A stretch of 64,000 bases of DNA from an uncultured Thiotrichales bacterium (GTDB taxonomy: Bacteria; Pseudomonadota; Gammaproteobacteria; UBA4575): assembly GCA_964636225.1 (NCBI GenBank), contig CAZWQM010000001.1, positions 2,717 to 66,716 on the forward strand, given 5' to 3'. This document shows, piece after piece, positions 1 to 64,000 of the stretch (positions within the stretch are counted from its first letter, which is position 1; each line of letters begins with the position of its first letter). The notes below the pieces were generated by a model. It had not been told where the DNA came from, searched no databases, and saw nothing but the letters and a program-made list of their open reading frames with translations. The translations under genes were made by a program, and so were the position numbers.

Positions 1-102
1 GAAGTGCCTGACAATGCGCATATTGACTATGACGGAAAAAGTTGGGTTTGCAACAAACCATTGAAAAAACTAAATAATGAATGTGTTGCTAGGAATAAGT
101 AG
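1..102 (+). CDS. 3' end of a gene that starts upstream of the window (hypothetical)
   Basis: Open frame runs from window start to TAG at 100-102 (…ECVARNK*). No recognisable family. Confidence 0.25.
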   Translation, partial: EVPDNAHIDYDGKSWVCNKPLKKLNNECVARNK

Positions 103-526
103 TCATTAGTAAATCATTCATCAAAGATATTTGATGGCAGGTTTAATCGTTGCTTTAAATCAAGTCAAATAATAAAGCCTAACTATGTTGAGTGACCGCT
201 TTTTACTCTCGAAGCGTAGATATATTTTATAAATCGGATTTTTCTATAATTGATGGATCAACAAAGTTAATTTATAAACTAGGAAAGTTATAGAATAAAA
301 AACTCTGTAGTAGCTAAATTTTTAGTGTCAGTATAAAGCTGGCACTCTTCGTTTACCTTTTTTGTAAAAATTGGGTGAACTAATTTTTCAATTTCTGGTG
401 CATTCTGGTCTGCACATATATCAAACGTGGTAATCTTTACCGATTTACCTCGAAATACTAAAATAAGTCTTCGCCTAGACCATCCCAAAAATCTTGGGTA
501 GGCCGATTCTTGGAGAAATTCCAAAT

Positions 527-1729
527 ATGTCATTTGAAACTCTCGGTCTTAGTGCCGAATTACACCGTGCAGTGTCTGAAAAAGGCTATAGCACACCAAC
601 ACCAATACAATGTCAGGCAATCCCTTTAATTTTACAAGGTCGTGACATAATGGGTGCCGCGCAGACAGGAACCGGTAAAACTGCTGGGTTCACCCTGCCG
701 CTATTGCAGCGGTTAATGTCTTCCAGTACAAACATAAAAGGACGTCGTCCTATCCGTTCGCTAGTGATAGTGCCAACTCGAGAGCTTGCTGCGCAAGTTG
801 CTGAAAGTGTGTTTACTTATGGTAAGTACTTACCGCTTCGGTCCACCGCAGTGTTTGGTGGCGTAAGCATCAATCTGCAAAAACAAACTCTGCAAAACGG
901 TGTGGATGTTCTAGTCGCCACCCCAGGCAGGCTGCTAGATCACGTCCGTCAAGGCACTGTCGACCTCTCGAATGTGGAAATTCTAGTGCTTGATGAGGCC
1001 GATCGCATGCTTGATATGGGATTTATTCATGATATCCGTAAAGTGCTCGCACTATTGCCAAAACACAAACAAACGTTACTTTTCTCAGCCACTTTCTCTA
1101 AAGAAATTAAGCAGCTGGGAAACAACTTACTCAAGTCGCCAGCCTTGATTGAAGTGGCTACTCAAAATACGGCTTCAGATCTTGTTACTCAGGTTGTCCA
1201 TCCGGTAGATAAAAGTCGAAAGCGTGAATTGCTTTCTTATCTGATTGGTATGAATAACTGGAAACAACTACTGGTATTTAACCGTACTAAACACAGCGCA
1301 AATCGACTGTCCAAGCAATTAATTGCTGACGGCATCAGCGCAACTGCGATTCATGGTAATAAGAGCCAGGGTGCACGCACCAAAGCGCTAGCAGATTTCA
1401 AATCTGGCAAAGTGCGTGTTTTAGTTGCAACGGATATTGCTGCGCGAGGCCTTGATATTAGCCAGCTACCGCACGTAGTAAATTTTGACTTGCCAAATGC
1501 CGCGGAGGACTACGTTCACCGAATTGGCCGCACAGGTCGGGCTGGTCATGAAGGAGAAGCCGTGTCACTGGTGTGCCTGGAAGAAGTGAAGCTGCTTAAA
1601 AATATCGAACGTCTTATAAATCGCGGTATACCGAAAGTGGTAATTAATAATTTTGAGCCTGACCTCTCCATCGAGCCGTCACCCATTAAGATAGGAGGCG
1701 GGAAAAAGAACACTTCTAAAAAGTTTTGA
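527..1729 (+). CDS. rhlE: ATP-dependent DEAD-box RNA helicase RhlE
   Basis: Starts MSFETLGL…TPTPIQ (Q-motif). Has AQTGTGKT (motif I), PTRELA, DEAD box ([13 protein letters not shown]), [13 protein letters not shown] (motif VI). Start chosen at the internal ATG at 527 that matches the canonical helicase N-terminus. Confidence 0.9.
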
Positions 1730-1911
1730 AGAAGCGATCTCAACAGAATTGGGATAGTTCAGATTTATCATTGTCGTATGACTTTATAAATTGACTGTAA
1801 CTCTGTAGGGATCGATAGTCTTAAGAATAATCAAAAAAGGAAGCTAAAAGTGTATAGCTATAAATGTTATTTTGAAGCAGACAGTACTCTGCAGTCATAT
1901 GAGGATATTTA

Positions 1912-2562
1912 TTGTCGTCAATAAGATTTCGATATCAAACCATCGAGTTCGGTGACCGAGATATACATTTGCGCACTCTGCGTGACAAACAGCAATATTG
2001 TGACAAAGATAGAGTTGCTGAAAAGCTTGGGATATCTTCCGCTATGTGGCCGATGTTTGGTGTCATATGGCCATCCAGTCAAGTATTAGCCAATTATCTT
2101 CAGGATTTTGATATTAAGAATAAACGAATCCTCGAAGTAGGTTGTGGGATTGGATTAGTTAGCCTACTTTTAAACTCACGACTAGCAAACATTACTGCTA
2201 CTGATTTTCATCCTGAGGTGGAAAAATATCTTAATATTAATGTTCACTTAAACAACGGTAAAAAAATACCATTTGTAAGAACTGGTTGGGACGATAATAT
2301 CAGTATCCTTGGAAAATTTGATCTTATAGTAGGGAGTGACTTGCTATATGAAAAAGATCATGCCAAATCATTGTCCAGCTTCATTAATCAACATGCAAAA
2401 GTGAAAGTTGAGGTAATACTTGCGGATCCTGGCAGAGGTGTTCACGCTTCGTTTAGCAAAAACATGAATTTACTGGGTTATTCACATAATCAATACAAAG
2501 TGAACGATACCCCATGTCTTGAGACTCCATTTAAAGGACGAATTTTACGATATCAGCGTTAA
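1912..2562 (+). CDS. class I SAM-dependent methyltransferase (protein-lysine MTase-like)
   Basis: EVGCGIGLVSLLL glycine-rich SAM motif, followed by GSDLLY (post-II motif typical of METTL21/Nnt1-like methyltransferases). Confidence 0.55.
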   Translation: MSSIRFRYQTIEFGDRDIHLRTLRDKQQYCDKDRVAEKLGISSAMWPMFGVIWPSSQVLANYLQDFDIKNKRILEVGCGIGLVSLLLNSRLANITATDFHPEVEKYLNINVHLNNGKKIPFVRTGWDDNISILGKFDLIVGSDLLYEKDHAKSLSSFINQHAKVKVEVILADPGRGVHASFSKNMNLLGYSHNQYKVNDTPCLETPFKGRILRYQR

Positions 2563-3248
2563 TGGTTAATTGAATAGGTTAACCACAGGCTATATCTGAT
2601 GAAAATTTGAGAATAACCAACCATCGTGATTGGAGGAAGCCTTGGTAAAGCAAGTTGTGAAAAACCGTCTGCTAAAAAAGCGTAATCGCAGATGAATAGG
2701 ACGATACATGAGGCATCCGGCTTCTGAGCGATACGAGATCATTTGCCCGCTCTAATAGCCCAGATAAACATCCTTCTCATTGACTTGGGTTAGCCATTTC
2801 TTCTGTTGCCTATCGAAAAAGATCCATATCATATTTTATCCTCTCTTTAAGATTATCTATCAGAGGCTTGCAACCTGGGCTGAGTCTAAAGTAACCAGTG
2901 TGAGACTATCGGGTTGATTTCATTGACAATGAGTAGAATGAAGGTATGCTTCCCGCTCCAAGCCAAAGAACTTCACATTAAAAATTATTTGCCACTATAA
3001 CGCCACAATTACAGTCGTAAAACTTGTGAATACAAAAAGGCATAGTGAATTAAATAAACCAAACCATGCAAACAAATTTGGTTATAATTCGCAACTTCCT
3101 AAGAATAGGTTCGCACATTTTAAATGGACGAAAAATAGGAAGAAAAAATAATTAAAAACAAAAAGTTAATAAAACTTTATAAAGTGACTTGTAACGCAAG
3201 AATCTGGGCCAACTCAGAGCTTGTGGCAATCATAAAAGTAAAAACCAC

Positions 3249-3322
3249 GGCGAGTTGGCAGAGTGGTGATGCAGCGGCCTGCAAAGCCGTGTACAGCGGT
3301 TCGATTCCGCTACTCGCCTCCA
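3249..3322 (+). tRNA. tRNA-Cys (GCA)
   Basis: GGCGAGTTGGCAGAGTGGT…CCTGCAAAGCC…GGTTCGATTCCGCTACTCGCCTCCA. Cloverleaf with GCA anticodon and encoded CCA. Close to E. coli tRNA-Cys. Confidence 0.85.
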
Positions 3323-3478
3323 AGTCACGTCCCGCTATTTTAAAAAAATGCGCCTAAGTAGCGCGTGACTGAAGACTGCGAATCTAACAATTGTACGCAG
3401 GTGAATTAAAAGCCCACTACTTAAATGAGTGGCAGAAATCAGAAGTACACACAGTAGTATTAAAAAACCCATCACCCT

Positions 3479-3566
3479 GCCCGGGTGGCGGAATTGGTAG
3501 ACGCAAGGGACTTAAAATCCCTCGCCTGTATAAGGCGTGCCGGTTCGACTCCGGCCCCGGGCACCA
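3479..3566 (+). tRNA. tRNA-Leu (TAA)
   Basis: GCCCGGGTGGCGGAATTGGTAGACGC…GGGACTTAAAATCCC…long variable arm…GGTTCGACTCCGGCCCCGGGCACCA. Type II tRNA with anticodon TAA. Confidence 0.85.
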
Positions 3567-3847
3567 TTAAAAACAGTTAGTTATAATGTTTTATTAATCT
3601 ATAAAATTAAGTGATAATTATTCTGGGTATACCTATGGGTATACTTTGACTTAACAAGTTCACGCTCCATTTATATCTAAGTTCTAGCGTCCACTCCCCG
3701 TTTCACCCCCAGAGGGGCCCCAACCAATCTTAATCAGATTACCGAAAGTAATTTCATTTATTAAAAATTAAATGTTTCATATGGTTTCATTTGTTATTGT
3801 GTTTGCAGAGATTGATTCTCAAATCAACAAAATAAGAATTTTTAATA

Positions 3848-4228
3848 ATGGACAATTTAAATACATCTGGCGATATATATAAGTACTTTCTCGATTCTGC
3901 ACAATTTCCATATTCCACTGCAGAGCAAAATTGTATAAAAAATACCGTCAATAAGCTTTTCGCTCAGCCAACTAAGGGCAGTCATCCGGGGATGCTTTTA
4001 GGGAAAATTCAGTCGGGTAAAACAAAAACGTTCATGGCCATCATTGGTCTCGCATTTGATAATGGTTACCAAGTTTCTGTTGTATTTACGAAGGGAACTA
4101 AAGCTTTATCTAAACAGACTGAACAAAGAATTCAAAAGGATTTTAGTAAATTCATAGAAAATGATGATCTTCTAGTTTTCGACATAATGAATATGCCTTT
4201 ATCACTGTATAAGGCTTTTCATCTATAA
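3848..4228 (+). pseudogene. N-terminal fragment of a P-loop (Z1-domain-like) protein
   Basis: 126-aa ORF with a Walker-A-like motif LLGKIQSGKTKTFMAIIGLA near the N-terminus. The ORF stops after about 125 aa with no helicase/ATPase body, and its 3' end is overlapped by an antisense ORF. Truncated. Confidence 0.3.
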
Positions 4229-4541
4229 ATGCTTTTAAAGCCGCTAAGTATAAAAGGTCATATAACTTTGCATTTGCTTTTTTGAATGGATTTCTCGTGG
4301 CTGAATAGTTGTAAATTAGTACATCGATATCGTCATGCTCTATATGGTCGTCTGGATGATGTAGTTCTTTATCTCGATTCCTTAGACTATCTATGTGGTC
4401 TGATAGTATCTGTATGCATTTAGAAATATCTTTCCAATCCACATGATGAAAATGTAATTTACTCCAAATAAGTGCTAGCCGAACAGGATCGTCAAGTTGA
4501 TCGAAACTCCAATTAATAAATTGTTCATATTTTTTGGGCAT
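4152..4541 (-). CDS. hypothetical protein (possible gene fragment)
   Basis: 129-aa ORF, His/Asp-rich, no recognisable motif. Lies in the tRNA-Leu islet and overlaps the 3' end of the previous fragment. Confidence 0.25.
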   Translation of the reverse strand: MPKKYEQFINWSFDQLDDPVRLALIWSKLHFHHVDWKDISKCIQILSDHIDSLRNRDKELHHPDDHIEHDDIDVLIYNYSATRNPFKKANAKLYDLLYLAALKAFIDEKPYTVIKAYSLCRKLEDHHFL

Positions 4542-4759
4542 GTATCTCAGAATAATATAAATGTTTGATTATATTAAAATAAGTAGATCTAGTTAAATGC
4601 TACATCATTCTTTAAAGTATTTTGTAGATACCTAGATTTCATGAATTATAATATTTATAAACTCTATTGACACATAGATAATTGAATTCAGCTCACGCAA
4701 ATAAAAATGGCATTGCGGCTGTTTTATAAACAAAGATACTCTAGTAAGGAGATAAAGAA

Positions 4760-5110
4760 TTGGAAAATGAAATATCAGGGCTTTTAGACAAACTTAGAGC
4801 TTTTTCTGAAGCACGTGATTGGGCTCAGTTCCACTCACCAAAAAATTTAGCTTGTGCATTGTCAGTTGAAGCATCAGAGCTTTTAGAACATTTTCAATGG
4901 ATGAAAGAAGATGAAAGTCGATTACTTTCATCCGAAAAGTTAGCAGCGGTTGAGTCTGAAATTGCTGATGTTTTTTGTTACTTGCTTATGATTTCTGAAA
5001 AGCTTGGCATTGACTTAATTAAATCAACTAATAAAAAAATAGAGTTTAATAATTTGCGTTATCCGGTAGATAAGGCAAAAGGTCGAAGCAACAAATATAC
5101 CGAGTTATAA
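4760..5110 (+). CDS. MazG-like nucleoside-triphosphate pyrophosphohydrolase (small single-domain type)
   Basis: 116 aa. EASELLEHF (EExxE metal-binding helix) and EIADVFCYLLMISEKLGIDL (second MazG helix). Ends 10 bp before the start of the next gene. Confidence 0.7.
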   Translation: MENEISGLLDKLRAFSEARDWAQFHSPKNLACALSVEASELLEHFQWMKEDESRLLSSEKLAAVESEIADVFCYLLMISEKLGIDLIKSTNKKIEFNNLRYPVDKAKGRSNKYTEL

Positions 5111-5119
5111 AAGGTATTT

Positions 5120-6997
5120 ATGATTATTTACAAATCCACGGTAAAGGAATTTCGTGATAATTGTTTCACTAGGGCTATTGGTGAGGTTGTTCAAGAAACA
5201 TATGAACGGATTACTCATAAACATGTAGGCCAATCTGAAATTAACTCATGGAGTTCATCGCTACAGCAAGTTGCCATTGCGTTAAATGATGATGAAATTC
5301 CCAGCGATGCAGGCGTAGCTATTGAGTACACAATTCCTCAATCATCAAAACGGGTTGATTTTATTATTACTGGGTATGATGAATTTAAAAAACCATCACT
5401 AATTATTTTAGAACTTAAGCAATGGTCTACGTCAAAAGTTTCAGACAAAGACGGCATTATTATTGCTCGCAGAGGTGGTTCATCTGGCGAAACTGAAGGA
5501 CCACATCCATCATATCAAGCTTGGTCTTATGCAGCACTTTTAAAAGGGTTTAATGAAGCGGTCTATACATCTGAAATAGAACTACTTCCCTGTGCCTATC
5601 TACATAACCATCCAGCCGACGATACTGTTAATAACGAGACATATAGCGACTATATCAAGCAAGCTCCTTTATTTTTAAAGGGAGATATTGAACGAAAGCG
5701 TCTTCGTTCTTTTGTTGCACAACATATAAAGCATGGAGATGCAGCTGCGTTAATAGAAGTTGTGGAGGGTGGCAGAATTAGGCCATCAAAGGCTTTGGCA
5801 GACAGCTTAAGTAAAATGATTAAAGGTAATCAAGAATTTATATTAATAGATGACCAAAAAGTAGTATATGAATCAGTTCTATCAACTGCTACAACAGCGA
5901 CAGAAGCAGCAAAAAAAGTCATCGTAATTGAAGGTGGGCCTGGCACAGGTAAATCCGTTGTCGCCATCAATTTATTAGTTGAATTAACCAAGCGAGGTCT
6001 TTTAACTAAATATGTCTCTAAGAACGCCGCACCTCGTGCTGTTTATAAAGCAAGGCTAACTAGAACGCTAAAACAAACAGAGATTAGCAATATGTTTGGT
6101 GGTTCAGGGGCGTTTATTGAAACAAAGGATAATATTTTTGACGTGTTACTAGTAGATGAGGCTCATAGATTAAATGAAAAATCTGGACTTTATGGCAATT
6201 TAGGCGAAAACCAGATTAAGGAAATTATTAAATCATCAAAATGTTCAGTATTTTTTATTGATGAAAGCCAGCGTGTTACGTTATCTGACATTGGGCGTAT
6301 TGCTGAAATAAAAAAACATGCTGAAGCATTAGGCGCTGCTGTAACTAAGTACGAATTAGCCTCTCAATTTAGATGCGGTGGGTCTGATGGCTACCTCTCT
6401 TGGTTGGACAATACACTCGGCATTAGAGAAACGGCCAATAACATGCTGGATACTGCTGAATATGATTTTAGAATTTTTGATACAGCTAGTGAATTACACG
6501 AGGTAATAGCGCAAAAAAACCTAGAAAAAAATAGTGCTCGTGTTGTTGCAGGTTATTGCTGGGAATGGTTAAGTAAAAATAATAGTAATGCCTATGACAT
6601 AGTTCTAGAAGATGGCAAATATAAAAAGCGCTGGAATCTAAGTCAAGATGGTAGCCTCTGGATTATTGCACCCAGTTCTGTTGAGCAAGTAGGTTGTATT
6701 CATACTTGCCAGGGACTCGAAGTTGATTATATCGGAGTGATTATTGGCCCAGATTTAATTGTTAGAGATGGTGTAATTCAAACCCGTTATCGTGAACGTG
6801 CAACTGCTGACCGTCGGAAATCGCTAACTGGTATCGAGGGATTGATGCAAACCAACCCCCAAGAGGCTCTTAACGCAGCAGATGAAATCATTAAAAACAC
6901 TTATCGAACATTGATGACTCGCGGCATGAAAGCCTGTTATGTGTATTCTGCCGATGAGGAAACCAGAGCCTATTTTGCTGGGTGTTTGAGTCGTTGA
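5120..6997 (+). CDS. DUF2075-family nuclease-helicase (Nhi-like); N-terminal PD-(D/E)xK-like domain plus SF1 helicase/AAA domain
   Basis: N-terminal region KRVDFIITGYD…IILELKQW (D…ExK nuclease-like). Central Walker A VIVIEGGPGTGKSVVAINLL and Walker B/DEAH-like LLVDEAHRL. C-terminal GYCWEW…helicase C-domain motifs. Architecture typical of DUF2075 proteins. Confidence 0.75.
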   Translation: MIIYKSTVKEFRDNCFTRAIGEVVQETYERITHKHVGQSEINSWSSSLQQVAIALNDDEIPSDAGVAIEYTIPQSSKRVDFIITGYDEFKKPSLIILELKQWSTSKVSDKDGIIIARRGGSSGETEGPHPSYQAWSYAALLKGFNEAVYTSEIELLPCAYLHNHPADDTVNNETYSDYIKQAPLFLKGDIERKRLRSFVAQHIKHGDAAALIEVVEGGRIRPSKALADSLSKMIKGNQEFILIDDQKVVYESVLSTATTATEAAKKVIVIEGGPGTGKSVVAINLLVELTKRGLLTKYVSKNAAPRAVYKARLTRTLKQTEISNMFGGSGAFIETKDNIFDVLLVDEAHRLNEKSGLYGNLGENQIKEIIKSSKCSVFFIDESQRVTLSDIGRIAEIKKHAEALGAAVTKYELASQFRCGGSDGYLSWLDNTLGIRETANNMLDTAEYDFRIFDTASELHEVIAQKNLEKNSARVVAGYCWEWLSKNNSNAYDIVLEDGKYKKRWNLSQDGSLWIIAPSSVEQVGCIHTCQGLEVDYIGVIIGPDLIVRDGVIQTRYRERATADRRKSLTGIEGLMQTNPQEALNAADEIIKNTYRTLMTRGMKACYVYSADEETRAYFAGCLSR

Positions 6998-7293
6998 AGT
7001 TAAATCGTCGTTGATGCTGCTTGAGAGTGGGGAACCCCGATACCACAGAAAAGTTTTTTGCTTGGGGCAGCATTAAGGATGCCAATAAACTCACCTAATT
7101 GTTCGTCCAAAATACAGTGTAAGTATTGCCAGATGGGACCCAATTGAAAAATGGGGGGTAGGGCATCGCTAATCTTGCATGGTAAAATCAGTCATGGGTA
7201 CCTCTTAATAAAGCTTCCTAGGCTTAATTTTTTGGGGGTATTTATGGGGGTATCAAAATTATTACTAATAAAATAGTAGTTTATAATCAATTA

Positions 7294-7549
7294 ATTAAGA
7301 CAGAAATGTGATTCCGGCCCCGGCACCAATCTGGCAAAGCTATTTTGCTATCAGTTAAAACAACCCATCGATGTGCTGGCAGGCTCTAAACTGATCGCTA
7401 AAGGCTGGTATGACAACAGTTCGCAAAATCCGAATAATCCGGATCCTAACGCCGAAGTGAATTTCGGTCTGAGAACGCGTGATGAAATGATGATTGGTTA
7501 TTTCGACTGGGTAGATACACCTGCACAACAAACTGCACTAATAAAATAG
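7294..7549 (+). pseudogene. orphan 3' gene remnant (C-terminal about 80 codons, no start)
   Basis: Open frame …LAGSKLIAKGWYDNSSQNPNNPDPNAEVNFGLRTRDEMMIGYFDWVDTPAQQTALIK* ends at TAG 7547-7549. There is no upstream start or N-terminal body. It begins immediately at the att-like repeat. Confidence 0.3.
7311..7328 (+). repeat. degenerate direct repeat of the tRNA-Leu 3' end (candidate attR)
   Basis: TCCGGCCCCGGCACCA at 7313-7328 versus TCCGGCCCCGGGCACCA at tRNA-Leu 3550-3566. Identical apart from a one-nucleotide deletion. Confidence 0.45.
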
Positions 7550-7893
7550 AGTCAGACTCGAATTAAGTCGGCGAAATTAAAGATGTAGAACATGACATTT
7601 AAAAATTTATAAATGTAAATAATTTAATGTGGTGATGAACACTTAACATTAACGTGTTATATTGTAAAAAATCGAGTTTGTTCCTATTTCTACTAATTTT
7701 AAAATAGTTAACTTGTCAGTACCTGAATGACTCTGGTTGTTTCTGTAGAGTTTTCGTTACAGTAGTTAAGTACGACTGCCTGGATTTATTCATGAAATAT
7801 TTGACTAGATCTCATATGAATTAATGTGTGCGGCAATTAGTCGCATCGTTACTTTCATCCTCTCGTGTTATTTTGTTGCCGCTTTTGTCAGGC

Positions 7894-7912
7894 TATAAAT
7901 CATTAGCATTTC
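7894..7912 (+). promoter_or_regulatory. weak Fur-box-like sequence upstream of the TonB-dependent receptor
   Basis: ATAAATCATTAGCATTTCA contains the AATCATTA core of the Fur consensus GATAATGATAATCATTATC. About 9/12 match over the core region. Confidence 0.25.
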
Positions 7913-7946
7913 AGTCATTTTTTAAGAAAAACAACAGGACATTACC

Positions 7947-10076
7947 ATGAGGTTTGCGAAATATTTCATCGCTTTCATTTTATTGTTATCGCTTGTTATT
8001 GAAGCGCATTCAGAAAATGCAACAGAACTGACGCCGATTGTTGTCACTGGCGATGCATCTACAGATAACGCGATTGAACCCACTTACCAGGATATACAAA
8101 AAGAGGCGGAAAAAACCCCTGGCGGTGTGACTGTGATTACTCTGGATGAGGCGTCTGAAGGAGAAGTCTCCACGATGGCTGATATGCTGAGATATGCGCC
8201 TGGAATATGGGCAATAAGTGACACGGGTAGTGAAGATGTTTTTTTCAGCAGTCGTGGTTCCAATCTGGATGCTGCTGATTTTGATATGAATGGTATCAAG
8301 TTATTGCAGGATGGATTGCCCGTCACAACGGCGGCTGGAGATAATCACAATCGAATTATAGATCCATTAAGTGCGAAATATGCAATTTATGCACGTGGTG
8401 CTAATGCGCTTAAGTATGGCGCGAGTACTTTAGGCGGTGCAATTAATTTTATCTCTCCCACCGCTTACGATACACCGCCGCTAGAGCTTTCTGTAAATGG
8501 CGGAAGCTACGAGCAATTATCAGGTAGAGCGACAGCCAGCAAGGTGTGGGACAACGGGTTTGATGCGCTTGTCACACTGGAAGGAAAAACTTTTGATGGT
8601 TACCGCGATCACACGGAACAAGAGAGATCCGGAATATACTCTAATTTTGGCTGGAAGCTAAACGATGCTGTTGTAACGCGTTTTTATGGGACCTATTTAG
8701 ACAATGACCAGGAATTGGCGGCTGGTCTGAGTCAGGCACAGGTAGACGAAGATCGCGACCAGGCAGGCCCTCGGGCAGAAAGAGGGGATTTTCAGGTGAA
8801 TGTTAGAACCCGGCGTCTAGCGAATAAAACCACCTGGCGTGTCGATGACAACCGTATGTTTGAGTTTGGTGTTTCCTATGAAAACCAGGATCTTTATCAC
8901 CCCATCGTAGATAAAGTGTTTGTCGACTTTGATGGCCCAGGTCCTATGGCACCCACTGAAGTATTTGGTGGTCTATTGATTGATACTGACCATAAAGATA
9001 TCGGAGCCATGGCGCGTTACAACCAGAAGTCAGGAGATCACGATTGGTTGTTTGGATTAAATGCCGGGAAAAATACCCAAAAAGGGGGTAACTATGGGAA
9101 CGATGGTGGAAAGAAAGATGGTCTGATGACTGAAGTCGATAACAAGGCATCGACCGTTGAAGCATTCATCCTGGATCGTTGGAGCTTTCATGATCAGTGG
9201 ACATTGATTGCTGGAGTGCAAGGAGTGCTAGCGAATAGGGAAGTGGAGAATACAGATCCGGCGACCGCTATGGTCACCAGAAACCCCGATGAGGATTATT
9301 CCCGTCTCAATCCAACTATGGGGTTCATTTACGAACCAATTAAAGATGTCAGCTTTTACGCTAATGTCAGTCAATTGTTCGAACCGCCGACCAATTTCGA
9401 ATTAGAAGATAATGTGGCGGGTGGTGACTCAACTCTTGATGCGATGCATGGAACTGTTGTGGAGTTTGGAACACGTGGTTCGAGAAACACGAGCGATGCT
9501 GTCTGGTGGCAGTGGGAACTGTCTCTCTATTACGCGTGGATTCGGGATGAAATCCTGTCGGTAGAGAATCCCGCTATGTTAGGTGACAGTTTAACAACTA
9601 ATATAGATGAAACAGTTCATGCGGGTATAGAAGCGTTGATACGGTCCGAATGGTCGTTAGATGAAGACCATCAACATATGATTGCTCCTGTTCTGTCTCT
9701 GACACTAAATCATTTTGAATTTGACAACGATGACACCTATGGAAATAACGATTTGCCAGCGGCGCCAGAATATATAGCAAGAGGAGAGGTGTTGTATCGG
9801 AATGCCAATGGGTATTACCTGGGGCCTACGTTTGATTTTGTAGGGAAACGCTATGCGGATTTCACGAATAGCTATAAAGTAGACTCCTACGAACTATTTG
9901 GTCTGAAGACAGGATGGTCGAACGAAAGGATTGATCTGTTTGCTGAGATAAGAAATATCTTTGATAAAGAATATATCTCAACCCATAGTGTGCGTAACAC
10001 AGCTACCGTCGATGATGAGATTCTAAATCCAGGGGCACCAATATCTGCCTATATCGGGTTAAAGGTACGCATGTAA
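7947..10076 (+). CDS. TonB-dependent outer-membrane receptor
   Basis: Signal peptide, TonB box region (ELTPIVVTG), plug domain, long beta-barrel, and a C-terminal aromatic residue context (…YIGLKVRM). 709 aa. Confidence 0.85.
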   Translation: MRFAKYFIAFILLLSLVIEAHSENATELTPIVVTGDASTDNAIEPTYQDIQKEAEKTPGGVTVITLDEASEGEVSTMADMLRYAPGIWAISDTGSEDVFFSSRGSNLDAADFDMNGIKLLQDGLPVTTAAGDNHNRIIDPLSAKYAIYARGANALKYGASTLGGAINFISPTAYDTPPLELSVNGGSYEQLSGRATASKVWDNGFDALVTLEGKTFDGYRDHTEQERSGIYSNFGWKLNDAVVTRFYGTYLDNDQELAAGLSQAQVDEDRDQAGPRAERGDFQVNVRTRRLANKTTWRVDDNRMFEFGVSYENQDLYHPIVDKVFVDFDGPGPMAPTEVFGGLLIDTDHKDIGAMARYNQKSGDHDWLFGLNAGKNTQKGGNYGNDGGKKDGLMTEVDNKASTVEAFILDRWSFHDQWTLIAGVQGVLANREVENTDPATAMVTRNPDEDYSRLNPTMGFIYEPIKDVSFYANVSQLFEPPTNFELEDNVAGGDSTLDAMHGTVVEFGTRGSRNTSDAVWWQWELSLYYAWIRDEILSVENPAMLGDSLTTNIDETVHAGIEALIRSEWSLDEDHQHMIAPVLSLTLNHFEFDNDDTYGNNDLPAAPEYIARGEVLYRNANGYYLGPTFDFVGKRYADFTNSYKVDSYELFGLKTGWSNERIDLFAEIRNIFDKEYISTHSVRNTATVDDEILNPGAPISAYIGLKVRM

Positions 10077-10097
10077 CTGAATTTCTAATTCACAGAG

Positions 10098-11603
10098 TTG
10101 ATCCCGATGTTGCTGAATAACAGTGTGAGAATCCACAGATGGCTGCGCTATTTAGCGGTTCTTGGTCTGGTGCTGTTTGTCGTTTCCGCGTTGATGCATC
10201 CAATCATGATCTGGACGGGGCCTCAGCCGTCCAGGATGGTTCCACCGTCCATGTCAATCCACGATTTATCTGCGGACAAAATTTCACATATCCTGACCAA
10301 ATATCATATCGAGTTACCCCTGTTGGTGAAGCTGGTACCGACCGCGGTTGGTACCTGTCTTCAAGTGACAGAGCAAGAAGACCTCCCGCGTCGATATTTT
10401 AATCTTCAGTCGGGTGAAGAACTTGAAGAATTTGACCGGCAACAGGCGATCTGGCTGTCACAATATTATACCAATGACAATGATTACATCACCAAAGTTG
10501 AATTCATTACCGAATTCAATGACGAATATCCGTGGGTGAATAGGCTGCTTCCAGTCTACAAAATCACGTTTGATTCAAAAGATAACACCGTTGTTTATGT
10601 ATATACCGAAACCAATGCGTTGGCGGCGATCAATAATGACTGGAAGGATGTACTACAGTTTGTGTTTAGAAATTTCCACACCTGGTCCTGGCTGGATGCT
10701 TTCCCGATACTTAGAATAATATTAACGACATTCTTGTTGATAGCATTGATCGCCATGACTGCCACTGGTGTGATGCAACTCTTTCTTAAGAAATCCACTT
10801 TAAAAACCCCCAGACGTCGTGAAAGTCATCGCATCGTAGCGACAATAGTATTCATTCCTTTAGTTGCATTACTCATAAGTGGGTTATTTCATCTTCAATT
10901 CCAGCAATTTGGTGAAAGTCGTGGAGGTATGAGAATGTCGGAGTCGTTGAGTTTAGAAAGTAACACTCATTCGAATTCGCCCAGTGCTTTTGACTACGAG
11001 AACCAGCCAATTAACAACGTTTCTCTGATCGAATATCAAAATAAGTTGTTTTACCGAATTGGATTTTCTCCTAAACATAACTCTGAGCCTACGTTTGGTC
11101 ATCATGCCATTGTTAGTAGTGATGATTTGAAAAAAAGAGAACAAAGATTTGATGGAATATCACCCGAGAGATCGTCGGTTTATATTGACGTTGCTAATGG
11201 CCAACTCATGGATCTTGAAGATAAAACAGTTGCAACATCTTTAGCAGCGGAATTTCTTGGGCGTAACCAATTGCAAATAAACAAGGTAGAGCTCGTGACT
11301 CATTTTGGCCCAGAGTATGATTTTAGAAACAAACGGCTACCGGTTTGGCGCATAGATGCGAACAACCCAGAGCACCATATTATATTTGTTGATCCGATTA
11401 CTTCTATAGTAGTCGATCATTTGACTCCTTTGTCACGCTTGGAAAGATGGTCGTTTTCTATGTTGCACAAGTGGGATTTCCTCGTGCCATTCATGGGGCG
11501 ACAGGTGCGAGATATGTTAGTAATTACTTTATTAACAGGTTTATTGCTACTTGCCTATCTAGGCATTTCCATGACACGGTTCAGAAATAGCCTTAAGAAG
11601 TAG
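10098..11603 (+). CDS. PepSY-domain-associated membrane protein (PiuB-like partner of TonB-dependent receptors)
   Basis: 501 aa. N-terminal TM, HTWSWLDAFPILRI motif region, multiple TMs, and periplasmic PepSY-like segments. Directly downstream of the receptor. Confidence 0.65.
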   Translation: MIPMLLNNSVRIHRWLRYLAVLGLVLFVVSALMHPIMIWTGPQPSRMVPPSMSIHDLSADKISHILTKYHIELPLLVKLVPTAVGTCLQVTEQEDLPRRYFNLQSGEELEEFDRQQAIWLSQYYTNDNDYITKVEFITEFNDEYPWVNRLLPVYKITFDSKDNTVVYVYTETNALAAINNDWKDVLQFVFRNFHTWSWLDAFPILRIILTTFLLIALIAMTATGVMQLFLKKSTLKTPRRRESHRIVATIVFIPLVALLISGLFHLQFQQFGESRGGMRMSESLSLESNTHSNSPSAFDYENQPINNVSLIEYQNKLFYRIGFSPKHNSEPTFGHHAIVSSDDLKKREQRFDGISPERSSVYIDVANGQLMDLEDKTVATSLAAEFLGRNQLQINKVELVTHFGPEYDFRNKRLPVWRIDANNPEHHIIFVDPITSIVVDHLTPLSRLERWSFSMLHKWDFLVPFMGRQVRDMLVITLLTGLLLLAYLGISMTRFRNSLKK

Positions 11604-11774
11604 CTTGCGAGTTCGACAGAAATCTTTAAAGATATGTTTTTAATAATCAAAATTTCTAAGACTAAGCTGGCACCTTAATAGAGAATTCAAATTTAATACA
11701 GAGATTGACTGATCAATTCTTTCCCTGTTCAAAATTTAGAACAATGACTTGAACAAAGCGCTTATTTCTTCCAT

Positions 11775-12329
11775 TCATAAAAGCGACTCTCCATTTTCTT
11801 TATGCCATTGCAAAATTCCGCCCCAAATTTCCTCGGCCGTTTCGGCATACCAGAACAGTTCACGATCTTCTTCAGCAATCACACCTTCATCCACCATAAA
11901 GTCGAAATTTACTGCTTTCTCCCAAAAGGTTTTGCCAACTAATACAATCGGAACTGGATTTATGCTGCGTGTTTGTATCAATGTGAGGGTTTCAAACAAT
12001 TCGTCAAAGGTGCCATAACCGCCGGGGAAGGCCACCAGTGCGCGTGTGCGTAACAGGAAGTGCAGCTTGCGCAATGCGAAGTAATGAAAACGAAAACATA
12101 GATCGGGTGTGATGTAAGGATTAGGAAATTGTTCGTGCGGTAAATGAATGTTTAATCCAACAGATTTTGAACCATTATCAAATGCACCGCGATTAGCGGC
12201 TTCCATTATTCCAGGTCCGCCACCGGTCATAATGGTGAGTTCGCTATCATTTGTTGCTTCGCTTATCAGACGTCCGAACTCGCGTGCGACATCATAATAA
12301 TGGCTATTTGCAAGAATACGTTCAGCCAC
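11775..12329 (-). CDS. LOG-family (TIGR00730) cytokinin-riboside-5'-monophosphate phosphoribohydrolase-like protein
   Basis: MTGGGPGIMEAANRGA, PGGYGTFDELFE, and the characteristic LOG Rossmann-fold motifs. Confidence 0.8.
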   Translation of the reverse strand: MAERILANSHYYDVAREFGRLISEATNDSELTIMTGGGPGIMEAANRGAFDNGSKSVGLNIHLPHEQFPNPYITPDLCFRFHYFALRKLHFLLRTRALVAFPGGYGTFDELFETLTLIQTRSINPVPIVLVGKTFWEKAVNFDFMVDEGVIAEEDRELFWYAETAEEIWGGILQWHKENGESLL

Positions 12330-12429
12330 TCTAAGACAATGTTGCAGATTTTGATCGTCTAAAGCTTATGAGCAATGTTGCGGTCGCTTTCACTTACGGC
12401 ATGCCTATCCAAAAACACCTGAACAACTC

Positions 12430-12720
12430 ATGCGATCTCGATTTTGTGCTTATGCTATGGGTGGGCTTGGTCAATTCCTACTCGATACTTGGCATCCTGT
12501 TACTGCCCTGGGGTTAACTTCAACGGGTTTATCTGAATTGACCTATCGTTGGGTTAGACTGGAAATATTGAATAAAAGTCAAAAAGGTGATAATGGCACT
12601 GTTGAGTTTAATGCATTTTATCTGAATGACAATAATAATGAAGATGTGCTGCATGAGAAATCATGCTTTGAAAGAATTGGTGGAAAATGGTTATACGTAA
12701 GTGCTGAGAATGATCATTAA
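12430..12720 (+). CDS. YchJ-family (UPF0225) protein
   Basis: MRSRFCAYAMGG… N-terminus typical of YchJ-like NTF2-fold proteins. Confidence 0.45.
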   Translation: MRSRFCAYAMGGLGQFLLDTWHPVTALGLTSTGLSELTYRWVRLEILNKSQKGDNGTVEFNAFYLNDNNNEDVLHEKSCFERIGGKWLYVSAENDH

Positions 12721-12764
12721 GTTAGTGTGATAATTTTTGTGTAATTAATTACTATTTTCCAGTT

Positions 12765-13382
12765 TTAAGCACTATTAGCATGATTTAGCAATCTGGCCGG
12801 ACTCAGATCTGCTTTTGACACTTCACGAAGCAATACTTTACTGCTCATACTTTCACTGATTTCTTTCCCTAGTTTTAATTGCAGCGATTGTTTAAGCGAA
12901 TTTGCCAGTGCATTGGCAGCGACTCTTTGATAATAAGGAAGGTTGGCAACATAAAATGGCAATGAATGAACAATAGGTTGTGATATGTCCAAGGAATTCA
13001 GAAAATAGCGACTTAACTGAGATATTTTGTGTTTGAATTGAGGATTGTCTTGCCAATTTTCCAGAGGCTGTAATGTCCAGCTCTTATCTTTACCCATGAT
13101 GCATGTGGCAAAGAATTGAAAAGGGCAGTTTTTCCATTTTTGTGGTTCAATCAGACTGAGTTTCCAGTGATCCTGATCCAGATATAGATAGTATTGTTTA
13201 TCTATGATGGGTTTAAAGCTGAACTTTGCACTTAATACCAGAATTGATGTGAAATAATCCGCCAGCCAATGAGGTAACTCTTTTTTTGTAACTGCGTAAG
13301 GTGTGAAGTTGGCCAGGTCATTAAGAAGGGGAACTGAGGCTTTGCCCTGTGGATTAGGCAGGTAAGTATTTTTAATCTTCAT
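12765..13382 (-). CDS. hypothetical protein
   Basis: 205-aa ORF with no recognisable motif. Ends at the start codon of the next gene. Confidence 0.4.
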   Translation of the reverse strand: MKIKNTYLPNPQGKASVPLLNDLANFTPYAVTKKELPHWLADYFTSILVLSAKFSFKPIIDKQYYLYLDQDHWKLSLIEPQKWKNCPFQFFATCIMGKDKSWTLQPLENWQDNPQFKHKISQLSRYFLNSLDISQPIVHSLPFYVANLPYYQRVAANALANSLKQSLQLKLGKEISESMSSKVLLREVSKADLSPARLLNHANSA

Positions 13383-14386
13383 TAGAAGCCGAAGTCAAAT
13401 TCAAAACTGCCATACTTATGATCCCAGAATTTCCAATCCTGCTCTTCTATTTCGGTGCTTTTTCCTACAAACTTATATTCAAAAAGATATTCACCGTTAT
13501 AGTTCAATCGAATACCCACTCCATTCTCCAGTACAACACGAGAAGTACTAACAGTATGTGGACTGCTATTGTTAAAGAGTGAGCCTTGCAGCGTGCCATT
13601 ATAGGCAACCAATTTTATGTCGTTGTGCAAAAATATTTGCCATTCCCATTGTTTTGGTTCATAGCCTGGTTTATTGAGATCAATATTACTTTTGTCACCG
13701 ACAATAAACTCTCCACCCAGTGAAACGTCATCAAAGACTGTTCCGAGTGAAGCCCGGTACCTTGGGTGTAGTGAAACATAGGGGAACACTTCATAACGGT
13801 TGGTTTTATATTCAACAAAATATTGTAATGCCAGTTGATTTTCAATTTGCAGATCCCAACTTTCCGGTTTTTTAAAACCAAAAAATTCATGCCATTCCGT
13901 TTGTGATTTATCTGCTTGTGAACAAGGACCTACACAACCAATGCTGAATTCATGCTTTAATTTTCTGTCCTGAAGTGTTTCTGCCTCATGAAAATAGCTG
14001 GCATAGAGCCAGCCCGCGTAGGGCCGGTCCCGGTCGGTATCAATTTGATCTGGTGTTAATGTAATATTGGAGCTGGTATATATTTTCTGGCCTAGCTTAA
14101 AGCCTGTAGAGATTTTGCTGAATTCGGAATGATTGTCTAGCCAGCTTAGGCTTCTGTAGGCCAGATTGTTGTGCGAGTCATTTTGATCGACATTTGTGTG
14201 ACATTCTACAGCAGCTTCAAATCCGTTGGAATAATAACGATCTGTACCGCCCCCTAAAGTCAAAGCGCTGTCATTTTCGATAATAATAGAGACTTCATGC
14301 TTACTACATGACTGAGGCCATGCTGTTGAGATGGAAGATATCAGTACTAAATAAATAATTGTTTTAATCATTACTATATTATTCAT
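13382..14386 (-). CDS. outer-membrane lipid A deacylase LpxR-family protein (DUF2219)
   Basis: Signal peptide MNNIVMIKTIIYLVLISSISTAW. N-terminal IIIENDSALTLGGGTDRYYSNGFE matches the END…TDR.YTNG signature of the LpxR family. Beta-rich and ends with aromatic F. Confidence 0.5.
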   Translation of the reverse strand: MNNIVMIKTIIYLVLISSISTAWPQSCSKHEVSIIIENDSALTLGGGTDRYYSNGFEAAVECHTNVDQNDSHNNLAYRSLSWLDNHSEFSKISTGFKLGQKIYTSSNITLTPDQIDTDRDRPYAGWLYASYFHEAETLQDRKLKHEFSIGCVGPCSQADKSQTEWHEFFGFKKPESWDLQIENQLALQYFVEYKTNRYEVFPYVSLHPRYRASLGTVFDDVSLGGEFIVGDKSNIDLNKPGYEPKQWEWQIFLHNDIKLVAYNGTLQGSLFNNSSPHTVSTSRVVLENGVGIRLNYNGEYLFEYKFVGKSTEIEEQDWKFWDHKYGSFEFDFGF

Positions 14387-14517
14387 TTCAACGAAACTAT
14401 ATTATTAAAGCTGAACGAAATATAGATGAAATTTATAATTAATCATTTCATTTCAATGATTGAGTTATAATAGGGGATTGACCGTGAAAGCGCTAATTTC
14501 GATACATAAGCGCATTG

Positions 14518-15252
14518 TCAAAAAAATATTGGAAGATTAACAATACTTTTTTCTATTTCTTTTTCACTGACGTCTCCACGTGCAAATAAAGAACCGCACA
14601 AGTTGGCTGCTGCAATGTTGTGTACGGATTTTTCCTGAAATAGATCCAAAGCCAGGCCGCCTTTATTGGCCAGGTCTTTAATGACTTCTGGACTTAACAT
14701 GCCAGCGCTTTCCTGCACGTAACACCGTGCAATATTGTGTATGGCGGACAGTAGTTTTGGTCCTATGAATTGTGGGGGTATTTGACCCGTGTTGAGTTCA
14801 AGCAGTCGCTGAGCCGTTTCGGTATAAAAGTCCAGAAAAGTGTTATTTTTTCGATACATCATGAAAGCATTATGTACTTTTGTTCGAGCAACTAATTTAC
14901 TCTCTTGCTTTTGAATCCAGACTTCGCGTCCCAGTGAATACGGGGTTTCATTTAAAATAAAGCGTTCGGGTGAAAATATTAAAAAATCGGCATCGCACCA
15001 TATAACAGTTTGGTGGTGATTATTTATTTTTTCCTGCAGTACTTTTAATCGTGCGAGATCGGTAGCAATAATACGTTGCTTTTGAGTTTTTACTAATAAA
15101 GCTTTTGGTACATAGTCAAATAATTCGTCTCCTATAAATGCATAATCAAAATTATTTAGATTAGCCCAATATTGAACAGAATCCAGACAGGTATTAATCC
15201 AGTCATAGGGGATGGGTGTTGTATGCGATTGAATAATCAGCGTTTCTGCCAT
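14518..15252 (-). CDS. putative DXD-motif glycosyltransferase (GT32-like)
   Basis: ATDLARLKVL … VIWCDADFLIF resembles the sugar-binding DXD region of GT32-type glycosyltransferases. Confidence 0.35.
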   Translation of the reverse strand: MAETLIIQSHTTPIPYDWINTCLDSVQYWANLNNFDYAFIGDELFDYVPKALLVKTQKQRIIATDLARLKVLQEKINNHHQTVIWCDADFLIFSPERFILNETPYSLGREVWIQKQESKLVARTKVHNAFMMYRKNNTFLDFYTETAQRLLELNTGQIPPQFIGPKLLSAIHNIARCYVQESAGMLSPEVIKDLANKGGLALDLFQEKSVHNIAAANLCGSLFARGDVSEKEIEKSIVNLPIFF

Positions 15253-15253
15253 G

Positions 15254-16255
15254 TCAGCGATTAAAAAGCATTTTGAAGAATTCTCGGCGGTTGCTTACAG
15301 AGGTATCTCTATCCATACGAAATTGCGCATGCTCATCAATCTCTGCACTGGGAGAAATCCAGATGCTCCACAAACCATCGGCTTTATTAGGCAGCAAGGA
15401 ATAACGAGTATCTATAATGCGTGATGGATTATTTGGATCGACAGAGACATAACCCTGAGAAAACCAGGTAAAACGCTGAATGTCTTTTGCCTGTTGTGAG
15501 TCGGGATTTAGCCAGGGGAAATCTTTACTAATATTAAGTTTGCGAATGAGTTCACCTGGGAACACTTGCGTTTCCAGTCCTACTCTCACTCCATCAGTGT
15601 AATAACCTTCATTGGTTTCATAAATGACTTTCCAGAGGATTAAGTTGCCCAACGTGGGTTTCGCGTTCAGGCGAATAGGGGTATGTCCACGCTGATGCGC
15701 AAGTTGCCTGCCAATTTCAGTGGCCCTGTGATTTTGATAAAGCCCAATGCCTTGATACATAATCACCCATAGAAATCCTGCCAATGCTATTTTCGGTGAT
15801 TTTTTAATGATTGCGATGATGACCATAGCAAGTAGCGGAAGCGTCAGTATGGGATCGATGATGGAAATCGTATCCCAGGAATATCGATGATGGGTAAACG
15901 GCCAGAATAATTGTGTGCCATAACTGGTGCAGCTGTCTAATAAACCATGTGTGGCATAACCCAGAGTGCTGTATAGATATGTCTGTTTAAATGAAAGACT
16001 GGAAAACTTTGAAAACAGATAATAAAAAAAAGTGGCGCAGATTAAGCCGCCAAAAGGAATGAATATAAGCGAATGGGTAAATTGTCGGTGATATTCCAGA
16101 AATAACAATGGATCTGAGTCTGAACGTATAAAAATATCGAGGTCTGCCGCCATACCGGACAAAAATCCAATAATGGCAACAATTAGAATCTGTTTTTTGT
16201 TGCAAAATGATTGTGGCAGACTTGCGCCAAGCGCGCCTTGAGTGAGCGGATCCAT
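15254..16255 (-). CDS. membrane-bound metal-dependent hydrolase (YdjM/DUF457 family)
   Basis: N-terminal MDPLTQGALGA…AADLDIF…HRQFTHSL typical of the LexA-regulated inner-membrane hydrolase family. Several TMs. Confidence 0.6.
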   Translation of the reverse strand: MDPLTQGALGASLPQSFCNKKQILIVAIIGFLSGMAADLDIFIRSDSDPLLFLEYHRQFTHSLIFIPFGGLICATFFYYLFSKFSSLSFKQTYLYSTLGYATHGLLDSCTSYGTQLFWPFTHHRYSWDTISIIDPILTLPLLAMVIIAIIKKSPKIALAGFLWVIMYQGIGLYQNHRATEIGRQLAHQRGHTPIRLNAKPTLGNLILWKVIYETNEGYYTDGVRVGLETQVFPGELIRKLNISKDFPWLNPDSQQAKDIQRFTWFSQGYVSVDPNNPSRIIDTRYSLLPNKADGLWSIWISPSAEIDEHAQFRMDRDTSVSNRREFFKMLFNR

Positions 16256-16414
16256 GATGTTTTATGTGAATTTCAGTTTGTGTAAGTAGTGATGTAGTTT
16301 CCCGTCAGTTTATGTCCATTGGTAGGTTCTCCTGGCCAGTCAATCCTTTCACTGTTTGTACTTGTCTCTGGATAAGGTATTTGTTGTTCGCTGATAGCGA
16401 ATACTGGGTCAATT

Positions 16415-16946
16415 ATGAATCTGAAATCTCAGGATATATTAATATTACTCAAGCTTGTGGCTCAAGGCGATATGAATTGGGTGTATAGCCGGCTGGCGAT
16501 GGAATTAAGTATGAGTTCATCCGAAATTCATGCGGCGATGAAACGTGCCTACAGTGCCGGTTTGATGATGGATAAGGGTGACACCATGATGCCCGATGCC
16601 AAAAACCTGGGAGAATTCATTATTTATGGAGTGAAATATGCTTTTGCTGCAGAACGTGGTGACCTCTGTATGGGAATTCCAACCTCTTATGCGGTTAAAC
16701 CACTCTGTGACAAAGTGATTTACGACAACACCAGTCCGCCGCCAGTATGGCCCGACTAAAATGGCAAAGTACAGGGTATTGCTTTTCGACCGCTTTATCC
16801 TTCCGTTCCAGATGCGGTTCGCGTGGATGCTAAATTATATGAATTACTGGCATTGGTAGACGCTATTCAAGGTGGTCGAACCCGCGAACGGACAGTCGCA
16901 GTGAAAGAAATCAAGATGCGCTTTACCCAATATGCCAACCATAACA
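16415..16946 (+). pseudogene. hypothetical protein interrupted by an in-frame TAA (16757-16759)
   Basis: The ORF MNLKSQDILILLKLVAQGD…VWPD stops at TAA. The same frame stays open for a further 62 codons (NGKVQGIAFRPLYPSVPDAVRVDAKLYELLALVDAIQGGRTRERTVAVKEIKMRF…LG*) to TAG at 16944-16946. Confidence 0.35.
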
Positions 16947-17094
16947 AGCTAGGTTAGATACAACACGTCAATCCGCGACGTAAAACAGGCCGGTTTCTTC
17001 GCAGCCAATCAAATAAGTGTAGGTGCTGGAGGTGGGTTCAAACAGCTGTCTGAATATCATGAATTCACCTCTATTAATTAATTAGCTTTCAGCA

Positions 17095-18705
17095 CTAAAA
17101 ACTAGCCGCCTTTTCATCTGCTTGTTGAATGGCCAGGTATTCATCATAAGTACCATGAAAGTCGACCAGCTTTCGATTCTTGATTTCAATAATACGTGTC
17201 GCCAAAGAAGAAACAAATTCGCGGTCATGACTGACAAAAATCAGTGTGCCTTCGTAATATTCCAGCGCAAGGTTTAGGGCTTCAATAGATTCCATGTCAA
17301 GATGGTTAGTGGGCTCATCCATAATCAGCACATTGGTTTCACCCATCATCAGTTTGCCAAACAGCAAGCGATTTTTTTCTCCTCCGGAACAGACTTTGAC
17401 TTTTTTCTTGAAGTCATCGGAAGAAAACAGTAGTCGTCCAAGCGTGCCACGCACAATTTCATCGTCATGCTTGGGTTGGCGCCACTGGCTCATCCAGTCA
17501 AACAAAGTTAGTTCATTGTTGAATTCAGTATTACTGTCTTGAGGGCAATAGCCTAATGTTGCGTTTTCAGACCATTTTATTGTGCCTTGCTTGGCTTTAA
17601 GTTCATTAACCAAGCAACTTAAAAAAGTAGTTTTACCAGCACCATTTTCACCAATAACGGCCAGTCGACTTCCGGCTTCTAATATTAAATTTCCATTTGA
17701 AAACAGGCTTTCACCCTCAAAACCATGGCCAAGGTCTTCCAGTATCAATGCCTGACGATGTAGTTTCTTGGTTTGAGTAAAGCGAATAAATGGGCTGACG
17801 CGGCTGGAAGGTTTAATGTTTTCAAGTTTGATTTTCTCGATTTGTTTGGCGCGTGAAGTCGCCTGTTTGGCTTTGGATGCATTGGCTGAGAAACGACTGA
17901 CGAATTGTTGCAGGTCAGCAATTTGCGCTTTCTTTTTGGCATTTTCAGACTGAACGCGTTCGCGTGCTGCAGTGGACGCAATCATAAAGTCATCATAGTT
18001 GCCGGGATAAACGCGTAATTCGCCGTAATCCATGTCTGCCATGTGTGTACAAACTGCGTTTAGAAAATGACGATCATGGGAAATAATAATCATGGTACTT
18101 TTTCGGTCATTGAGGACACCTTCCAGCCATCGAATAGTATGGATGTCGAGGTTGTTGGTGGGCTCGTCCAAAAGCAGAATATCAGGGTCCGCAAATAGTG
18201 CCTGTGCCAGTAGTACACGCAATTTCCATCCTGGGGCCACTTCACTCATACGACCAAAATGCAGCGCTTCGTCTATGCCGGCACTCATGAGTAACTCGCC
18301 GGCGCGGCTTCCTGCACTGTAACCGTCCAGTTCGGCAAACTGGATTTCCAGCTCTGCGACTTTCATACCATCTTCGTCGGACATTTCCGGCAGAGAATAT
18401 ATTCGGTCTCTTTCCTGTTTGATTTCCCATAATGTGGAATGCCCCATAATGACAGTGTCGATGACACTGTATTCCTCAAAAGCAAATTGATCCTGATGTA
18501 ACTTTCCGACGCGCTCATTTGGTGTGATGGATACATTGCCGGAAGAGGGGGCAAGACTTCCGTCCAGAATTTTCATGAAAGTGGATTTGCCGCAGCCATT
18601 GGCGCCGATTAGCCCATAACGGTTGCCCTCACCAAATTTGACTGAAATGTTTTCAAATAATGGTTTGGCACCAAATTGCATTGTGATGTTTGCGGTTGTA
18701 ATCAA
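17095..18705 (-). CDS. ABC-F family ATPase (YbiT/Uup-like)
   Basis: Two ABC cassettes: GANGCGKST…LSGG…[11 protein letters not shown] and GENGAGKTT…SGGEKNRL…[11 protein letters not shown], with an interdomain linker. 536 aa. Confidence 0.85.
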
Positions 18706-18915
18706 AACAGAATTCCTGAAAATGTAGTACGAGGATTTAATAAGGAGGCGGTACTATAAGGATTTGTGCCAGCGGCGTCGAGTCGACCTCATTTATGTGA
18801 CAACCCTGTCAGACTAGGATGTTTAAAATGAGCGGTTGCGGTGCAAAGTTCGGCGGCAAAATATGGTCAATATATAGTCGAAACTATTTCTCGTAGTAAA
18901 ATATTACCTTATAAA

Positions 18916-19689
18916 ATGGTGCGAATGAAAAAAACACGCCAACAGCTGACTTCAGATAAGGCGCTGACCATCCATGGTCTGGCTGTCAGATTGACCCGTA
19001 AAAATATCAAAAATCTTAATTTGCGTATTATTCCACACGAACCGTGCGTGAAAATATCGGTACCTATGCGCATGCCAATCCAGTCCGTCTATGCTTTCGT
19101 CGCTGAGAAACATGACTGGATAACAAAGCAACAGAAAAAACTGCGTTGTCATACCCGTGCGATTCAACATCATTATTGCGATGGCGAGAAACATGCATTT
19201 TTTGGCAAGGTGTATGAGTTGAAACGAATACCTACCTTTACTCAATCAAAAGCCGCCCTCAACGGGACAACGCTTGAATTGCATATTAATCAAAATACAA
19301 CACAATCGCAGCGTCAGCGAGTCATCGAAAACTGGTACCGACATGAATTAAAACAGCGAATAGCTGGACTGATCAAAAAGTATGAACAGATCACAAAACT
19401 TCAAGTGCTGGAATTTGGTGTAAAAAAAATGAAAACGCGCTGGGGGACATGCAATCCACACGCTCGACGAATCTGGCTGAATCTTGAGCTGGCCAAAAAG
19501 CCAATTGAATGCCTTGAGTATGTTGTACTACATGAGATGACCCATTTTGTTGAGCTGAAACATAACAAACGATTTTATGACTATATTTCACGGTACATAC
19601 CAGACTGGAAAGCAGTCGAGAAGAAGCTCAACTCTGCTGTATATCAGGAACTTGATGGGTTTTCTTCAGATGAAAATACAATGTTATAA
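18916..19689 (+). CDS. M48/YgjP-family metal-dependent hydrolase (DUF45)
   Basis: HExxH motif in VVLHEMTHFVELKHNKRF. N-terminus MVRMKKTRQQL… typical of YgjP. Start moved to the internal ATG at 18916. Confidence 0.7.
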   Translation: MVRMKKTRQQLTSDKALTIHGLAVRLTRKNIKNLNLRIIPHEPCVKISVPMRMPIQSVYAFVAEKHDWITKQQKKLRCHTRAIQHHYCDGEKHAFFGKVYELKRIPTFTQSKAALNGTTLELHINQNTTQSQRQRVIENWYRHELKQRIAGLIKKYEQITKLQVLEFGVKKMKTRWGTCNPHARRIWLNLELAKKPIECLEYVVLHEMTHFVELKHNKRFYDYISRYIPDWKAVEKKLNSAVYQELDGFSSDENTML

Positions 19690-19963
19690 GTAGTATGCGT
19701 AAACGGATCAGAAAATAATTAAAAACAAAAGGTTATATAATAAATATAAAGTTAATTATATTATAATAGAGTCTATAGAAAATTATATTTATCATTAATT
19801 TATAGCAAATAATTAAAGTTATTTGTATTTCTGGATAATTCTTCAATAAATCTGGTATGGCTTAATATAATTTTTCTAAATCAACACGGTTGCTATTAAT
19901 TGGGTTGCGTATCTGTATAATCGCGCGCAATTTGAATGCCTACTTGAATGCAAGGATCTGCGC

Positions 19964-21781
19964 GTGACCGACAAACTTCGAAATATTGCCATTATTGCCC
20001 ACGTTGACCATGGAAAGACCACGCTGGTTGACCAGCTGTTACAGCAGTCGGGTACCTTTGATGCACGTGCGACACCGCAAACGCGTGTGATGGATTCCAA
20101 TGACCTTGAGAAAGAACGTGGAATCACCATTCTTTCCAAGAATACAGCAATCCGCTGGAATGATTATCGAATCAACATCGTGGATACACCGGGACACGCC
20201 GATTTTGGTGGTGAAGTCGAACGTGTGTTGTCGATGGTGGATTGTGTGTTGCTATTGGTGGATGCGGTGGAAGGCCCCATGCCGCAAACTCGTTTTGTTA
20301 CCCAGAAAGCCTTTGCGATGGGCTTTCGTCCTATTGTAGTTATTAATAAGGTCGACCGTGATGGTGCGCGCCCGGATTGGGTGCTTGATAGGACGTTTGA
20401 TCTATTTGATCGTTTGGGCGCTACTGATGAACAGCTGGACTTTCCTGTCGTTTATGCCTCTGGAATCAATGGTTATGCAGGGATGGACGCCAGTGTACGT
20501 GAAGGGGACATGACGCCTTTGCTGAATAGTATTATTGAACACGTGGCCGCACCGGATGTGGATGCCGAAGGTCCGTTCCAGATGCAGATTTCCACGCTGG
20601 ATTACAACAATTATGTGGGTGTAATTGGTATTGGTCGAATTAAACGTGGCTCCATTAAACCGAATTCACCTGTAGCCGTCGTTGATCGGGAAGGTCGCAC
20701 GCGTAAAGGTAAAATACTGCAAATTCTTGGATTCCATGGTTTGGAGCGCATGGAAGTTGAACAGGCCAGTGCCGGGGATATAGTTGCCATCACAGGTCTT
20801 GATCCACTGGATATTTCAGACACCATCTGCCGACCGGATGCCATTGAAGCACTGCCAGCATTGAGTGTCGATGAACCCACTATCAGCATGACTTTCCAGG
20901 CCAATGCGTCTCCGTTTGCAGGTAAGGAAGGTAAATATGTGACCAGTCGAAACATCTGGGACCGACTTCAACAAGAGTTAAAGCATAATGTCGCTTTACG
21001 AGTTGAAGTTATTGAAAATAGTGAAAAATATAGAGTCTCAGGCCGAGGCGAATTACACCTTTCTGTGTTGATTGAAACCATGCGTCGTGAAGGTTATGAA
21101 TTGGCGGTAGGACGTCCTGAAGTGATTACGCGAGAGGAAAACGGTATTGTCCTGGAGCCTTTTGAGCAATTAACTGTCGATGTGGAAACGGGTCATCAAG
21201 GAGCGGTAATGGAGCAGCTGGGTGAACGTCGCGGGGAACTCAAAAATATGGAGCCGGATGGTAAAGGGCGTGTACGTCTGGATTATATTATTCCGGCACG
21301 CGGACTGATTGGTTTTCGTACCGACTTTATGACGCTGACTTCAGGTTCCGGACTTATTTACAGTGTGTTTGACAGTTATGGACCCGCCACTCAGGCAGGA
21401 ATTGGCCAACGGCTTCAAGGAGTATTAATTTCCAATGGCCAGGGCAAGGCGGCAGGCTATGCCTTATTCAATTTGCAGGAACGTGGACGACTCATGATTG
21501 GACACGGTGAAGAGATCTACGAAGGCATGGTAATAGGTATTCACTCTCGTGATAATGATTTGACGGTGAATGCTTTAAAAGGAAAGCAATTGACTAACGT
21601 CCGTGCGTCTGGCACCGATGAAAATATTATATTGACACCTCCCATACCCGTTACATTGGAATATGCGCTGGAATTTATAGATGACGACGAATTGGTAGAA
21701 GTCACTCCGGAAAGTATTCGAATACGCAAGAAATTTCTGAAAGAACATGAACGCAAACGTTCTTCCAAAAAGGCGAGTTAA
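19964..21781 (+). CDS. typA: translational GTPase TypA/BipA
   Basis: GTG start. [16 protein letters not shown] (G1), DTPGHADF (G3), NKVDR (G4), EF-G-like domains II-V, BipA-specific C-terminal domain. Confidence 0.9.
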
Positions 21782-21845
21782 TCTTATTCGATAGGTCTCC
21801 AGCCCTGTATTAATTTGTGCGAGCACGACGTACTCTATTTTAACA

Positions 21846-22522
21846 GTGCGGAATGTCGCTATGGAATCTACCGTTCAAATCATCCCACTGGCGAATCTCG
21901 CCATTGCGTTTGTGCCAGTAATATCGGTAGTGGGGTTGCTTTACAAATGGTCACTGGATGCTGGCACGGCATTTTATTCCATCCTGCGTATGCTGGTTCA
22001 GCTGATTATAATCGGCTATGTGCTGGTATTTATATTTGAAACTGAAAAATTATGGGTCACAGCACTGATTGTATTGGTGATGGTGATGGCTTTCAGCTGG
22101 ATTGCCTTGCGTACGCTGGATGATTTACGTGTCTCTTTTTAAATATGTATTTATTTCATCTTTATTCGGAGGAGGCAGTGTTATATTGATGTCCATTGTT
22201 TGGGTGTTGGACCTGGATCCCATTTTTAAAACCTCAATATGCGGTGCCGCTGGCAGGGATGGTGTTTGCAAATTCTATGAATACCATGAGTCTTGCCCTG
22301 GAACGCTTAAATTCTGAATTAAATAATCACGATAATTATGTCACTGCGCGAAACGTGGCATTTAATGCATCACTGATTCCGATTATTAATTCCATGTTTG
22401 CGGTAGGTGTGGTGTCCTTGCCTGGAATGATGACCGGACAGGTACTTTTGGGTGTTTCTCCCTTGATCGCCGTGCGTTATCAAGTGCTGGTGTTGAATGC
22501 GCGCACTGGTCGTGCCAAATAG
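21846..22522 (+). pseudogene. fetB: FetB/YbbM-family (UPF0014) iron-export permease, disrupted by two frameshifts
   Basis: The homology runs through three frames: 21846-22142 (…LRMLVQLIIIGYVLVFIF…), 22102-22317 (…KYVFISSLFGGGSVILMSIVWVL…), 22196-22522 (…AVPLAGMVFANSMNTMSLALERL…VVSLPGMMTGQVLLGV…). Junctions lie at the T5 run 22136-22140 and the T5/A4 run 22224-22232. Confidence 0.6.
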
Positions 22523-22869
22523 ATTTCAATCAGTATTGCTCCAGAATCCGAATACTTCAGTCAGCTTTATTAGGGTAAATGATGAGGTTTATAGCGGAAA
22601 TATATAAAAACATTGTGAATTACCCTAAAAGTTGTGTTATTGTGTTGTCTCGCTTGCAACCACCCAACCTGGTGGCAAAATCAGGCGGCGATAAAATGAA
22701 TTTGATGTGCCGTACGTGCGGAAAATTGGCAACCCTTTCTCCTCTAGTTGGGTAATAAATACAATAATCTGCCAATATCCCAGCGTACTCATGGCAGACT
22801 GCAAACCCGTCTTTATGACGGGTTTTTATTTTTAATTCAACATCTTGCTTATCTCATTTGAAGTAAAAA

Positions 22870-23259
22870 GTGAAATTAGATTCAAGCTACAAACGGAATA
22901 GAAAATTTAATATATTTTTAATTCTGTTCATTTTCTTAATAACCAGTTTTTCTGCACATAGTGCGGACGATACAGGTCAATATCTGGTCATGGGTTTGGG
23001 AAATCTAAGTTGCAAATCGTTTGTCAAGGATGATGAAACCGGTACTGCCTATTATATGAGCTGGCTGGCTGGCTATATGTCTGCCTATAATTACTTGCAG
23101 GAAGACACCTATTCGATTGTCAGTAAAAGCAAAACCGTGAATCAAATGGAATCGTGGTTGAAAGACTATTGCACTGTCAACGGTGATGAGACATTTGAAC
23201 GTGCAACCCGTAACCTCTTGAGTAGTTTGAAGTATTTTAGAATCAAGAGAAATCAGTAA
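22870..23259 (+). CDS. secreted hypothetical protein (two Cys, probable disulfide)
   Basis: Signal peptide …FLILFIFLITSFSAHSADD, followed by a roughly 100-aa mature domain with an YMSWLAGYMSAYN motif. Confidence 0.4.
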   Translation: MKLDSSYKRNRKFNIFLILFIFLITSFSAHSADDTGQYLVMGLGNLSCKSFVKDDETGTAYYMSWLAGYMSAYNYLQEDTYSIVSKSKTVNQMESWLKDYCTVNGDETFERATRNLLSSLKYFRIKRNQ

Positions 23260-23325
23260 GAGTAGGGATAAGATAGCTGATAATTGCTATAGTGGCTCAA
23301 AACAACCTAATCAATATTCTACATC

Positions 23326-23751
23326 ATGGAAAATCAGAATTTACGCAAAGCCGGTTTAAAAGTAACGCTGCCCAGAATGAAAATTTTGGAGATTCTTGAG
23401 CAATCGACCAAGCTACATTTGAGCGCGGAAGATATTTACCGCGTATTACTCGAATCAGATGAAGAGATTGGTTTGGCGACCATCTACCGTGTACTGACCC
23501 AATTTGAAGGTGCCGGGTTGGTGATGCGTCATCACTTCGAAGGTGGGCAGGCTGTGTTTGAGCTGGATCGTGGTAAGCATCATGACCATCTCATTTGTAT
23601 CAAATGCGGCAAAATCGTTGAATTTGTAAATGCTTCTATAGAAGAGCAGCAGAAGAAAATAGCCGAAGACGCCGGGTTTAAAATCACCGATCATTCCCTG
23701 ATAATTTATGGAGAGTGTAGTTCTCCTAAATGTAAAGGCAGTGATAAATAA
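23326..23751 (+). CDS. fur: ferric uptake regulator Fur
   Basis: GLKVTLPRMKILEIL… DNA-binding helix and the HHDHLICIKCGKIVEF metal-site motifs. 141 aa. Confidence 0.85.
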   Translation: MENQNLRKAGLKVTLPRMKILEILEQSTKLHLSAEDIYRVLLESDEEIGLATIYRVLTQFEGAGLVMRHHFEGGQAVFELDRGKHHDHLICIKCGKIVEFVNASIEEQQKKIAEDAGFKITDHSLIIYGECSSPKCKGSDK

Positions 23752-24075
23752 ACATTTTGATAATTACGTTCTAATTAAAATTTCTTTTAATACAGTTGCT
23801 TAAGTGATAAAACAATATCGTTGTTTTTGATAAGCATCACATTCTTTTCTACAGCCTGCGGGTAAAATAACTCTGCAATTACTGGGGTTTGCCCATGTGG
23901 CTGGCCAGGTCTTTTTAGCTTGGTTCCAATTTGCATGAATAATGAAAATATATTGTTTTGTGAATTATCTTCCTAAAAATATTTTTCCTCATGCTTACAA
24001 TGCGAGCTATAAGATTAAAAATACTTGTCCTCTGACGCAACACGTCGTCTTACACAACAGAAGAGAAAACTTGGT

Positions 24076-25410
24076 ATGTATTTGGAACATTTCGGTCTAC
24101 AACGGCAGCCTTTTCAATTAACTCCTGACGCAAATTTCCTTTACCTGAGTCATGGTCATAAGCGCGCCAAGGCTTATATGGATTATACCGTATGGAATCG
24201 TGACGGCTTTGTAGTAATTACAGGTGAAATAGGTTCTGGAAAAACAACACTGATTCAAAGTCTCTTATCCAGTGTAGGTGATGACGTTATTATTGCACGA
24301 GTCTATCAAACACAATTGGATGAGCTTGAATTCTTTCAGGCGATATTAGTCGAATTCGGCTTTAAGCCTTATGGTGCAAGTAAAGTAGAGCTAATCGAAA
24401 TGCTTAACAACTATTTGCTTGAACAATATCAAAATGGCCGTCAGGTAATACTTGTCATAGACGAAGCACAAAACTTGAGTCGTCGTGTATTGGAAGAAGT
24501 TAGGATGCTGACTGGTATGGAAACCCAGCAAGAGAGAATTTTAAATCTTGTACTTGTGGGGCAACCTGAATTGAAACAAGTTCTGGATGCACCAGGTATG
24601 GAGCAGCTTTGTCAAAGAATACGTTTCAGATTTCATTTGGCACCTTTAAACAAAGAAGATATCGCAGCTTATGTTCGGCACCGTATGGAAACAGCTGGTT
24701 ATGACTATTCTCAGGAAGATGAAGGTAAAACCGAGCCGGTGATTGATCCCGAATGCTATGTCGCAATACAGCGTTATACCGGTGGTGTTCCAAGACTGAT
24801 AAATGCTCTACTCGATACCTCCCTGATTACAGCGTTTGTAGAACAGGAAAAAACTATATCAATCAAAACACTGGAACTGGCGATTGATGAACTTCAATGG
24901 ATTCCGTATGAAGAGCGAGTGGGCATCAAGCATTTTGCAGATAAAAACGCTTCATCAATCAATATGGCGGGGGAACCCACACCCAAGCTTGTGCAGATGG
25001 CAGGGGATAAGGTTGTCGCTTGCTACGATATTACTAAGGAAACTACCACCATTGGCAGAATTCCCAGTAATGACATTCACCTAGGCTTCAAGTCTGTGAG
25101 CATGCATCATGCCAAAGTCATCAGCTTCCATAATAACTTTTTTCTGGAAGATCTACGCAGCACCAACGGTACTCTGGTGAATGGGCATCGTATTAATAAA
25201 TGTGTGCTGAAATCAGGAGATAAAATATCCTTTGCCCGTGTCGATATGGAATATCGCTTCGATAATATTAACTATCTGGAAAAAGACGCAAGTAGCCTGC
25301 CTGCGGGAAGCCAGGTAACTGAAAGCAAAGGAAATGAAGCTAAAGATAATGCAGCCTCAGTGTCTGCTAGTAAAATTGTGGCTGGTAACGGTGCGGCTAT
25401 GCCTGCCTGA
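24076..25410 (+). CDS. ExeA/GspA-like AAA+ ATPase with C-terminal FHA domain
   Basis: N-terminal MYLEHFGLQRQPF… (ExeA signature) and Walker A VITGEIGSGKTTL. C-terminal TTTIGRIPSNDIHLGF…HAKV…LEDLRSTNGTLVNG matches the FHA-domain signature (GR…S…H…N-G). The ORF could start 17 codons earlier, at 24025. Confidence 0.6.
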   Translation: MYLEHFGLQRQPFQLTPDANFLYLSHGHKRAKAYMDYTVWNRDGFVVITGEIGSGKTTLIQSLLSSVGDDVIIARVYQTQLDELEFFQAILVEFGFKPYGASKVELIEMLNNYLLEQYQNGRQVILVIDEAQNLSRRVLEEVRMLTGMETQQERILNLVLVGQPELKQVLDAPGMEQLCQRIRFRFHLAPLNKEDIAAYVRHRMETAGYDYSQEDEGKTEPVIDPECYVAIQRYTGGVPRLINALLDTSLITAFVEQEKTISIKTLELAIDELQWIPYEERVGIKHFADKNASSINMAGEPTPKLVQMAGDKVVACYDITKETTTIGRIPSNDIHLGFKSVSMHHAKVISFHNNFFLEDLRSTNGTLVNGHRINKCVLKSGDKISFARVDMEYRFDNINYLEKDASSLPAGSQVTESKGNEAKDNAASVSASKIVAGNGAAMPA

Positions 25411-25436
25411 ATGATCTGCGCTTCTGTAAAAACTCA

Positions 25437-26210
25437 CTAACTTCGAATTCCTGTGCCTTTACTTAAAAGGAACGAGGCAACGGCGTATAGCACTATCACA
25501 AATGTCACAACTATGCCTAATGACAGTGAGATATCAATGTCGTTGACACCAATCATCCCTGCACGGAATGTGTCCACCATATATAAAATGGGGTTCGCAT
25601 AGGATACAGATCTCCAGAAATCCGGAAGCATATCAATGCTGTAAAATATTCCTCCAAGATAAGTGAGAGGAGTGAGCACAAAAGTCGGTATCAATGATAT
25701 ATCGTCAAAGCTATTTGCAAAAATTGCATTAATCAGTCCGGCTAAAGAAAATAATATACATGTCAGCAAAGCAATAGTGAGCAACAACCCAATATGATGA
25801 AACTGCAGGTCAGTAAAAAATGTAGCGGTCAAAGTAACGACAAGACCTACAGCCAGACCTCTGGCAATTCCTCCAGATATAAAACCCCAGATAATAATGT
25901 AGTTAGGCATGGGGGAGACCAGCATTTCCTCAATGTGTTTTTGAAACTTTGAGCTGTAAAAAGAAGAAACGACATTGGCATATGAATTAGTAATGATGGA
26001 CATCATAATCATGCCGGGAATAATGTAATCTATATAAGGATAACCTTTCACATCCTCCAGTTGTGAGCCAATCAGTCTGCCAAAAATAATAAAATATAGT
26101 GCAACCGTGATTACTGAAGGCACAATAGTTTGTACCCATATACGTGCAAACCTTAATATTTCCTTGATAAAGATTGTTCTAAGCGCAATTAGTTTTTCAA
26201 TCAAAGTCAT
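25437..26210 (-). CDS. ABC-2 type transporter permease
   Basis: Six TM segments, ABC-2 family layout, immediately downstream of an ABC ATPase. Confidence 0.75.
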   Translation of the reverse strand: MTLIEKLIALRTIFIKEILRFARIWVQTIVPSVITVALYFIIFGRLIGSQLEDVKGYPYIDYIIPGMIMMSIITNSYANVVSSFYSSKFQKHIEEMLVSPMPNYIIIWGFISGGIARGLAVGLVVTLTATFFTDLQFHHIGLLLTIALLTCILFSLAGLINAIFANSFDDISLIPTFVLTPLTYLGGIFYSIDMLPDFWRSVSYANPILYMVDTFRAGMIGVNDIDISLSLGIVVTFVIVLYAVASFLLSKGTGIRS

Positions 26211-26215
26211 GGTTT

Positions 26216-27142
26216 CTACTTTTTGACCAGATTTATAAAGAGTTCTTCTAGACGATTGGATTTGTTTCTCATGCTGACAATTTGTATATTCTGTTTGGCA
26301 AAATTTTCAAATATGGCTTCCAGTGTCTGATCTTCATAAGGGGTGATTTCCAATGTGCGTTCATCTGTAAGAACCACTGAGGCATTGTTAACCACAGGTG
26401 CCGTTCTCAACGGTGATTTCAAGTACGCAATGAATGTTTCATTCTTGAGTTGGTCCAGAAACTCCCTTAATGAAGTATCAATAATAATATTGCCATCATT
26501 GATAATACCGATGTTTCTGCACAAATACTCCGCCTCTTCAAGATAATGTGTAGTTAAAATAATGGTTCGGCCATCAGCGTTTAGATTTTGTAAGAGCTTC
26601 CACATAGAACGACGTATTTCTATGTCCACGCCAGCGGTGGGTTCATCCAGAATCAGCAGTTGCGGTTCATGAATCAGTGCACGTGCTATCATTAACCGGC
26701 GCTTCATTCCACCAGACAATTCTCGCGGAGTATTTTTTCTTTTTTCCCACAAACCTAATGTGTCGAGTACCTGTTCGGTTTTTTCTTTGGCAATAGTTGC
26801 CGGTATACCGTAGTAGCCGGCCTGGTGTTTTACAATTTCATGTACCGGTTCAAATGTATTGAAGTTGAATTCCTGTGGCACCAGACCGATAAGTCTTTTC
26901 GCTTGTGCAAAGTCCTTATCAATATCATGGCCAAAAATTTCAACCTTGCCTGATGTTTTATTGACTAAAGAACAGATGATGCCAATCGTGGTCGATTTGC
27001 CTGCGCCATTCGGGCCTAACAGAGCATAGAAATCTCCCTGTTTGACTTGAAAAGTGATGCCGTTGAGTGCCTGGAAGCCGCTTTTATATCGCTTTACCAG
27101 ATTTTCAATTTTAAGTGCGGGTGTTTGTGTAGGTATTGGCAT
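26216..27142 (-). CDS. ABC transporter ATP-binding protein (ABC-2/drug-exporter type)
   Basis: GPNGAGKSTT Walker A, LSGGMKRRL signature, ILDEPTAGVD Walker B. Confidence 0.85.
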   Translation of the reverse strand: MPIPTQTPALKIENLVKRYKSGFQALNGITFQVKQGDFYALLGPNGAGKSTTIGIICSLVNKTSGKVEIFGHDIDKDFAQAKRLIGLVPQEFNFNTFEPVHEIVKHQAGYYGIPATIAKEKTEQVLDTLGLWEKRKNTPRELSGGMKRRLMIARALIHEPQLLILDEPTAGVDIEIRRSMWKLLQNLNADGRTIILTTHYLEEAEYLCRNIGIINDGNIIIDTSLREFLDQLKNETFIAYLKSPLRTAPVVNNASVVLTDERTLEITPYEDQTLEAIFENFAKQNIQIVSMRNKSNRLEELFINLVKK

Positions 27143-27212
27143 AATTTAGTGCAGCTATTTCAAACAGGTATTGTTAATATTCGATGTCTTATTAATAACC
27201 TGAAATATCAGC

Positions 27213-28592
27213 ATGGATTGTTTTTACAAAACGGAAAATGAAGATGCAATTTTAATTACTCTGTTTACAAAAGCAGAGTTTAACGAGTTATCAAAATCAT
27301 CACTGGATAATGTTACTACCTGGATATTGTCTAGTAATCGCACAATCCAGGTCGGTAATTTCTACCTTATTCCCAGTGAAGAAGGTACGTTAAACCAAGT
27401 TGTGATGATTGTCGATGCCGAACTTTCTATTTGGTCAATTGCCAATCTGCCAATGTCGTTACCTGAAGGTCATTACTACCTGTCCAACTCCATACCAGCG
27501 ACGGACCGTGAGAAATTGACTATTGGATGGGGCTTGGGTGCTTATCAGTTTTCCAAATATAAAAAACAAAAACAATGCGCTCGCCTGTCATTTGGCTCTG
27601 ATATTGATCAGGTATCAGTACTTGCCATCATTCACTCAACTTATCTCGTTCGCGACCTCATTAATGAACCGGCAAATGAAATGACACCAGTTCAGCTATC
27701 TAAAGCAACCCAGGAGTTAGCGGGAAAATATAACGCCTCATATAGTGAAGTAACAGGTGATGACTTAATTGATCAGAAATATCCATTAATCCATGCGGTG
27801 GGTCGAGCCAGCGAATATGCACCACGACTGATTAGAATGGAGTGGGGCAACAGTGAACATCCTTTACTGTGTATAGCCGGGAAGGGTGTGTGTTTTGACA
27901 GCGGCGGGCTGGATATCAAGAATGCTATGGGAATGCGCTGGATGAAGAAAGATATGGGAGGGGCCGCACATGCACTGGGGTTGGCCAACTATATTATGCA
28001 AACCAATCTGTCGGTACGGCTTTGCCTTTATATCCCAGCGGTAGAAAATGCTATTTCTGCGAATGCATTCAGACCTGGTGACGTGATTGTTTCGCGCTCT
28101 GGAAAATCAGTGGAGATTGATAATACGGATGCAGAAGGACGCCTGGTACTGGCAGATGCGATCACGGAATTGTGTACAATGCAGCCCGATCTGTTAATCG
28201 ACTTTGCAACACTTACCGGCGCAGCCCGGGTCGCATTAGGAACTGAAGTGGGGGTGTTTTTCAGTCAATCAGACAGCACGTCACATCAGTTATACGCTTC
28301 GGCAAAATCCACTGAAGATGATATCTGGCGCTTGCCTTTGCATGCGGGGTACAAACATGAGCTAAAGAGCAACGTGGCAGATCTGGTGAATAGTTCATCT
28401 AGTGGTTACGGAGGGGCGATAACGGCAGCCTTATTCCTGCAATCGTTCATCCCAAAACAATGCGATTGGCTGCATTTCGATATTATGGCCTACAATATGA
28501 GAAGTCGCCCTGGACGACCCAAAGGCGGAGAGGCCATGGGGCTGCGGAGTGTCTGTTGTTATCTCGAAAATCGATACGGTAAATGCAATTGA
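27213..28592 (+). CDS. M17-family leucyl aminopeptidase (PepB-like)
   Basis: NTDAEGRL motif and the cluster of metal ligands (…KGVCFDSGG…DMGGAA…) characteristic of cytosol aminopeptidase family M17. Confidence 0.8.
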   Translation: MDCFYKTENEDAILITLFTKAEFNELSKSSLDNVTTWILSSNRTIQVGNFYLIPSEEGTLNQVVMIVDAELSIWSIANLPMSLPEGHYYLSNSIPATDREKLTIGWGLGAYQFSKYKKQKQCARLSFGSDIDQVSVLAIIHSTYLVRDLINEPANEMTPVQLSKATQELAGKYNASYSEVTGDDLIDQKYPLIHAVGRASEYAPRLIRMEWGNSEHPLLCIAGKGVCFDSGGLDIKNAMGMRWMKKDMGGAAHALGLANYIMQTNLSVRLCLYIPAVENAISANAFRPGDVIVSRSGKSVEIDNTDAEGRLVLADAITELCTMQPDLLIDFATLTGAARVALGTEVGVFFSQSDSTSHQLYASAKSTEDDIWRLPLHAGYKHELKSNVADLVNSSSSGYGGAITAALFLQSFIPKQCDWLHFDIMAYNMRSRPGRPKGGEAMGLRSVCCYLENRYGKCN

Positions 28593-28864
28593 GATTTGGC
28601 TAACAATTACTATAGCGAGTAAATACTGATATTTGACAGTGTGATGCAGTCTAAATAAATGAGCTTTAAAAGCGTGAGTTACTCTTCTACACTTGCGCCA
28701 TGAGTAATTTAACCGATATGTCTCAGCCGCTTTATATTCGTGCGATCAGGAAAGTATTAAGAACTGTTCCGACGAAGGCAAAAGTTCCTGACATTGCAGA
28801 ATTAGGCCAGCAATTTGCGCTGGAGTCCATGCCATTTACCCAACAGACATTAATCTGAGGTTAT

Positions 28865-29425
28865 ATGAACGGCATGTTTTTCTCACTTAAACATGCTACA
28901 AGAGTTGAGTGGCTGGCACCACCGGTACGAGCGATCATTCCTATAGATGATTATCGTGTGCCCAAAAGTGTTAAGCGCTTGATCAAGCTGAACAAATTTG
29001 AAATCCGTTTTGACAGCAGTTTTGAACAAGTTATTCGACATTGCTCAAACCGTGAAATTGATCCGCAAATCAACGAACAGGTGATTGATGTTTTCTGCAA
29101 GCTGCATGAAATGGGCATTGCGCATAGCGCAGAAGCCTGGTTGGATGGCGAACTTGTGGGTGGATTATATGGCTTTCGTTTAGGCAGTTATTTTACCGGT
29201 GAAAGTCAGTTTCATACGGTTCCTGATGCCGGAAAAGTGACTTTTGCAGCCATGCTCGAGCGGCTTAAAGACTTGGGCTATATGCTGCATGACATTCAAT
29301 ATAGAACGCCTCACCTTGACCGCTTTGGCGCCATCAATATATCGGATGCTGAGTTCAGGGAAACTTTAACAAAAGCGATGATCACACCCGCCGAGTGGCC
29401 GGCTTATTCTGAAAAACACGGTTAA
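28865..29425 (+). CDS. aat: leucyl/phenylalanyl-tRNA--protein transferase (Aat). An upstream in-frame ORF (28700-28855) is separated from it by a single TGA
   Basis: WLAPPVRAII (like the WWSPDPRAVL motif), GIAHSAEAWLDGELVGGLYG and GESQFH match Aat. The 28865 ORF lacks about 50 N-terminal residues relative to E. coli Aat. The missing length is present in the same frame upstream, ending at TGA 28856-28858. Confidence 0.7.
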   Translation: MNGMFFSLKHATRVEWLAPPVRAIIPIDDYRVPKSVKRLIKLNKFEIRFDSSFEQVIRHCSNREIDPQINEQVIDVFCKLHEMGIAHSAEAWLDGELVGGLYGFRLGSYFTGESQFHTVPDAGKVTFAAMLERLKDLGYMLHDIQYRTPHLDRFGAINISDAEFRETLTKAMITPAEWPAYSEKHG

Positions 29426-29519
29426 CGAGACACCCACTAACCCATAAGATCACTGGACTAAAACCTCGCCAGTTATTACATTGGCGTCTTCTGTTATTAT
29501 TCTGATTTTTGTCTTTCAC

Positions 29520-30491
29520 ATGGATACCCATAGGCTCTGTATTGCACCCATGATGGAATGGACCGATCGGCATTACCGATTCCTGGTTCGTTTGATGACG
29601 CAGCACACGCGCTTATATACTGAGATGGTAACCAGCGCGGCGCTTATTCATGGAGATCGTGAGAGATTTCTTCGATTTGATTACAGTGAGCATCCGGTTG
29701 CGCTTCAATTGGGTGGCAGTGAGCCTGAGGATATGGCCAAATCTGCCCAATGGGGGCAGGCGGCCGGGTATGATGAAGTTAATATTAATGTTGGTTGTCC
29801 CAGCGATCGTGTTCAGGCCGGCAGATTTGGTGCATGCCTGATGCGGGAACCAAAGCGGGTGGCAGAATGTATTAGCGCGATGCGTGATTGTGTGGACATC
29901 CCAGTCACAGTGAAATGCAGATTGGGTGTAGACCATGATGACAGTTATGGATTTCTCACAGAGTTTGTAAATCATGTGGTCGAAGCAGGGTGCCAGACCC
30001 TGATTGTGCATGCACGTAAAGCCTGGCTTAAAGGACTCAATCCAAAGCAAAACAGGGAAATTCCTGAACTTGATTACTCCAGAGTTTATACGCTCAAAAA
30101 AGATTTTCCGGCGCTGAAAATTGTTATTAATGGTGGCGTCGATTCAATTGCACAAGCTAAAAAACATTTACAATATGTAGATGGCGTTATGATTGGACGT
30201 CAGGCCTATAAGCATCCCGAGTTTTTATTGAACGTAGATCAAGAGATTTTTCATGCGCAGAAACAGTTACCATGCAATATGGCTGACATTATGTTCAAAT
30301 ATGCTGAATATATCGAACAGAATGTACAGGCGGGCACTCCATTCAAATCCATGACAAAACATATATTAAATGTATATCAGGGAATTCCAGGTGCTAAATT
30401 GTGGCGTCGTCATTTAAGTGAAAACATGCATAAGCCGGGCGCCGGAATTGAATTAATATATCAGGGGCTGGAACTGGTAGGTTATCACTAA
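29520..30491 (+). CDS. dusA: tRNA-dihydrouridine synthase A
   Basis: RLCIAPMMEWTDRHYRF, and the FMN-binding TIM-barrel motifs (…NINVGCPSDRVQAG…, …VKCRLG…). Confidence 0.85.
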   Translation: MDTHRLCIAPMMEWTDRHYRFLVRLMTQHTRLYTEMVTSAALIHGDRERFLRFDYSEHPVALQLGGSEPEDMAKSAQWGQAAGYDEVNINVGCPSDRVQAGRFGACLMREPKRVAECISAMRDCVDIPVTVKCRLGVDHDDSYGFLTEFVNHVVEAGCQTLIVHARKAWLKGLNPKQNREIPELDYSRVYTLKKDFPALKIVINGGVDSIAQAKKHLQYVDGVMIGRQAYKHPEFLLNVDQEIFHAQKQLPCNMADIMFKYAEYIEQNVQAGTPFKSMTKHILNVYQGIPGAKLWRRHLSENMHKPGAGIELIYQGLELVGYH

Positions 30492-30504
30492 AGTATAATT
30501 AATC

Positions 30505-31134
30505 TTACAGCAAACACTCCGCCCAGGTTGGTAAAGCGCGTTTATCATGCAGTCGCTTCAAGTCGCTGTATCTATCAATATCAAAGACTTGATTCAGAAG
30601 TGAACACTGGTAGCCGTGTTTGTTGGCGATATTTATTGTAGCATTCAGTACGGTAGGGGAACCCCAAATAATGTTTCTGAAAAATGAGGGTTTATTTTTC
30701 TTCACGCCAATCAGCGTATAACCACCGTCATCGGCGGGCCCTATAACAATATCGCGCTGGGATTTAAGCCGCTCAAAGGCGTTGTATATATAACTTGTTG
30801 TTAAATCCAGACAATCCGTACCAATTAGCACGACACGCTGTGCATGTTTTAATTCATTCTGTATCGCATAGTACATGCGATCACCCAAATCGTAACCGAT
30901 TTGTTTTTTGACTTTTATGTTGCAAGGAAAATTACTATAAGCAGAGAAATTATATGTTGTATAAATGACAAGCTTAAGATCATGTCTTGATTTAAATTGA
31001 TCTAAAATCGTTTTAATTAACTTTCTATGCAGATAAAGACATTCCCTGTGAGATAAATTTGGCCACATACGTGTTTTGACGCGACATATAATCGGAGTTT
31101 TAGTAAAAAGTATTAAGGTATTCTTGTTTCTCAT
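30505..31134 (-). CDS. DUF2064/TIGR04282-like glycosyltransferase-family protein
   Basis: ILFTKTPIICRVKTRM…VLIGTDCLDL…IGPADDGGYTLIGV motifs typical of the DUF2064 family that partners with a GT2 enzyme. Confidence 0.5.
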   Translation of the reverse strand: MRNKNTLILFTKTPIICRVKTRMWPNLSHRECLYLHRKLIKTILDQFKSRHDLKLVIYTTYNFSAYSNFPCNIKVKKQIGYDLGDRMYYAIQNELKHAQRVVLIGTDCLDLTTSYIYNAFERLKSQRDIVIGPADDGGYTLIGVKKNKPSFFRNIIWGSPTVLNATINIANKHGYQCSLLNQVFDIDRYSDLKRLHDKRALPTWAECLL

Positions 31135-31153
31135 ACAAGTTTATAATGGCTAC

Positions 31154-31840
31154 TTAATAATAACGTCTGAAGAGTTCTTTAGGTGATGTTCCCATGGAAT
31201 ATAAAAATCTAAACTTCCACATTCTGATGACTGCCTTGAAAACACCATTTTTTTGCCAATAACGTGTGGAAGTTATTACCGGGTTTTGGATTGTTGTACC
31301 TCGCCCAAATTTCTTTTTAAGCATTTTGGATAGATAAATATCTTCCATGAGCGGATGGTTTGATAGCTCATTGACATAAACTTTAAGTGTAGATTTAGAT
31401 ACAAATATTGCCTGGTCACCCGTGGCGATACCTGTGATACGTGAACGCCAGTTCATCATAGTTTGAATAATTTTGAATAGTAGCGCATTTGAATTGAAGC
31501 ACACGTCAAAATGACCCCAGGCATTTTGTTTCATTGCCTGAGTGACGTCATGTTTAAAGCTTTCAGGCAACTGAGTATCTATGTGTAGCATCAATACGAC
31601 ATCACAATAATCATTCAGGTGGGAAATTCCGCAAGCCAACTGGGCGCCACGTCCAGTAAATGGTGACGTGAGCACCTTTAAATGATTTGAACGTAACAAA
31701 TCGACAGTATTGTCTGAACTGTGGCCGTCAATAAAAAGTACAGCACAACTTTGCGCAAGCCATTTTAAGGAATCAATATGATTCTGTATCGCCTGCGATT
31801 CGTTTAAAACAGGAATAATGATAGTGACTAATGTAGACAA
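31154..31840 (-). CDS. family-2 glycosyltransferase (TIGR04283-like)
   Basis: VTIIIPVLNESQAIQ… N-terminal GT-A motif and a D.D-type motif (LFIDGHSSDNT). Confidence 0.55.
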   Translation of the reverse strand: MSTLVTIIIPVLNESQAIQNHIDSLKWLAQSCAVLFIDGHSSDNTVDLLRSNHLKVLTSPFTGRGAQLACGISHLNDYCDVVLMLHIDTQLPESFKHDVTQAMKQNAWGHFDVCFNSNALLFKIIQTMMNWRSRITGIATGDQAIFVSKSTLKVYVNELSNHPLMEDIYLSKMLKKKFGRGTTIQNPVITSTRYWQKNGVFKAVIRMWKFRFLYSMGTSPKELFRRYY

Positions 31841-32104
31841 CGTGCGGGCTTAGCGTGAAAACCTTAGTCTAGAACAATATTTAGTTAAATGGTTATATCG
31901 ATGATAAGAAAGACTACTAGTTTATATAATTTAACATAATATACATTATGCGTACTTATTCGTGCTATTTGTGATAATCCAATATCATTCAACATAATTT
32001 CTAATAAGATTAAATTTCAATAAAACAGTATGTTTACCCGACTTATTTATCTTCAATGCATCGAATTTCTGCGCAATATTGAATCAAGGATAAGCATTTA
32101 TCCA

Positions 32105-32542
32105 ATGTCTGAACAGCTGTTTAATACAAAAGTCTGTGATGTCATGATGAAAACCGTAGCAACGGTAGACATGGACGATAATCTTGCGACGGTCAAGGAA
32201 ATCTTTGACAACACCACCTTTCACCATCTGCTGGTTGTTGAAAACGATAGGCTGTTTAGCGTTATTTCGGATAGAGATTTATTTAAAGCGTTAAGTCCAA
32301 ATATAGGAAAGATTTCTGAGTCTAACAGCGACTTTGCTACCTTAAATAAAAGGGTCCATCAGATTATGACCCGATCCCCTATTACCTTGGATATGCATGC
32401 CAGTATACATGATCTTTTTACCTGCTTTGAAAGCTACAGCATATCCTGTTTGCCAGTTTTAGATCAGGATAATAAACCGGTAGGAATTATCAGTTGGCGG
32501 GATTTGCTTAAGTTCTTAAGAAAATATCTTGAGGCTTTATAG
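32105..32542 (+). CDS. CBS-domain pair protein
   Basis: Two CBS repeats (…VCDVMMKTVATV…HHLLVVEND…, …QIMTRSPITL…CLPVLD…). Start placed at the internal ATG. Confidence 0.55.
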   Translation: MSEQLFNTKVCDVMMKTVATVDMDDNLATVKEIFDNTTFHHLLVVENDRLFSVISDRDLFKALSPNIGKISESNSDFATLNKRVHQIMTRSPITLDMHASIHDLFTCFESYSISCLPVLDQDNKPVGIISWRDLLKFLRKYLEAL

Positions 32543-33190
32543 ACGACGTTATGGCAAGCAGATTGTCGGTATTGGTGACCCGTGTTTTTATAGTTATTTT
32601 TTGTTGAGTAAAAAAAACGCGGCTGGAACGCGGCGTAATGAATGGCTTTAGAATTGCAAGTTATTATGAAAAGAACCCTATTGGCTCTAATGAAGTATCT
32701 GTTCCTGCAATAGATATTGTATTAGATGCATTAAGCGAGATTTATCCCTGTAGCAAATAACATCTGGCATCAGGTGTGGACTATTTTTTATTAATTACCA
32801 ATGTTTATAGCCCGTTCTTTTAGCATAGGGCTGCAAAACTATAACGGATGTCCAAGTCGCAGAATTGTGCCCAAACAGGCCGCCTGTGAGCCTGCGCATT
32901 AGAGCTGGTATCCAATTGTACAAAGCCCTGAAGATGTTACGTTATTCAAACCTTGCTCGTATCGCTTAGGGATACATCGTGACAGTCGACTGGCCACCCA
33001 GATTGTTATGTTGTTTCAATAGTCGAGCAATTAACTCGACGAGTGCCTTCAGTCACTGATAACTGAGGTTGTGCTGCCAGAAGGAAGTCGACAATTAGTC
33101 AGTCAAATGCAGGAACTTGCAAAGTTGTGAGTGCTTTTAAGTTCTGATTAATAAAAGCAGCCTATTATGCATTATTTCAGTATATTTTTA

Positions 33191-33219
33191 TTGATTTCCC
33201 GCAAATGTGGCTAGATAAT
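33191..33219 (+). promoter_or_regulatory. candidate sigma-70 promoter of fae (TTGATT-N17-GATAAT)
   Basis: TTGATT at 33191-33196, a 17-nt spacer, GATAAT at 33214-33219. This is about 40 nt upstream of the fae ATG, with an AAGG ribosome-binding site. Confidence 0.4.
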
Positions 33220-33259
33220 TTTTAGCTTTTTCATAATCTCAATTTTAAAGGCTAATAAG

Positions 33260-33808
33260 ATGAAAGACCCTCTAATTTTTAAAACAGGCGAAGCAACCGT
33301 TTATGCAAGTCATGATCAAGGCACTGATGCGATGCCAGAAATTGTATTAGGCCGAGTGGATGGACCTGTAGGTCAAGCGTTCGCAAATTTAATGGGACAG
33401 ACTGAGGGGCATACACGAATGTTTGCAGTTCGTGCGTGTAATCAGCAAGTTAAGCCTGCTACTTTGATAGTACCCAAGGTGACAATGAAAGACATCAAAT
33501 ATATTAATCTGTTTGGTGGTGTCGTTCAGTCTGCAGTCGCGGATGCAATATTGGACTCGGTGATTGAAAATGTGATCCCACGTGATGAAGTTAATGATTT
33601 GTGTATGATTGTGTTGCTGTGGATTGCACCAGAATGCGTGTCCAATCCAGACAAAAAAGATTTATATCGCACTAACTATGAAGCAACTAAGTTGGCTATT
33701 AAGCGTGCCATGAACGATGAGCCAACGATTGATGAACTTATCGAAAATCGCAAGAAAATTTGGCACCAAATGTACAACCCAGAAACAGGTGAATCTCTTT
33801 GGGATTAA
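33260..33808 (+). CDS. fae: formaldehyde-activating enzyme (Fae family)
   Basis: 182 aa. Shares the conserved NYEATKLAIKRA motif and the overall length with Fae of methylotrophs. Confidence 0.8.
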   Translation: MKDPLIFKTGEATVYASHDQGTDAMPEIVLGRVDGPVGQAFANLMGQTEGHTRMFAVRACNQQVKPATLIVPKVTMKDIKYINLFGGVVQSAVADAILDSVIENVIPRDEVNDLCMIVLLWIAPECVSNPDKKDLYRTNYEATKLAIKRAMNDEPTIDELIENRKKIWHQMYNPETGESLWD

Positions 33809-33967
33809 ATTAAATAATCAGATGCTAAACATCGCTTACGGCCATTTATGTGCCGTAAGCCGGCATCCAGTAATCTATTGATTGATTATTTGTTAGAGAA
33901 CTTTCAGACAATAGAATTGACTATTATGTAGATACCTGATGACAGCTATTGAATGGCGTAGAGAGAA

Positions 33968-34043
33968 TGGCGTCCCCAAGGGGATTCGAACCCCTGTTGT
34001 CGCCGTGAAAGGGCGATGTCCTAGGCCTCTAGACGATGGGGAC
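33968..34043 (-). tRNA. tRNA-Glu (TTC)
   Basis: Reverse complement GTCCCCATCGTCTAGAGGCCTAGGACATCGCCCTTTCACGGCGACAACAGGGGTTCGAATCCCCTTGGGGACGCCA. Nearly identical to E. coli tRNA-Glu. Confidence 0.85.
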
Positions 34044-34248
34044 AATTTGATCGCTGTATCGTAGAGAACACTGCTAAATAACAGTGCTTAGGGGCGCGAA
34101 CATTACGTTAAAACAGCCACTTATGTCAAGCGTGAAGATGAATATTAATCCTGGGCTATTTATTGTCACCCTTATCGCGAATTATCTGAATTTAGGCGAT
34201 AATTTGAGTAAACTTCTGTGCACCTACATATTCTAATTATTCAGAAAT

Positions 34249-35177
34249 ATGACGACCCTTGCACAACAACTGCCGGAAATACTGCAGCGCAACAGCTCGC
34301 TATTGCCGCGCATTTTAAATTATGTGCTGGTGGTACTTATCGCCGTCAGTTCGGACAAGCTGGCTTGGGGACTATTTGCTACACAGAACGCGACTGAAAC
34401 CGTATCTGATATTAAAGCTGCCCCACCACGGCTGGTCAAGCCCGCTGCTCCAAACCCGGATTATGATGCTCAACTGGCCCGTTTGCATTTGATGGGTAAG
34501 GCATCTATTGCAAATAACTCTGTTGCGGCTGACCAAAATGCGCCCGACACTTCGTTGAATTGACGCTCAGTGGTATATTGGCGCTGGGAGCCGGTGAAGG
34601 ATTTGCTATTATACAGAATGAATAAAAAAAATAATTATTATCATATAGATGATAAAGTAACTTCAGGAGTTACTTTACATTCAGTTTATCCGGATTATGT
34701 GCTTTTGGCACGGGCTGGACGCACCGAAAAGCTATCATTACCGAAAGCATCAGATAAGGGTTTTTCAACCCAGGCAGGCTCTGTCAGCCGGACTTCACTT
34801 ACCGTGCCGAGAAACAGTGGGCGTGCCACTACACCTAACAGTCAATCAATCAGTGAACCCCCCCCAAGTTGGCGACCCTAAAACAGCAATTGACTAAAAA
34901 TCCTTCTTCATTGGCTAGATATATCTCTATCAGCAGTGCTAATGATGAGCAAGGGATATTTATGGGGTATGAGGTGAAACCGAATGGCGACTCATCCGCT
35001 CTTTTTGATGAACTGCGGTTGGTGGAAGGAGATGTAGTGACCTCCATTAATGAGATTTCACTGGATAATCCAAACAAGGCGACTCAGGCATTGCAAAAAC
35101 TGGTGAGTGCTGGCCAGCTACAAATGACCGTATTACGTGCTGGATCTGAAATTAATCTGGTTCATAACCTAGAATAG
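34249..35177 (+). pseudogene. gspC: type II secretion system protein GspC, disrupted by three or more frameshifts
   Basis: The N-terminal TM/linker is in frame 1 (34249-34563). The HR-domain start LSGILALGAGEGFAIIQNE is in frame 0 (34566-34622). The remainder of HR (GVTLHSVYPDYVLLARAGRTEKLSLP) is in frame 1 (34630-34881). The PDZ domain (…EGDVVTSINEISLDN…LRAGSEINL) is in frame 0 (34869-35177). Junctions lie at the A8 run 34623-34630, the C8 run 34859-34866, and near 34540-34565. Confidence 0.65.
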
Positions 35178-35259
35178 ACCACTTCAAACCGTTCATATGT
35201 GACCGATAATCCACTGTTAAAACGATGATTTAGAGCCAAAACCTATTAGAATTACAAAG

Positions 35260-35358
35260 ATGAAATCGACAAAAGTAGCACATCATAAAATACTCAGGTC
35301 TCGTGTGCTGGCACTGGTGATGCTGGCAACCTGTCTGCTCTCTCATTCATTATTCTAG
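35260..35358 (+). pseudogene. gspD: 5' stub of secretin GspD (signal-peptide region only, 32 codons)
   Basis: MKSTKVAHHKILRSRVLALVMLATCLLSHSLF* sits where gspD would be expected downstream of gspC. The rest of the operon is absent. Confidence 0.3.
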
Positions 35359-35459
35359 AAATTAATATCAATTTCATACATAACTGCATGAAATATATAA
35401 ACTTATAGCATTTCATTAAGTTAGACTTGTGAATGGTCAGTACTAATCTGATGTGAGAC

Positions 35460-36230
35460 TCACTTCGTTAAATTAAAATTGACTGGAATAGTATAGGTTA
35501 GCTCGCTTTTACTCCCCAAAATCGATGAAGGCGGAGTAGGCATAGGTGAGGCATTTTTCAACATCCTAACAGTGGCTGCGTTCAGACTTGGATATTGAGA
35601 ACGCTGTATAAATTCATATCGTGTCAACTGTCCATGTCGATCAACAGTAAACTGAATAACTACCTGACCTTGCTGCCCTCTTCTGCGTGCAATGGCAGGA
35701 TATCGCTTATGCCGTTCCAGCCATTGTGATAACTGATTTAGAAAAACCTGTTTGTCCTGCTTGGAAGCGTGTTCAGGGGCATTCGACGAGGTTACCTCAT
35801 TGCGAGTTTCCTCAATAGTCGCCGAGTTATGGCTGGTCGTTGGGCTAGAGCTCTGTTTGAGCTGATTTTCAGTGAGTGCAGGTTGCGGTGCAATGACTCT
35901 TGGTTTTGAAATCTGAGCTTGTTTACTTTTGACTGGCTTGGTTTTAGGTATGGGTTTTGCAATGACGGGTGTTTGTTCGGATTTTATTCTAACTGGCTTC
36001 AATTCTTTTGGCTTAATGGATTGCGTAAGTGTTTGTGGAATGACATTTTCTCTGGCTGGCCTTAATTTTTTAAGTCCAATAATCAAGTCACTTTTAGTTG
36101 TTTCTGATGAATTATAAGTAGCTAGGTCTTCATTTTTAAAATTAAATAATAAGGCTAAATGCAAAGACAGTGCGAACATTACAGCGAAGCTCCAGTGATA
36201 ATACCTGATTTTAAAGCTGAGCTTTGACAT
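35460..36230 (-). CDS. tonB: energy transducer TonB
   Basis: N-terminal TM anchor, a Pro/Lys-rich spacer (KPKELKPVRIKSEQTPVIAKPIPKTKPV), and a C-terminal TonB domain (…YPAIARRRGQQGQVVIQFTV…). Confidence 0.7.
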   Translation of the reverse strand: MSKLSFKIRYYHWSFAVMFALSLHLALLFNFKNEDLATYNSSETTKSDLIIGLKKLRPARENVIPQTLTQSIKPKELKPVRIKSEQTPVIAKPIPKTKPVKSKQAQISKPRVIAPQPALTENQLKQSSSPTTSHNSATIEETRNEVTSSNAPEHASKQDKQVFLNQLSQWLERHKRYPAIARRRGQQGQVVIQFTVDRHGQLTRYEFIQRSQYPSLNAATVRMLKNASPMPTPPSSILGSKSELTYTIPVNFNLTK

Positions 36231-36245
36231 GCTTTTGAGAGTGGT

Positions 36246-36647
36246 CTACTGGCTTTCTGTTGTGACAATATGTACTGCATCCAATTCAGTGGTGCCAAGA
36301 AGTTCAAGCACCTCTACTAGTCGAACCGCTTCGGCTCTGGCGTCTGGCTTAAGTTGAACTTTTTGTTTTGGATATTCATCCAAATAATTGTTAATACGTG
36401 TTTTCAGTGTTGCATCTGAAATTCGATTCTGTTCGATAGCAAGCTCACCCTTTTGATTCATCAAGATTGTAAGTATTTGCGGGTCCGCTTGAGTTTCATT
36501 TTTTGCAATCGTTGGTGTAATGGAAAAAAATTCTGGAGATGTGAAGGCTCCTGCTAGCATAAAGAAAATCAACAGCAGGAATACAACATTGACTAGAGGC
36601 AATAAATTCTCCAGTTCTTTTTTTGCTGCGGGTTGCTGAATCTGCAT
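36246..36647 (-). CDS. exbD: biopolymer transport protein ExbD/TolR (second copy)
   Basis: Single N-terminal TM (LPLVNVVFLLLIFFML) plus a periplasmic ExbD domain. Confidence 0.8.
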   Translation of the reverse strand: MQIQQPAAKKELENLLPLVNVVFLLLIFFMLAGAFTSPEFFSITPTIAKNETQADPQILTILMNQKGELAIEQNRISDATLKTRINNYLDEYPKQKVQLKPDARAEAVRLVEVLELLGTTELDAVHIVTTESQ

Positions 36648-37090
36648 TACTCCGCCTTATACGTTTCCGGCTTTGCGAGTGAAATATTTTCACCGGCAAA
36701 ATCCTTGAGGGGATTCAAAACTTCGACCAGCACCTGAACAGATGTACCTTTTTCAGGCTGCAACACAATGGGATGATGTATATCGCGGCGTACTTTTTCC
36801 CTTAAACGCTTAGTTATTTCATCGAGAGTAAGAAGTTTATCGTTTAAGCTATACCCACCATTAGCAGATATTTTGATAATACTGAGTTGCTTATGGTCGA
36901 GTTCCATATCCTCGATACGGTCCACAGACAATTCTAGATAGTGCCAACGTATGAAATTTGAAGCCAACATGAAAAAAATAAGCAAAATGAACACTACATC
37001 TATCAGAGGTGTCAGATTCACCAAAGCCTTTCTGCGGGTTTGAGATAATTGCATTAACTCAGCTCGCACCAGCTTTGATCGTGAATACAT
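36647..37090 (-). CDS. exbD: biopolymer transport protein ExbD/TolR (first copy)
   Basis: LTPLIDVVFILLIFFML TM plus an ExbD periplasmic domain. Overlaps the exbB end, so the true start may be the internal Met. Confidence 0.8.
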   Translation of the reverse strand: MYSRSKLVRAELMQLSQTRRKALVNLTPLIDVVFILLIFFMLASNFIRWHYLELSVDRIEDMELDHKQLSIIKISANGGYSLNDKLLTLDEITKRLREKVRRDIHHPIVLQPEKGTSVQVLVEVLNPLKDFAGENISLAKPETYKAE

Positions 37091-37778
37091 GTGTCATGGC
37101 GTCTTCCATGGCGACTTTGAAATTTTCGATTTTATGTTCCAGCCAGTTCAGAGCAATGATGGCGGGGATTGCGACAGCCAGACCTGCGGCTGTGGTTAGT
37201 AATGCTTCCCAAATACCACCCGATAATAATGCAGGGTCCACAGCTGTACCCGCAGATTCCAGACGATGAAACGCCTCTATCATTCCCAATACCGTGCCAA
37301 ACAGGCCGAGCAATGGACTCAAAGCCGCAATCACTTCCAGTATTCTTAAATGAGACCTAACCAAAGCAAGCTGTAGCGTGGCGACACGCAAGACTTCTTC
37401 ACGCGCAATGGCATGATCTATATCCGGCTCTGTGCACACGTGAGCAGCGGTTTCCAGCACTCGGGCAATCGGATTCCTCGATTGATTAAGAATTTTTCGC
37501 ATGGCAATGACGTTATTTTCTCTCCATGCATGGATCGCTGGTTGAATAAATGCTCGATTGTTGAGTTGTAATGCAAAGAACTGCCAGCTTTTTATGATGA
37601 GGACTGTCAATCCAAGCACGGACATTATTATCAATGCGACCACGATCGGGCCACCTGCCTCTACCAGAGTATTTATACGTGTAATACCGACTTCAATGTC
37701 TGTCGAATGCATGGATTCAGGATAGATGTAACCAACTTGATGTGAATTAACTAAAAATGACTGCGATGATTTATACAA
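37059..37778 (-). CDS. exbB: MotA/TolQ/ExbB proton-channel protein ExbB
   Basis: Three TMs and a conserved C-terminal region (…LGLFGTVLGMIEAF…). The true start is probably the internal Met (MHSTDIEV…). Confidence 0.8.
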   Translation of the reverse strand: MYKSSQSFLVNSHQVGYIYPESMHSTDIEVGITRINTLVEAGGPIVVALIIMSVLGLTVLIIKSWQFFALQLNNRAFIQPAIHAWRENNVIAMRKILNQSRNPIARVLETAAHVCTEPDIDHAIAREEVLRVATLQLALVRSHLRILEVIAALSPLLGLFGTVLGMIEAFHRLESAGTAVDPALLSGGIWEALLTTAAGLAVAIPAIIALNWLEHKIENFKVAMEDAMTHVFTIKAGAS

Positions 37779-38097
37779 TTGGCAGTCTGGCAGTACACTT
37801 TAACATGGTGCAATCTGAAGTATAGCTAGTTTTATGTGTGTTATGAAAAGGACCAATTGCCGCACCCAATTTGGGATGATTCAGTGATTATCAAGTCAGG
37901 TTAAGATAGATGTGAATTGAAAAAGGCCAAACTCAGGCAAAATAGTAGGAAGGAGGTACCGATGGTACAAACGCCCAAATTTGGCTATTTCTTCAAATGG
38001 TTTATACATACAACGGTTGAAGTTTGCCTGATCAAAATCTCATGAACTAGTCCTAAAAATGTACTAAAACACTAATACGATAGATTATTCAGAAAAA

Positions 38098-38769
38098 ATG
38101 GAAAAATACTGTCAGTTTTGCCCGGTCGCCAAGGCCGCTGAAATCCTCTGTGAAAAGTGGGTCATATTGGTTTTAAGAGAGCTGATGATGGGGAGTACGC
38201 GTTTTGGCCAATTACGCCGCGGATTGCCTAAAATATCGCCAAGCATACTCTCGCGGCGGTTAAAAACACTGGAAGATCAGGGGATTCTGGAACGGACTAA
38301 AAAGCCTCGGGGAAATAGCTATGAATATAATTTAACCGAATCCGGTGAGCAATTACGTCCTATTGTGCTGGGTTTCGGTAGCTGGGGGTATAAATGGGCC
38401 AAAAATAAAATTACTAAAGAAGACCTGGATGCCGGTTTTTTATTATGGGATATGCGCCGGCGTTTGAATGTCGAGTATTTTAATAAGCAGCGCGTGGTGA
38501 TTCATATTGAATTTAATGATCAGCAAAGTCGTGACCGCTACTGGTGGATGGTCATCGACAACAATCAAATTGATCTGTGTTTTGAGGACACGGGACATGA
38601 GCCAGACATAGTGATTATCACTACTCTACCCGTCATGACCAATGTATGGATGGGTTATAAGAAACTGGCCTCAGCCATTCGCGAAGGTAAAATGAAAATT
38701 CTGGGTTCAAAAATCCATGTGAAAAATATATCCGAATGGATTGGGCGTAGTTCTTTTGCTGAAAGTTAA
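38098..38769 (+). CDS. HxlR-type winged-helix transcriptional regulator with C-terminal extension
   Basis: CPVAKAAEILCEKWVILVLREL…RFGQLRRGLPKISPSILSRRLKTLEDQGIL is the HxlR-family HTH signature. Confidence 0.6.
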   Translation: MEKYCQFCPVAKAAEILCEKWVILVLRELMMGSTRFGQLRRGLPKISPSILSRRLKTLEDQGILERTKKPRGNSYEYNLTESGEQLRPIVLGFGSWGYKWAKNKITKEDLDAGFLLWDMRRRLNVEYFNKQRVVIHIEFNDQQSRDRYWWMVIDNNQIDLCFEDTGHEPDIVIITTLPVMTNVWMGYKKLASAIREGKMKILGSKIHVKNISEWIGRSSFAES

Positions 38770-38792
38770 TATCCCGCCATCCTGAAAAGTGA

Positions 38793-38868
38793 TGGTGGAG
38801 CTAAGCGGGATCGAACCGCTGACCTCCTGCGTGCCACGCAGGCGCTCTCCCAGCTGAGCTATAGCCCC
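38793..38868 (-). tRNA. tRNA-Ala (GGC)
   Basis: Reverse complement GGGGCTATAGCTCAGCTGGGAGAGCGCCTGCGTGGCACGCAGGAGGTCAGCGGTTCGATCCCGCTTAGCTCCACCA. Has the G3:U70 identity pair and a GGC anticodon. Confidence 0.85.
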
Positions 38869-38906
38869 AATATTCCTGTCTCTATGGTGTGCGCATTATG
38901 CCTGCG

Positions 38907-40325
38907 TTATTCGTTTCTCTCAACATGAGATGATATATACGTGATGGCTTTATCAAGGCGACCAAGCACTCTTTCCTGTCCAATTAACTCGAGTGTAATG
39001 TCTATGGAAGGAGAATTCGCACTGCCACAAACTGACACACGGATGGGCGGGGCTATTTTACCTAATTTCAGCTCTGTTTCTTCGGAATATGCCTGAATAC
39101 ATTGATGGATATTTTCCGCAGTCCACGCAGTTAACTCAGACAGCTTTAATTTTATCGTTTGCAGTATAGGTAGACTACTTTGCGTCAAATGTTTTTGGGC
39201 AGACTTATCATCATACTCATCAAAATCCGCAAAAAAGTACTCACTTTGATTAGCCATTTCCGCGAGCGTTTTTACACGATCTTTTTGTAACTCAACTACT
39301 TTAGTTAATTGCTGAATCGAGTCTGAGTGAATATTTTTTTTGGAAAAAGACAGTTCTAACCAGGACACAAGTTTATTAGTCGGTGCCTGTTTGATGTATT
39401 GTTGATTCAGCCATTGAAGCTTGTCTATATCAAATGCGGCGGCAGACTTGTTTACATTTTCAAGAGAGAATAATGTGATCATTTCCTGCTTGGAAAAAAT
39501 TTCCTGATCGCCATGCGCCCAACCAAGTCGCACCAGATAATTCAGCAGCGCTTCTGGCAGGTAGCCATCATCCTCATAAGCTGAAACACTGACCGCGCCA
39601 TGACGTTTCGACATGCGTTTGCCATCATTGCCAAGAATCATTGGCACATGTGCATATTGGGGTAAATGGCCTCCCAATGCTTCTATCATATTGATTTGCC
39701 GGGGTGTATTGTTTACGTGATCATCACCACGAATAACATGAGTAATATTCATATCCAGATCATCCACAACCACCGTTAAGTTATACGTTGGGGTGCCGTC
39801 GGAGCGTGCAATAATCAGATCATCCAGTTCCGTGTTATTGATGATTATTTCACCCAATACCTGGTCCTGAATAACAACACTTCCCTGCAACGGGTTTTTA
39901 AAGCGGATGACCGGATCGATGCCCTTGGGAATGGTTCCCTTGAAACCGCGGTAACGCCCATCGTAACGTGGTTTTTGTTTATTCTTCTGCTGTTCCTGAC
40001 GCAATGCATCCAACTCTTCCCTGCTGCAGTAACAACGATACGCTTTGCCATCATCCAACAGTTGTTGGATGATCTGATGATAACGATCAAAGCGCTGAGT
40101 TTGATAATAAGGCCCCTCATCGTAATCAAGCCCCAGCCATTCCATTCCACGCAATATGGCATCGACAGATTCCTGCGTAGAGCGTTCCCTGTCAGTGTCT
40201 TCTATACGAAGTACAAATTTCCCATTGTGGTGTCTGGCATACAGCCATGAAAATAATGCTGTGCGCACGCCCCCAATATGTAAGTAACCTGTGGGGCTTG
40301 GAGCAAATCGAGTTTTAACTTCCAT
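38907..40325 (-). CDS. gltX: glutamate--tRNA ligase
   Basis: TRFAPSPTGYLHIGGVRTALFSW (HIGH region), KMSKR motif (…GKRMSKRHG…), 472 aa. Confidence 0.9.
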   Translation of the reverse strand: MEVKTRFAPSPTGYLHIGGVRTALFSWLYARHHNGKFVLRIEDTDRERSTQESVDAILRGMEWLGLDYDEGPYYQTQRFDRYHQIIQQLLDDGKAYRCYCSREELDALRQEQQKNKQKPRYDGRYRGFKGTIPKGIDPVIRFKNPLQGSVVIQDQVLGEIIINNTELDDLIIARSDGTPTYNLTVVVDDLDMNITHVIRGDDHVNNTPRQINMIEALGGHLPQYAHVPMILGNDGKRMSKRHGAVSVSAYEDDGYLPEALLNYLVRLGWAHGDQEIFSKQEMITLFSLENVNKSAAAFDIDKLQWLNQQYIKQAPTNKLVSWLELSFSKKNIHSDSIQQLTKVVELQKDRVKTLAEMANQSEYFFADFDEYDDKSAQKHLTQSSLPILQTIKLKLSELTAWTAENIHQCIQAYSEETELKLGKIAPPIRVSVCGSANSPSIDITLELIGQERVLGRLDKAITYISSHVERNE

Positions 40326-40681
40326 GTAAGTCCTGTGAGATAGAATTACTTTTTATAATTGCGGAATGATAACCCAGACGTGGCTATGAGATAAATTTGT
40401 TTTGTCGTTTAACGACTAATGTATTAGATTAGATTTTCTTCGTCTTCTTCGGGCACTCGTCCCAGGCTAATGTTTCCCAGCCCCCATAATGCGACTTCTT
40501 CCCTTCTAACATAAACATTGCGTCCTTATTGCGTCATTTGCGCAATTTAATAATCCCATGTGTTAACTATATTTATAATATTTTGTTAGAGTGCAAACTG
40601 TTTTGAAGTGTTTAACAGAATAAAATCCATGAAAAACATAACTTTAACTCGTATCTTATAGTAAAGAGTTGATTTTGAGTA

Positions 40682-41164
40682 TTAGTTTACCAGCTGGATT
40701 AGAACTTCAAGCGATAACAAGGCAAATATTCCCGCCATTAGGTCATCCAGAACAATACCTACGCCACCTGAGATCGCTTTATCCAGATATTTAATCGGCC
40801 AGGGTTTGAAAATATCAAATAAGCGAAACAGCAAAAACCCGGCAACAATCCACTGCCAGTCCTTGGGAGCCAGTGCCATAGTTAGCAGATAACCGCATAT
40901 CTCATCAATGACAATACCTCCATGATCGTGAATGCCCAGTAATTGAGCAGACTTGCCGGCAATATAAAAGCTGAAAAGTGTGATCACAATCAGGCATCCC
41001 AGATAAGTGGTCAAATTTAAAGGTTCCAGTATTAGGTAGATCGGAATAGCGACAAGTGTGCCAAATGTTCCGGGAGCTTTTGGCGCCAGGCCGCTGCCAA
41101 AGCCAAAGGCAAGTAAATGTATTGGATGAGTCAGGATAGTTTTCCAGTCTGGAGTATGATTCAT
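40682..41164 (-). CDS. pgpA: phosphatidylglycerophosphatase A
   Basis: 160 aa, PgpA signature (…GSGLAPKAPGTFGTL…HDHGGIVIDEI…). Confidence 0.8.
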   Translation of the reverse strand: MNHTPDWKTILTHPIHLLAFGFGSGLAPKAPGTFGTLVAIPIYLILEPLNLTTYLGCLIVITLFSFYIAGKSAQLLGIHDHGGIVIDEICGYLLTMALAPKDWQWIVAGFLLFRLFDIFKPWPIKYLDKAISGGVGIVLDDLMAGIFALLSLEVLIQLVN

Positions 41165-42123
41165 TTTTTGTTTTTAAAGTGATCGTATCCAGAAGATTCT
41201 GGATAGTTTACTGGCTGGTTTCCCTGATATAACTCAATTGGCTTGTCTTCTGTGATTTTACCAATGGACGATATTTTACAGTGATGTTTATTGGCAAGTG
41301 AATAGATAGCTTCCGCATGATGTGTCGCGGCGGTAAATAATAATTCGTAATCTTCACCCCCGGTAATAGCTTTCATAACATCAAATTCTAAACCATCAGA
41401 AACAGTATCAAGAGGAATTTGATCCAATTGAATTTCAGCACCTGTTTGACCAGCGGCACAAATTAGTTCTAACTCATGCAGTAATCCGTCAGAAATATCG
41501 ATCGCTGAAGTAGCCACTTCACGCAGGTCTTGTGCCAGCTTTATACGTGAAGGGGGCATATACAATGCGCTGTACTGGCTTTCAGTAAGATTATCATGAC
41601 TGTAATTATGTTGTTGTAAATACTCCAGAGCCTGGGCCGCGGAGCCTATAACACCCGTCACGAAGATTTCGTCGTTGACCTGAGCGCCGCTGCGCAGCAT
41701 GGATTTATTGGATGGAATTTCTGCAATCAGTTGAACAGATAGTGCCAGACAATCACCGCGGGTGGTGTCACCGCCAATCAAAGAAATATTCTGTGATTGT
41801 GCGCAGTCCTTAAGTCCCATGGAGAATTGCTCCAGCCATTCTTCATCTGCATGCGTTAATATCAGGTTCAGAGTGGCCCAGCGCGGTTCGGCACCCATAG
41901 CCGCAATATCACTGATATTAACTGCCATCAATTTATAACCAATGGCATAAGGTGGTGTTTTTTCTGTGAAATGACAACCTTCTAGCATGGTGTCTGTAGT
42001 AATGACTAGCTGATGGTTTGGGCGAACAGTAACAATCGCCGCATCGTCCCCTATTCCTGCAATGATAGAATTATCATTGCAGCGTTTTATAAAATACTTT
42101 TCAATAAGATCTTTTTCGTTCAC
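41161..42123 (-). CDS. thiL: thiamine-monophosphate kinase
   Basis: AIR-synthase-like fold and the GDDAAIV motif (IGDDAAIVTV). Overlaps nusB and pgpA by 4 bp each. Confidence 0.85.
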   Translation of the reverse strand: MNEKDLIEKYFIKRCNDNSIIAGIGDDAAIVTVRPNHQLVITTDTMLEGCHFTEKTPPYAIGYKLMAVNISDIAAMGAEPRWATLNLILTHADEEWLEQFSMGLKDCAQSQNISLIGGDTTRGDCLALSVQLIAEIPSNKSMLRSGAQVNDEIFVTGVIGSAAQALEYLQQHNYSHDNLTESQYSALYMPPSRIKLAQDLREVATSAIDISDGLLHELELICAAGQTGAEIQLDQIPLDTVSDGLEFDVMKAITGGEDYELLFTAATHHAEAIYSLANKHHCKISSIGKITEDKPIELYQGNQPVNYPESSGYDHFKNKK

Positions 42124-42572
42124 ATTTGAATGAGCATTTTTTTACGATCGTACTTTTTCATCAGCTTGTCTAGAATGACGTTCACGAGTTTAAAGCCTTC
42201 ATCTGAACCAAATTTTTTACATAGCCGAATCGCTTCTGAAATGATGACTTTTTCCGGTATCTGAATGCAGTTGATGAATTCATAAGTTGCAATACGCAAA
42301 GCCGACAGTTCGATTGGATCAATTGTATCGACATCATATTCCGATGCTGCGTTGATGTTTTCATCAATCTGTTCAGACTGCTGAATACTGCCAGTCACTA
42401 ACTGCGCAAAATAATCAGTATCCGATTTGGGCCAATACTCATCTTCCTGATATTGTTTCACCAGAGTGTCCGGCTGCTCCTGTGTTAACTGCCATTGATA
42501 CATTGCTTGCAACGCCAGTCTTCTTGAGCACTGCCGCTTATGAAATAAAATTCTGTCACTCTCCTGTGTCAA
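42120..42572 (-). CDS. nusB: transcription antitermination factor NusB
   Basis: ARRLALQAMYQW… NusB signature, 150 aa. Confidence 0.85.
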   Translation of the reverse strand: MTQESDRILFHKRQCSRRLALQAMYQWQLTQEQPDTLVKQYQEDEYWPKSDTDYFAQLVTGSIQQSEQIDENINAASEYDVDTIDPIELSALRIATYEFINCIQIPEKVIISEAIRLCKKFGSDEGFKLVNVILDKLMKKYDRKKMLIQM

Positions 42573-43054
42573 GACGATTTCCGAATGCGTTTAATAACAT
42601 TACACATTTCCAGTGCACATAATGCACAGTCAACGCCTTTATTTTCCCCATCCAGCTGTGAGCGAAGCTGGGCTTGTTCAGGTGTATTTGTAGTGAGCAC
42701 ACCAAATATCACAGGAATTCCGGTGCTTATGCTGACATCCATAATACCGCGCGCGCATTCACCTGCTACAAAATCAAAATGCGGCGTATCGCCCTGAATG
42801 ACGCAGCCCAAAGTGATAATGGCATCGTAATCTACTTCAGCATCGACAAGATGCATCGCGGCCAATGGTATTTCAAAAGCACCGGGTACGTAGACGACCT
42901 CGATGTTCTTCTTGGATACGCCGTGTTTTTCAAGTGTATCTAGAGTACCCTGTAGAAGGTTATTCACAATATCGCTATTAAATCTCGCGGCTACAATCGC
43001 AAAACGGGCATTACCTGGACTCAAATCTCCAGTGGGTATTTTGTCTAGTTTCAT
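42569..43054 (-). CDS. ribH: 6,7-dimethyl-8-ribityllumazine synthase
   Basis: ARFAIVAARFNSDIVNNLL…VPGAFEIPLAA…LGCVIQGDTPHFDFV. Classic RibH. Confidence 0.9.
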   Translation of the reverse strand: MKLDKIPTGDLSPGNARFAIVAARFNSDIVNNLLQGTLDTLEKHGVSKKNIEVVYVPGAFEIPLAAMHLVDAEVDYDAIITLGCVIQGDTPHFDFVAGECARGIMDVSISTGIPVIFGVLTTNTPEQAQLRSQLDGENKGVDCALCALEMCNVIKRIRKSS

Positions 43055-44173
43055 TTATTTCTGTTTTCCATCTACATATTCGACAACTTCCAGACCAAAA
43101 CCTCCCAACCCATGGAACACCTGAGGTGCACTTAGCAGTCTCATTTTTTGTACACCGATATCGGCAAGGATCTGACCACCCACTCCTAATGTCCAGCGAT
43201 CTGCAGGGGTATCACTGGAACTCGATTGAGTGTTATTTTTACTTGCGTTGAGATCTAAAAGTTGTTGACAAAGTGATTCACTGTCATTGGAAATTCTTAA
43301 CACTACGGCGACACCTACACCCTCTTCTGCGATTCGCCGTAAAGCATCACGTAATGGCCAGCCACAGCATTCACTGTTTCCCAACAAGGTATCGCATAAA
43401 GTATTTTCAATATGCACGCGAGTAAGCGTAGGTTTGTCTGAATCGATTTGACCTTTCACCAGAGCAAAATGTACTTCTTTGTTTATGGTGTCTTTATACG
43501 TAATCAATTCAAACTCGCCACAATCAGTTGAAAATGGTTGTTCGGATGTTCTATAGACGGTTCGTTCGTGCTGGATACGATAACGAATAAGATCTTCAAT
43601 TGTGCCGATTTTGAGGTTATGTTCCTGAGCAAATTTTTCCAACTGAGGACGACGTGCCATGGAACCATCTTCATCCATAATTTCAACAATGACTGCAGCC
43701 GGTTCCAATTGAGCCAGACGTGCATAATCACAACCGGCTTCGGTATGTCCAGCGCGAGTCAATACACCACCGCTTTGCGCCATCAAAGGAAAAATATGAC
43801 CGGGTTGAGTAATACTTTTACTGTTGGCATTAGGAGCTACTGCGGTTCGTATCGTATGCGCGCGATCGTAAGCGGAAATTCCTGTAGTAACGCCCTCGCT
43901 AGCTTCGATAGAAACTGTAAAATTAGTGGTATGATCGGCGTCCGTAACATCCACCATCAGGGGTAAACTCAGTTGCTGGCAACGCTCCTTGGTTAAGGTT
44001 AGACAGATTAACCCGCGACCATATTTAGCCATGAAGTTAATATCTTCCGGTCTCACCATGGAAGCTGCCATGAGTAAATCACCTTCGTTTTCACGATCTT
44101 CGTCATCAACAATGACTACCATCTTGCCGGCAGCAATATCTTCAACGATTTCTTCTGTTGAATTGAATTTCAT
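43055..44173 (-). CDS. ribBA: bifunctional 3,4-dihydroxy-2-butanone-4-phosphate synthase / GTP cyclohydrolase II
   Basis: N-terminal DHBP synthase (VVIVDDEDRENEGDL) and C-terminal GTP cyclohydrolase II (…RVHIENTLCDTLLG…). Confidence 0.9.
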   Translation of the reverse strand: MKFNSTEEIVEDIAAGKMVVIVDDEDRENEGDLLMAASMVRPEDINFMAKYGRGLICLTLTKERCQQLSLPLMVDVTDADHTTNFTVSIEASEGVTTGISAYDRAHTIRTAVAPNANSKSITQPGHIFPLMAQSGGVLTRAGHTEAGCDYARLAQLEPAAVIVEIMDEDGSMARRPQLEKFAQEHNLKIGTIEDLIRYRIQHERTVYRTSEQPFSTDCGEFELITYKDTINKEVHFALVKGQIDSDKPTLTRVHIENTLCDTLLGNSECCGWPLRDALRRIAEEGVGVAVVLRISNDSESLCQQLLDLNASKNNTQSSSSDTPADRWTLGVGGQILADIGVQKMRLLSAPQVFHGLGGFGLEVVEYVDGKQK

Positions 44174-44176
44174 AAA

Positions 44177-44776
44177 TCAGGAATTAGTATAAGTGTGTAG
44201 TCGCTCGACATAGCGAGCGATGAGATCTATTTCTAAATTAACACGTGTATTTTTTTGATAATCAATTATAGCGGTATTCTCAATCGTGTGCGGGATAATA
44301 TTGACGCTGAAATCATTGGCTTCGACATCATTGACTGTAAGGCTGACGCCATCTATACAGATTGAACCTTTTTTAGCAATATAGCGGGCAATCTCCGCAG
44401 GGGCATTCACAGTAATACGGGTTGAGTTGCTTTCTTCCTCAAGTGATTTAACCCTGCCAACACCATCGACATGTCCTGTCACAAGATGACCACCCAGATG
44501 GTCAGATAGGGTTAACGCCAGTTCTAGGTTAACTTTACTTTCCACGGCTAATTGATCCAGTGACGTGCAGCGCATTGTCTCAGCAGAAACGTTTGCATTA
44601 AATACATTGTCATTGTATGAGACGACAGTCAGGCAAATTCCCTGTACACAAATGCTGTCGCCTTTTTTGACATTTGCCAGAAAATGATCAGGAGTCGTTA
44701 TTGATAACTCACAAGCACCTGCATTTGTTTTAATGTTATCAACGATACCTATAGCCTGAACAATACCTGTAAACAC
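44177..44776 (-). CDS. ribE: riboflavin synthase alpha subunit
   Basis: MFTGIVQAIG…, internal duplicated lumazine-binding repeats (GDSICVQGICLTV / GSICIDGVSLTV). Confidence 0.85.
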   Translation of the reverse strand: MFTGIVQAIGIVDNIKTNAGACELSITTPDHFLANVKKGDSICVQGICLTVVSYNDNVFNANVSAETMRCTSLDQLAVESKVNLELALTLSDHLGGHLVTGHVDGVGRVKSLEEESNSTRITVNAPAEIARYIAKKGSICIDGVSLTVNDVEANDFSVNIIPHTIENTAIIDYQKNTRVNLEIDLIARYVERLHTYTNS

Positions 44777-44780
44777 TGCT

Positions 44781-45353
44781 TTATCCTTTTAGATCAATAC
44801 AATATTTAGTCATAGGCAATGCCGTACTGGTATGGAACTCTGCGCTGGCTTCGATAGCACAGGTGGCAATTTTTTCAGCATCTGCTTCGGTTTTATACAT
44901 AGCATACAACGCTCCCAGGGCAATTTCTGCACCTGCACCTATTGCCCAGAAATTGTTGTACTGGAAAACTTCGCGCAATGAATAAATACCGAATATTCCA
45001 TATTTATTCACGATCAGTGCATCTATGCGTGAAGACTCATAGGCATCATCGTCATCATCTTTCGGGTTTAGAAAGTACTGATCTTTCAGAATGGGGTGCA
45101 AATGTAAAAAAGTTTTATATACACCAATTGAAGAGTTTAAATCAATTTGTTCTGACTCTTTTTCAAATACATGCTGAATCACCATATGATGAGCTGCGCT
45201 ACCGACAATGCCAATATAATTGTCTTGATGCTTAAGTATTTTATCACTTGTCAAATCGTATTCATCACTTTGACGAATATCACCAAACGTAGTTAATGTA
45301 TCTGCGGCAATGCAGATTTTTCCGTTTTTTTGTACAGCAGCTATTGTCGACAT
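44781..45353 (-). CDS. HslV-like Ntn-hydrolase (proteasome beta-type) family protein, orphan
   Basis: The N-terminus STIAAVQKNGKICIAADTLTTFGD aligns with HslV [24 protein letters not shown], including the catalytic N-terminal Thr/Ser position. 190 aa. There is no hslU nearby. Confidence 0.5.
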   Translation of the reverse strand: MSTIAAVQKNGKICIAADTLTTFGDIRQSDEYDLTSDKILKHQDNYIGIVGSAAHHMVIQHVFEKESEQIDLNSSIGVYKTFLHLHPILKDQYFLNPKDDDDDAYESSRIDALIVNKYGIFGIYSLREVFQYNNFWAIGAGAEIALGALYAMYKTEADAEKIATCAIEASAEFHTSTALPMTKYCIDLKG

Positions 45354-45365
45354 GCTTAATAAAAT

Positions 45366-46478
45366 TTAATAATTAACTTTAGAGGTTATTTTCAAATCGT
45401 GCCCTATTTGACGAATATCGGAATAATCAAGCGTAATGCAATCATCCATCTGCTTGATTTCTTCGATGTCCAGCATGCCTTTTGAAAGATTTCCCATCAG
45501 TTTAGGTGAAGTATAATGTATCAGTTCATCTACACATCTGGCATTGAAAAATTCTCCCGCCAAGCCTGCGCCTGCTTCAATCAGAACAGAATTAATTTCC
45601 AGCGTCGCCAGCTTTTCAAGCACTTTTTTCAATTCAAACCTTCCTTGATTGGCCGGCAATGTAAAAATACGACAATTATTCATTTTATCGAGTATCCCTG
45701 TTTCATTATTTTCTTCGGTAAAAATGATGACTTGTCCTGATACGTTAAATACTTTTGCATGTGCAGTTATTTCAAGCTTTGGATCGATAATCACTCTATA
45801 AGGCTGTATTACAGAACCTTCAATACGCAGTTGTTGGCTATCCAGACGTACGTTTAACGAAGGGTCATCAGCAGTAATCGTTCCAATGCCAGTCAGTATC
45901 GCATCATGCCGCGCTCTCAGTTTCTGAACATCCAAACGCGCCGACTCTGAAGTAATCCATTTGGACTGTCTGTTATTTAAAGCAGTACGACCATCCATGC
46001 TGGTAGCCATTTTAACCGTCACCCAAGGCAGCCCCAGAGTCATACGTTTTATAAAACCCGGATTTAGTTTTTTAGCCTGCTCATCAGCCAATCCGGTACT
46101 GACATTAATCCCATTATCTTCGAGCTGTTTGATACCTTTCCCAGTAACCAGTGGATTGGGATCTTTCATCGCGATCACCACACGGTGAAGCTTTGCGTCT
46201 AACAATGCCTGGGTACAAGGCCCTGTTCTTCCCTGATGACAACAGGGTTCCAGTGTCACATAAGCGGTTCCATCAGCAGCATGCTCACCGGCCTGCTGGA
46301 GCGCCATGATCTCGGCATGAGGTTCCCCTGCACGTGCATGAAAACCTGTGCCCACGATGTCTCCATCACGATTGGTAATCACGCAACCGACATTTGGATT
46401 GGGGCGGGTTGTATATTGGCCGCGTTTGGCAAGGCGTAACGCCAGTGACATACACTCGACATCGCGGTAATTGCTCAT
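45366..46478 (-). CDS. ribD: bifunctional diaminohydroxyphosphoribosylaminopyrimidine deaminase / 5-amino-6-(5-phosphoribosylamino)uracil reductase
   Basis: CMP/dCMP deaminase zinc motif HAEIMAL…LEPCCHQGRTGPC plus a C-terminal reductase domain. Confidence 0.9.
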   Translation of the reverse strand: MSNYRDVECMSLALRLAKRGQYTTRPNPNVGCVITNRDGDIVGTGFHARAGEPHAEIMALQQAGEHAADGTAYVTLEPCCHQGRTGPCTQALLDAKLHRVVIAMKDPNPLVTGKGIKQLEDNGINVSTGLADEQAKKLNPGFIKRMTLGLPWVTVKMATSMDGRTALNNRQSKWITSESARLDVQKLRARHDAILTGIGTITADDPSLNVRLDSQQLRIEGSVIQPYRVIIDPKLEITAHAKVFNVSGQVIIFTEENNETGILDKMNNCRIFTLPANQGRFELKKVLEKLATLEINSVLIEAGAGLAGEFFNARCVDELIHYTSPKLMGNLSKGMLDIEEIKQMDDCITLDYSDIRQIGHDLKITSKVNY

Positions 46479-46485
46479 GTCGATG

Positions 46486-46986
46486 TTAGCTGTCAGATAT
46501 CAAGGATAATTGACTTTTGCGCATTTCCGGAGAGAGATCATTTTCAACATGCTCAATGATTTCTCGAAATTCCTGTACATCGGTAAACGATCGGTACACC
46601 GAGGCAAAACGGACGTAAGCGACTTGATCGACATTGCGCAATTCATGCATTACCCATTCACCTAACTGATTGGCAGGAACTTCTCTGTCACCGTAGGCAA
46701 GACAAAGCCTGCGAATGTGATTAATGATTTTTTCTACCTGATCGGTAGCGACGGGCCTCTTTTCAATCGCATGAATAATGCCTGAACGCAGTTTGTCGGT
46801 TGTAAATGTTTCGCGTCGACCATCACGCTTAACAATTCTTGGCAGATCCAGTTCCGCCGTCTCAAAAGTTGTGTAGCGTTCTTTACACTGTACACACTCT
46901 CTGCGACGGCGGACTTGACTGCCATCTCCCGCCAGACGGGAATCGATTACTCTAGTATCGTTTGCCCCACAAAATGGACAGCGCAT
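46486..46986 (-). CDS. nrdR: transcriptional repressor NrdR
   Basis: [18 protein letters not shown]… zinc ribbon plus an ATP-cone. Confidence 0.9.
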
Positions 46987-47026
46987 GATAGTCCTCTAGA
47001 ATAAATCGCGTATCAGACAAAAGTTT

Positions 47027-48283
47027 TTAAGAAGCGTAAACCGGGAACCGTTTACACAGATCAAGTACCTGCTGTTTAACGCGGTTGATCACTTCTTCAT
47101 TTTCCATGTCGTCCATTACATCACACATCCAGTTAACCAGCTCCACACACTCGGCTTCCTTGAAACCGCGAGTCGTAATGGCCGGCGAGCCGACGCGAAT
47201 ACCACTGGTAACGAAGGGAGATTGTGGGTCATTTGGTACGGTATTCTTGTTGACGGTGATGTTAGCACTGCCTAAAGCTGCATCAGCCGCTTTACCTGTG
47301 ATGCCTTTGCTAATCAGGCTGACCAGCATTAAATGGTCATCAGTGCCGTTGGACACGATGTCATAACCAAGGCTCTGGAATTGTGCGGCCATTGCCTTGG
47401 CGTTCTTCAGTACCTGTTCCTGATATGCCTTGAATTCTGGTTCTAACGCTTCCTTGAAGGCCACTGCTTTAGCTGCAATCACATGCATTAAAGGTCCGCC
47501 CTGCATGCCTGGGAAAACAGCAGAATTGAGTTTCTTGGTAATCTCTTCGTTTTCACGAGCAATAATAAACCCGCCACGTGGTCCACGTAGTGTTTTATGA
47601 GTCGTGGAAGTGACTACGTCCGCAATAGGAACCGGATTCGGGTATAAGCCTGTGGCTACTAATCCAGATACATGCGCCATATCCACCAGGAAGTAAGCAC
47701 CTACGCTATCAGCAATATCACGAAAACGCTGCCAGTCCATAACGCGTGAATAAGCAGAAAAACCGGCAATAATCATTTTTGGTTTATGCTTTTTGGCCAG
47801 TCTTTCAACTTCGTCATAGTCCACTTCACCCGTTTCCGGATTCAGACCGTACTGAACTGCGTTGAACTGCTTGCCTGAAAAGTTCACATGTGAACCATGA
47901 GTCAGGTGGCCACCGTGTGCCAGAGACATACCAAGTACCGTGTCATTAGGCTCCAGAAGAGCGAGAAATACAGCTGCGTTGGCTTGAGATCCGGAGTGAG
48001 GTTGAACGTTGGCGTAATCTGCGTTGAACAGTTTCTTAAGGCGGTCAATCGCAAGCTGCTCTACTGTATCGACGTGCTCACAGCCACCATAGTAACGTTT
48101 GGCAGGATATCCTTCGGCATATTTGTTGGTTAACACAGTTCCCTGTGCTTCCATAACGCGTGGGCTTGCATAGTTCTCTGAAGCAATTAATTCAATATGC
48201 TCTTCCTGACGCTTCATTTCACTTTTGATTGCATCAGATAATTCTTTGTCGAAGTTACTGATACCCATATCGGCTGAAAACAT
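47027..48283 (-). CDS. glyA: serine hydroxymethyltransferase
   Basis: [15 protein letters not shown]…[16 protein letters not shown]-Lys region [12 protein letters not shown]. 418 aa. Confidence 0.95.
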
Positions 48284-48504
48284 GTAAATACTCCTGTTTT
48301 AAATATAGTCAAAATCCATAATCGCGCGATTATACCCCAAAATATTGTGGATGAACTAACCCGAGTGGTCTATATCGCTAAGCGGCTCTGAAGTTTTGGG
48401 ATAGTGCTTACTCGGCTGGACGAAACCGGCAATTTTTGAAATTATATCCGTCTTCAAAGTCTGCTTGTTCTGATTAAATATCGACCTATTATATAGAGTA
48501 TTTT

Positions 48505-50178
48505 ATGGCCCAATATGTATTTTCCATGAGTGGCGTAGGCAAAGTTGTGCCGCCCAAAACTGAAATTCTGAAAGATATTTCTCTTAATTTTTTTCCCGGC
48601 GCCAAAATAGGTGTACTCGGCTATAACGGCGCGGGCAAATCCACCCTGTTGCGCATTATGGCCGGGGTCGATAAAGAACATCTGGGCGAAGCACGCCCAC
48701 AAGCCAATCTGAATATTGGTTACCTGCAGCAGGAACCCGAACTGGATAAATCTTTGAATGTTCGAGGCAATGTCGAGCTGGGTATTGCACCTCTCAAGCA
48801 GGCGTTGGATGAATTTAATGAAATCAGCATGAAATTTGCCGAACCCATGTCCGATGATGAGATGACGGCACTTTTGGAAAAACAGGCCGAACTTCAAGAC
48901 AAGATTGAAGCCGCCGATGGCTGGAATTTGGAACGCAAACTGGAAGTGGCTGCGGATGCACTTCGGCTGCCTGACTGGAACGCAAACATTGAACACCTAT
49001 CGGGTGGTGAACGTCGGCGCGTGGCACTTTGTCAGCTACTCCTTTCCAATCCTGATATGTTGATTCTTGATGAGCCGACCAACCATCTGGATGCTGATTC
49101 GGTGTCTTGGCTGGAGCAATACCTGAAAGATTATTCGGGTACCGTCGTGGCTGTTACTCATGATCGTTATTTTCTGGATAACGTTGCCGGTTGGATTCTT
49201 GAACTGGATCGTGGTTACGGCATACCCTGGGAAGGTAATTACTCCAGCTGGCTGGATCAAAAAGAACGACGTTTGCAACAGGAAGAAAAACAGCAGCAGG
49301 CACGCAAGAAAACGATTTCTGCAGAACTCGAATGGGTGCGCAGCAATCCAAAAGCGCGACAGGCAAAAAGCAAAGCACGCCTGAAGCGTTTTGAAGAGTT
49401 AAATTCCCAGGAATATCAGAAGCGCGCTGAAACTAACGAGATATTTATTCCTGTGGGCGACCGATTGGGTGACCAGATTATTGAAGCCAAAGGATTAACA
49501 AAGCAATTTGATGGCCGTGTCCTTTTTGATGACGTGTCATTTAATATTCCACGAGGTGCCATTGTAGGTGTGATTGGTGGAAACGGTGTGGGTAAAACTA
49601 CTCTTTTTAAAATGATCGCAGGTCAGGAACAGGTCGATAGTGGCGAGTTAAAGGTGGGCGAATCGGTCAAACTTTCTTATGTCGATCAACTGCGTGATGA
49701 TCTGCAAGGTGAAAATACCGTCTGGCAAGAAATCTCGGACGGTCTGGATGTAATTACTGTGGGTAATCACACTATGCAATCCAGAAGTTATGTAGGCCGA
49801 TTTAATTTTAAAGGTAGCGGTCAACAAAAACTGGTTAAAGAACTCTCCGGTGGAGAGCGAAATCGCTTACAACTGGCAAAATTACTACGTAAAGGTGGGA
49901 ATGTTCTGTTACTGGATGAACCTACCAACGATCTTGATGTTGAAACACTGCGAGCACTTGAAGAAGGCTTGCTGAACTTTCCTGGCAGCGCCATTGTTAT
50001 TTCTCATGATCGCTGGTTTTTGGACCGCATTGCCACGCATATCCTCGCGTTTGAAGATGAGGGTAACGTGCACTGGTTTGAAGGAAACTTTAGCGAGTAC
50101 GAAGAAGATCGCAAAAAAAGACTGGGGGAAGACGCCAGTCAGCCACGCCGAGTGCGTTATAAAAAAATTGATGCTTAA
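48505..50178 (+). CDS. ettA: energy-dependent translational throttle protein EttA (ABC-F)
   Basis: [27 protein letters not shown]…[16 protein letters not shown], two ABC cassettes, EttA arm insertion. 557 aa. Confidence 0.9.
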
Positions 50179-50185
50179 ATTAAAA

Positions 50186-50225
50186 CGCCCACTATGGAAT
50201 CCACAGCGGGCGTTATTTTTGGACA
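50186..50225. terminator. candidate bidirectional rho-independent terminator between ettA and the convergent small gene
   Basis: AACGCCCACTATGG-AATC-CACAGCGGGCGTT is an imperfect GC-rich hairpin followed by ATTTTTGG on the plus strand and by TTTTAATTT on the minus strand. Confidence 0.4.
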
Positions 50226-50279
50226 GTTAACCTTACGGTTTCAAAGTAAGATAGAGCACCTACATCAGCAATATGATTT

Positions 50280-50564
50280 TTATTGGTTCATTTTCTCCAT
50301 GGCTTTGGAAGTCATTTCTTCTGCATTTTCCTTAGCCGCATCTTCCATCTCGCCCGCTTTTTTCATGGCATCATCAGCCATATCACCTGCTTTCTCCATC
50401 GCATCACCAGTGGCTTCTGCCGCGTCATGAGCCATCTCACCCGTTTTCTCCATAGCCGATGATGCTTCTTCCATCATGGCATCCCCTGTTTCCGGAGACA
50501 TATAGTTCAAGTAGTAATATGCTGCACCCGCGATAACGATGATCGCAATAATAATTTTAGACAT
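50280..50564 (-). CDS. small membrane-anchored Met/Asp/Glu-rich repeat protein
   Basis: N-terminal TM (KIIIAIIVIAGAAYYYL). Then degenerate 11-residue repeats (GDAMMEEASSA / MEKTGEMAHDA / AEATGDAMEKA / GDMADDAMKKA / GEMEDAAKENA…). 13 Met in 94 aa. The repeats are visible at DNA level (50300-50500). Confidence 0.5.
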   Translation of the reverse strand: MSKIIIAIIVIAGAAYYYLNYMSPETGDAMMEEASSAMEKTGEMAHDAAEATGDAMEKAGDMADDAMKKAGEMEDAAKENAEEMTSKAMEKMNQ

Positions 50565-50712
50565 TGGAACCCCTCTTTGGTCTATGAATATATTTTTAGT
50601 TTATATAAGTTATTGTTATATAGCTTTTTTTGACTCTCCAATGTCTATTTTAATACTATGCACTATTACATAGCAATTTGTTTTGCCTGAATAACATACA
50701 AATACATTTTAA

Positions 50713-52560
50713 TCACTCCAGTGCCACATTCGCAATCGAGGTCCGATTAATCGTGTAGGTGTAACCGGCGTGAAACTCTTTGCTAAACAGGGTCTTTTCA
50801 CCCGTCGACCAGATGATAGCAAGCTTATTCACGACTGTTTCATCGCCTAATCCAAAATGCGCATAGTGAGCGTCAAGTGAAAGGAACCCACCGCCTGTTT
50901 TAATCTCACGAATCTGTTTGATTTCATTTTCGCCAGTACCGGTAGCAATCAAAACCTTACAACCTATGCAATTGGCGTTGCCAATTTCATCATTAATCTT
51001 AATTGTGATGGCGTTGTTTTCTTTCAGATTATTTTTAAAAACTTTTAGCCCTCCATGTGTCGTGTTCCCAATAATGTCCAGGTCACCATCATTATCAATA
51101 TAAGTAAAGGCCGAGCTGTGATCAAAATCATCCAGGCCAAAAGAGACATGTTTTAATAAGAACTTCTCACCGTTTCTATTGTGAAAGAACATATTGGGTG
51201 AATGCGTTGTAGGTCCTACAAATGCCGCATAAACCGAACCGTTAGCAACATATATATCCTGCCAGCCATCATTATTAAAATCGCCTGAAGCCAGACCCGT
51301 GCCCAGGAAAAACGGTTCAACAAAATTACTTTCATCAATTTTATTATAGGAATCGATGCCTAAATCGACTGCTTTATACTTGGTGAAAGGCAGGGTGCCT
51401 TCAATGTTGGCGGGAGAATAAAGCGAACGTGTAACGATAAAGTTCTTTTTGCTATAGTAGTTTTCATTAACAGGTGACACAGTATCCTGCAGACCATATA
51501 AGGCAAATTTGTTGATATCTCTTCGCTGAATTGTTCCGACGTGCTTTCGATCTCCCCGCAACACTTCATTCGTGTACTGCTGTTCCCATTTTTGATCTTT
51601 ATAATCCGTAATTGTCTGTTCAACATATCCTGCTGCGATACCAAGAACTGCTACAATTGCAAACAGCAAAATGGCAAGTTTAGTACTGAATGTACGCCAA
51701 ATAATAAAACCGGAATAAACGCTGAACGTACCTAATGTAAATAACAGTGCCATGACAATGACAATAGGCACATCTGCGGCAAATAAAGATTGTGCCAGCA
51801 TGACATTAAATGCGATGGGCATAGGCAAAAATGTCCCAAATACACTGATTGTCGCAATGGCCCAAAAGGATGGATGTGTTCCAATTAGTGTGTTCGGATC
51901 CCACACATGAGAGACCAATGCACCAAGAAAACCCGCCACAAACATTAGTGGTACGGTGCGATAAACAATATAAGCAAAACTTTCTGAATAATCTTTGAAT
52001 ATTCCAAACAAGGCTTGTCCCCAGGATTCAGAATTAATCACGGGCGTATCTGGAATGGCACAGGCAATAGGTTCCTGTTCATTTTGTTTGTGTGTAATAA
52101 AAGGGACGATGACGAGAATAAGAAAGATTGTAAAATCCAGCTTTATTAATGCCACATAAAATGGAAACAACGTGAACAACATGGTTAGCACAATTATGTT
52201 CAAGGTCGGCGAACTAAACATGACTGCGAGAGATGTTTGCAGACTTCTCCCGCCTTCATACATGGCTTTGGCTATTGGAGCCACGCAGTTGACGCAAACA
52301 CCTATTGATCCACGCCCAGTTGACGGTGGTATAGCCAACTTTTTCCACAAAAGATGCTGCTTCATCAATATGAAACAACGCTTCGTGTGTGAGCGTATCT
52401 TCCAAATGAATTATACCTGTCATGTCCGCTTTACCCTGTAGGGCAGGATAACGCGACATCGTCCAGAAACTGACAACAATTGCAATGATGACGAAAAAAT
52501 TAAAATGACCCGGCGATTTCCCAATATTGATGTCAAAGCTGCCATAATTTATACGTCTGT
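50713..52560 (-). pseudogene. DUF318/YraQ-like permease fused to a CRTAC1-like (FG-GAP + ASPIC/UnbV) domain; N-terminus out of frame
   Basis: The main ORF 50713-52368 has the GVCVNCVAPIAKAM permease motif and multiple TMs, then GDFNNDGWQDIYVANG / YIDNDGDLDIIGNTTHGG (FG-GAP) and a C-terminal UnbV-like segment (…GCKVLIATGTGENEIKQIREIKTGGGFLSLDAHYAHFGLGDE…). An overlapping upstream ORF in another frame (52256-52545, …FVIIAIVVSFW…HLEDTLTHEALFHIDEAASFVEKVG…) looks like the displaced permease N-terminus. The apparent frameshift lies near 52370-52400. Confidence 0.45.
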
Positions 52561-52609
52561 AAGTTATCAGTAAGTTGAATATTAGCCATTAACCTGCATT
52601 GCCTCAATC

Positions 52610-53488
52610 ATGACAATAGATTCCACCCTCCTTAACAATGTGTTGCATAAAGCCTCTAGGTTGTTGGATCAGCTTAACTCGGCAAATAATTCAGGAAAAC
52701 AGGCGCCTCCTCCGGAAGCTCTTACATTACGCTGGCGTCAATCACAGGGACCCCAGGCGCTGACATGGGAATGCTCTATTGATTGTAATGATCTGCTGCA
52801 TATCGACCTTCAGGCAAAACAGCTTTTGGAAAATACACAACAATTTGTACAAGGATTCACGGCAAATAATGCTTTGTTGTGGGGAGCCAGAGGAACAGGA
52901 AAATCTTCTTTAATTCAAGCTGTGCTTGTACGTTTTACTCAGCAGCAACTACATATCATTGAAATTGCTCATTCAGATTTTGCCGACTGGATAGACATTG
53001 TAAGTTGGTTGAAAGCTCATTCGGACAAAAAATTTATTATTTTCTGCGATGACTTATCGTTTAATGAAAATGATTCCAGCTATAAAGAAATTAAAGCAGC
53101 ATTGGATGGCTCTCTTAGCAGCTTGCCCAATAATGCACTTATTTATGCGACCTCGAATCGACGTCATTTGTTGCCGGAAAAGCTGGCTGATAACCAGTAT
53201 GCGCAGCATATTAACGGCGATATACATCATGCAGAAGCCATTGAAGAAGCTATTTCGTTATCTGACCGATTTGGTTTATGGCTATCATTCCATGCGTTGA
53301 CGCAAGATCAGTATCTGGCAATTGTGGAACACTGGCTAAAAGCGTTTGGTGTCGAGCAAGACCCAAAAGAATATCGTGAGCTGGCATTACGCTGGGCATT
53401 GCAGCGAGGATCACGCAGCGGTCGAATTGCTAATCACTTTGCGCGTGACTATGCGGGAAAGTTTTTTATTAATGCAAACGGGCTTTAG
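52610..53488 (+). CDS. DUF815-family P-loop ATPase
   Basis: [18 protein letters not shown] Walker [11 protein letters not shown] Walker B. Length and layout typical of DUF815. Confidence 0.6.
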
Positions 53489-54432
53489 AAATACTTCCTT
53501 AAATCCATGCCTTCATAGAGTGAAGCCACTTCATCTTCATAGCCATTAAACATAAGTGTTTTTGTTTTTCTGAGTTCGCCAATTTTGCGTTCGCGTGCCT
53601 GACTCCAGCGTGGATGATCCACTTCTGGATTCACGTTGGAATAAAATCCATATTCTTTGGCAGATGCCGTATTCCAGCTGGTGGAAGGTTGGTCTTCAGT
53701 AAAGCGGATTTTAACAATCGATTTAATGCTCTTGAATCCATATTTCCAGGGTATTACCAGTCTGAGTGGTGCGCCATTCTGATTCGGCAGTTCTTTGCCA
53801 TATAAACCCACGGTTAATAGTGTCAGAGGGTGCATGGCTTCATCAATACGCAAACCTTCACGATAAGGCCAATCCAGAACCGAACGCCGCTGTCCCGGCA
53901 GATTATCCGGGTCCAGTAGGGTAGTAAACTCTACATATTTGGCTTTACTGGTGGGTTCAAAGCGTTTTAAAACCGGACCAAGTTCTAAGCCCAGCCAAGG
54001 CACAACCATTGACCATGCTTCCACGCAACGTAAGCGATAGATTCGTTCTTCCAGCTGATATGGAGATATAAAATCTTCCAGAGCCAGTGTACCGGGTTTG
54101 GCACACTCCCCTTCCACAGTGATGGCCCAAGGTTCTGTTTTTAATAAATGTGCGTTTAATTTTGGGTCACCTTTGCCTGTACCTAATTCGTAAAAATTAT
54201 TATAAGAAGTAATTTTTATTTCTTCGGTAAGCTCCTTGGCTAGAGGGTTGTCGGAGTCTTTTTTATAGTCTTTGATACTAACTTTTGCAGAACTTAATGC
54301 AGGCATTCCAAAACTAAAGGCAGCAGCCGCACCACCTGACATTTTTATGAACTCTCTTCGTCGTTTGTAAATTTCATAATCCGTGACTTCCGATTCTGAA
54401 ATGTAAGATTTGTTCTTTATTTTAATCAGCAT
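53485..54432 (-). CDS. msrP: protein-methionine-sulfoxide reductase catalytic subunit MsrP (YedY-like molybdopterin oxidoreductase)
   Basis: Twin-arginine signal ([19 protein letters not shown]) and sulfite-oxidase-family Moco domain motifs. No msrQ adjacent. Confidence 0.75.
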
Positions 54433-54447
54433 GGTGATATGTCTGTT

Positions 54448-55074
54448 TTAGAAATTAAATTGTAATTCGGTGGATATAAAGTCAACGTCTTGTTTATCGT
54501 ATTCAAATCTTTCCCATTCCGCGCTGAGTCGAATTTTTTTGCTCACATCAAAATAGGATCCAATTGAATAGAATAAATCCGTTCCATTGTTACTGGTCAG
54601 CGTACTTTCCAAGCCTGAGGTGTGACCGGGATTTAGATCCCAGTTGTATATACCTCCGCGTAAAAACAGACGCTTGGAAGAGTCAATCTCAAATGTGCTT
54701 ACACCGGAGAAAAATAGAGCCTTACTGTCCAGATCGATGTCACGTTGATCTGTCAGCCAAAGTTCTTTTCCGGTAAACACATCACCCACACCAAACTCCA
54801 TTTGTTCCTTGTATTCAAACTCAATTGAAAACAAATCATTTGCACGGTATCCGCTAAGAAATTTGATTCCTGGGTCCGTATCGCTATATGTGGACGGGGC
54901 TATGGAATAATCATCCAGCTCATACCACTTTTTGGCAGGAACATGGTCCAGTCCCAGATACCACTCCGCCTGAGCGGCAGTAACCACGGCAGTAAATGTC
55001 CATGCAATCACTGCATGTCTGGTAAAACGACTGAATTTACCAATGAGCTTAATCACTCTGTTACCCGTCCCCAT
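54448..55074 (-). CDS. outer-membrane beta-barrel protein (OmpW/opacity-porin-like)
   Basis: Signal peptide (…HAVIAWTFTAVVTAAQA) after the internal Met, alternating beta-strand pattern, C-terminal …TELQFNF. Confidence 0.5.
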   Translation of the reverse strand: MGTGNRVIKLIGKFSRFTRHAVIAWTFTAVVTAAQAEWYLGLDHVPAKKWYELDDYSIAPSTYSDTDPGIKFLSGYRANDLFSIEFEYKEQMEFGVGDVFTGKELWLTDQRDIDLDSKALFFSGVSTFEIDSSKRLFLRGGIYNWDLNPGHTSGLESTLTSNNGTDLFYSIGSYFDVSKKIRLSAEWERFEYDKQDVDFISTELQFNF

Positions 55075-55162
55075 TAAATACGAGACCTGATTTATATGAA
55101 GAATATGACAATAACTTCGTTCCAAAATTCAATTTAATTACATGACATTTGACGGCACTTCA

Positions 55163-58100
55163 TTAGTTTAATGCAACTCGAGCATTTCTAAATATGCGCA
55201 TCCATGGGCTGTCCTCTTCCCAGTCATAAGGGTGCCAGGAGTGCTGCACAGTTCTAAATAGACGTTCAGGATGTGGCATCATGATGGTGAATCTTCCATC
55301 TGTATTGCTTAAAGCTGTGATACCCAGAGGTGATCCATTGGGATTTAATGGATAAATTTCAGTAGCCTCACAAGTAGAATTCACGTAGTGCATAGTATTG
55401 AGATTGGCAGCTAAAATCTGCTCACATTGTTCGCGACTTGCATCGATACGGCCTTCCCCATGCGCTACTGCCACCGGCAGAACAGAACCGTGCATGTCGC
55501 TAAACATCATGGACGGCGAATGGGTAATCTCGACATTCACCAGACGTGCCTCAAATTGTTCGGATCTATTGCGTACAAAATTTGGCCATAGCTCTGCGCC
55601 AGGAATGATTTCTCTTAGCTGAGACATCATCTGACAGCCATTGCATACGCCTAGCGCCAGTACATCTTTCCGGATAAAAAATGAATTAAATATATCACGT
55701 AAATTATTGTTATATAAAATACTACTGGCCCACCCATTGCCGGCTCCTAGAACATCTCCGTAAGAGAATCCACCACAGGCCACCAGCATATGGAAATCGG
55801 ATAATTTTTGTCTGCTAAAGATCAAATCCGTCATATGCACATCAATGGCCTCAAACCCGGCACGGTCAAACGCAGCAGCCATCTCAATTTGCCCATTGAT
55901 TCCCTGTTCGCGCAAAATAGCTGCTTTTGGTCGCAAATTTTTTGCAATATACGGGGCACAGATATCCTCATTTATATCGAAACTGGTTTTAACCACTAGG
56001 CCCGTATGTCTGTCGTCGGAAATGAGTAGTGCCTCTTGTTCAGCCACTTCGGGATTATCTCGAAGTTTCTGAATCTGAAGACTTGGTTGACTCCATATTA
56101 ATTCAAGCTCTGCACGAGATTTATTTAATAACTCACTATTATTATATGAAATAATAATATTCTCTTCAGCTGTTGGCTCACCAAGTATATGCAGACAATC
56201 TGTCAGTCCGCATTCATTTGCCAGCAAAGTTGCTTGCGCTAGATCTTCTGTGCTGATCTGTAGGACCGCACCTAATTCTTCATTAAAAAGATTTTCTAAC
56301 GCACTGTTTCCTAATTTATTAACCTGTACTTTGATACCGCATCGTCCGGCAAAAGCCATTTCACACAGGGTTGCCAATAACCCACCGTCACTGCGATCAT
56401 GGTAAGAAATAACATTAATAGTATCTCTTAACTTAATAATATAATTGATGAACTTTGAGAGTAATTCGGGATTGTCTACATCAGGGACATTGTTGTCAGA
56501 AATTTTGTAAACCTGACTCAGACATGAAGCGCCCAGTCTATTCTTCTTTTCTCCCAGATCAATCAAAACCAAATAACTGGTACCCAGATCTGTACGAATA
56601 TGTGGAGTCCAGGTTTTTCTGATGTCAGCCACTGGAGAGAATGCCGATACAATAAGTGAAACCGGCGAAACAACGTTTTTATTAACGCCTCTTTCTAGCC
56701 ATGTTGTCTGCATGGAGAGTGAGTCTTTACCTACAGGGATAGCAATATTTAAGTTTCTGCATATATTAGAAAGCGCATTAACTGTATCATATAACACACT
56801 ATCTTCATTATCATAATTGGCAGCTGCCATCCAGTTCGCAGACAGGCGAATATCATTTATTTGTTGCACATCTGCCGCCAGTAAATTAGTGATGGCTTCA
56901 CCAAGCGCCATGCGTGCGGAATTGGGTCCTGAACTCAATGCAATTGGTGTACGCTCTCCCATGGACATCGCTTCTCCAGTATAGCTTTTGAAGCTACTGG
57001 CAGTCACCGCAACATCGGCTACCGGGACCTGCCAGGGACCAACCATTTGGTCTCTCGCTACTAACCCAGTAATCGTTCTGTCTCCGATTGTGACCAGAAA
57101 TTTCTTGGAGGCGACTGTAGGATTACGCAACACGTACTCAACGGCATGCTCGATTTTTATATGTTGATAATCTGCTGATTTAGTTAATAAAGTTTTTCGG
57201 AAAGTACTGCGTTCCATTTTCGGTGGCTTTCCTAACAACACTTCCATAGGAATATCGATCGGATTTTGCCCAAATTTTGCATCCGTGACGATCAAATCCT
57301 GTTTGTCTGTTGCTTCACCAACCACTGCTACGGGGCAGCGTTCTCGTTCGCAAATTTGTTTAAATGCATCTAACTGGCTCTCCTTAATGGCAAGTACATA
57401 ACGTTCCTGGGCTTCATTACACCAAATTTCCATAGGTGACATGCCCGGTTCAGCATTAGGTACTTTGCGCAGTTCAATAATGCCTCCACGACTGACATCA
57501 TTCAGAATTTCCGGTAAAGCATTTGACAATCCTCCTGCCCCTACATCATGGATTGAGAGTATGGGATTTTTTTCCTGCAAGCCCCAGCAACGATTAATCA
57601 CTTCCTGGCAGCGTCGTTCCATTTCCGGGTTTTCACGTTGAACTGAAGCAAAGTCTAGTTGTTCGTTACTGCTACCGGAGGCCATGGAAGATGCAGCGCC
57701 TCCCCCCAGACCAATCAACATAGCGGGACCACCCAGTACGATTATCGGCGTCCCGGCAGGAATATCCTGTTTTTCTACATCGCTTTCGCGAATATTGCCC
57801 ATTCCTCCAGCAATCATAATGGGCTTATGGTAGCCTCGAACTACGCCAGCAACTTCCTGTTCAAAAGTTCTGAAATAGCCAAGCAAATTCGGGCGACCAA
57901 ACTCATTATTGAACGCGGCGGCTCCTAGGGGACCTTCAATCATAATATCCAGCGCAGAAACAATGCGCTCTGGCTTTCCATAATTAATTTCCCAAGGTTC
58001 ATGCATGCCTGGAATTTGCAGATTAGAAACGCTAAACCCACATAGACCGGCTTTAGGATAGCCACCTCGTCCGGTGGCACCTTCATCCCGAATTTCCCCA

Positions 58101-59035
58101 CCTGAACCGGTCGCGGCACCCGGAAAAGGTGAAATGGCAGTGGGGTGATTATGGGTTTCCACTTTCATGAGAATATGAATGTCTTCAGTAGAGTAGGAAT
58201 AACGGGTATCTGACTGAGCATAAAAACGTTCACCGGCATGACCCGCAATCACCGCAGAATTGTCTTTATAGGCGGAGAGCACATTATGTGGCGCATTGGC
58301 ATGAGTCGTGCGAATCATGCCAAACAGGGTTTCGTCCTGCTTTTGTCCGTCAATTGTCCAGCTGGCGTTAAATATTTTATGTCGACAATGCTCGGAATTT
58401 GCCTGAGCAAACATCATTAACTCAACATCAGATGGGCAGCGGTTTAGCTTAGTGTAATTCTCGACCAGATAATCGATTTCATCATTCGATAAAGCCAGAC
58501 CAAGCTGTGTATTGTAGCTGGCAATGTCCTGTGCCATATCTTCAATGGAAAACAGGCGCCGCACCGGGGCCGGTTCTTTATGTTTAAATAACAAAGAAAT
58601 CTGGGCGATTTTGGTCAACACGCTTTGTGTCATGCGATCATGAAGCTGCAGCAACACTTGCTGACGTCGGCTTTCATCCACTTTTCGCCAACCTGTTAGG
58701 GTGTAAAACACCCCTCTTTCCACACGGCCCGTTTGACCAAGTCCACAATGTTCAACAATATCTGTCGCCTTGCTCGACCAGGGAGAAATCGTTCCGATAC
58801 GAGGAGTTATAATTAATTGCTCATCTAATTTATAATTAGTAGAAATCGCCTGCTCTACTTTTAATAACTGGCGCAATAACCCAATTTGTTCAGAAGGCAG
58901 TACGCCAGATTTTTCTGTAAAGTAAATCCAGAAAGACTCAATAGATTCAATTTCGGGAGCAATTTTTTGAACAGAACTCAGCTGTTGCTGGCGTCTAAAA
59001 GGTGTGGCTGCAGGGCCACCGCGAAGGATCAGCAT
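55163..59035 (-). CDS. purL: phosphoribosylformylglycinamidine synthase (single-chain large PurL)
   Basis: 1290 aa. N-terminal PurS-like domain, duplicated AIRS-like domains, C-terminal glutamine amidotransferase (…GVCNGCQMM…). Intact. Confidence 0.95.
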   Translation of the reverse strand: MLILRGGPAATPFRRQQQLSSVQKIAPEIESIESFWIYFTEKSGVLPSEQIGLLRQLLKVEQAISTNYKLDEQLIITPRIGTISPWSSKATDIVEHCGLGQTGRVERGVFYTLTGWRKVDESRRQQVLLQLHDRMTQSVLTKIAQISLLFKHKEPAPVRRLFSIEDMAQDIASYNTQLGLALSNDEIDYLVENYTKLNRCPSDVELMMFAQANSEHCRHKIFNASWTIDGQKQDETLFGMIRTTHANAPHNVLSAYKDNSAVIAGHAGERFYAQSDTRYSYSTEDIHILMKVETHNHPTAISPFPGAATGSGGEIRDEGATGRGGYPKAGLCGFSVSNLQIPGMHEPWEINYGKPERIVSALDIMIEGPLGAAAFNNEFGRPNLLGYFRTFEQEVAGVVRGYHKPIMIAGGMGNIRESDVEKQDIPAGTPIIVLGGPAMLIGLGGGAASSMASGSSNEQLDFASVQRENPEMERRCQEVINRCWGLQEKNPILSIHDVGAGGLSNALPEILNDVSRGGIIELRKVPNAEPGMSPMEIWCNEAQERYVLAIKESQLDAFKQICERERCPVAVVGEATDKQDLIVTDAKFGQNPIDIPMEVLLGKPPKMERSTFRKTLLTKSADYQHIKIEHAVEYVLRNPTVASKKFLVTIGDRTITGLVARDQMVGPWQVPVADVAVTASSFKSYTGEAMSMGERTPIALSSGPNSARMALGEAITNLLAADVQQINDIRLSANWMAAANYDNEDSVLYDTVNALSNICRNLNIAIPVGKDSLSMQTTWLERGVNKNVVSPVSLIVSAFSPVADIRKTWTPHIRTDLGTSYLVLIDLGEKKNRLGASCLSQVYKISDNNVPDVDNPELLSKFINYIIKLRDTINVISYHDRSDGGLLATLCEMAFAGRCGIKVQVNKLGNSALENLFNEELGAVLQISTEDLAQATLLANECGLTDCLHILGEPTAEENIIISYNNSELLNKSRAELELIWSQPSLQIQKLRDNPEVAEQEALLISDDRHTGLVVKTSFDINEDICAPYIAKNLRPKAAILREQGINGQIEMAAAFDRAGFEAIDVHMTDLIFSRQKLSDFHMLVACGGFSYGDVLGAGNGWASSILYNNNLRDIFNSFFIRKDVLALGVCNGCQMMSQLREIIPGAELWPNFVRNRSEQFEARLVNVEITHSPSMMFSDMHGSVLPVAVAHGEGRIDASREQCEQILAANLNTMHYVNSTCEATEIYPLNPNGSPLGITALSNTDGRFTIMMPHPERLFRTVQHSWHPYDWEEDSPWMRIFRNARVALN

Positions 59036-59242
59036 AGTGTCTGAAGCTCGTATAAATGTTAGAAATCATATCAGGGGTAGTGACTATATTAGCCGAATTT
59101 TAACATTGAAACACGTAGTAAAATTAACTTTAAATTGCGCTAGTTTATTCACCAAATTGCACGAAAAGACAGAAAAATTTTTTTTGCTCATGTAACTCAC
59201 AGGTGGATTAATATAATCATTTGATTAATTCAATAACACCTC

Positions 59243-59854
59243 GTGAATCTGTCTACATCAAGTAATTCTGCATTGTTCACTAATCAGCTACCCTATGACG
59301 GTGAAGTGTATCTGGATAATCAATATTTCAGTGAAAACGAAGCCTCGCATTACTTTGATTGCTTACAGAAGGAAATTCAATGGGAACACAGGGAAATTCA
59401 GCTCTTTGGCCGATCTATTCTTCAGCCCCGTTTAATAGCCTGGCATGGTGAGCCCGGTGTGACTTATAAATACTCTGGTTTGATGATGACGACTAAGGCC
59501 TGGACGCCCAGCCTGAATGAAATCAAAAGCAGAATTGAGAACCACTTGGGTTATACGTTTAACGCCGTTTTTTTAAATAAGTACAGAAACGGCCATGACT
59601 ACATGGGCTGGCATCGTGATAATGAAAGAGTTCAAGGCTTACAGCCACTTATCATTTCCGTCAGTTTTGGCGCAAAACGCGCATTTAAATTTCGCCATTA
59701 CTATCAAAAGGGTATTGATATAAAATTTGAATTGAACAGTGGTAGTCTGTTAATCATGCAAGGAGAAACGCAGGAATATTGGTCTCATTCGCTGCCCAGA
59801 GCATTAAAAATCAGCGAAGCCAGAATCAACCTGACTTTCCGCAACATTCTGTAA
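59243..59854 (+). CDS. alkB: alpha-ketoglutarate/Fe(II)-dependent dioxygenase AlkB
   Basis: HxD…H facial triad context (GWHRDNE…) and RINLTFRNI C-terminal motif. 203 aa. Confidence 0.75.
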   Translation: MNLSTSSNSALFTNQLPYDGEVYLDNQYFSENEASHYFDCLQKEIQWEHREIQLFGRSILQPRLIAWHGEPGVTYKYSGLMMTTKAWTPSLNEIKSRIENHLGYTFNAVFLNKYRNGHDYMGWHRDNERVQGLQPLIISVSFGAKRAFKFRHYYQKGIDIKFELNSGSLLIMQGETQEYWSHSLPRALKISEARINLTFRNIL

Positions 59855-59950
59855 AAATTACGGGTTTTGTCAGCTATACAGGCAAAACAAGGCAAAATAT
59901 CTCTATATCGTGACAACTTTTACGCTAGACTAGAGTCTAACTAGAGTACT

Positions 59951-60308
59951 GGGGGCGACCTGGCTTCGACGTGGGTGACCGAACTCTAGGTGCATGCCGA
60001 GGATGTAGACACCTCGTTAAAGATTTCTGCAAACATATAGTCGCAAACGACGACAACTTTGCTCTAGCTGCCTAAAAACCAGTTTTAGAGTCGTCCGCCC
60101 TAGTGAGCTTGCGCGTTAGGATCCGGGCGTCACCTTAGCAAGATCGTGGCGAAACCTGTCTGTAGTGGAGCCATTAAACTTAGCACAGACTCGTGATTAA
60201 ACGCCCTGCCTGTCGGACCTTGATCACTAAAATAAAGACAGATCTAAGCATGTAGTACCGAAAGTGAAGAACTTGCGGACGCGGGTTCAATTCCCGCCGC
60301 CTCCACCA
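59951..60308 (+). ncRNA. ssrA: tmRNA (SsrA); tag reading frame 60043-60075 encodes ANDDNFALAA
   Basis: 5' GGGGGCGACCTGGCTTCGACGTGGG pairs with 3' …GCGGGTTCAATTCCCGCCGCCTCCACCA, forming a tRNA-Ala-like acceptor with a G3:U. The internal ORF GCA AAC GAC GAC AAC TTT GCT CTA GCT GCC TAA is the tag. Confidence 0.9.
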
Positions 60309-60347
60309 AATATCTGATGCTTGGTCTACAACGTACTGATTAGCTTA

Positions 60348-60839
<492 letters not shown>

Positions 60840-61317
60840 TTAAGAAAAAATTAATAATGAGGCTTAATTAGATCGCAATTTTGTACATTTATATAATTTA
60901 TAATTTAAATCATAACAATAGATTTTATAAATAAATTAAGTTTCAATATTTGATACATAATTTTAATAACGATATTTATTACATAATGGCCTGCATTGAT
61001 GTTCATCAATAATTTTTAGAGCACTAAATGCACTTATATTGCTAGATAAAAATTCGAGTAAAGAATTGAAATGACTGCTTTTGAGCCGTAAGCAGACTGA
61101 GTTTTATATGAATACAGTTCTAATTGTATTCCAGACTTCTGAGATAGCGATTTTTTCTAGCGCACCATCTAGCGAACGGACTTGTATTGAAGAAAATTAA
61201 ATGTAGCATGTCCATACGAGCAAGGCTTACAAATTAGCGCATCCAGCAAAAGAGCTGTGTCTTTAATTCTTTTGCAGCTAGATAGTTGTTAAGTTAAAAA
61301 AAGAAGGGCAGCGAAAG

Positions 61318-61572
61318 TTACATTTTCGCATAAATTTCGCAGTGTAGTTTTTTATTGTGGACAATCAGTCGAATACCGGCATCACGAATGCTGTTTTTAT
61401 TTTTGACATATCTTGCAGCATTTGCATAGGCACTGGACGCGTCGCTAATATTAGAAGTTATTTCATTGATAAGTTTCCAGCCATGACTTTTCAGTCTGTC
61501 TGGTTCCATGTTACTGAGACTTTTAATACTGTCCATCATGTGCTTTTCATTCCCGCAAGTGTGTGTTAACAC
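61318..61572 (-). CDS. hypothetical small protein
   Basis: 84-aa ORF in the AT-rich tmRNA-adjacent scar. No motif recognised. Confidence 0.2.
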   Translation of the reverse strand: MLTHTCGNEKHMMDSIKSLSNMEPDRLKSHGWKLINEITSNISDASSAYANAARYVKNKNSIRDAGIRLIVHNKKLHCEIYAKM

Positions 61573-61729
61573 AATGTTAGCACATCAGACTTTTGAATTC
61601 ATCTAATCTTTCATATTCAAAATTTATCAAAATTTTGTTTTCGATTTATTTTGTAAATCAAATTGTATATAACTACATAGATTGTTATAGTAAGTCGACT
61701 GAGAAATATAAAATTGACCAGTACTTCTC

Positions 61730-61996
61730 ATGCAACTATCTAGCTACATACTTGTGATCACAGCGCTATCTTTCTGCAGCCACTCAAGTGCTGAGAGTGT
61801 TTCGAACCTAGCAATTGATAGAAGTGTTTCAACTGAAGGATTTGTTACTATTAGTTGGGAGACTGCAGAAACTCTGCATTCCGTAAATCTAGAGATATCA
61901 ACCGACCCCTTATTTAAAAATACAACTGGACAAGCGCTAAAGAATGTAAGGCCGCGGAAAGAGCTTACTATAAAAAGCATGATCATGGCCTGTTAA
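61730..61996 (+). CDS. hypothetical secreted protein fragment
   Basis: Signal peptide (MQLSSYILVITALSFCSHSSA), then about 65 residues, then stop. No recognisable family. Confidence 0.25.
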   Translation: MQLSSYILVITALSFCSHSSAESVSNLAIDRSVSTEGFVTISWETAETLHSVNLEISTDPLFKNTTGQALKNVRPRKELTIKSMIMAC

Positions 61997-62148
61997 ATGT
62001 CATTGTTTACCCAGACGCTCAGCACAGTTTTGATTTGCCCATAACTACTCAGAAGTTTGCAGGTCATACGATCGGCGCGAATAGACCTGCATTGCAAGAT
62101 AGCCGAAAAAAAATTTTAGCGTTTTTTGAAAGGTATAGGTCAAAATAA
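61984..62148 (+). pseudogene. dienelactone-hydrolase-family C-terminal remnant
   Basis: Frame HGLLNVIVYPDAQHSFDLPITTQKFAGHTIGANRPALQDSRKKILAFFERYRSK* resembles the C-terminal His-containing segment of DLH-family hydrolases (…YP.A.H.F…A….FF). It is in a different frame from the upstream secreted ORF. Confidence 0.4.
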
Positions 62149-62155
62149 TTTTTAG

Positions 62156-63205
62156 CTAATCATCTGTTATTAACGTATCTGCAGATAGTATTTCTTCCAT
62201 GGGAGAAATATTTGCGGCGACTTCTTCTACATTTTCGAAGTACGCAATATGAAATAAAGGATCACCTTCATAGACTAAAGGCGTATGTGATTTTCCTATA
62301 ACTATGCCATTATTTTCGACTTTGACACGTTTAGGCTTATTCATACCCCCTACGTCTTCAATCACTCCAAGTGTTTGGCCAACAGTGACATGCTTGCCTA
62401 AAGTCGTTTTAGAACGGAAAATTCCACTCATGGTTGCCCTTGTCCAGCTGCTGGATTTGGCAATGGAAGGTTCATGCCGTCTGCCTTTAATCTTAGTATC
62501 GGCAGGTAGCATTTTCAGATATTTCAAAGTATTTAAAATGCCATTTAAACCCACGCGAATACAAACTTCGTTGTAGCGCATCGCTTCACCGGACTCATAG
62601 ACTATGATACTAACGCCTTTATCCTTCCCAGCACCGCGCAATGAGCCTTCTGGCAGTTTTGAATTTATTATTACAGGGACACCGAAAGCCTTGGCAAGTT
62701 TTCGCACGATCGGATCTTCAATATCGGCACGTATTTGAGGCACATTGTCACGATTGTTGGCACCTGTATGTAAATCAATGCCGTAAGTGCATTGGCTAAC
62801 AATTTCTTCCATGAACAGATAAGCAAACCGACCTGACAGAGAACCACTCGGAGATCCTGGAAAACAGCGATTCAGATCACGTCGATCTGGCATGTAGCGT
62901 GAGCGTTGAATCATTCCATAAATATTCACCGCAGGGACAGCGATAACTGTTCCGACTAAATTTTTGATGGATATACGTTTGACTAATCTTCTGACGATTT
63001 CAATGCCATTTAATTCATCACCATGCAAAGCCGCACTGATGAAAACATTTGGCCCACCTGGCTCGCCTGAAAATACATGTATGGGCATAACAAGCGGAGT
63101 ATCTGTATAGAGCGGTGGAAGAGGTATGTCGATTTGATAGTATCTTCGGGGAAGAATTCTTATTCCCGAAATTGTTAAAGCATGATCTAACAGTTCTCTA
63201 GCCAA
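62156..63205 (-). CDS. succinylglutamate desuccinylase/aspartoacylase (AstE/AspA) family zinc hydrolase
   Basis: HGDELNGIEI zinc-binding motif and the 349-aa family layout. Commonly paired with rimK. Confidence 0.7.
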   Translation of the reverse strand: MARELLDHALTISGIRILPRRYYQIDIPLPPLYTDTPLVMPIHVFSGEPGGPNVFISAALHGDELNGIEIVRRLVKRISIKNLVGTVIAVPAVNIYGMIQRSRYMPDRRDLNRCFPGSPSGSLSGRFAYLFMEEIVSQCTYGIDLHTGANNRDNVPQIRADIEDPIVRKLAKAFGVPVIINSKLPEGSLRGAGKDKGVSIIVYESGEAMRYNEVCIRVGLNGILNTLKYLKMLPADTKIKGRRHEPSIAKSSSWTRATMSGIFRSKTTLGKHVTVGQTLGVIEDVGGMNKPKRVKVENNGIVIGKSHTPLVYEGDPLFHIAYFENVEEVAANISPMEEILSADTLITDD

Positions 63206-63229
63206 TACAATAACCCATAATGAATTTAA

Positions 63230-64000
63230 TTAACCTTTGCCACGTGTTTGAGTTCGGTGAGGTTTAGCATTTTTTTCTATAAACGAAATAATCATGCCGG
63301 CCACATCCTTATTAGTTACGGTCTCAATTCCTTCAAGTCCCGGAGAAGAATTTACTTCCATCACAACAGGACCGTTATTAGAACGTAGTATATCCACACC
63401 AGCTACATTCAGGCCCATTTTTCTGGCGCCTTTGAGTGCAGTCGCGCGTTCAGCGGGTGACAGCTTCACTAGTTGCGCAGAACCACCCCTATGTAAATTA
63501 GAACGAAACTCACCTTCCATAGCGGTGCGCATCATGGCAGCCACTACTTTTTCACCTATCACGAAACAACGAATATCACTGCCACGAGCTTCCTTGACAA
63601 AACTTTGCACTAAAAAGTTTGCATTCAATTGCCTAAAAGCATCAATGATCGTTTCAGCGGCTTTTTGAGTTTCTGCTAGTACTATGCCTTTACCCTGAGT
63701 ACCCTCCAGGATTTTTACCACTAAAGGTGGTCCACCTACAACATTTATTAGATCGTTGGTATTTTTGGTTGAATTGGCAAAACCTGTTGGAGGCAGACCT
63801 ACCCCAGCCCGCGCAAGTATTTGCAGCGAGCGTAGTTTATCCCGGGAGCGAGTAATGGCGACCGACTCATTCAATGGGTAGGATCCCATCATTTCAAATT
63901 GCCTTAATACAGCACAGCCATAAAAAGTAATTGAAGCACCAATTCGGGGAATTACTGCATCAAAGTAGTCCAGTTCTTTGCCTTGTAAATGCACACAAGG
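63230..64000 (-). CDS. rimK: ribosomal protein S6--L-glutamate ligase RimK (ATP-grasp); the N-terminus lies beyond the window end
   Basis: [15 protein letters not shown]…[16 protein letters not shown]…[19 protein letters not shown]…RSNLHRGG…[14 protein letters not shown] is close to E. coli RimK. The gene continues past 64000. Confidence 0.85.

Follow-up and report, generated by a model that had tools for sequence, protein, structure and literature searches.

About one gene in six in a 64-kb window of a UBA4575 gammaproteobacterial genome is a genuine, still-eroding pseudogene

We analyzed a 64-kb stretch of DNA (here called the window) from what we take to be an uncultured marine gammaproteobacterium and found that about one gene in six in it is a genuine pseudogene that is still eroding. 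Ten of about 61 protein-coding loci (16%) are disrupted, and the lesions are real, heritable, and distributed by lineage. The organism is very probably engaged in active loss of accessory genes, for which relaxed selection acting together with a bias toward deletion is a well-supported account. The case is clear but not new, as it extends a known phenomenon to a new lineage; it presents a bacterial genome caught while shedding accessory functions.

The closest relatives of the source organism belong to genus UBA1858 of the GTDB order UBA4575, an order known from plankton, corals, and sponges. These relatives were recovered from coral skeleton, sponges, a red-alga culture, plankton, and sediment; two of the UBA1858 genomes are 2.5 to 2.7 Mb in size with coding densities of about 89 to 90%, and a syntenic relative with 71% identity is located on a Tara scaffold. 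Members of the order have been described as dissimilatory methylotrophs (PMC8371827). The original prediction of a marine methylotroph is consistent with this taxonomy, an agreement by affiliation rather than a demonstration from the window itself.

Two sets of contigs bear on the lesions. Contigs from SRR15213105, SRR15213107, and SRR15213108 (clade A) are 99.97 to 100% identical to the window over every lesion that they cover and may stem from the libraries that also yielded the deposited genome. Clade B is a sister sublineage, about 99.2 to 99.5% identical to the window and separated from the window lineage by ~1.3% synonymous divergence, whose contigs (SRR15927517, SRR15927518, SRR24791495, ERZ27257198, ERZ27257200, and ERZ27275788) are about 98.9 to 99.6% identical to the window. 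The premature stop in ORF16415 and the ResIII fragment are covered by clade A contigs only, and because these may share libraries with the deposited genome, the independence of those two observations is that of a different assembler and not of different data. The loci concerned are the following.

3848..4228, plus strand: ResIII-type helicase N-terminal fragment (Pfam ResIII positions 8 to 79 of 164 only)
16415..16957, plus strand: conserved hypothetical protein gene (ORF16415), truncated (homologue lengths)
21846-22522, plus strand: fetB (UPF0014 iron-export permease) pseudogene (Pfam UPF0014 split over frames; tblastn)
24076..25410, plus strand: AAA_22-FHA ATPase gene (ExeA/GspA-like N terminus), intact in the window (Pfam)
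28700..29425, plus strand: aat (Leu/Phe-tRNA-protein transferase) pseudogene (full-length Leu_Phe_trans match across the stop)
34249-35177, plus strand: gspC pseudogene (T2SSC match, orthologue alignment, sister contigs)
35260-35358, plus strand: gspD stub (aligned with the N terminus of the 673- to 677-aa GspD of relatives L020 and L016)
40427..40525, minus strand: adenylate/guanylate cyclase-FHA remnant (contig comparison)
50713..52545, minus strand: ArsP_1 permease-FG-GAP-ASPIC (CRTAC1-like) pseudogene (homologue lengths, sister contigs)
55163..59035, minus strand: purL, core-gene control, intact 1,290-aa ORF (full Pfam architecture)
59951..60308, plus strand: tmRNA gene, intact (ARAGORN; Rfam RF00023, 218 bits)
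60348..60824, minus strand: katG remnant (phmmer against PDB)
61888-62148, plus strand: dienelactone hydrolase (DLH)-family remnant (exhaustive HMMER search)

At the type II secretion locus, a reconstruction of GspC across three frames yields 309 aa that align end to end, at 63 to 68% identity, with the single-frame 315-aa GspC of L016 and L020 and that match positions 2 to 141 of the 141 in Pfam T2SSC. The frame is broken by the loss of one T from a T3 run at ~34559 (AATTTGACG to AATTGACG) with a resulting TGA stop, by a TAA plus an A8 run at 34620-34631 (A8 at 34624-34631; A9 in clade B), and by a C8 run at 34858-34865. Clade B alone also lacks 34986-35077 (92 bp), a gap flanked by the 9-bp repeat GGCGACTCA. 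What is left of gspD is the signal peptide (32 codons), a stub found in all sister contigs; the remainder of the gene and the downstream type II secretion genes are missing in the window, and L016 and L020 carry Pfam-confirmed gspD-E-F-G-H at the equivalent position. The ExeA-like ATPase gene, whose orthologues in L016 and L020 are intact (435 to 441 aa), is frameshifted in clade B only, by a 10-bp deletion (window 24136-24145) present in five clade B contigs.

The fetB fragments match residues 39 to 83 and 116 to 221 of E. coli FetB in different frames (tblastn); about 35 residues of the C terminus are gone, and no fetA partner is present in the window. A shift of plus or minus 1 in the T5A4 tract at 22224-22232 is common to the window lineage and clade B, and a 2-bp TC deletion at ~22131 is confined to the window lineage, with TC kept in the clade B contigs; the ORFs called are 152 plus 87 aa in clade B versus 93 plus 87 aa in the window lineage. 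In aat, a TGA at 28856-28858 interrupts the full-length match and recurs in contigs of two independent runs (SRR15213107 and SRR15213105), whereas clade B has AGA at that codon and two other nonsense codons, arising by C>T at 28811 and 29027 (TAG plus TAA). The aat orthologue in L020 is intact (238 aa), and the gene differs by 1.9% between the lineages. A premature TAA at 16757-16759 shortens the ORF16415 product to 114 aa versus about 191 aa expected; homologues of 191 aa, 75 to 88% identical, span 100% of the read-through query, and the region occurs in identical form in Logan contig L005 (SRR15213107).

For the permease-CRTAC1-like gene, a single frameshift at 52370-52400 had been proposed; the gene instead carries three lesions. 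A 1-bp deletion at 52497 is confined to the window lineage; another deletion took out about 46 codons (~138 bp; junction at about 52301-52305), and a third removed about 400 codons in frame (~1.2 kb; junction at about 51260). Both large deletions are common to four sister contigs, and homologues measure 880 to 946 aa (about 1,046 aa including the N terminus in L104) versus 516 to 551 aa here. The cyclase-FHA remnant, consisting of the last ~33 codons of the gene and an added TAA, represents the last step in a nested series of deletions: the gene is complete in L095 (295 aa) and reduced to a 5'-deleted 165-aa ORF in L094 and L001, and in the window and L002 another 411 bp are gone relative to the 165-aa form.

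The katG truncation adjoins the 3' end of the tmRNA gene. Codons 4 to 130 of the remaining ORF (window 60435-60815) match KatG residues 5 to 131 of 720 (E = 3e-72), and its final 28 codons are unrelated read-through sequence; since clade B contig L112 runs past the break with canonical sequence (...NLDKARRLLWPIKKKYGN), only the window lineage has the truncation. The DLH remnant retains only the C-terminal ~85 codons, with an internal stop, and matches residues about 181 to 270 of proteins of 260 to 285 aa, and all eight of those scanned are Pfam DLH; the remnant is shared with clade B, where its A8 run (62106-62113) is A7. The helicase fragment encodes 126 aa with a Walker A motif and lies in a low-GC islet (GC 0.35 to 0.38) on the downstream side of tRNA-Cys and tRNA-Leu; no more of the gene remains, and the sequence that follows is AT-rich junk.

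Compared with intact homologues, all eight lesions listed in the original prediction exist at or near their positions: at least three frameshifts in gspC, the gspD stub, two frameshifts in fetB, the broken permease gene, the in-frame stops in aat and ORF16415, and the katG and DLH remnants. The list was nevertheless an undercount, as it missed the cyclase-FHA remnant, the helicase fragment, and the further permease deletions.

As had been claimed, long core genes are uninterrupted, including purL, typA (605 aa), ettA (557 aa), gltX (472 aa), glyA (418 aa), the rib genes, and a DEAD-box helicase gene. Over 38.4 kb, the window and the sister lineage differ by 12 indel events. The 29.7 kb of coding sequence that both keep intact contains none of them; all are in pseudogenes or intergenic DNA, a distribution whose probability, by our own arithmetic, would be about 1e-7 if indels were placed uniformly. 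Between the lineages, pN/pS is 0.12 for intact core genes versus 0.50 for accessory genes (50 substitutions). Substitution counts in the pseudogenes are small, and divergence is clearly above background only in aat, the gspD stub, and the katG-DLH spacer (about 2.4%); that of fetB and the permease gene (0.55 to 0.6%) is not clearly over it. Intact coding sequence and RNA genes cover 75.3% of the window, recognizable pseudogene remnants cover 9.3%, and a further 15% is noncoding; a crude ORF-based density of 83% overlaps the 80 to 93% of the relatives' loci.

Older lesions are those common to clade B: the gspC frameshifts, the disappearance of gspD together with the remaining type II secretion operon, a single fetB frameshift, two permease-gene deletions, and the DLH stub. 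Newer, lineage-specific lesions affect aat, katG, gspC, the ExeA-like gene, fetB, the permease gene, and cyclase-FHA. Decay is ongoing; two sublineages less than 1% apart have each gained new lesions of their own. The damage is concentrated, as suggested, in dispensable secretion, transport, and stress genes, and the proposal of relaxed selection gains support from the different and extra lesions that the same genes carry in the sister lineage and from the low core pN/pS. Host restriction, put forward along with it, would be one possible cause. We hypothesize that a set of dispensable functions has escaped purifying selection: type II secretion, the FetAB iron exporter, the N-end-rule transferase Aat, catalase-peroxidase, dienelactone hydrolase, the permease-beta-propeller fusion, the cyclase-FHA signaling protein, and the conserved hypothetical protein. 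Core genes are still strongly constrained by such selection. In the released genes, ordinary mutations would then pile up unopposed, among them slippage where short repeats or homopolymers occur, substitutions to stop codons, and deletions bounded by short direct repeats. Decay probably proceeds pathway by pathway, with gspD and the downstream operon lost before gspC eroded and, in one sublineage, the ExeA-like ATPase gene followed; likewise, fetA may have been lost first and fetB eroded afterward.

The most serious alternative, which we regard as unlikely, accepts the decay as real but attributes it to ordinary accessory turnover in a UBA4575 methylotroph that is free-living, whether planktonic or particle associated, with the window oversampling variable islets and with no lifestyle shift or genome-wide reduction. 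The occurrence of UBA4575 members in plankton, sediments, and various hosts, the syntenic Tara relative, and the normal core-gene pN/pS would fit such turnover, and the 64-kb window showed neither IS elements nor any other classic sign of early host restriction; the katG, DLH, and ResIII remnants also lie in probable variable regions beside tmRNA or tRNA genes. However, gspC/D, fetB, aat, ORF16415, the permease gene, and cyclase-FHA lie in syntenic backbone between conserved housekeeping genes rather than in islets, and several of the inactivations arose within the small synonymous divergence between the lineages. For a free-living bacterium whose population is large, 16% disrupted loci is a high figure when judged against general pseudogene fractions.

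Active loss of accessory genes recalls early-stage reductive evolution in recently niche-restricted bacteria such as Sodalis glossinidius, Mycobacterium leprae, Shigella, Yersinia pestis, and Burkholderia mallei. Like those genomes, the window has many recognizable multilesion pseudogenes and a lowered coding density, losses among secretion, transport, and stress genes with informational and biosynthetic genes kept, independent inactivation of the same gene in sister lineages, and deletions between short direct repeats; unlike them, it shows no IS expansion in 64 kb and no identified host, its relatives are already small and dense, and its core pN/pS is not obviously raised. The marine, methylotroph-related setting, small clade genomes, and loss of accessory functions also resemble streamlining in OM43 and SAR11. 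In streamlined genomes, pseudogenes are very rare and coding density is very high, whereas remnants and noncoding DNA make up 9% and a further 15% of the window.

It is scarcely credible that the genes are intact in the organism and that sequencing or assembly introduced the frameshifts as homopolymer indel errors, and we reject this reading. Several shifts do coincide with or adjoin A8, C8, T5A4, or (TC)n tracts, and the length of the source contig (222 kb) could indicate long-read data, but the same lesions recur in contigs of short-read style, both Logan unitig and MEGAHIT k141, drawn from eight or more further runs or assemblies. Three nonsense codons, the T lost from T3, gene truncations, and deletions of 92 bp, 411 bp, ~138 bp, and ~1.2 kb are not homopolymer indels, and 30 homopolymers (at least 7 A/T or at least 6 G/C) stand unbroken in intact genes, including A8 in ydjM and ygjP, T8 in gltX, and T7 and C6 in purL.

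Equally negligible is the possibility that the split genes function through programmed ribosomal frameshifting, stop read-through, or phase-variable homopolymer switching. The tract lengths that differ between sublineages in gspC (A8/A9) and the DLH remnant (A8/A7) resemble contingency loci, and the aat stop is TGA, but no tract length regains an ORF: neither A8 nor A9 restores gspC because a TAA lies directly upstream of the run. It had been suggested that equally split loci in close relatives would indicate programmed frameshifting; the more distant orthologues, however, are intact in a single frame, which excludes it. Each split gene carries several independent, fixed lesions, among them deletions and stop codons in all frames; gspD-N and fetA, the indispensable partners, are missing, and all three stop codons are in standard use in long ORFs elsewhere.

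The window (GC content, 41-42%) carries ~51 intact protein-coding genes along with four tRNAs and one tmRNA. The original prediction that accessory genes have been selectively broken in it while core genes remain intact was confirmed and also extended, with two further loci and more permease lesions, and ongoing reductive evolution is the best-supported reading of this pattern. Reading frames were found to be disrupted relative to intact homologues in gspC, gspD, aat, ORF16415 (a conserved hypothetical gene), the permease fusion, katG, a dienelactone-hydrolase-family (DLH) remnant, fetB, and a cyclase-FHA gene, each of which was compared.

Two sets of close relatives were available for comparison. 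The window lineage (clade A) is represented by Logan contigs from SRR15213105, SRR15213107, and SRR15213108, which match the window at 99.97-100% identity, the same organism having been assembled many times independently. Contigs from SRR15927517, SRR15927518, SRR24791495, ERZ27257198, ERZ27257200, and ERZ27275788 show 98.9-99.6% identity and represent a sister sublineage (clade B); they jointly span window positions 19,740-64,000 except for a ~2-kb stretch (58,284-60,429) surrounding the tmRNA gene. More distant relatives were taken from a species-representative genome collection, with PepA identities of 60-77% (best pepA match, 77%). Local synteny around fur-pepA-dus-gspC is kept in the contigs L014-L020, and a Tara scaffold from a 71% relative (L104) keeps synteny around purL-permease-ettA-glyA-rib. 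The gene calls of L104 split glyA and thiL (10478-11745 and 16486-17456) into two ORFs each, possibly through an assembly problem, as a run of N occurs in the scaffold. Within the rib operon of the window, a 190-aa ORF of no clear family (44781-45353, minus strand; faint Proteasome match) lies between ribD and ribE, a position at which L104 has only a ~430-bp gap with no gene called.

In the window, gspC (34249-35177) is present as three ORF fragments, which, when joined across frames, yield a 309-aa protein that aligns end to end with the single-frame 315-aa proteins of the relatives L016 and L020 (63-68% identity) and matches the whole Pfam T2SSC model (2-141 of 141). The three or more frameshifts originally proposed for this gene were borne out against these orthologues by the following lesions.

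Lesions in gspC
~34559: one T lost in AATTTGACG, leading to TGA
34620-34631: TAA followed by an A8 run
34858-34865: C8 run

The lost T, the C8 run, and the gspD stub are common to all sister contigs. Clade B carries A9 in place of A8, with the frame restored by neither, and has lost a further 92 bp (34986-35077) flanked by two copies of GGCGACTCA. In the relatives' operon, gspC is followed by gspD (673-677 aa), gspE, gspF, gspG, and gspH (Pfam Secretin/N0, T2SSE, T2SSF, T2SSG, and GspH). The gspD stub of the window (35260-35358), likewise foreseen, consists of 32 signal-peptide codons only, after which comes a convergent tonB-exbD-exbD-exbB cluster, and a tblastn search of the window with the relatives' GspD-G proteins gave no further matches. 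Judged from these sequences, the locus is identifiable as a type II secretion system (T2SS), of which the window keeps just a broken gspC and a gspD signal peptide. Further, an AAA_22-FHA ATPase gene (24076-25410) with an ExeA/GspA-like N-terminus is intact in the window, and a 10-bp deletion shifts its frame in five contigs of clade B. Between the GT2 gene and gspC, the relatives L016, L018, and L020 lack a segment (window 32030-34043) that comprises a CBS-domain gene, fae, and tRNA-Glu, suggesting that the lone fae was inserted here in a lineage-specific manner.

The two frameshifts predicted in fetB were also recovered. The Pfam UPF0014 profile is matched at positions 2-75 and 171-219, and Escherichia coli FetB at residues 39-83 and 116-221, in both cases in different frames, and ~35 residues are gone from the C-terminus. 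The first shift, restricted to the window lineage, stems from loss of a TC dinucleotide at ~22131, and the second is a T5A4-tract shift (22224-22232) common to both clades; genes are called as 93 plus 87 aa in the window lineage versus 152 plus 87 aa in clade B. No fetA is present between typA and fetB.

Two genes are interrupted in the window by nonsense codons. In aat, reading through the TGA at 28856-28858, which was seen in contigs of two separate runs, gives a complete Leu_Phe_trans match, and the gene is intact (238 aa) in L020. Clade B has AGA at this codon but two other nonsense mutations (CAG>TAG at 28811 and CAA>TAA at 29027), and aat was thus inactivated independently in the two sublineages. 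Divergence of aat between the clades is 1.9%, compared with 0.5-0.8% elsewhere, and the changes are mostly nonsynonymous. ORF16415 (16415..16957, plus strand) is cut short by the TAA at 16757, as had been proposed: 191-aa homologues (75-88% identity) cover 100% of the read-through translation, and only a 114-aa stump is annotated in the deposited genome. This stop and a truncated ResIII-type helicase gene lie within the first 19.7 kb of the window and were reproduced in window-lineage runs only.

The closest full-length homologues of the permease-CRTAC1-like gene (50713-52545, minus strand) have 880-946 aa with ArsP_1, FG-GAP, and ASPIC domains, and the ancestral fusion has ~1046 aa if the upstream coding segment seen in L104 is counted. 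Disruption of this gene had been correctly recognized, but the single frameshift placed at 52370-52400 was too few and slightly misplaced, as three lesions are present.

Lesions in the permease-CRTAC1-like gene
52497, minus strand: 1-bp deletion, clade A only
52301-52305, minus strand: ~46 codons lost, with WAWINR joined out of frame to IGVCVNC
Near 51260, minus strand: ~400 codons lost in-frame between two NDGW repeats

The two large deletions are shared with clade B. A native split of the gene, considered because the upstream ORF of L104 overlaps the main gene, was rejected: the scaffold is interrupted by a run of N at exactly this place, and at the junction ~46 codons are missing from the window. 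In intact relatives (proteins P0002, P0003, P0005, P0017, and P0025; L104 4767-7908), an ArsP_1/YraQ-type permease is fused to an FG-GAP/ASPIC (CRTAC1-like) beta-propeller, forming an unusual architecture of ~900-1050 aa that is widespread in metagenomes.

The remnants near the tmRNA gene are what they were first taken to be. Residues 4-130 of a 158-aa ORF match KatG residues 5-131 of 720 (E=3e-72); beyond them, the ORF reads through into DNA situated 40 bp from the 3' end of the tmRNA. In the clade B contig L112, agreement with the window extends to 60430, after which canonical KatG sequence, NLDKARRLLWPIKKKYGN, follows to the contig end; the truncation is thus recent and specific to the window lineage. 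For the DLH remnant, an exhaustive HMMER search matched the 74-aa translation of 61924-62148 to the C-terminal ~70 residues of 260- to 285-aa proteins (all eight of the matches scanned were Pfam DLH), whereas Pfam and PDB searches with the fragment by itself gave no matches. By tblastn the homology reaches 61888, with an internal stop, and the remnant is also found in clade B, with A7 versus A8 at 62106-62113. In an 86% relative, the AstE-like gene has other neighbors (rpiA, LysR), from which the ancestral katG/DLH arrangement could not be read. The spacer between the two remnants (60825-61887) differs from clade B at 26 of ~1063 positions (~2.4%), above the 1.3% synonymous divergence of core genes. 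This may reflect recombination, hypervariability, or the great age of a junk sequence.

Two lesions were absent from the original list. The contig L095 has the cyclase-FHA gene at full length (295 aa), L094 and L001 have a 165-aa ORF left by a 5' deletion, and the window and L002 retain ~33 codons plus an extra TAA (40427-40525); together these states form a nested deletion series. The second is the ResIII-type helicase, of which a 126-aa N-terminal fragment (3848..4228, plus strand) is left in a low-GC islet after tRNA-Leu. This islet (~3600-7000; 35-38% GC) lies downstream of tRNA-Cys and tRNA-Leu, also holds a MazG-like gene and a Schlafen-group-3 helicase (PF09848), and looks like a small defense or mobile islet; no direct repeat of the tmRNA or tRNA-Leu 3' end marking an integrated island was found. 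Pfam scans of the gaps at 6990-7950 (three forward frames) and 32540-33262 (all six frames) yielded no further remnants. Upstream of the TonB-dependent receptor gene, a gap of 950 bp includes an open stretch at 7260-7400 (plus strand, third frame) that ends in GWYDNSSQNPNNPDPNAEVNFGLRTRDEMMIGYFDWVDTP and a stop; this stretch looks like the C-terminus of a lost protein and has no Pfam match.

As frameshifts at homopolymers can also be assembly errors, an alternative named in the original prediction, we considered this explanation and rejected it. The lesions recur in at least nine runs or assemblies from two sublineages and with other assemblers, many of them are nonsense codons or deletions of 92 bp to ~1.2 kb rather than homopolymer indels, and none of the 30 homopolymers in intact coding sequence (at least seven A/T or six G/C) is shifted, including A8 runs in ydjM and ygjP and a T8 run in gltX. 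Programmed frameshifting and phase variation are likewise excluded, since orthologues are in a single frame (in relatives, gspC, aat, and ORF16415 alike), several lesions occur per gene, and partner genes are missing. Hence, annotators should keep these loci as true pseudogenes and not repair them as assembly errors.

The distribution of mutations supports relaxed selection. Over the 38.4 kb compared between the clades, none of 12 indel events falls within the 29.7 kb of coding sequence that both have kept intact, for which the chance under uniform placement is, by our own arithmetic, ~0.23^11, or roughly 1e-7. This, together with lineage-specific extra lesions and the divergence of aat with its independent stops, is a neutral pattern following inactivation. 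The pN/pS ratio is 0.12 for core genes versus 0.50 for accessory genes, the latter value coming from few substitutions; substitution rates are not elevated in fetB and the permease gene, for which counts are small. Within ~1.3% synonymous divergence, aat (twice), katG, the ExeA-like gene, and the cyclase-FHA gene were newly disrupted between the clades, and lesions were added to gspC, fetB, the permease gene, and the DLH remnant.

Intact coding sequence together with RNA genes makes up 75.3% of the window; a further 9.3% consists of pseudogene remnants that can be identified, and 15.3% of other noncoding DNA. In these 64 kb, 10 of ~61 loci are disrupted. Two relatives, which are coral-skeleton MAGs of 2.5 Mb (GTDB o__UBA4575; f__UBA4575; g__UBA1858), have gene-caller coding densities of 89-90%, compared with the 75% intact cover; a crude ORF-based density of the syntenic block is 80% in the window versus 80-89% in relatives, and these values overlap.

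Under ongoing reductive evolution, selection would have been relaxed on a set of accessory functions, and slippage, nonsense mutation, and deletion between short repeats would then erode the relaxed genes. Decay would pass on to orphaned partners, with gspC and the ExeA-like gene decaying after gspD-N loss and fetB after fetA loss. Reductive gene decay itself is well established, and no new question is opened by it here. However, with two sublineages side by side, the order and tempo at which genes are lost can be followed with unusual clarity, shared old lesions, parallel aat knock-outs, nested cyclase-FHA deletions, and secondary decay of orphaned partners being the visible steps.

As for lifestyle, that of a marine methylotroph is taxonomically plausible and unproven by the window, whose content in this regard is only fae (PF08714) and an HxlR-family regulator. 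UBA4575, an uncultured marine clade about which little is known, has been reported from plankton as dissimilatory methylotrophs (PMC8371827). Members have also been reported from corals, sponges, algal cultures, and sediments. No transposase domain is among the Pfam annotations of the window genes and no IS elements occur within the window; DNA-repair genes lie outside it. Host restriction, as inferred in the original prediction, stays a hypothesis. Tentatively, and with the odds against it, we suggest a UBA4575/UBA1858-like bacterium in the first phase of a lifestyle shift, e.g., towards corals or other invertebrates, with gene loss so fast that sublineages ~1% apart at synonymous sites would each have knocked out aat and separately lost katG, an ExeA-like ATPase, and a cyclase-FHA signaling gene, and with a pathway-by-pathway "domino" decay after T2SS loss. 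If so, the two sublineages would offer a natural population-level time series of such decay. Should genome-wide analysis and sample metadata link the decay to a host-associated niche, the lineage would serve as a useful marine model for the early stages of genome reduction.

Finally, a conserved noncoding element of ~125 nt ending in a rho-independent terminator lies at 22713-22840 (plus strand), directly upstream of an HdeA-like ORF and fur. Its DNA identity is 83-87% to relatives whose proteins reach just 67-77%, and its invariant core, CCCUUUCUCCUCU, is C/U-rich and anti-Shine-Dalgarno-like. The element has no Rfam match and is a candidate trans-acting sRNA, possibly iron-related because of its neighborhood.
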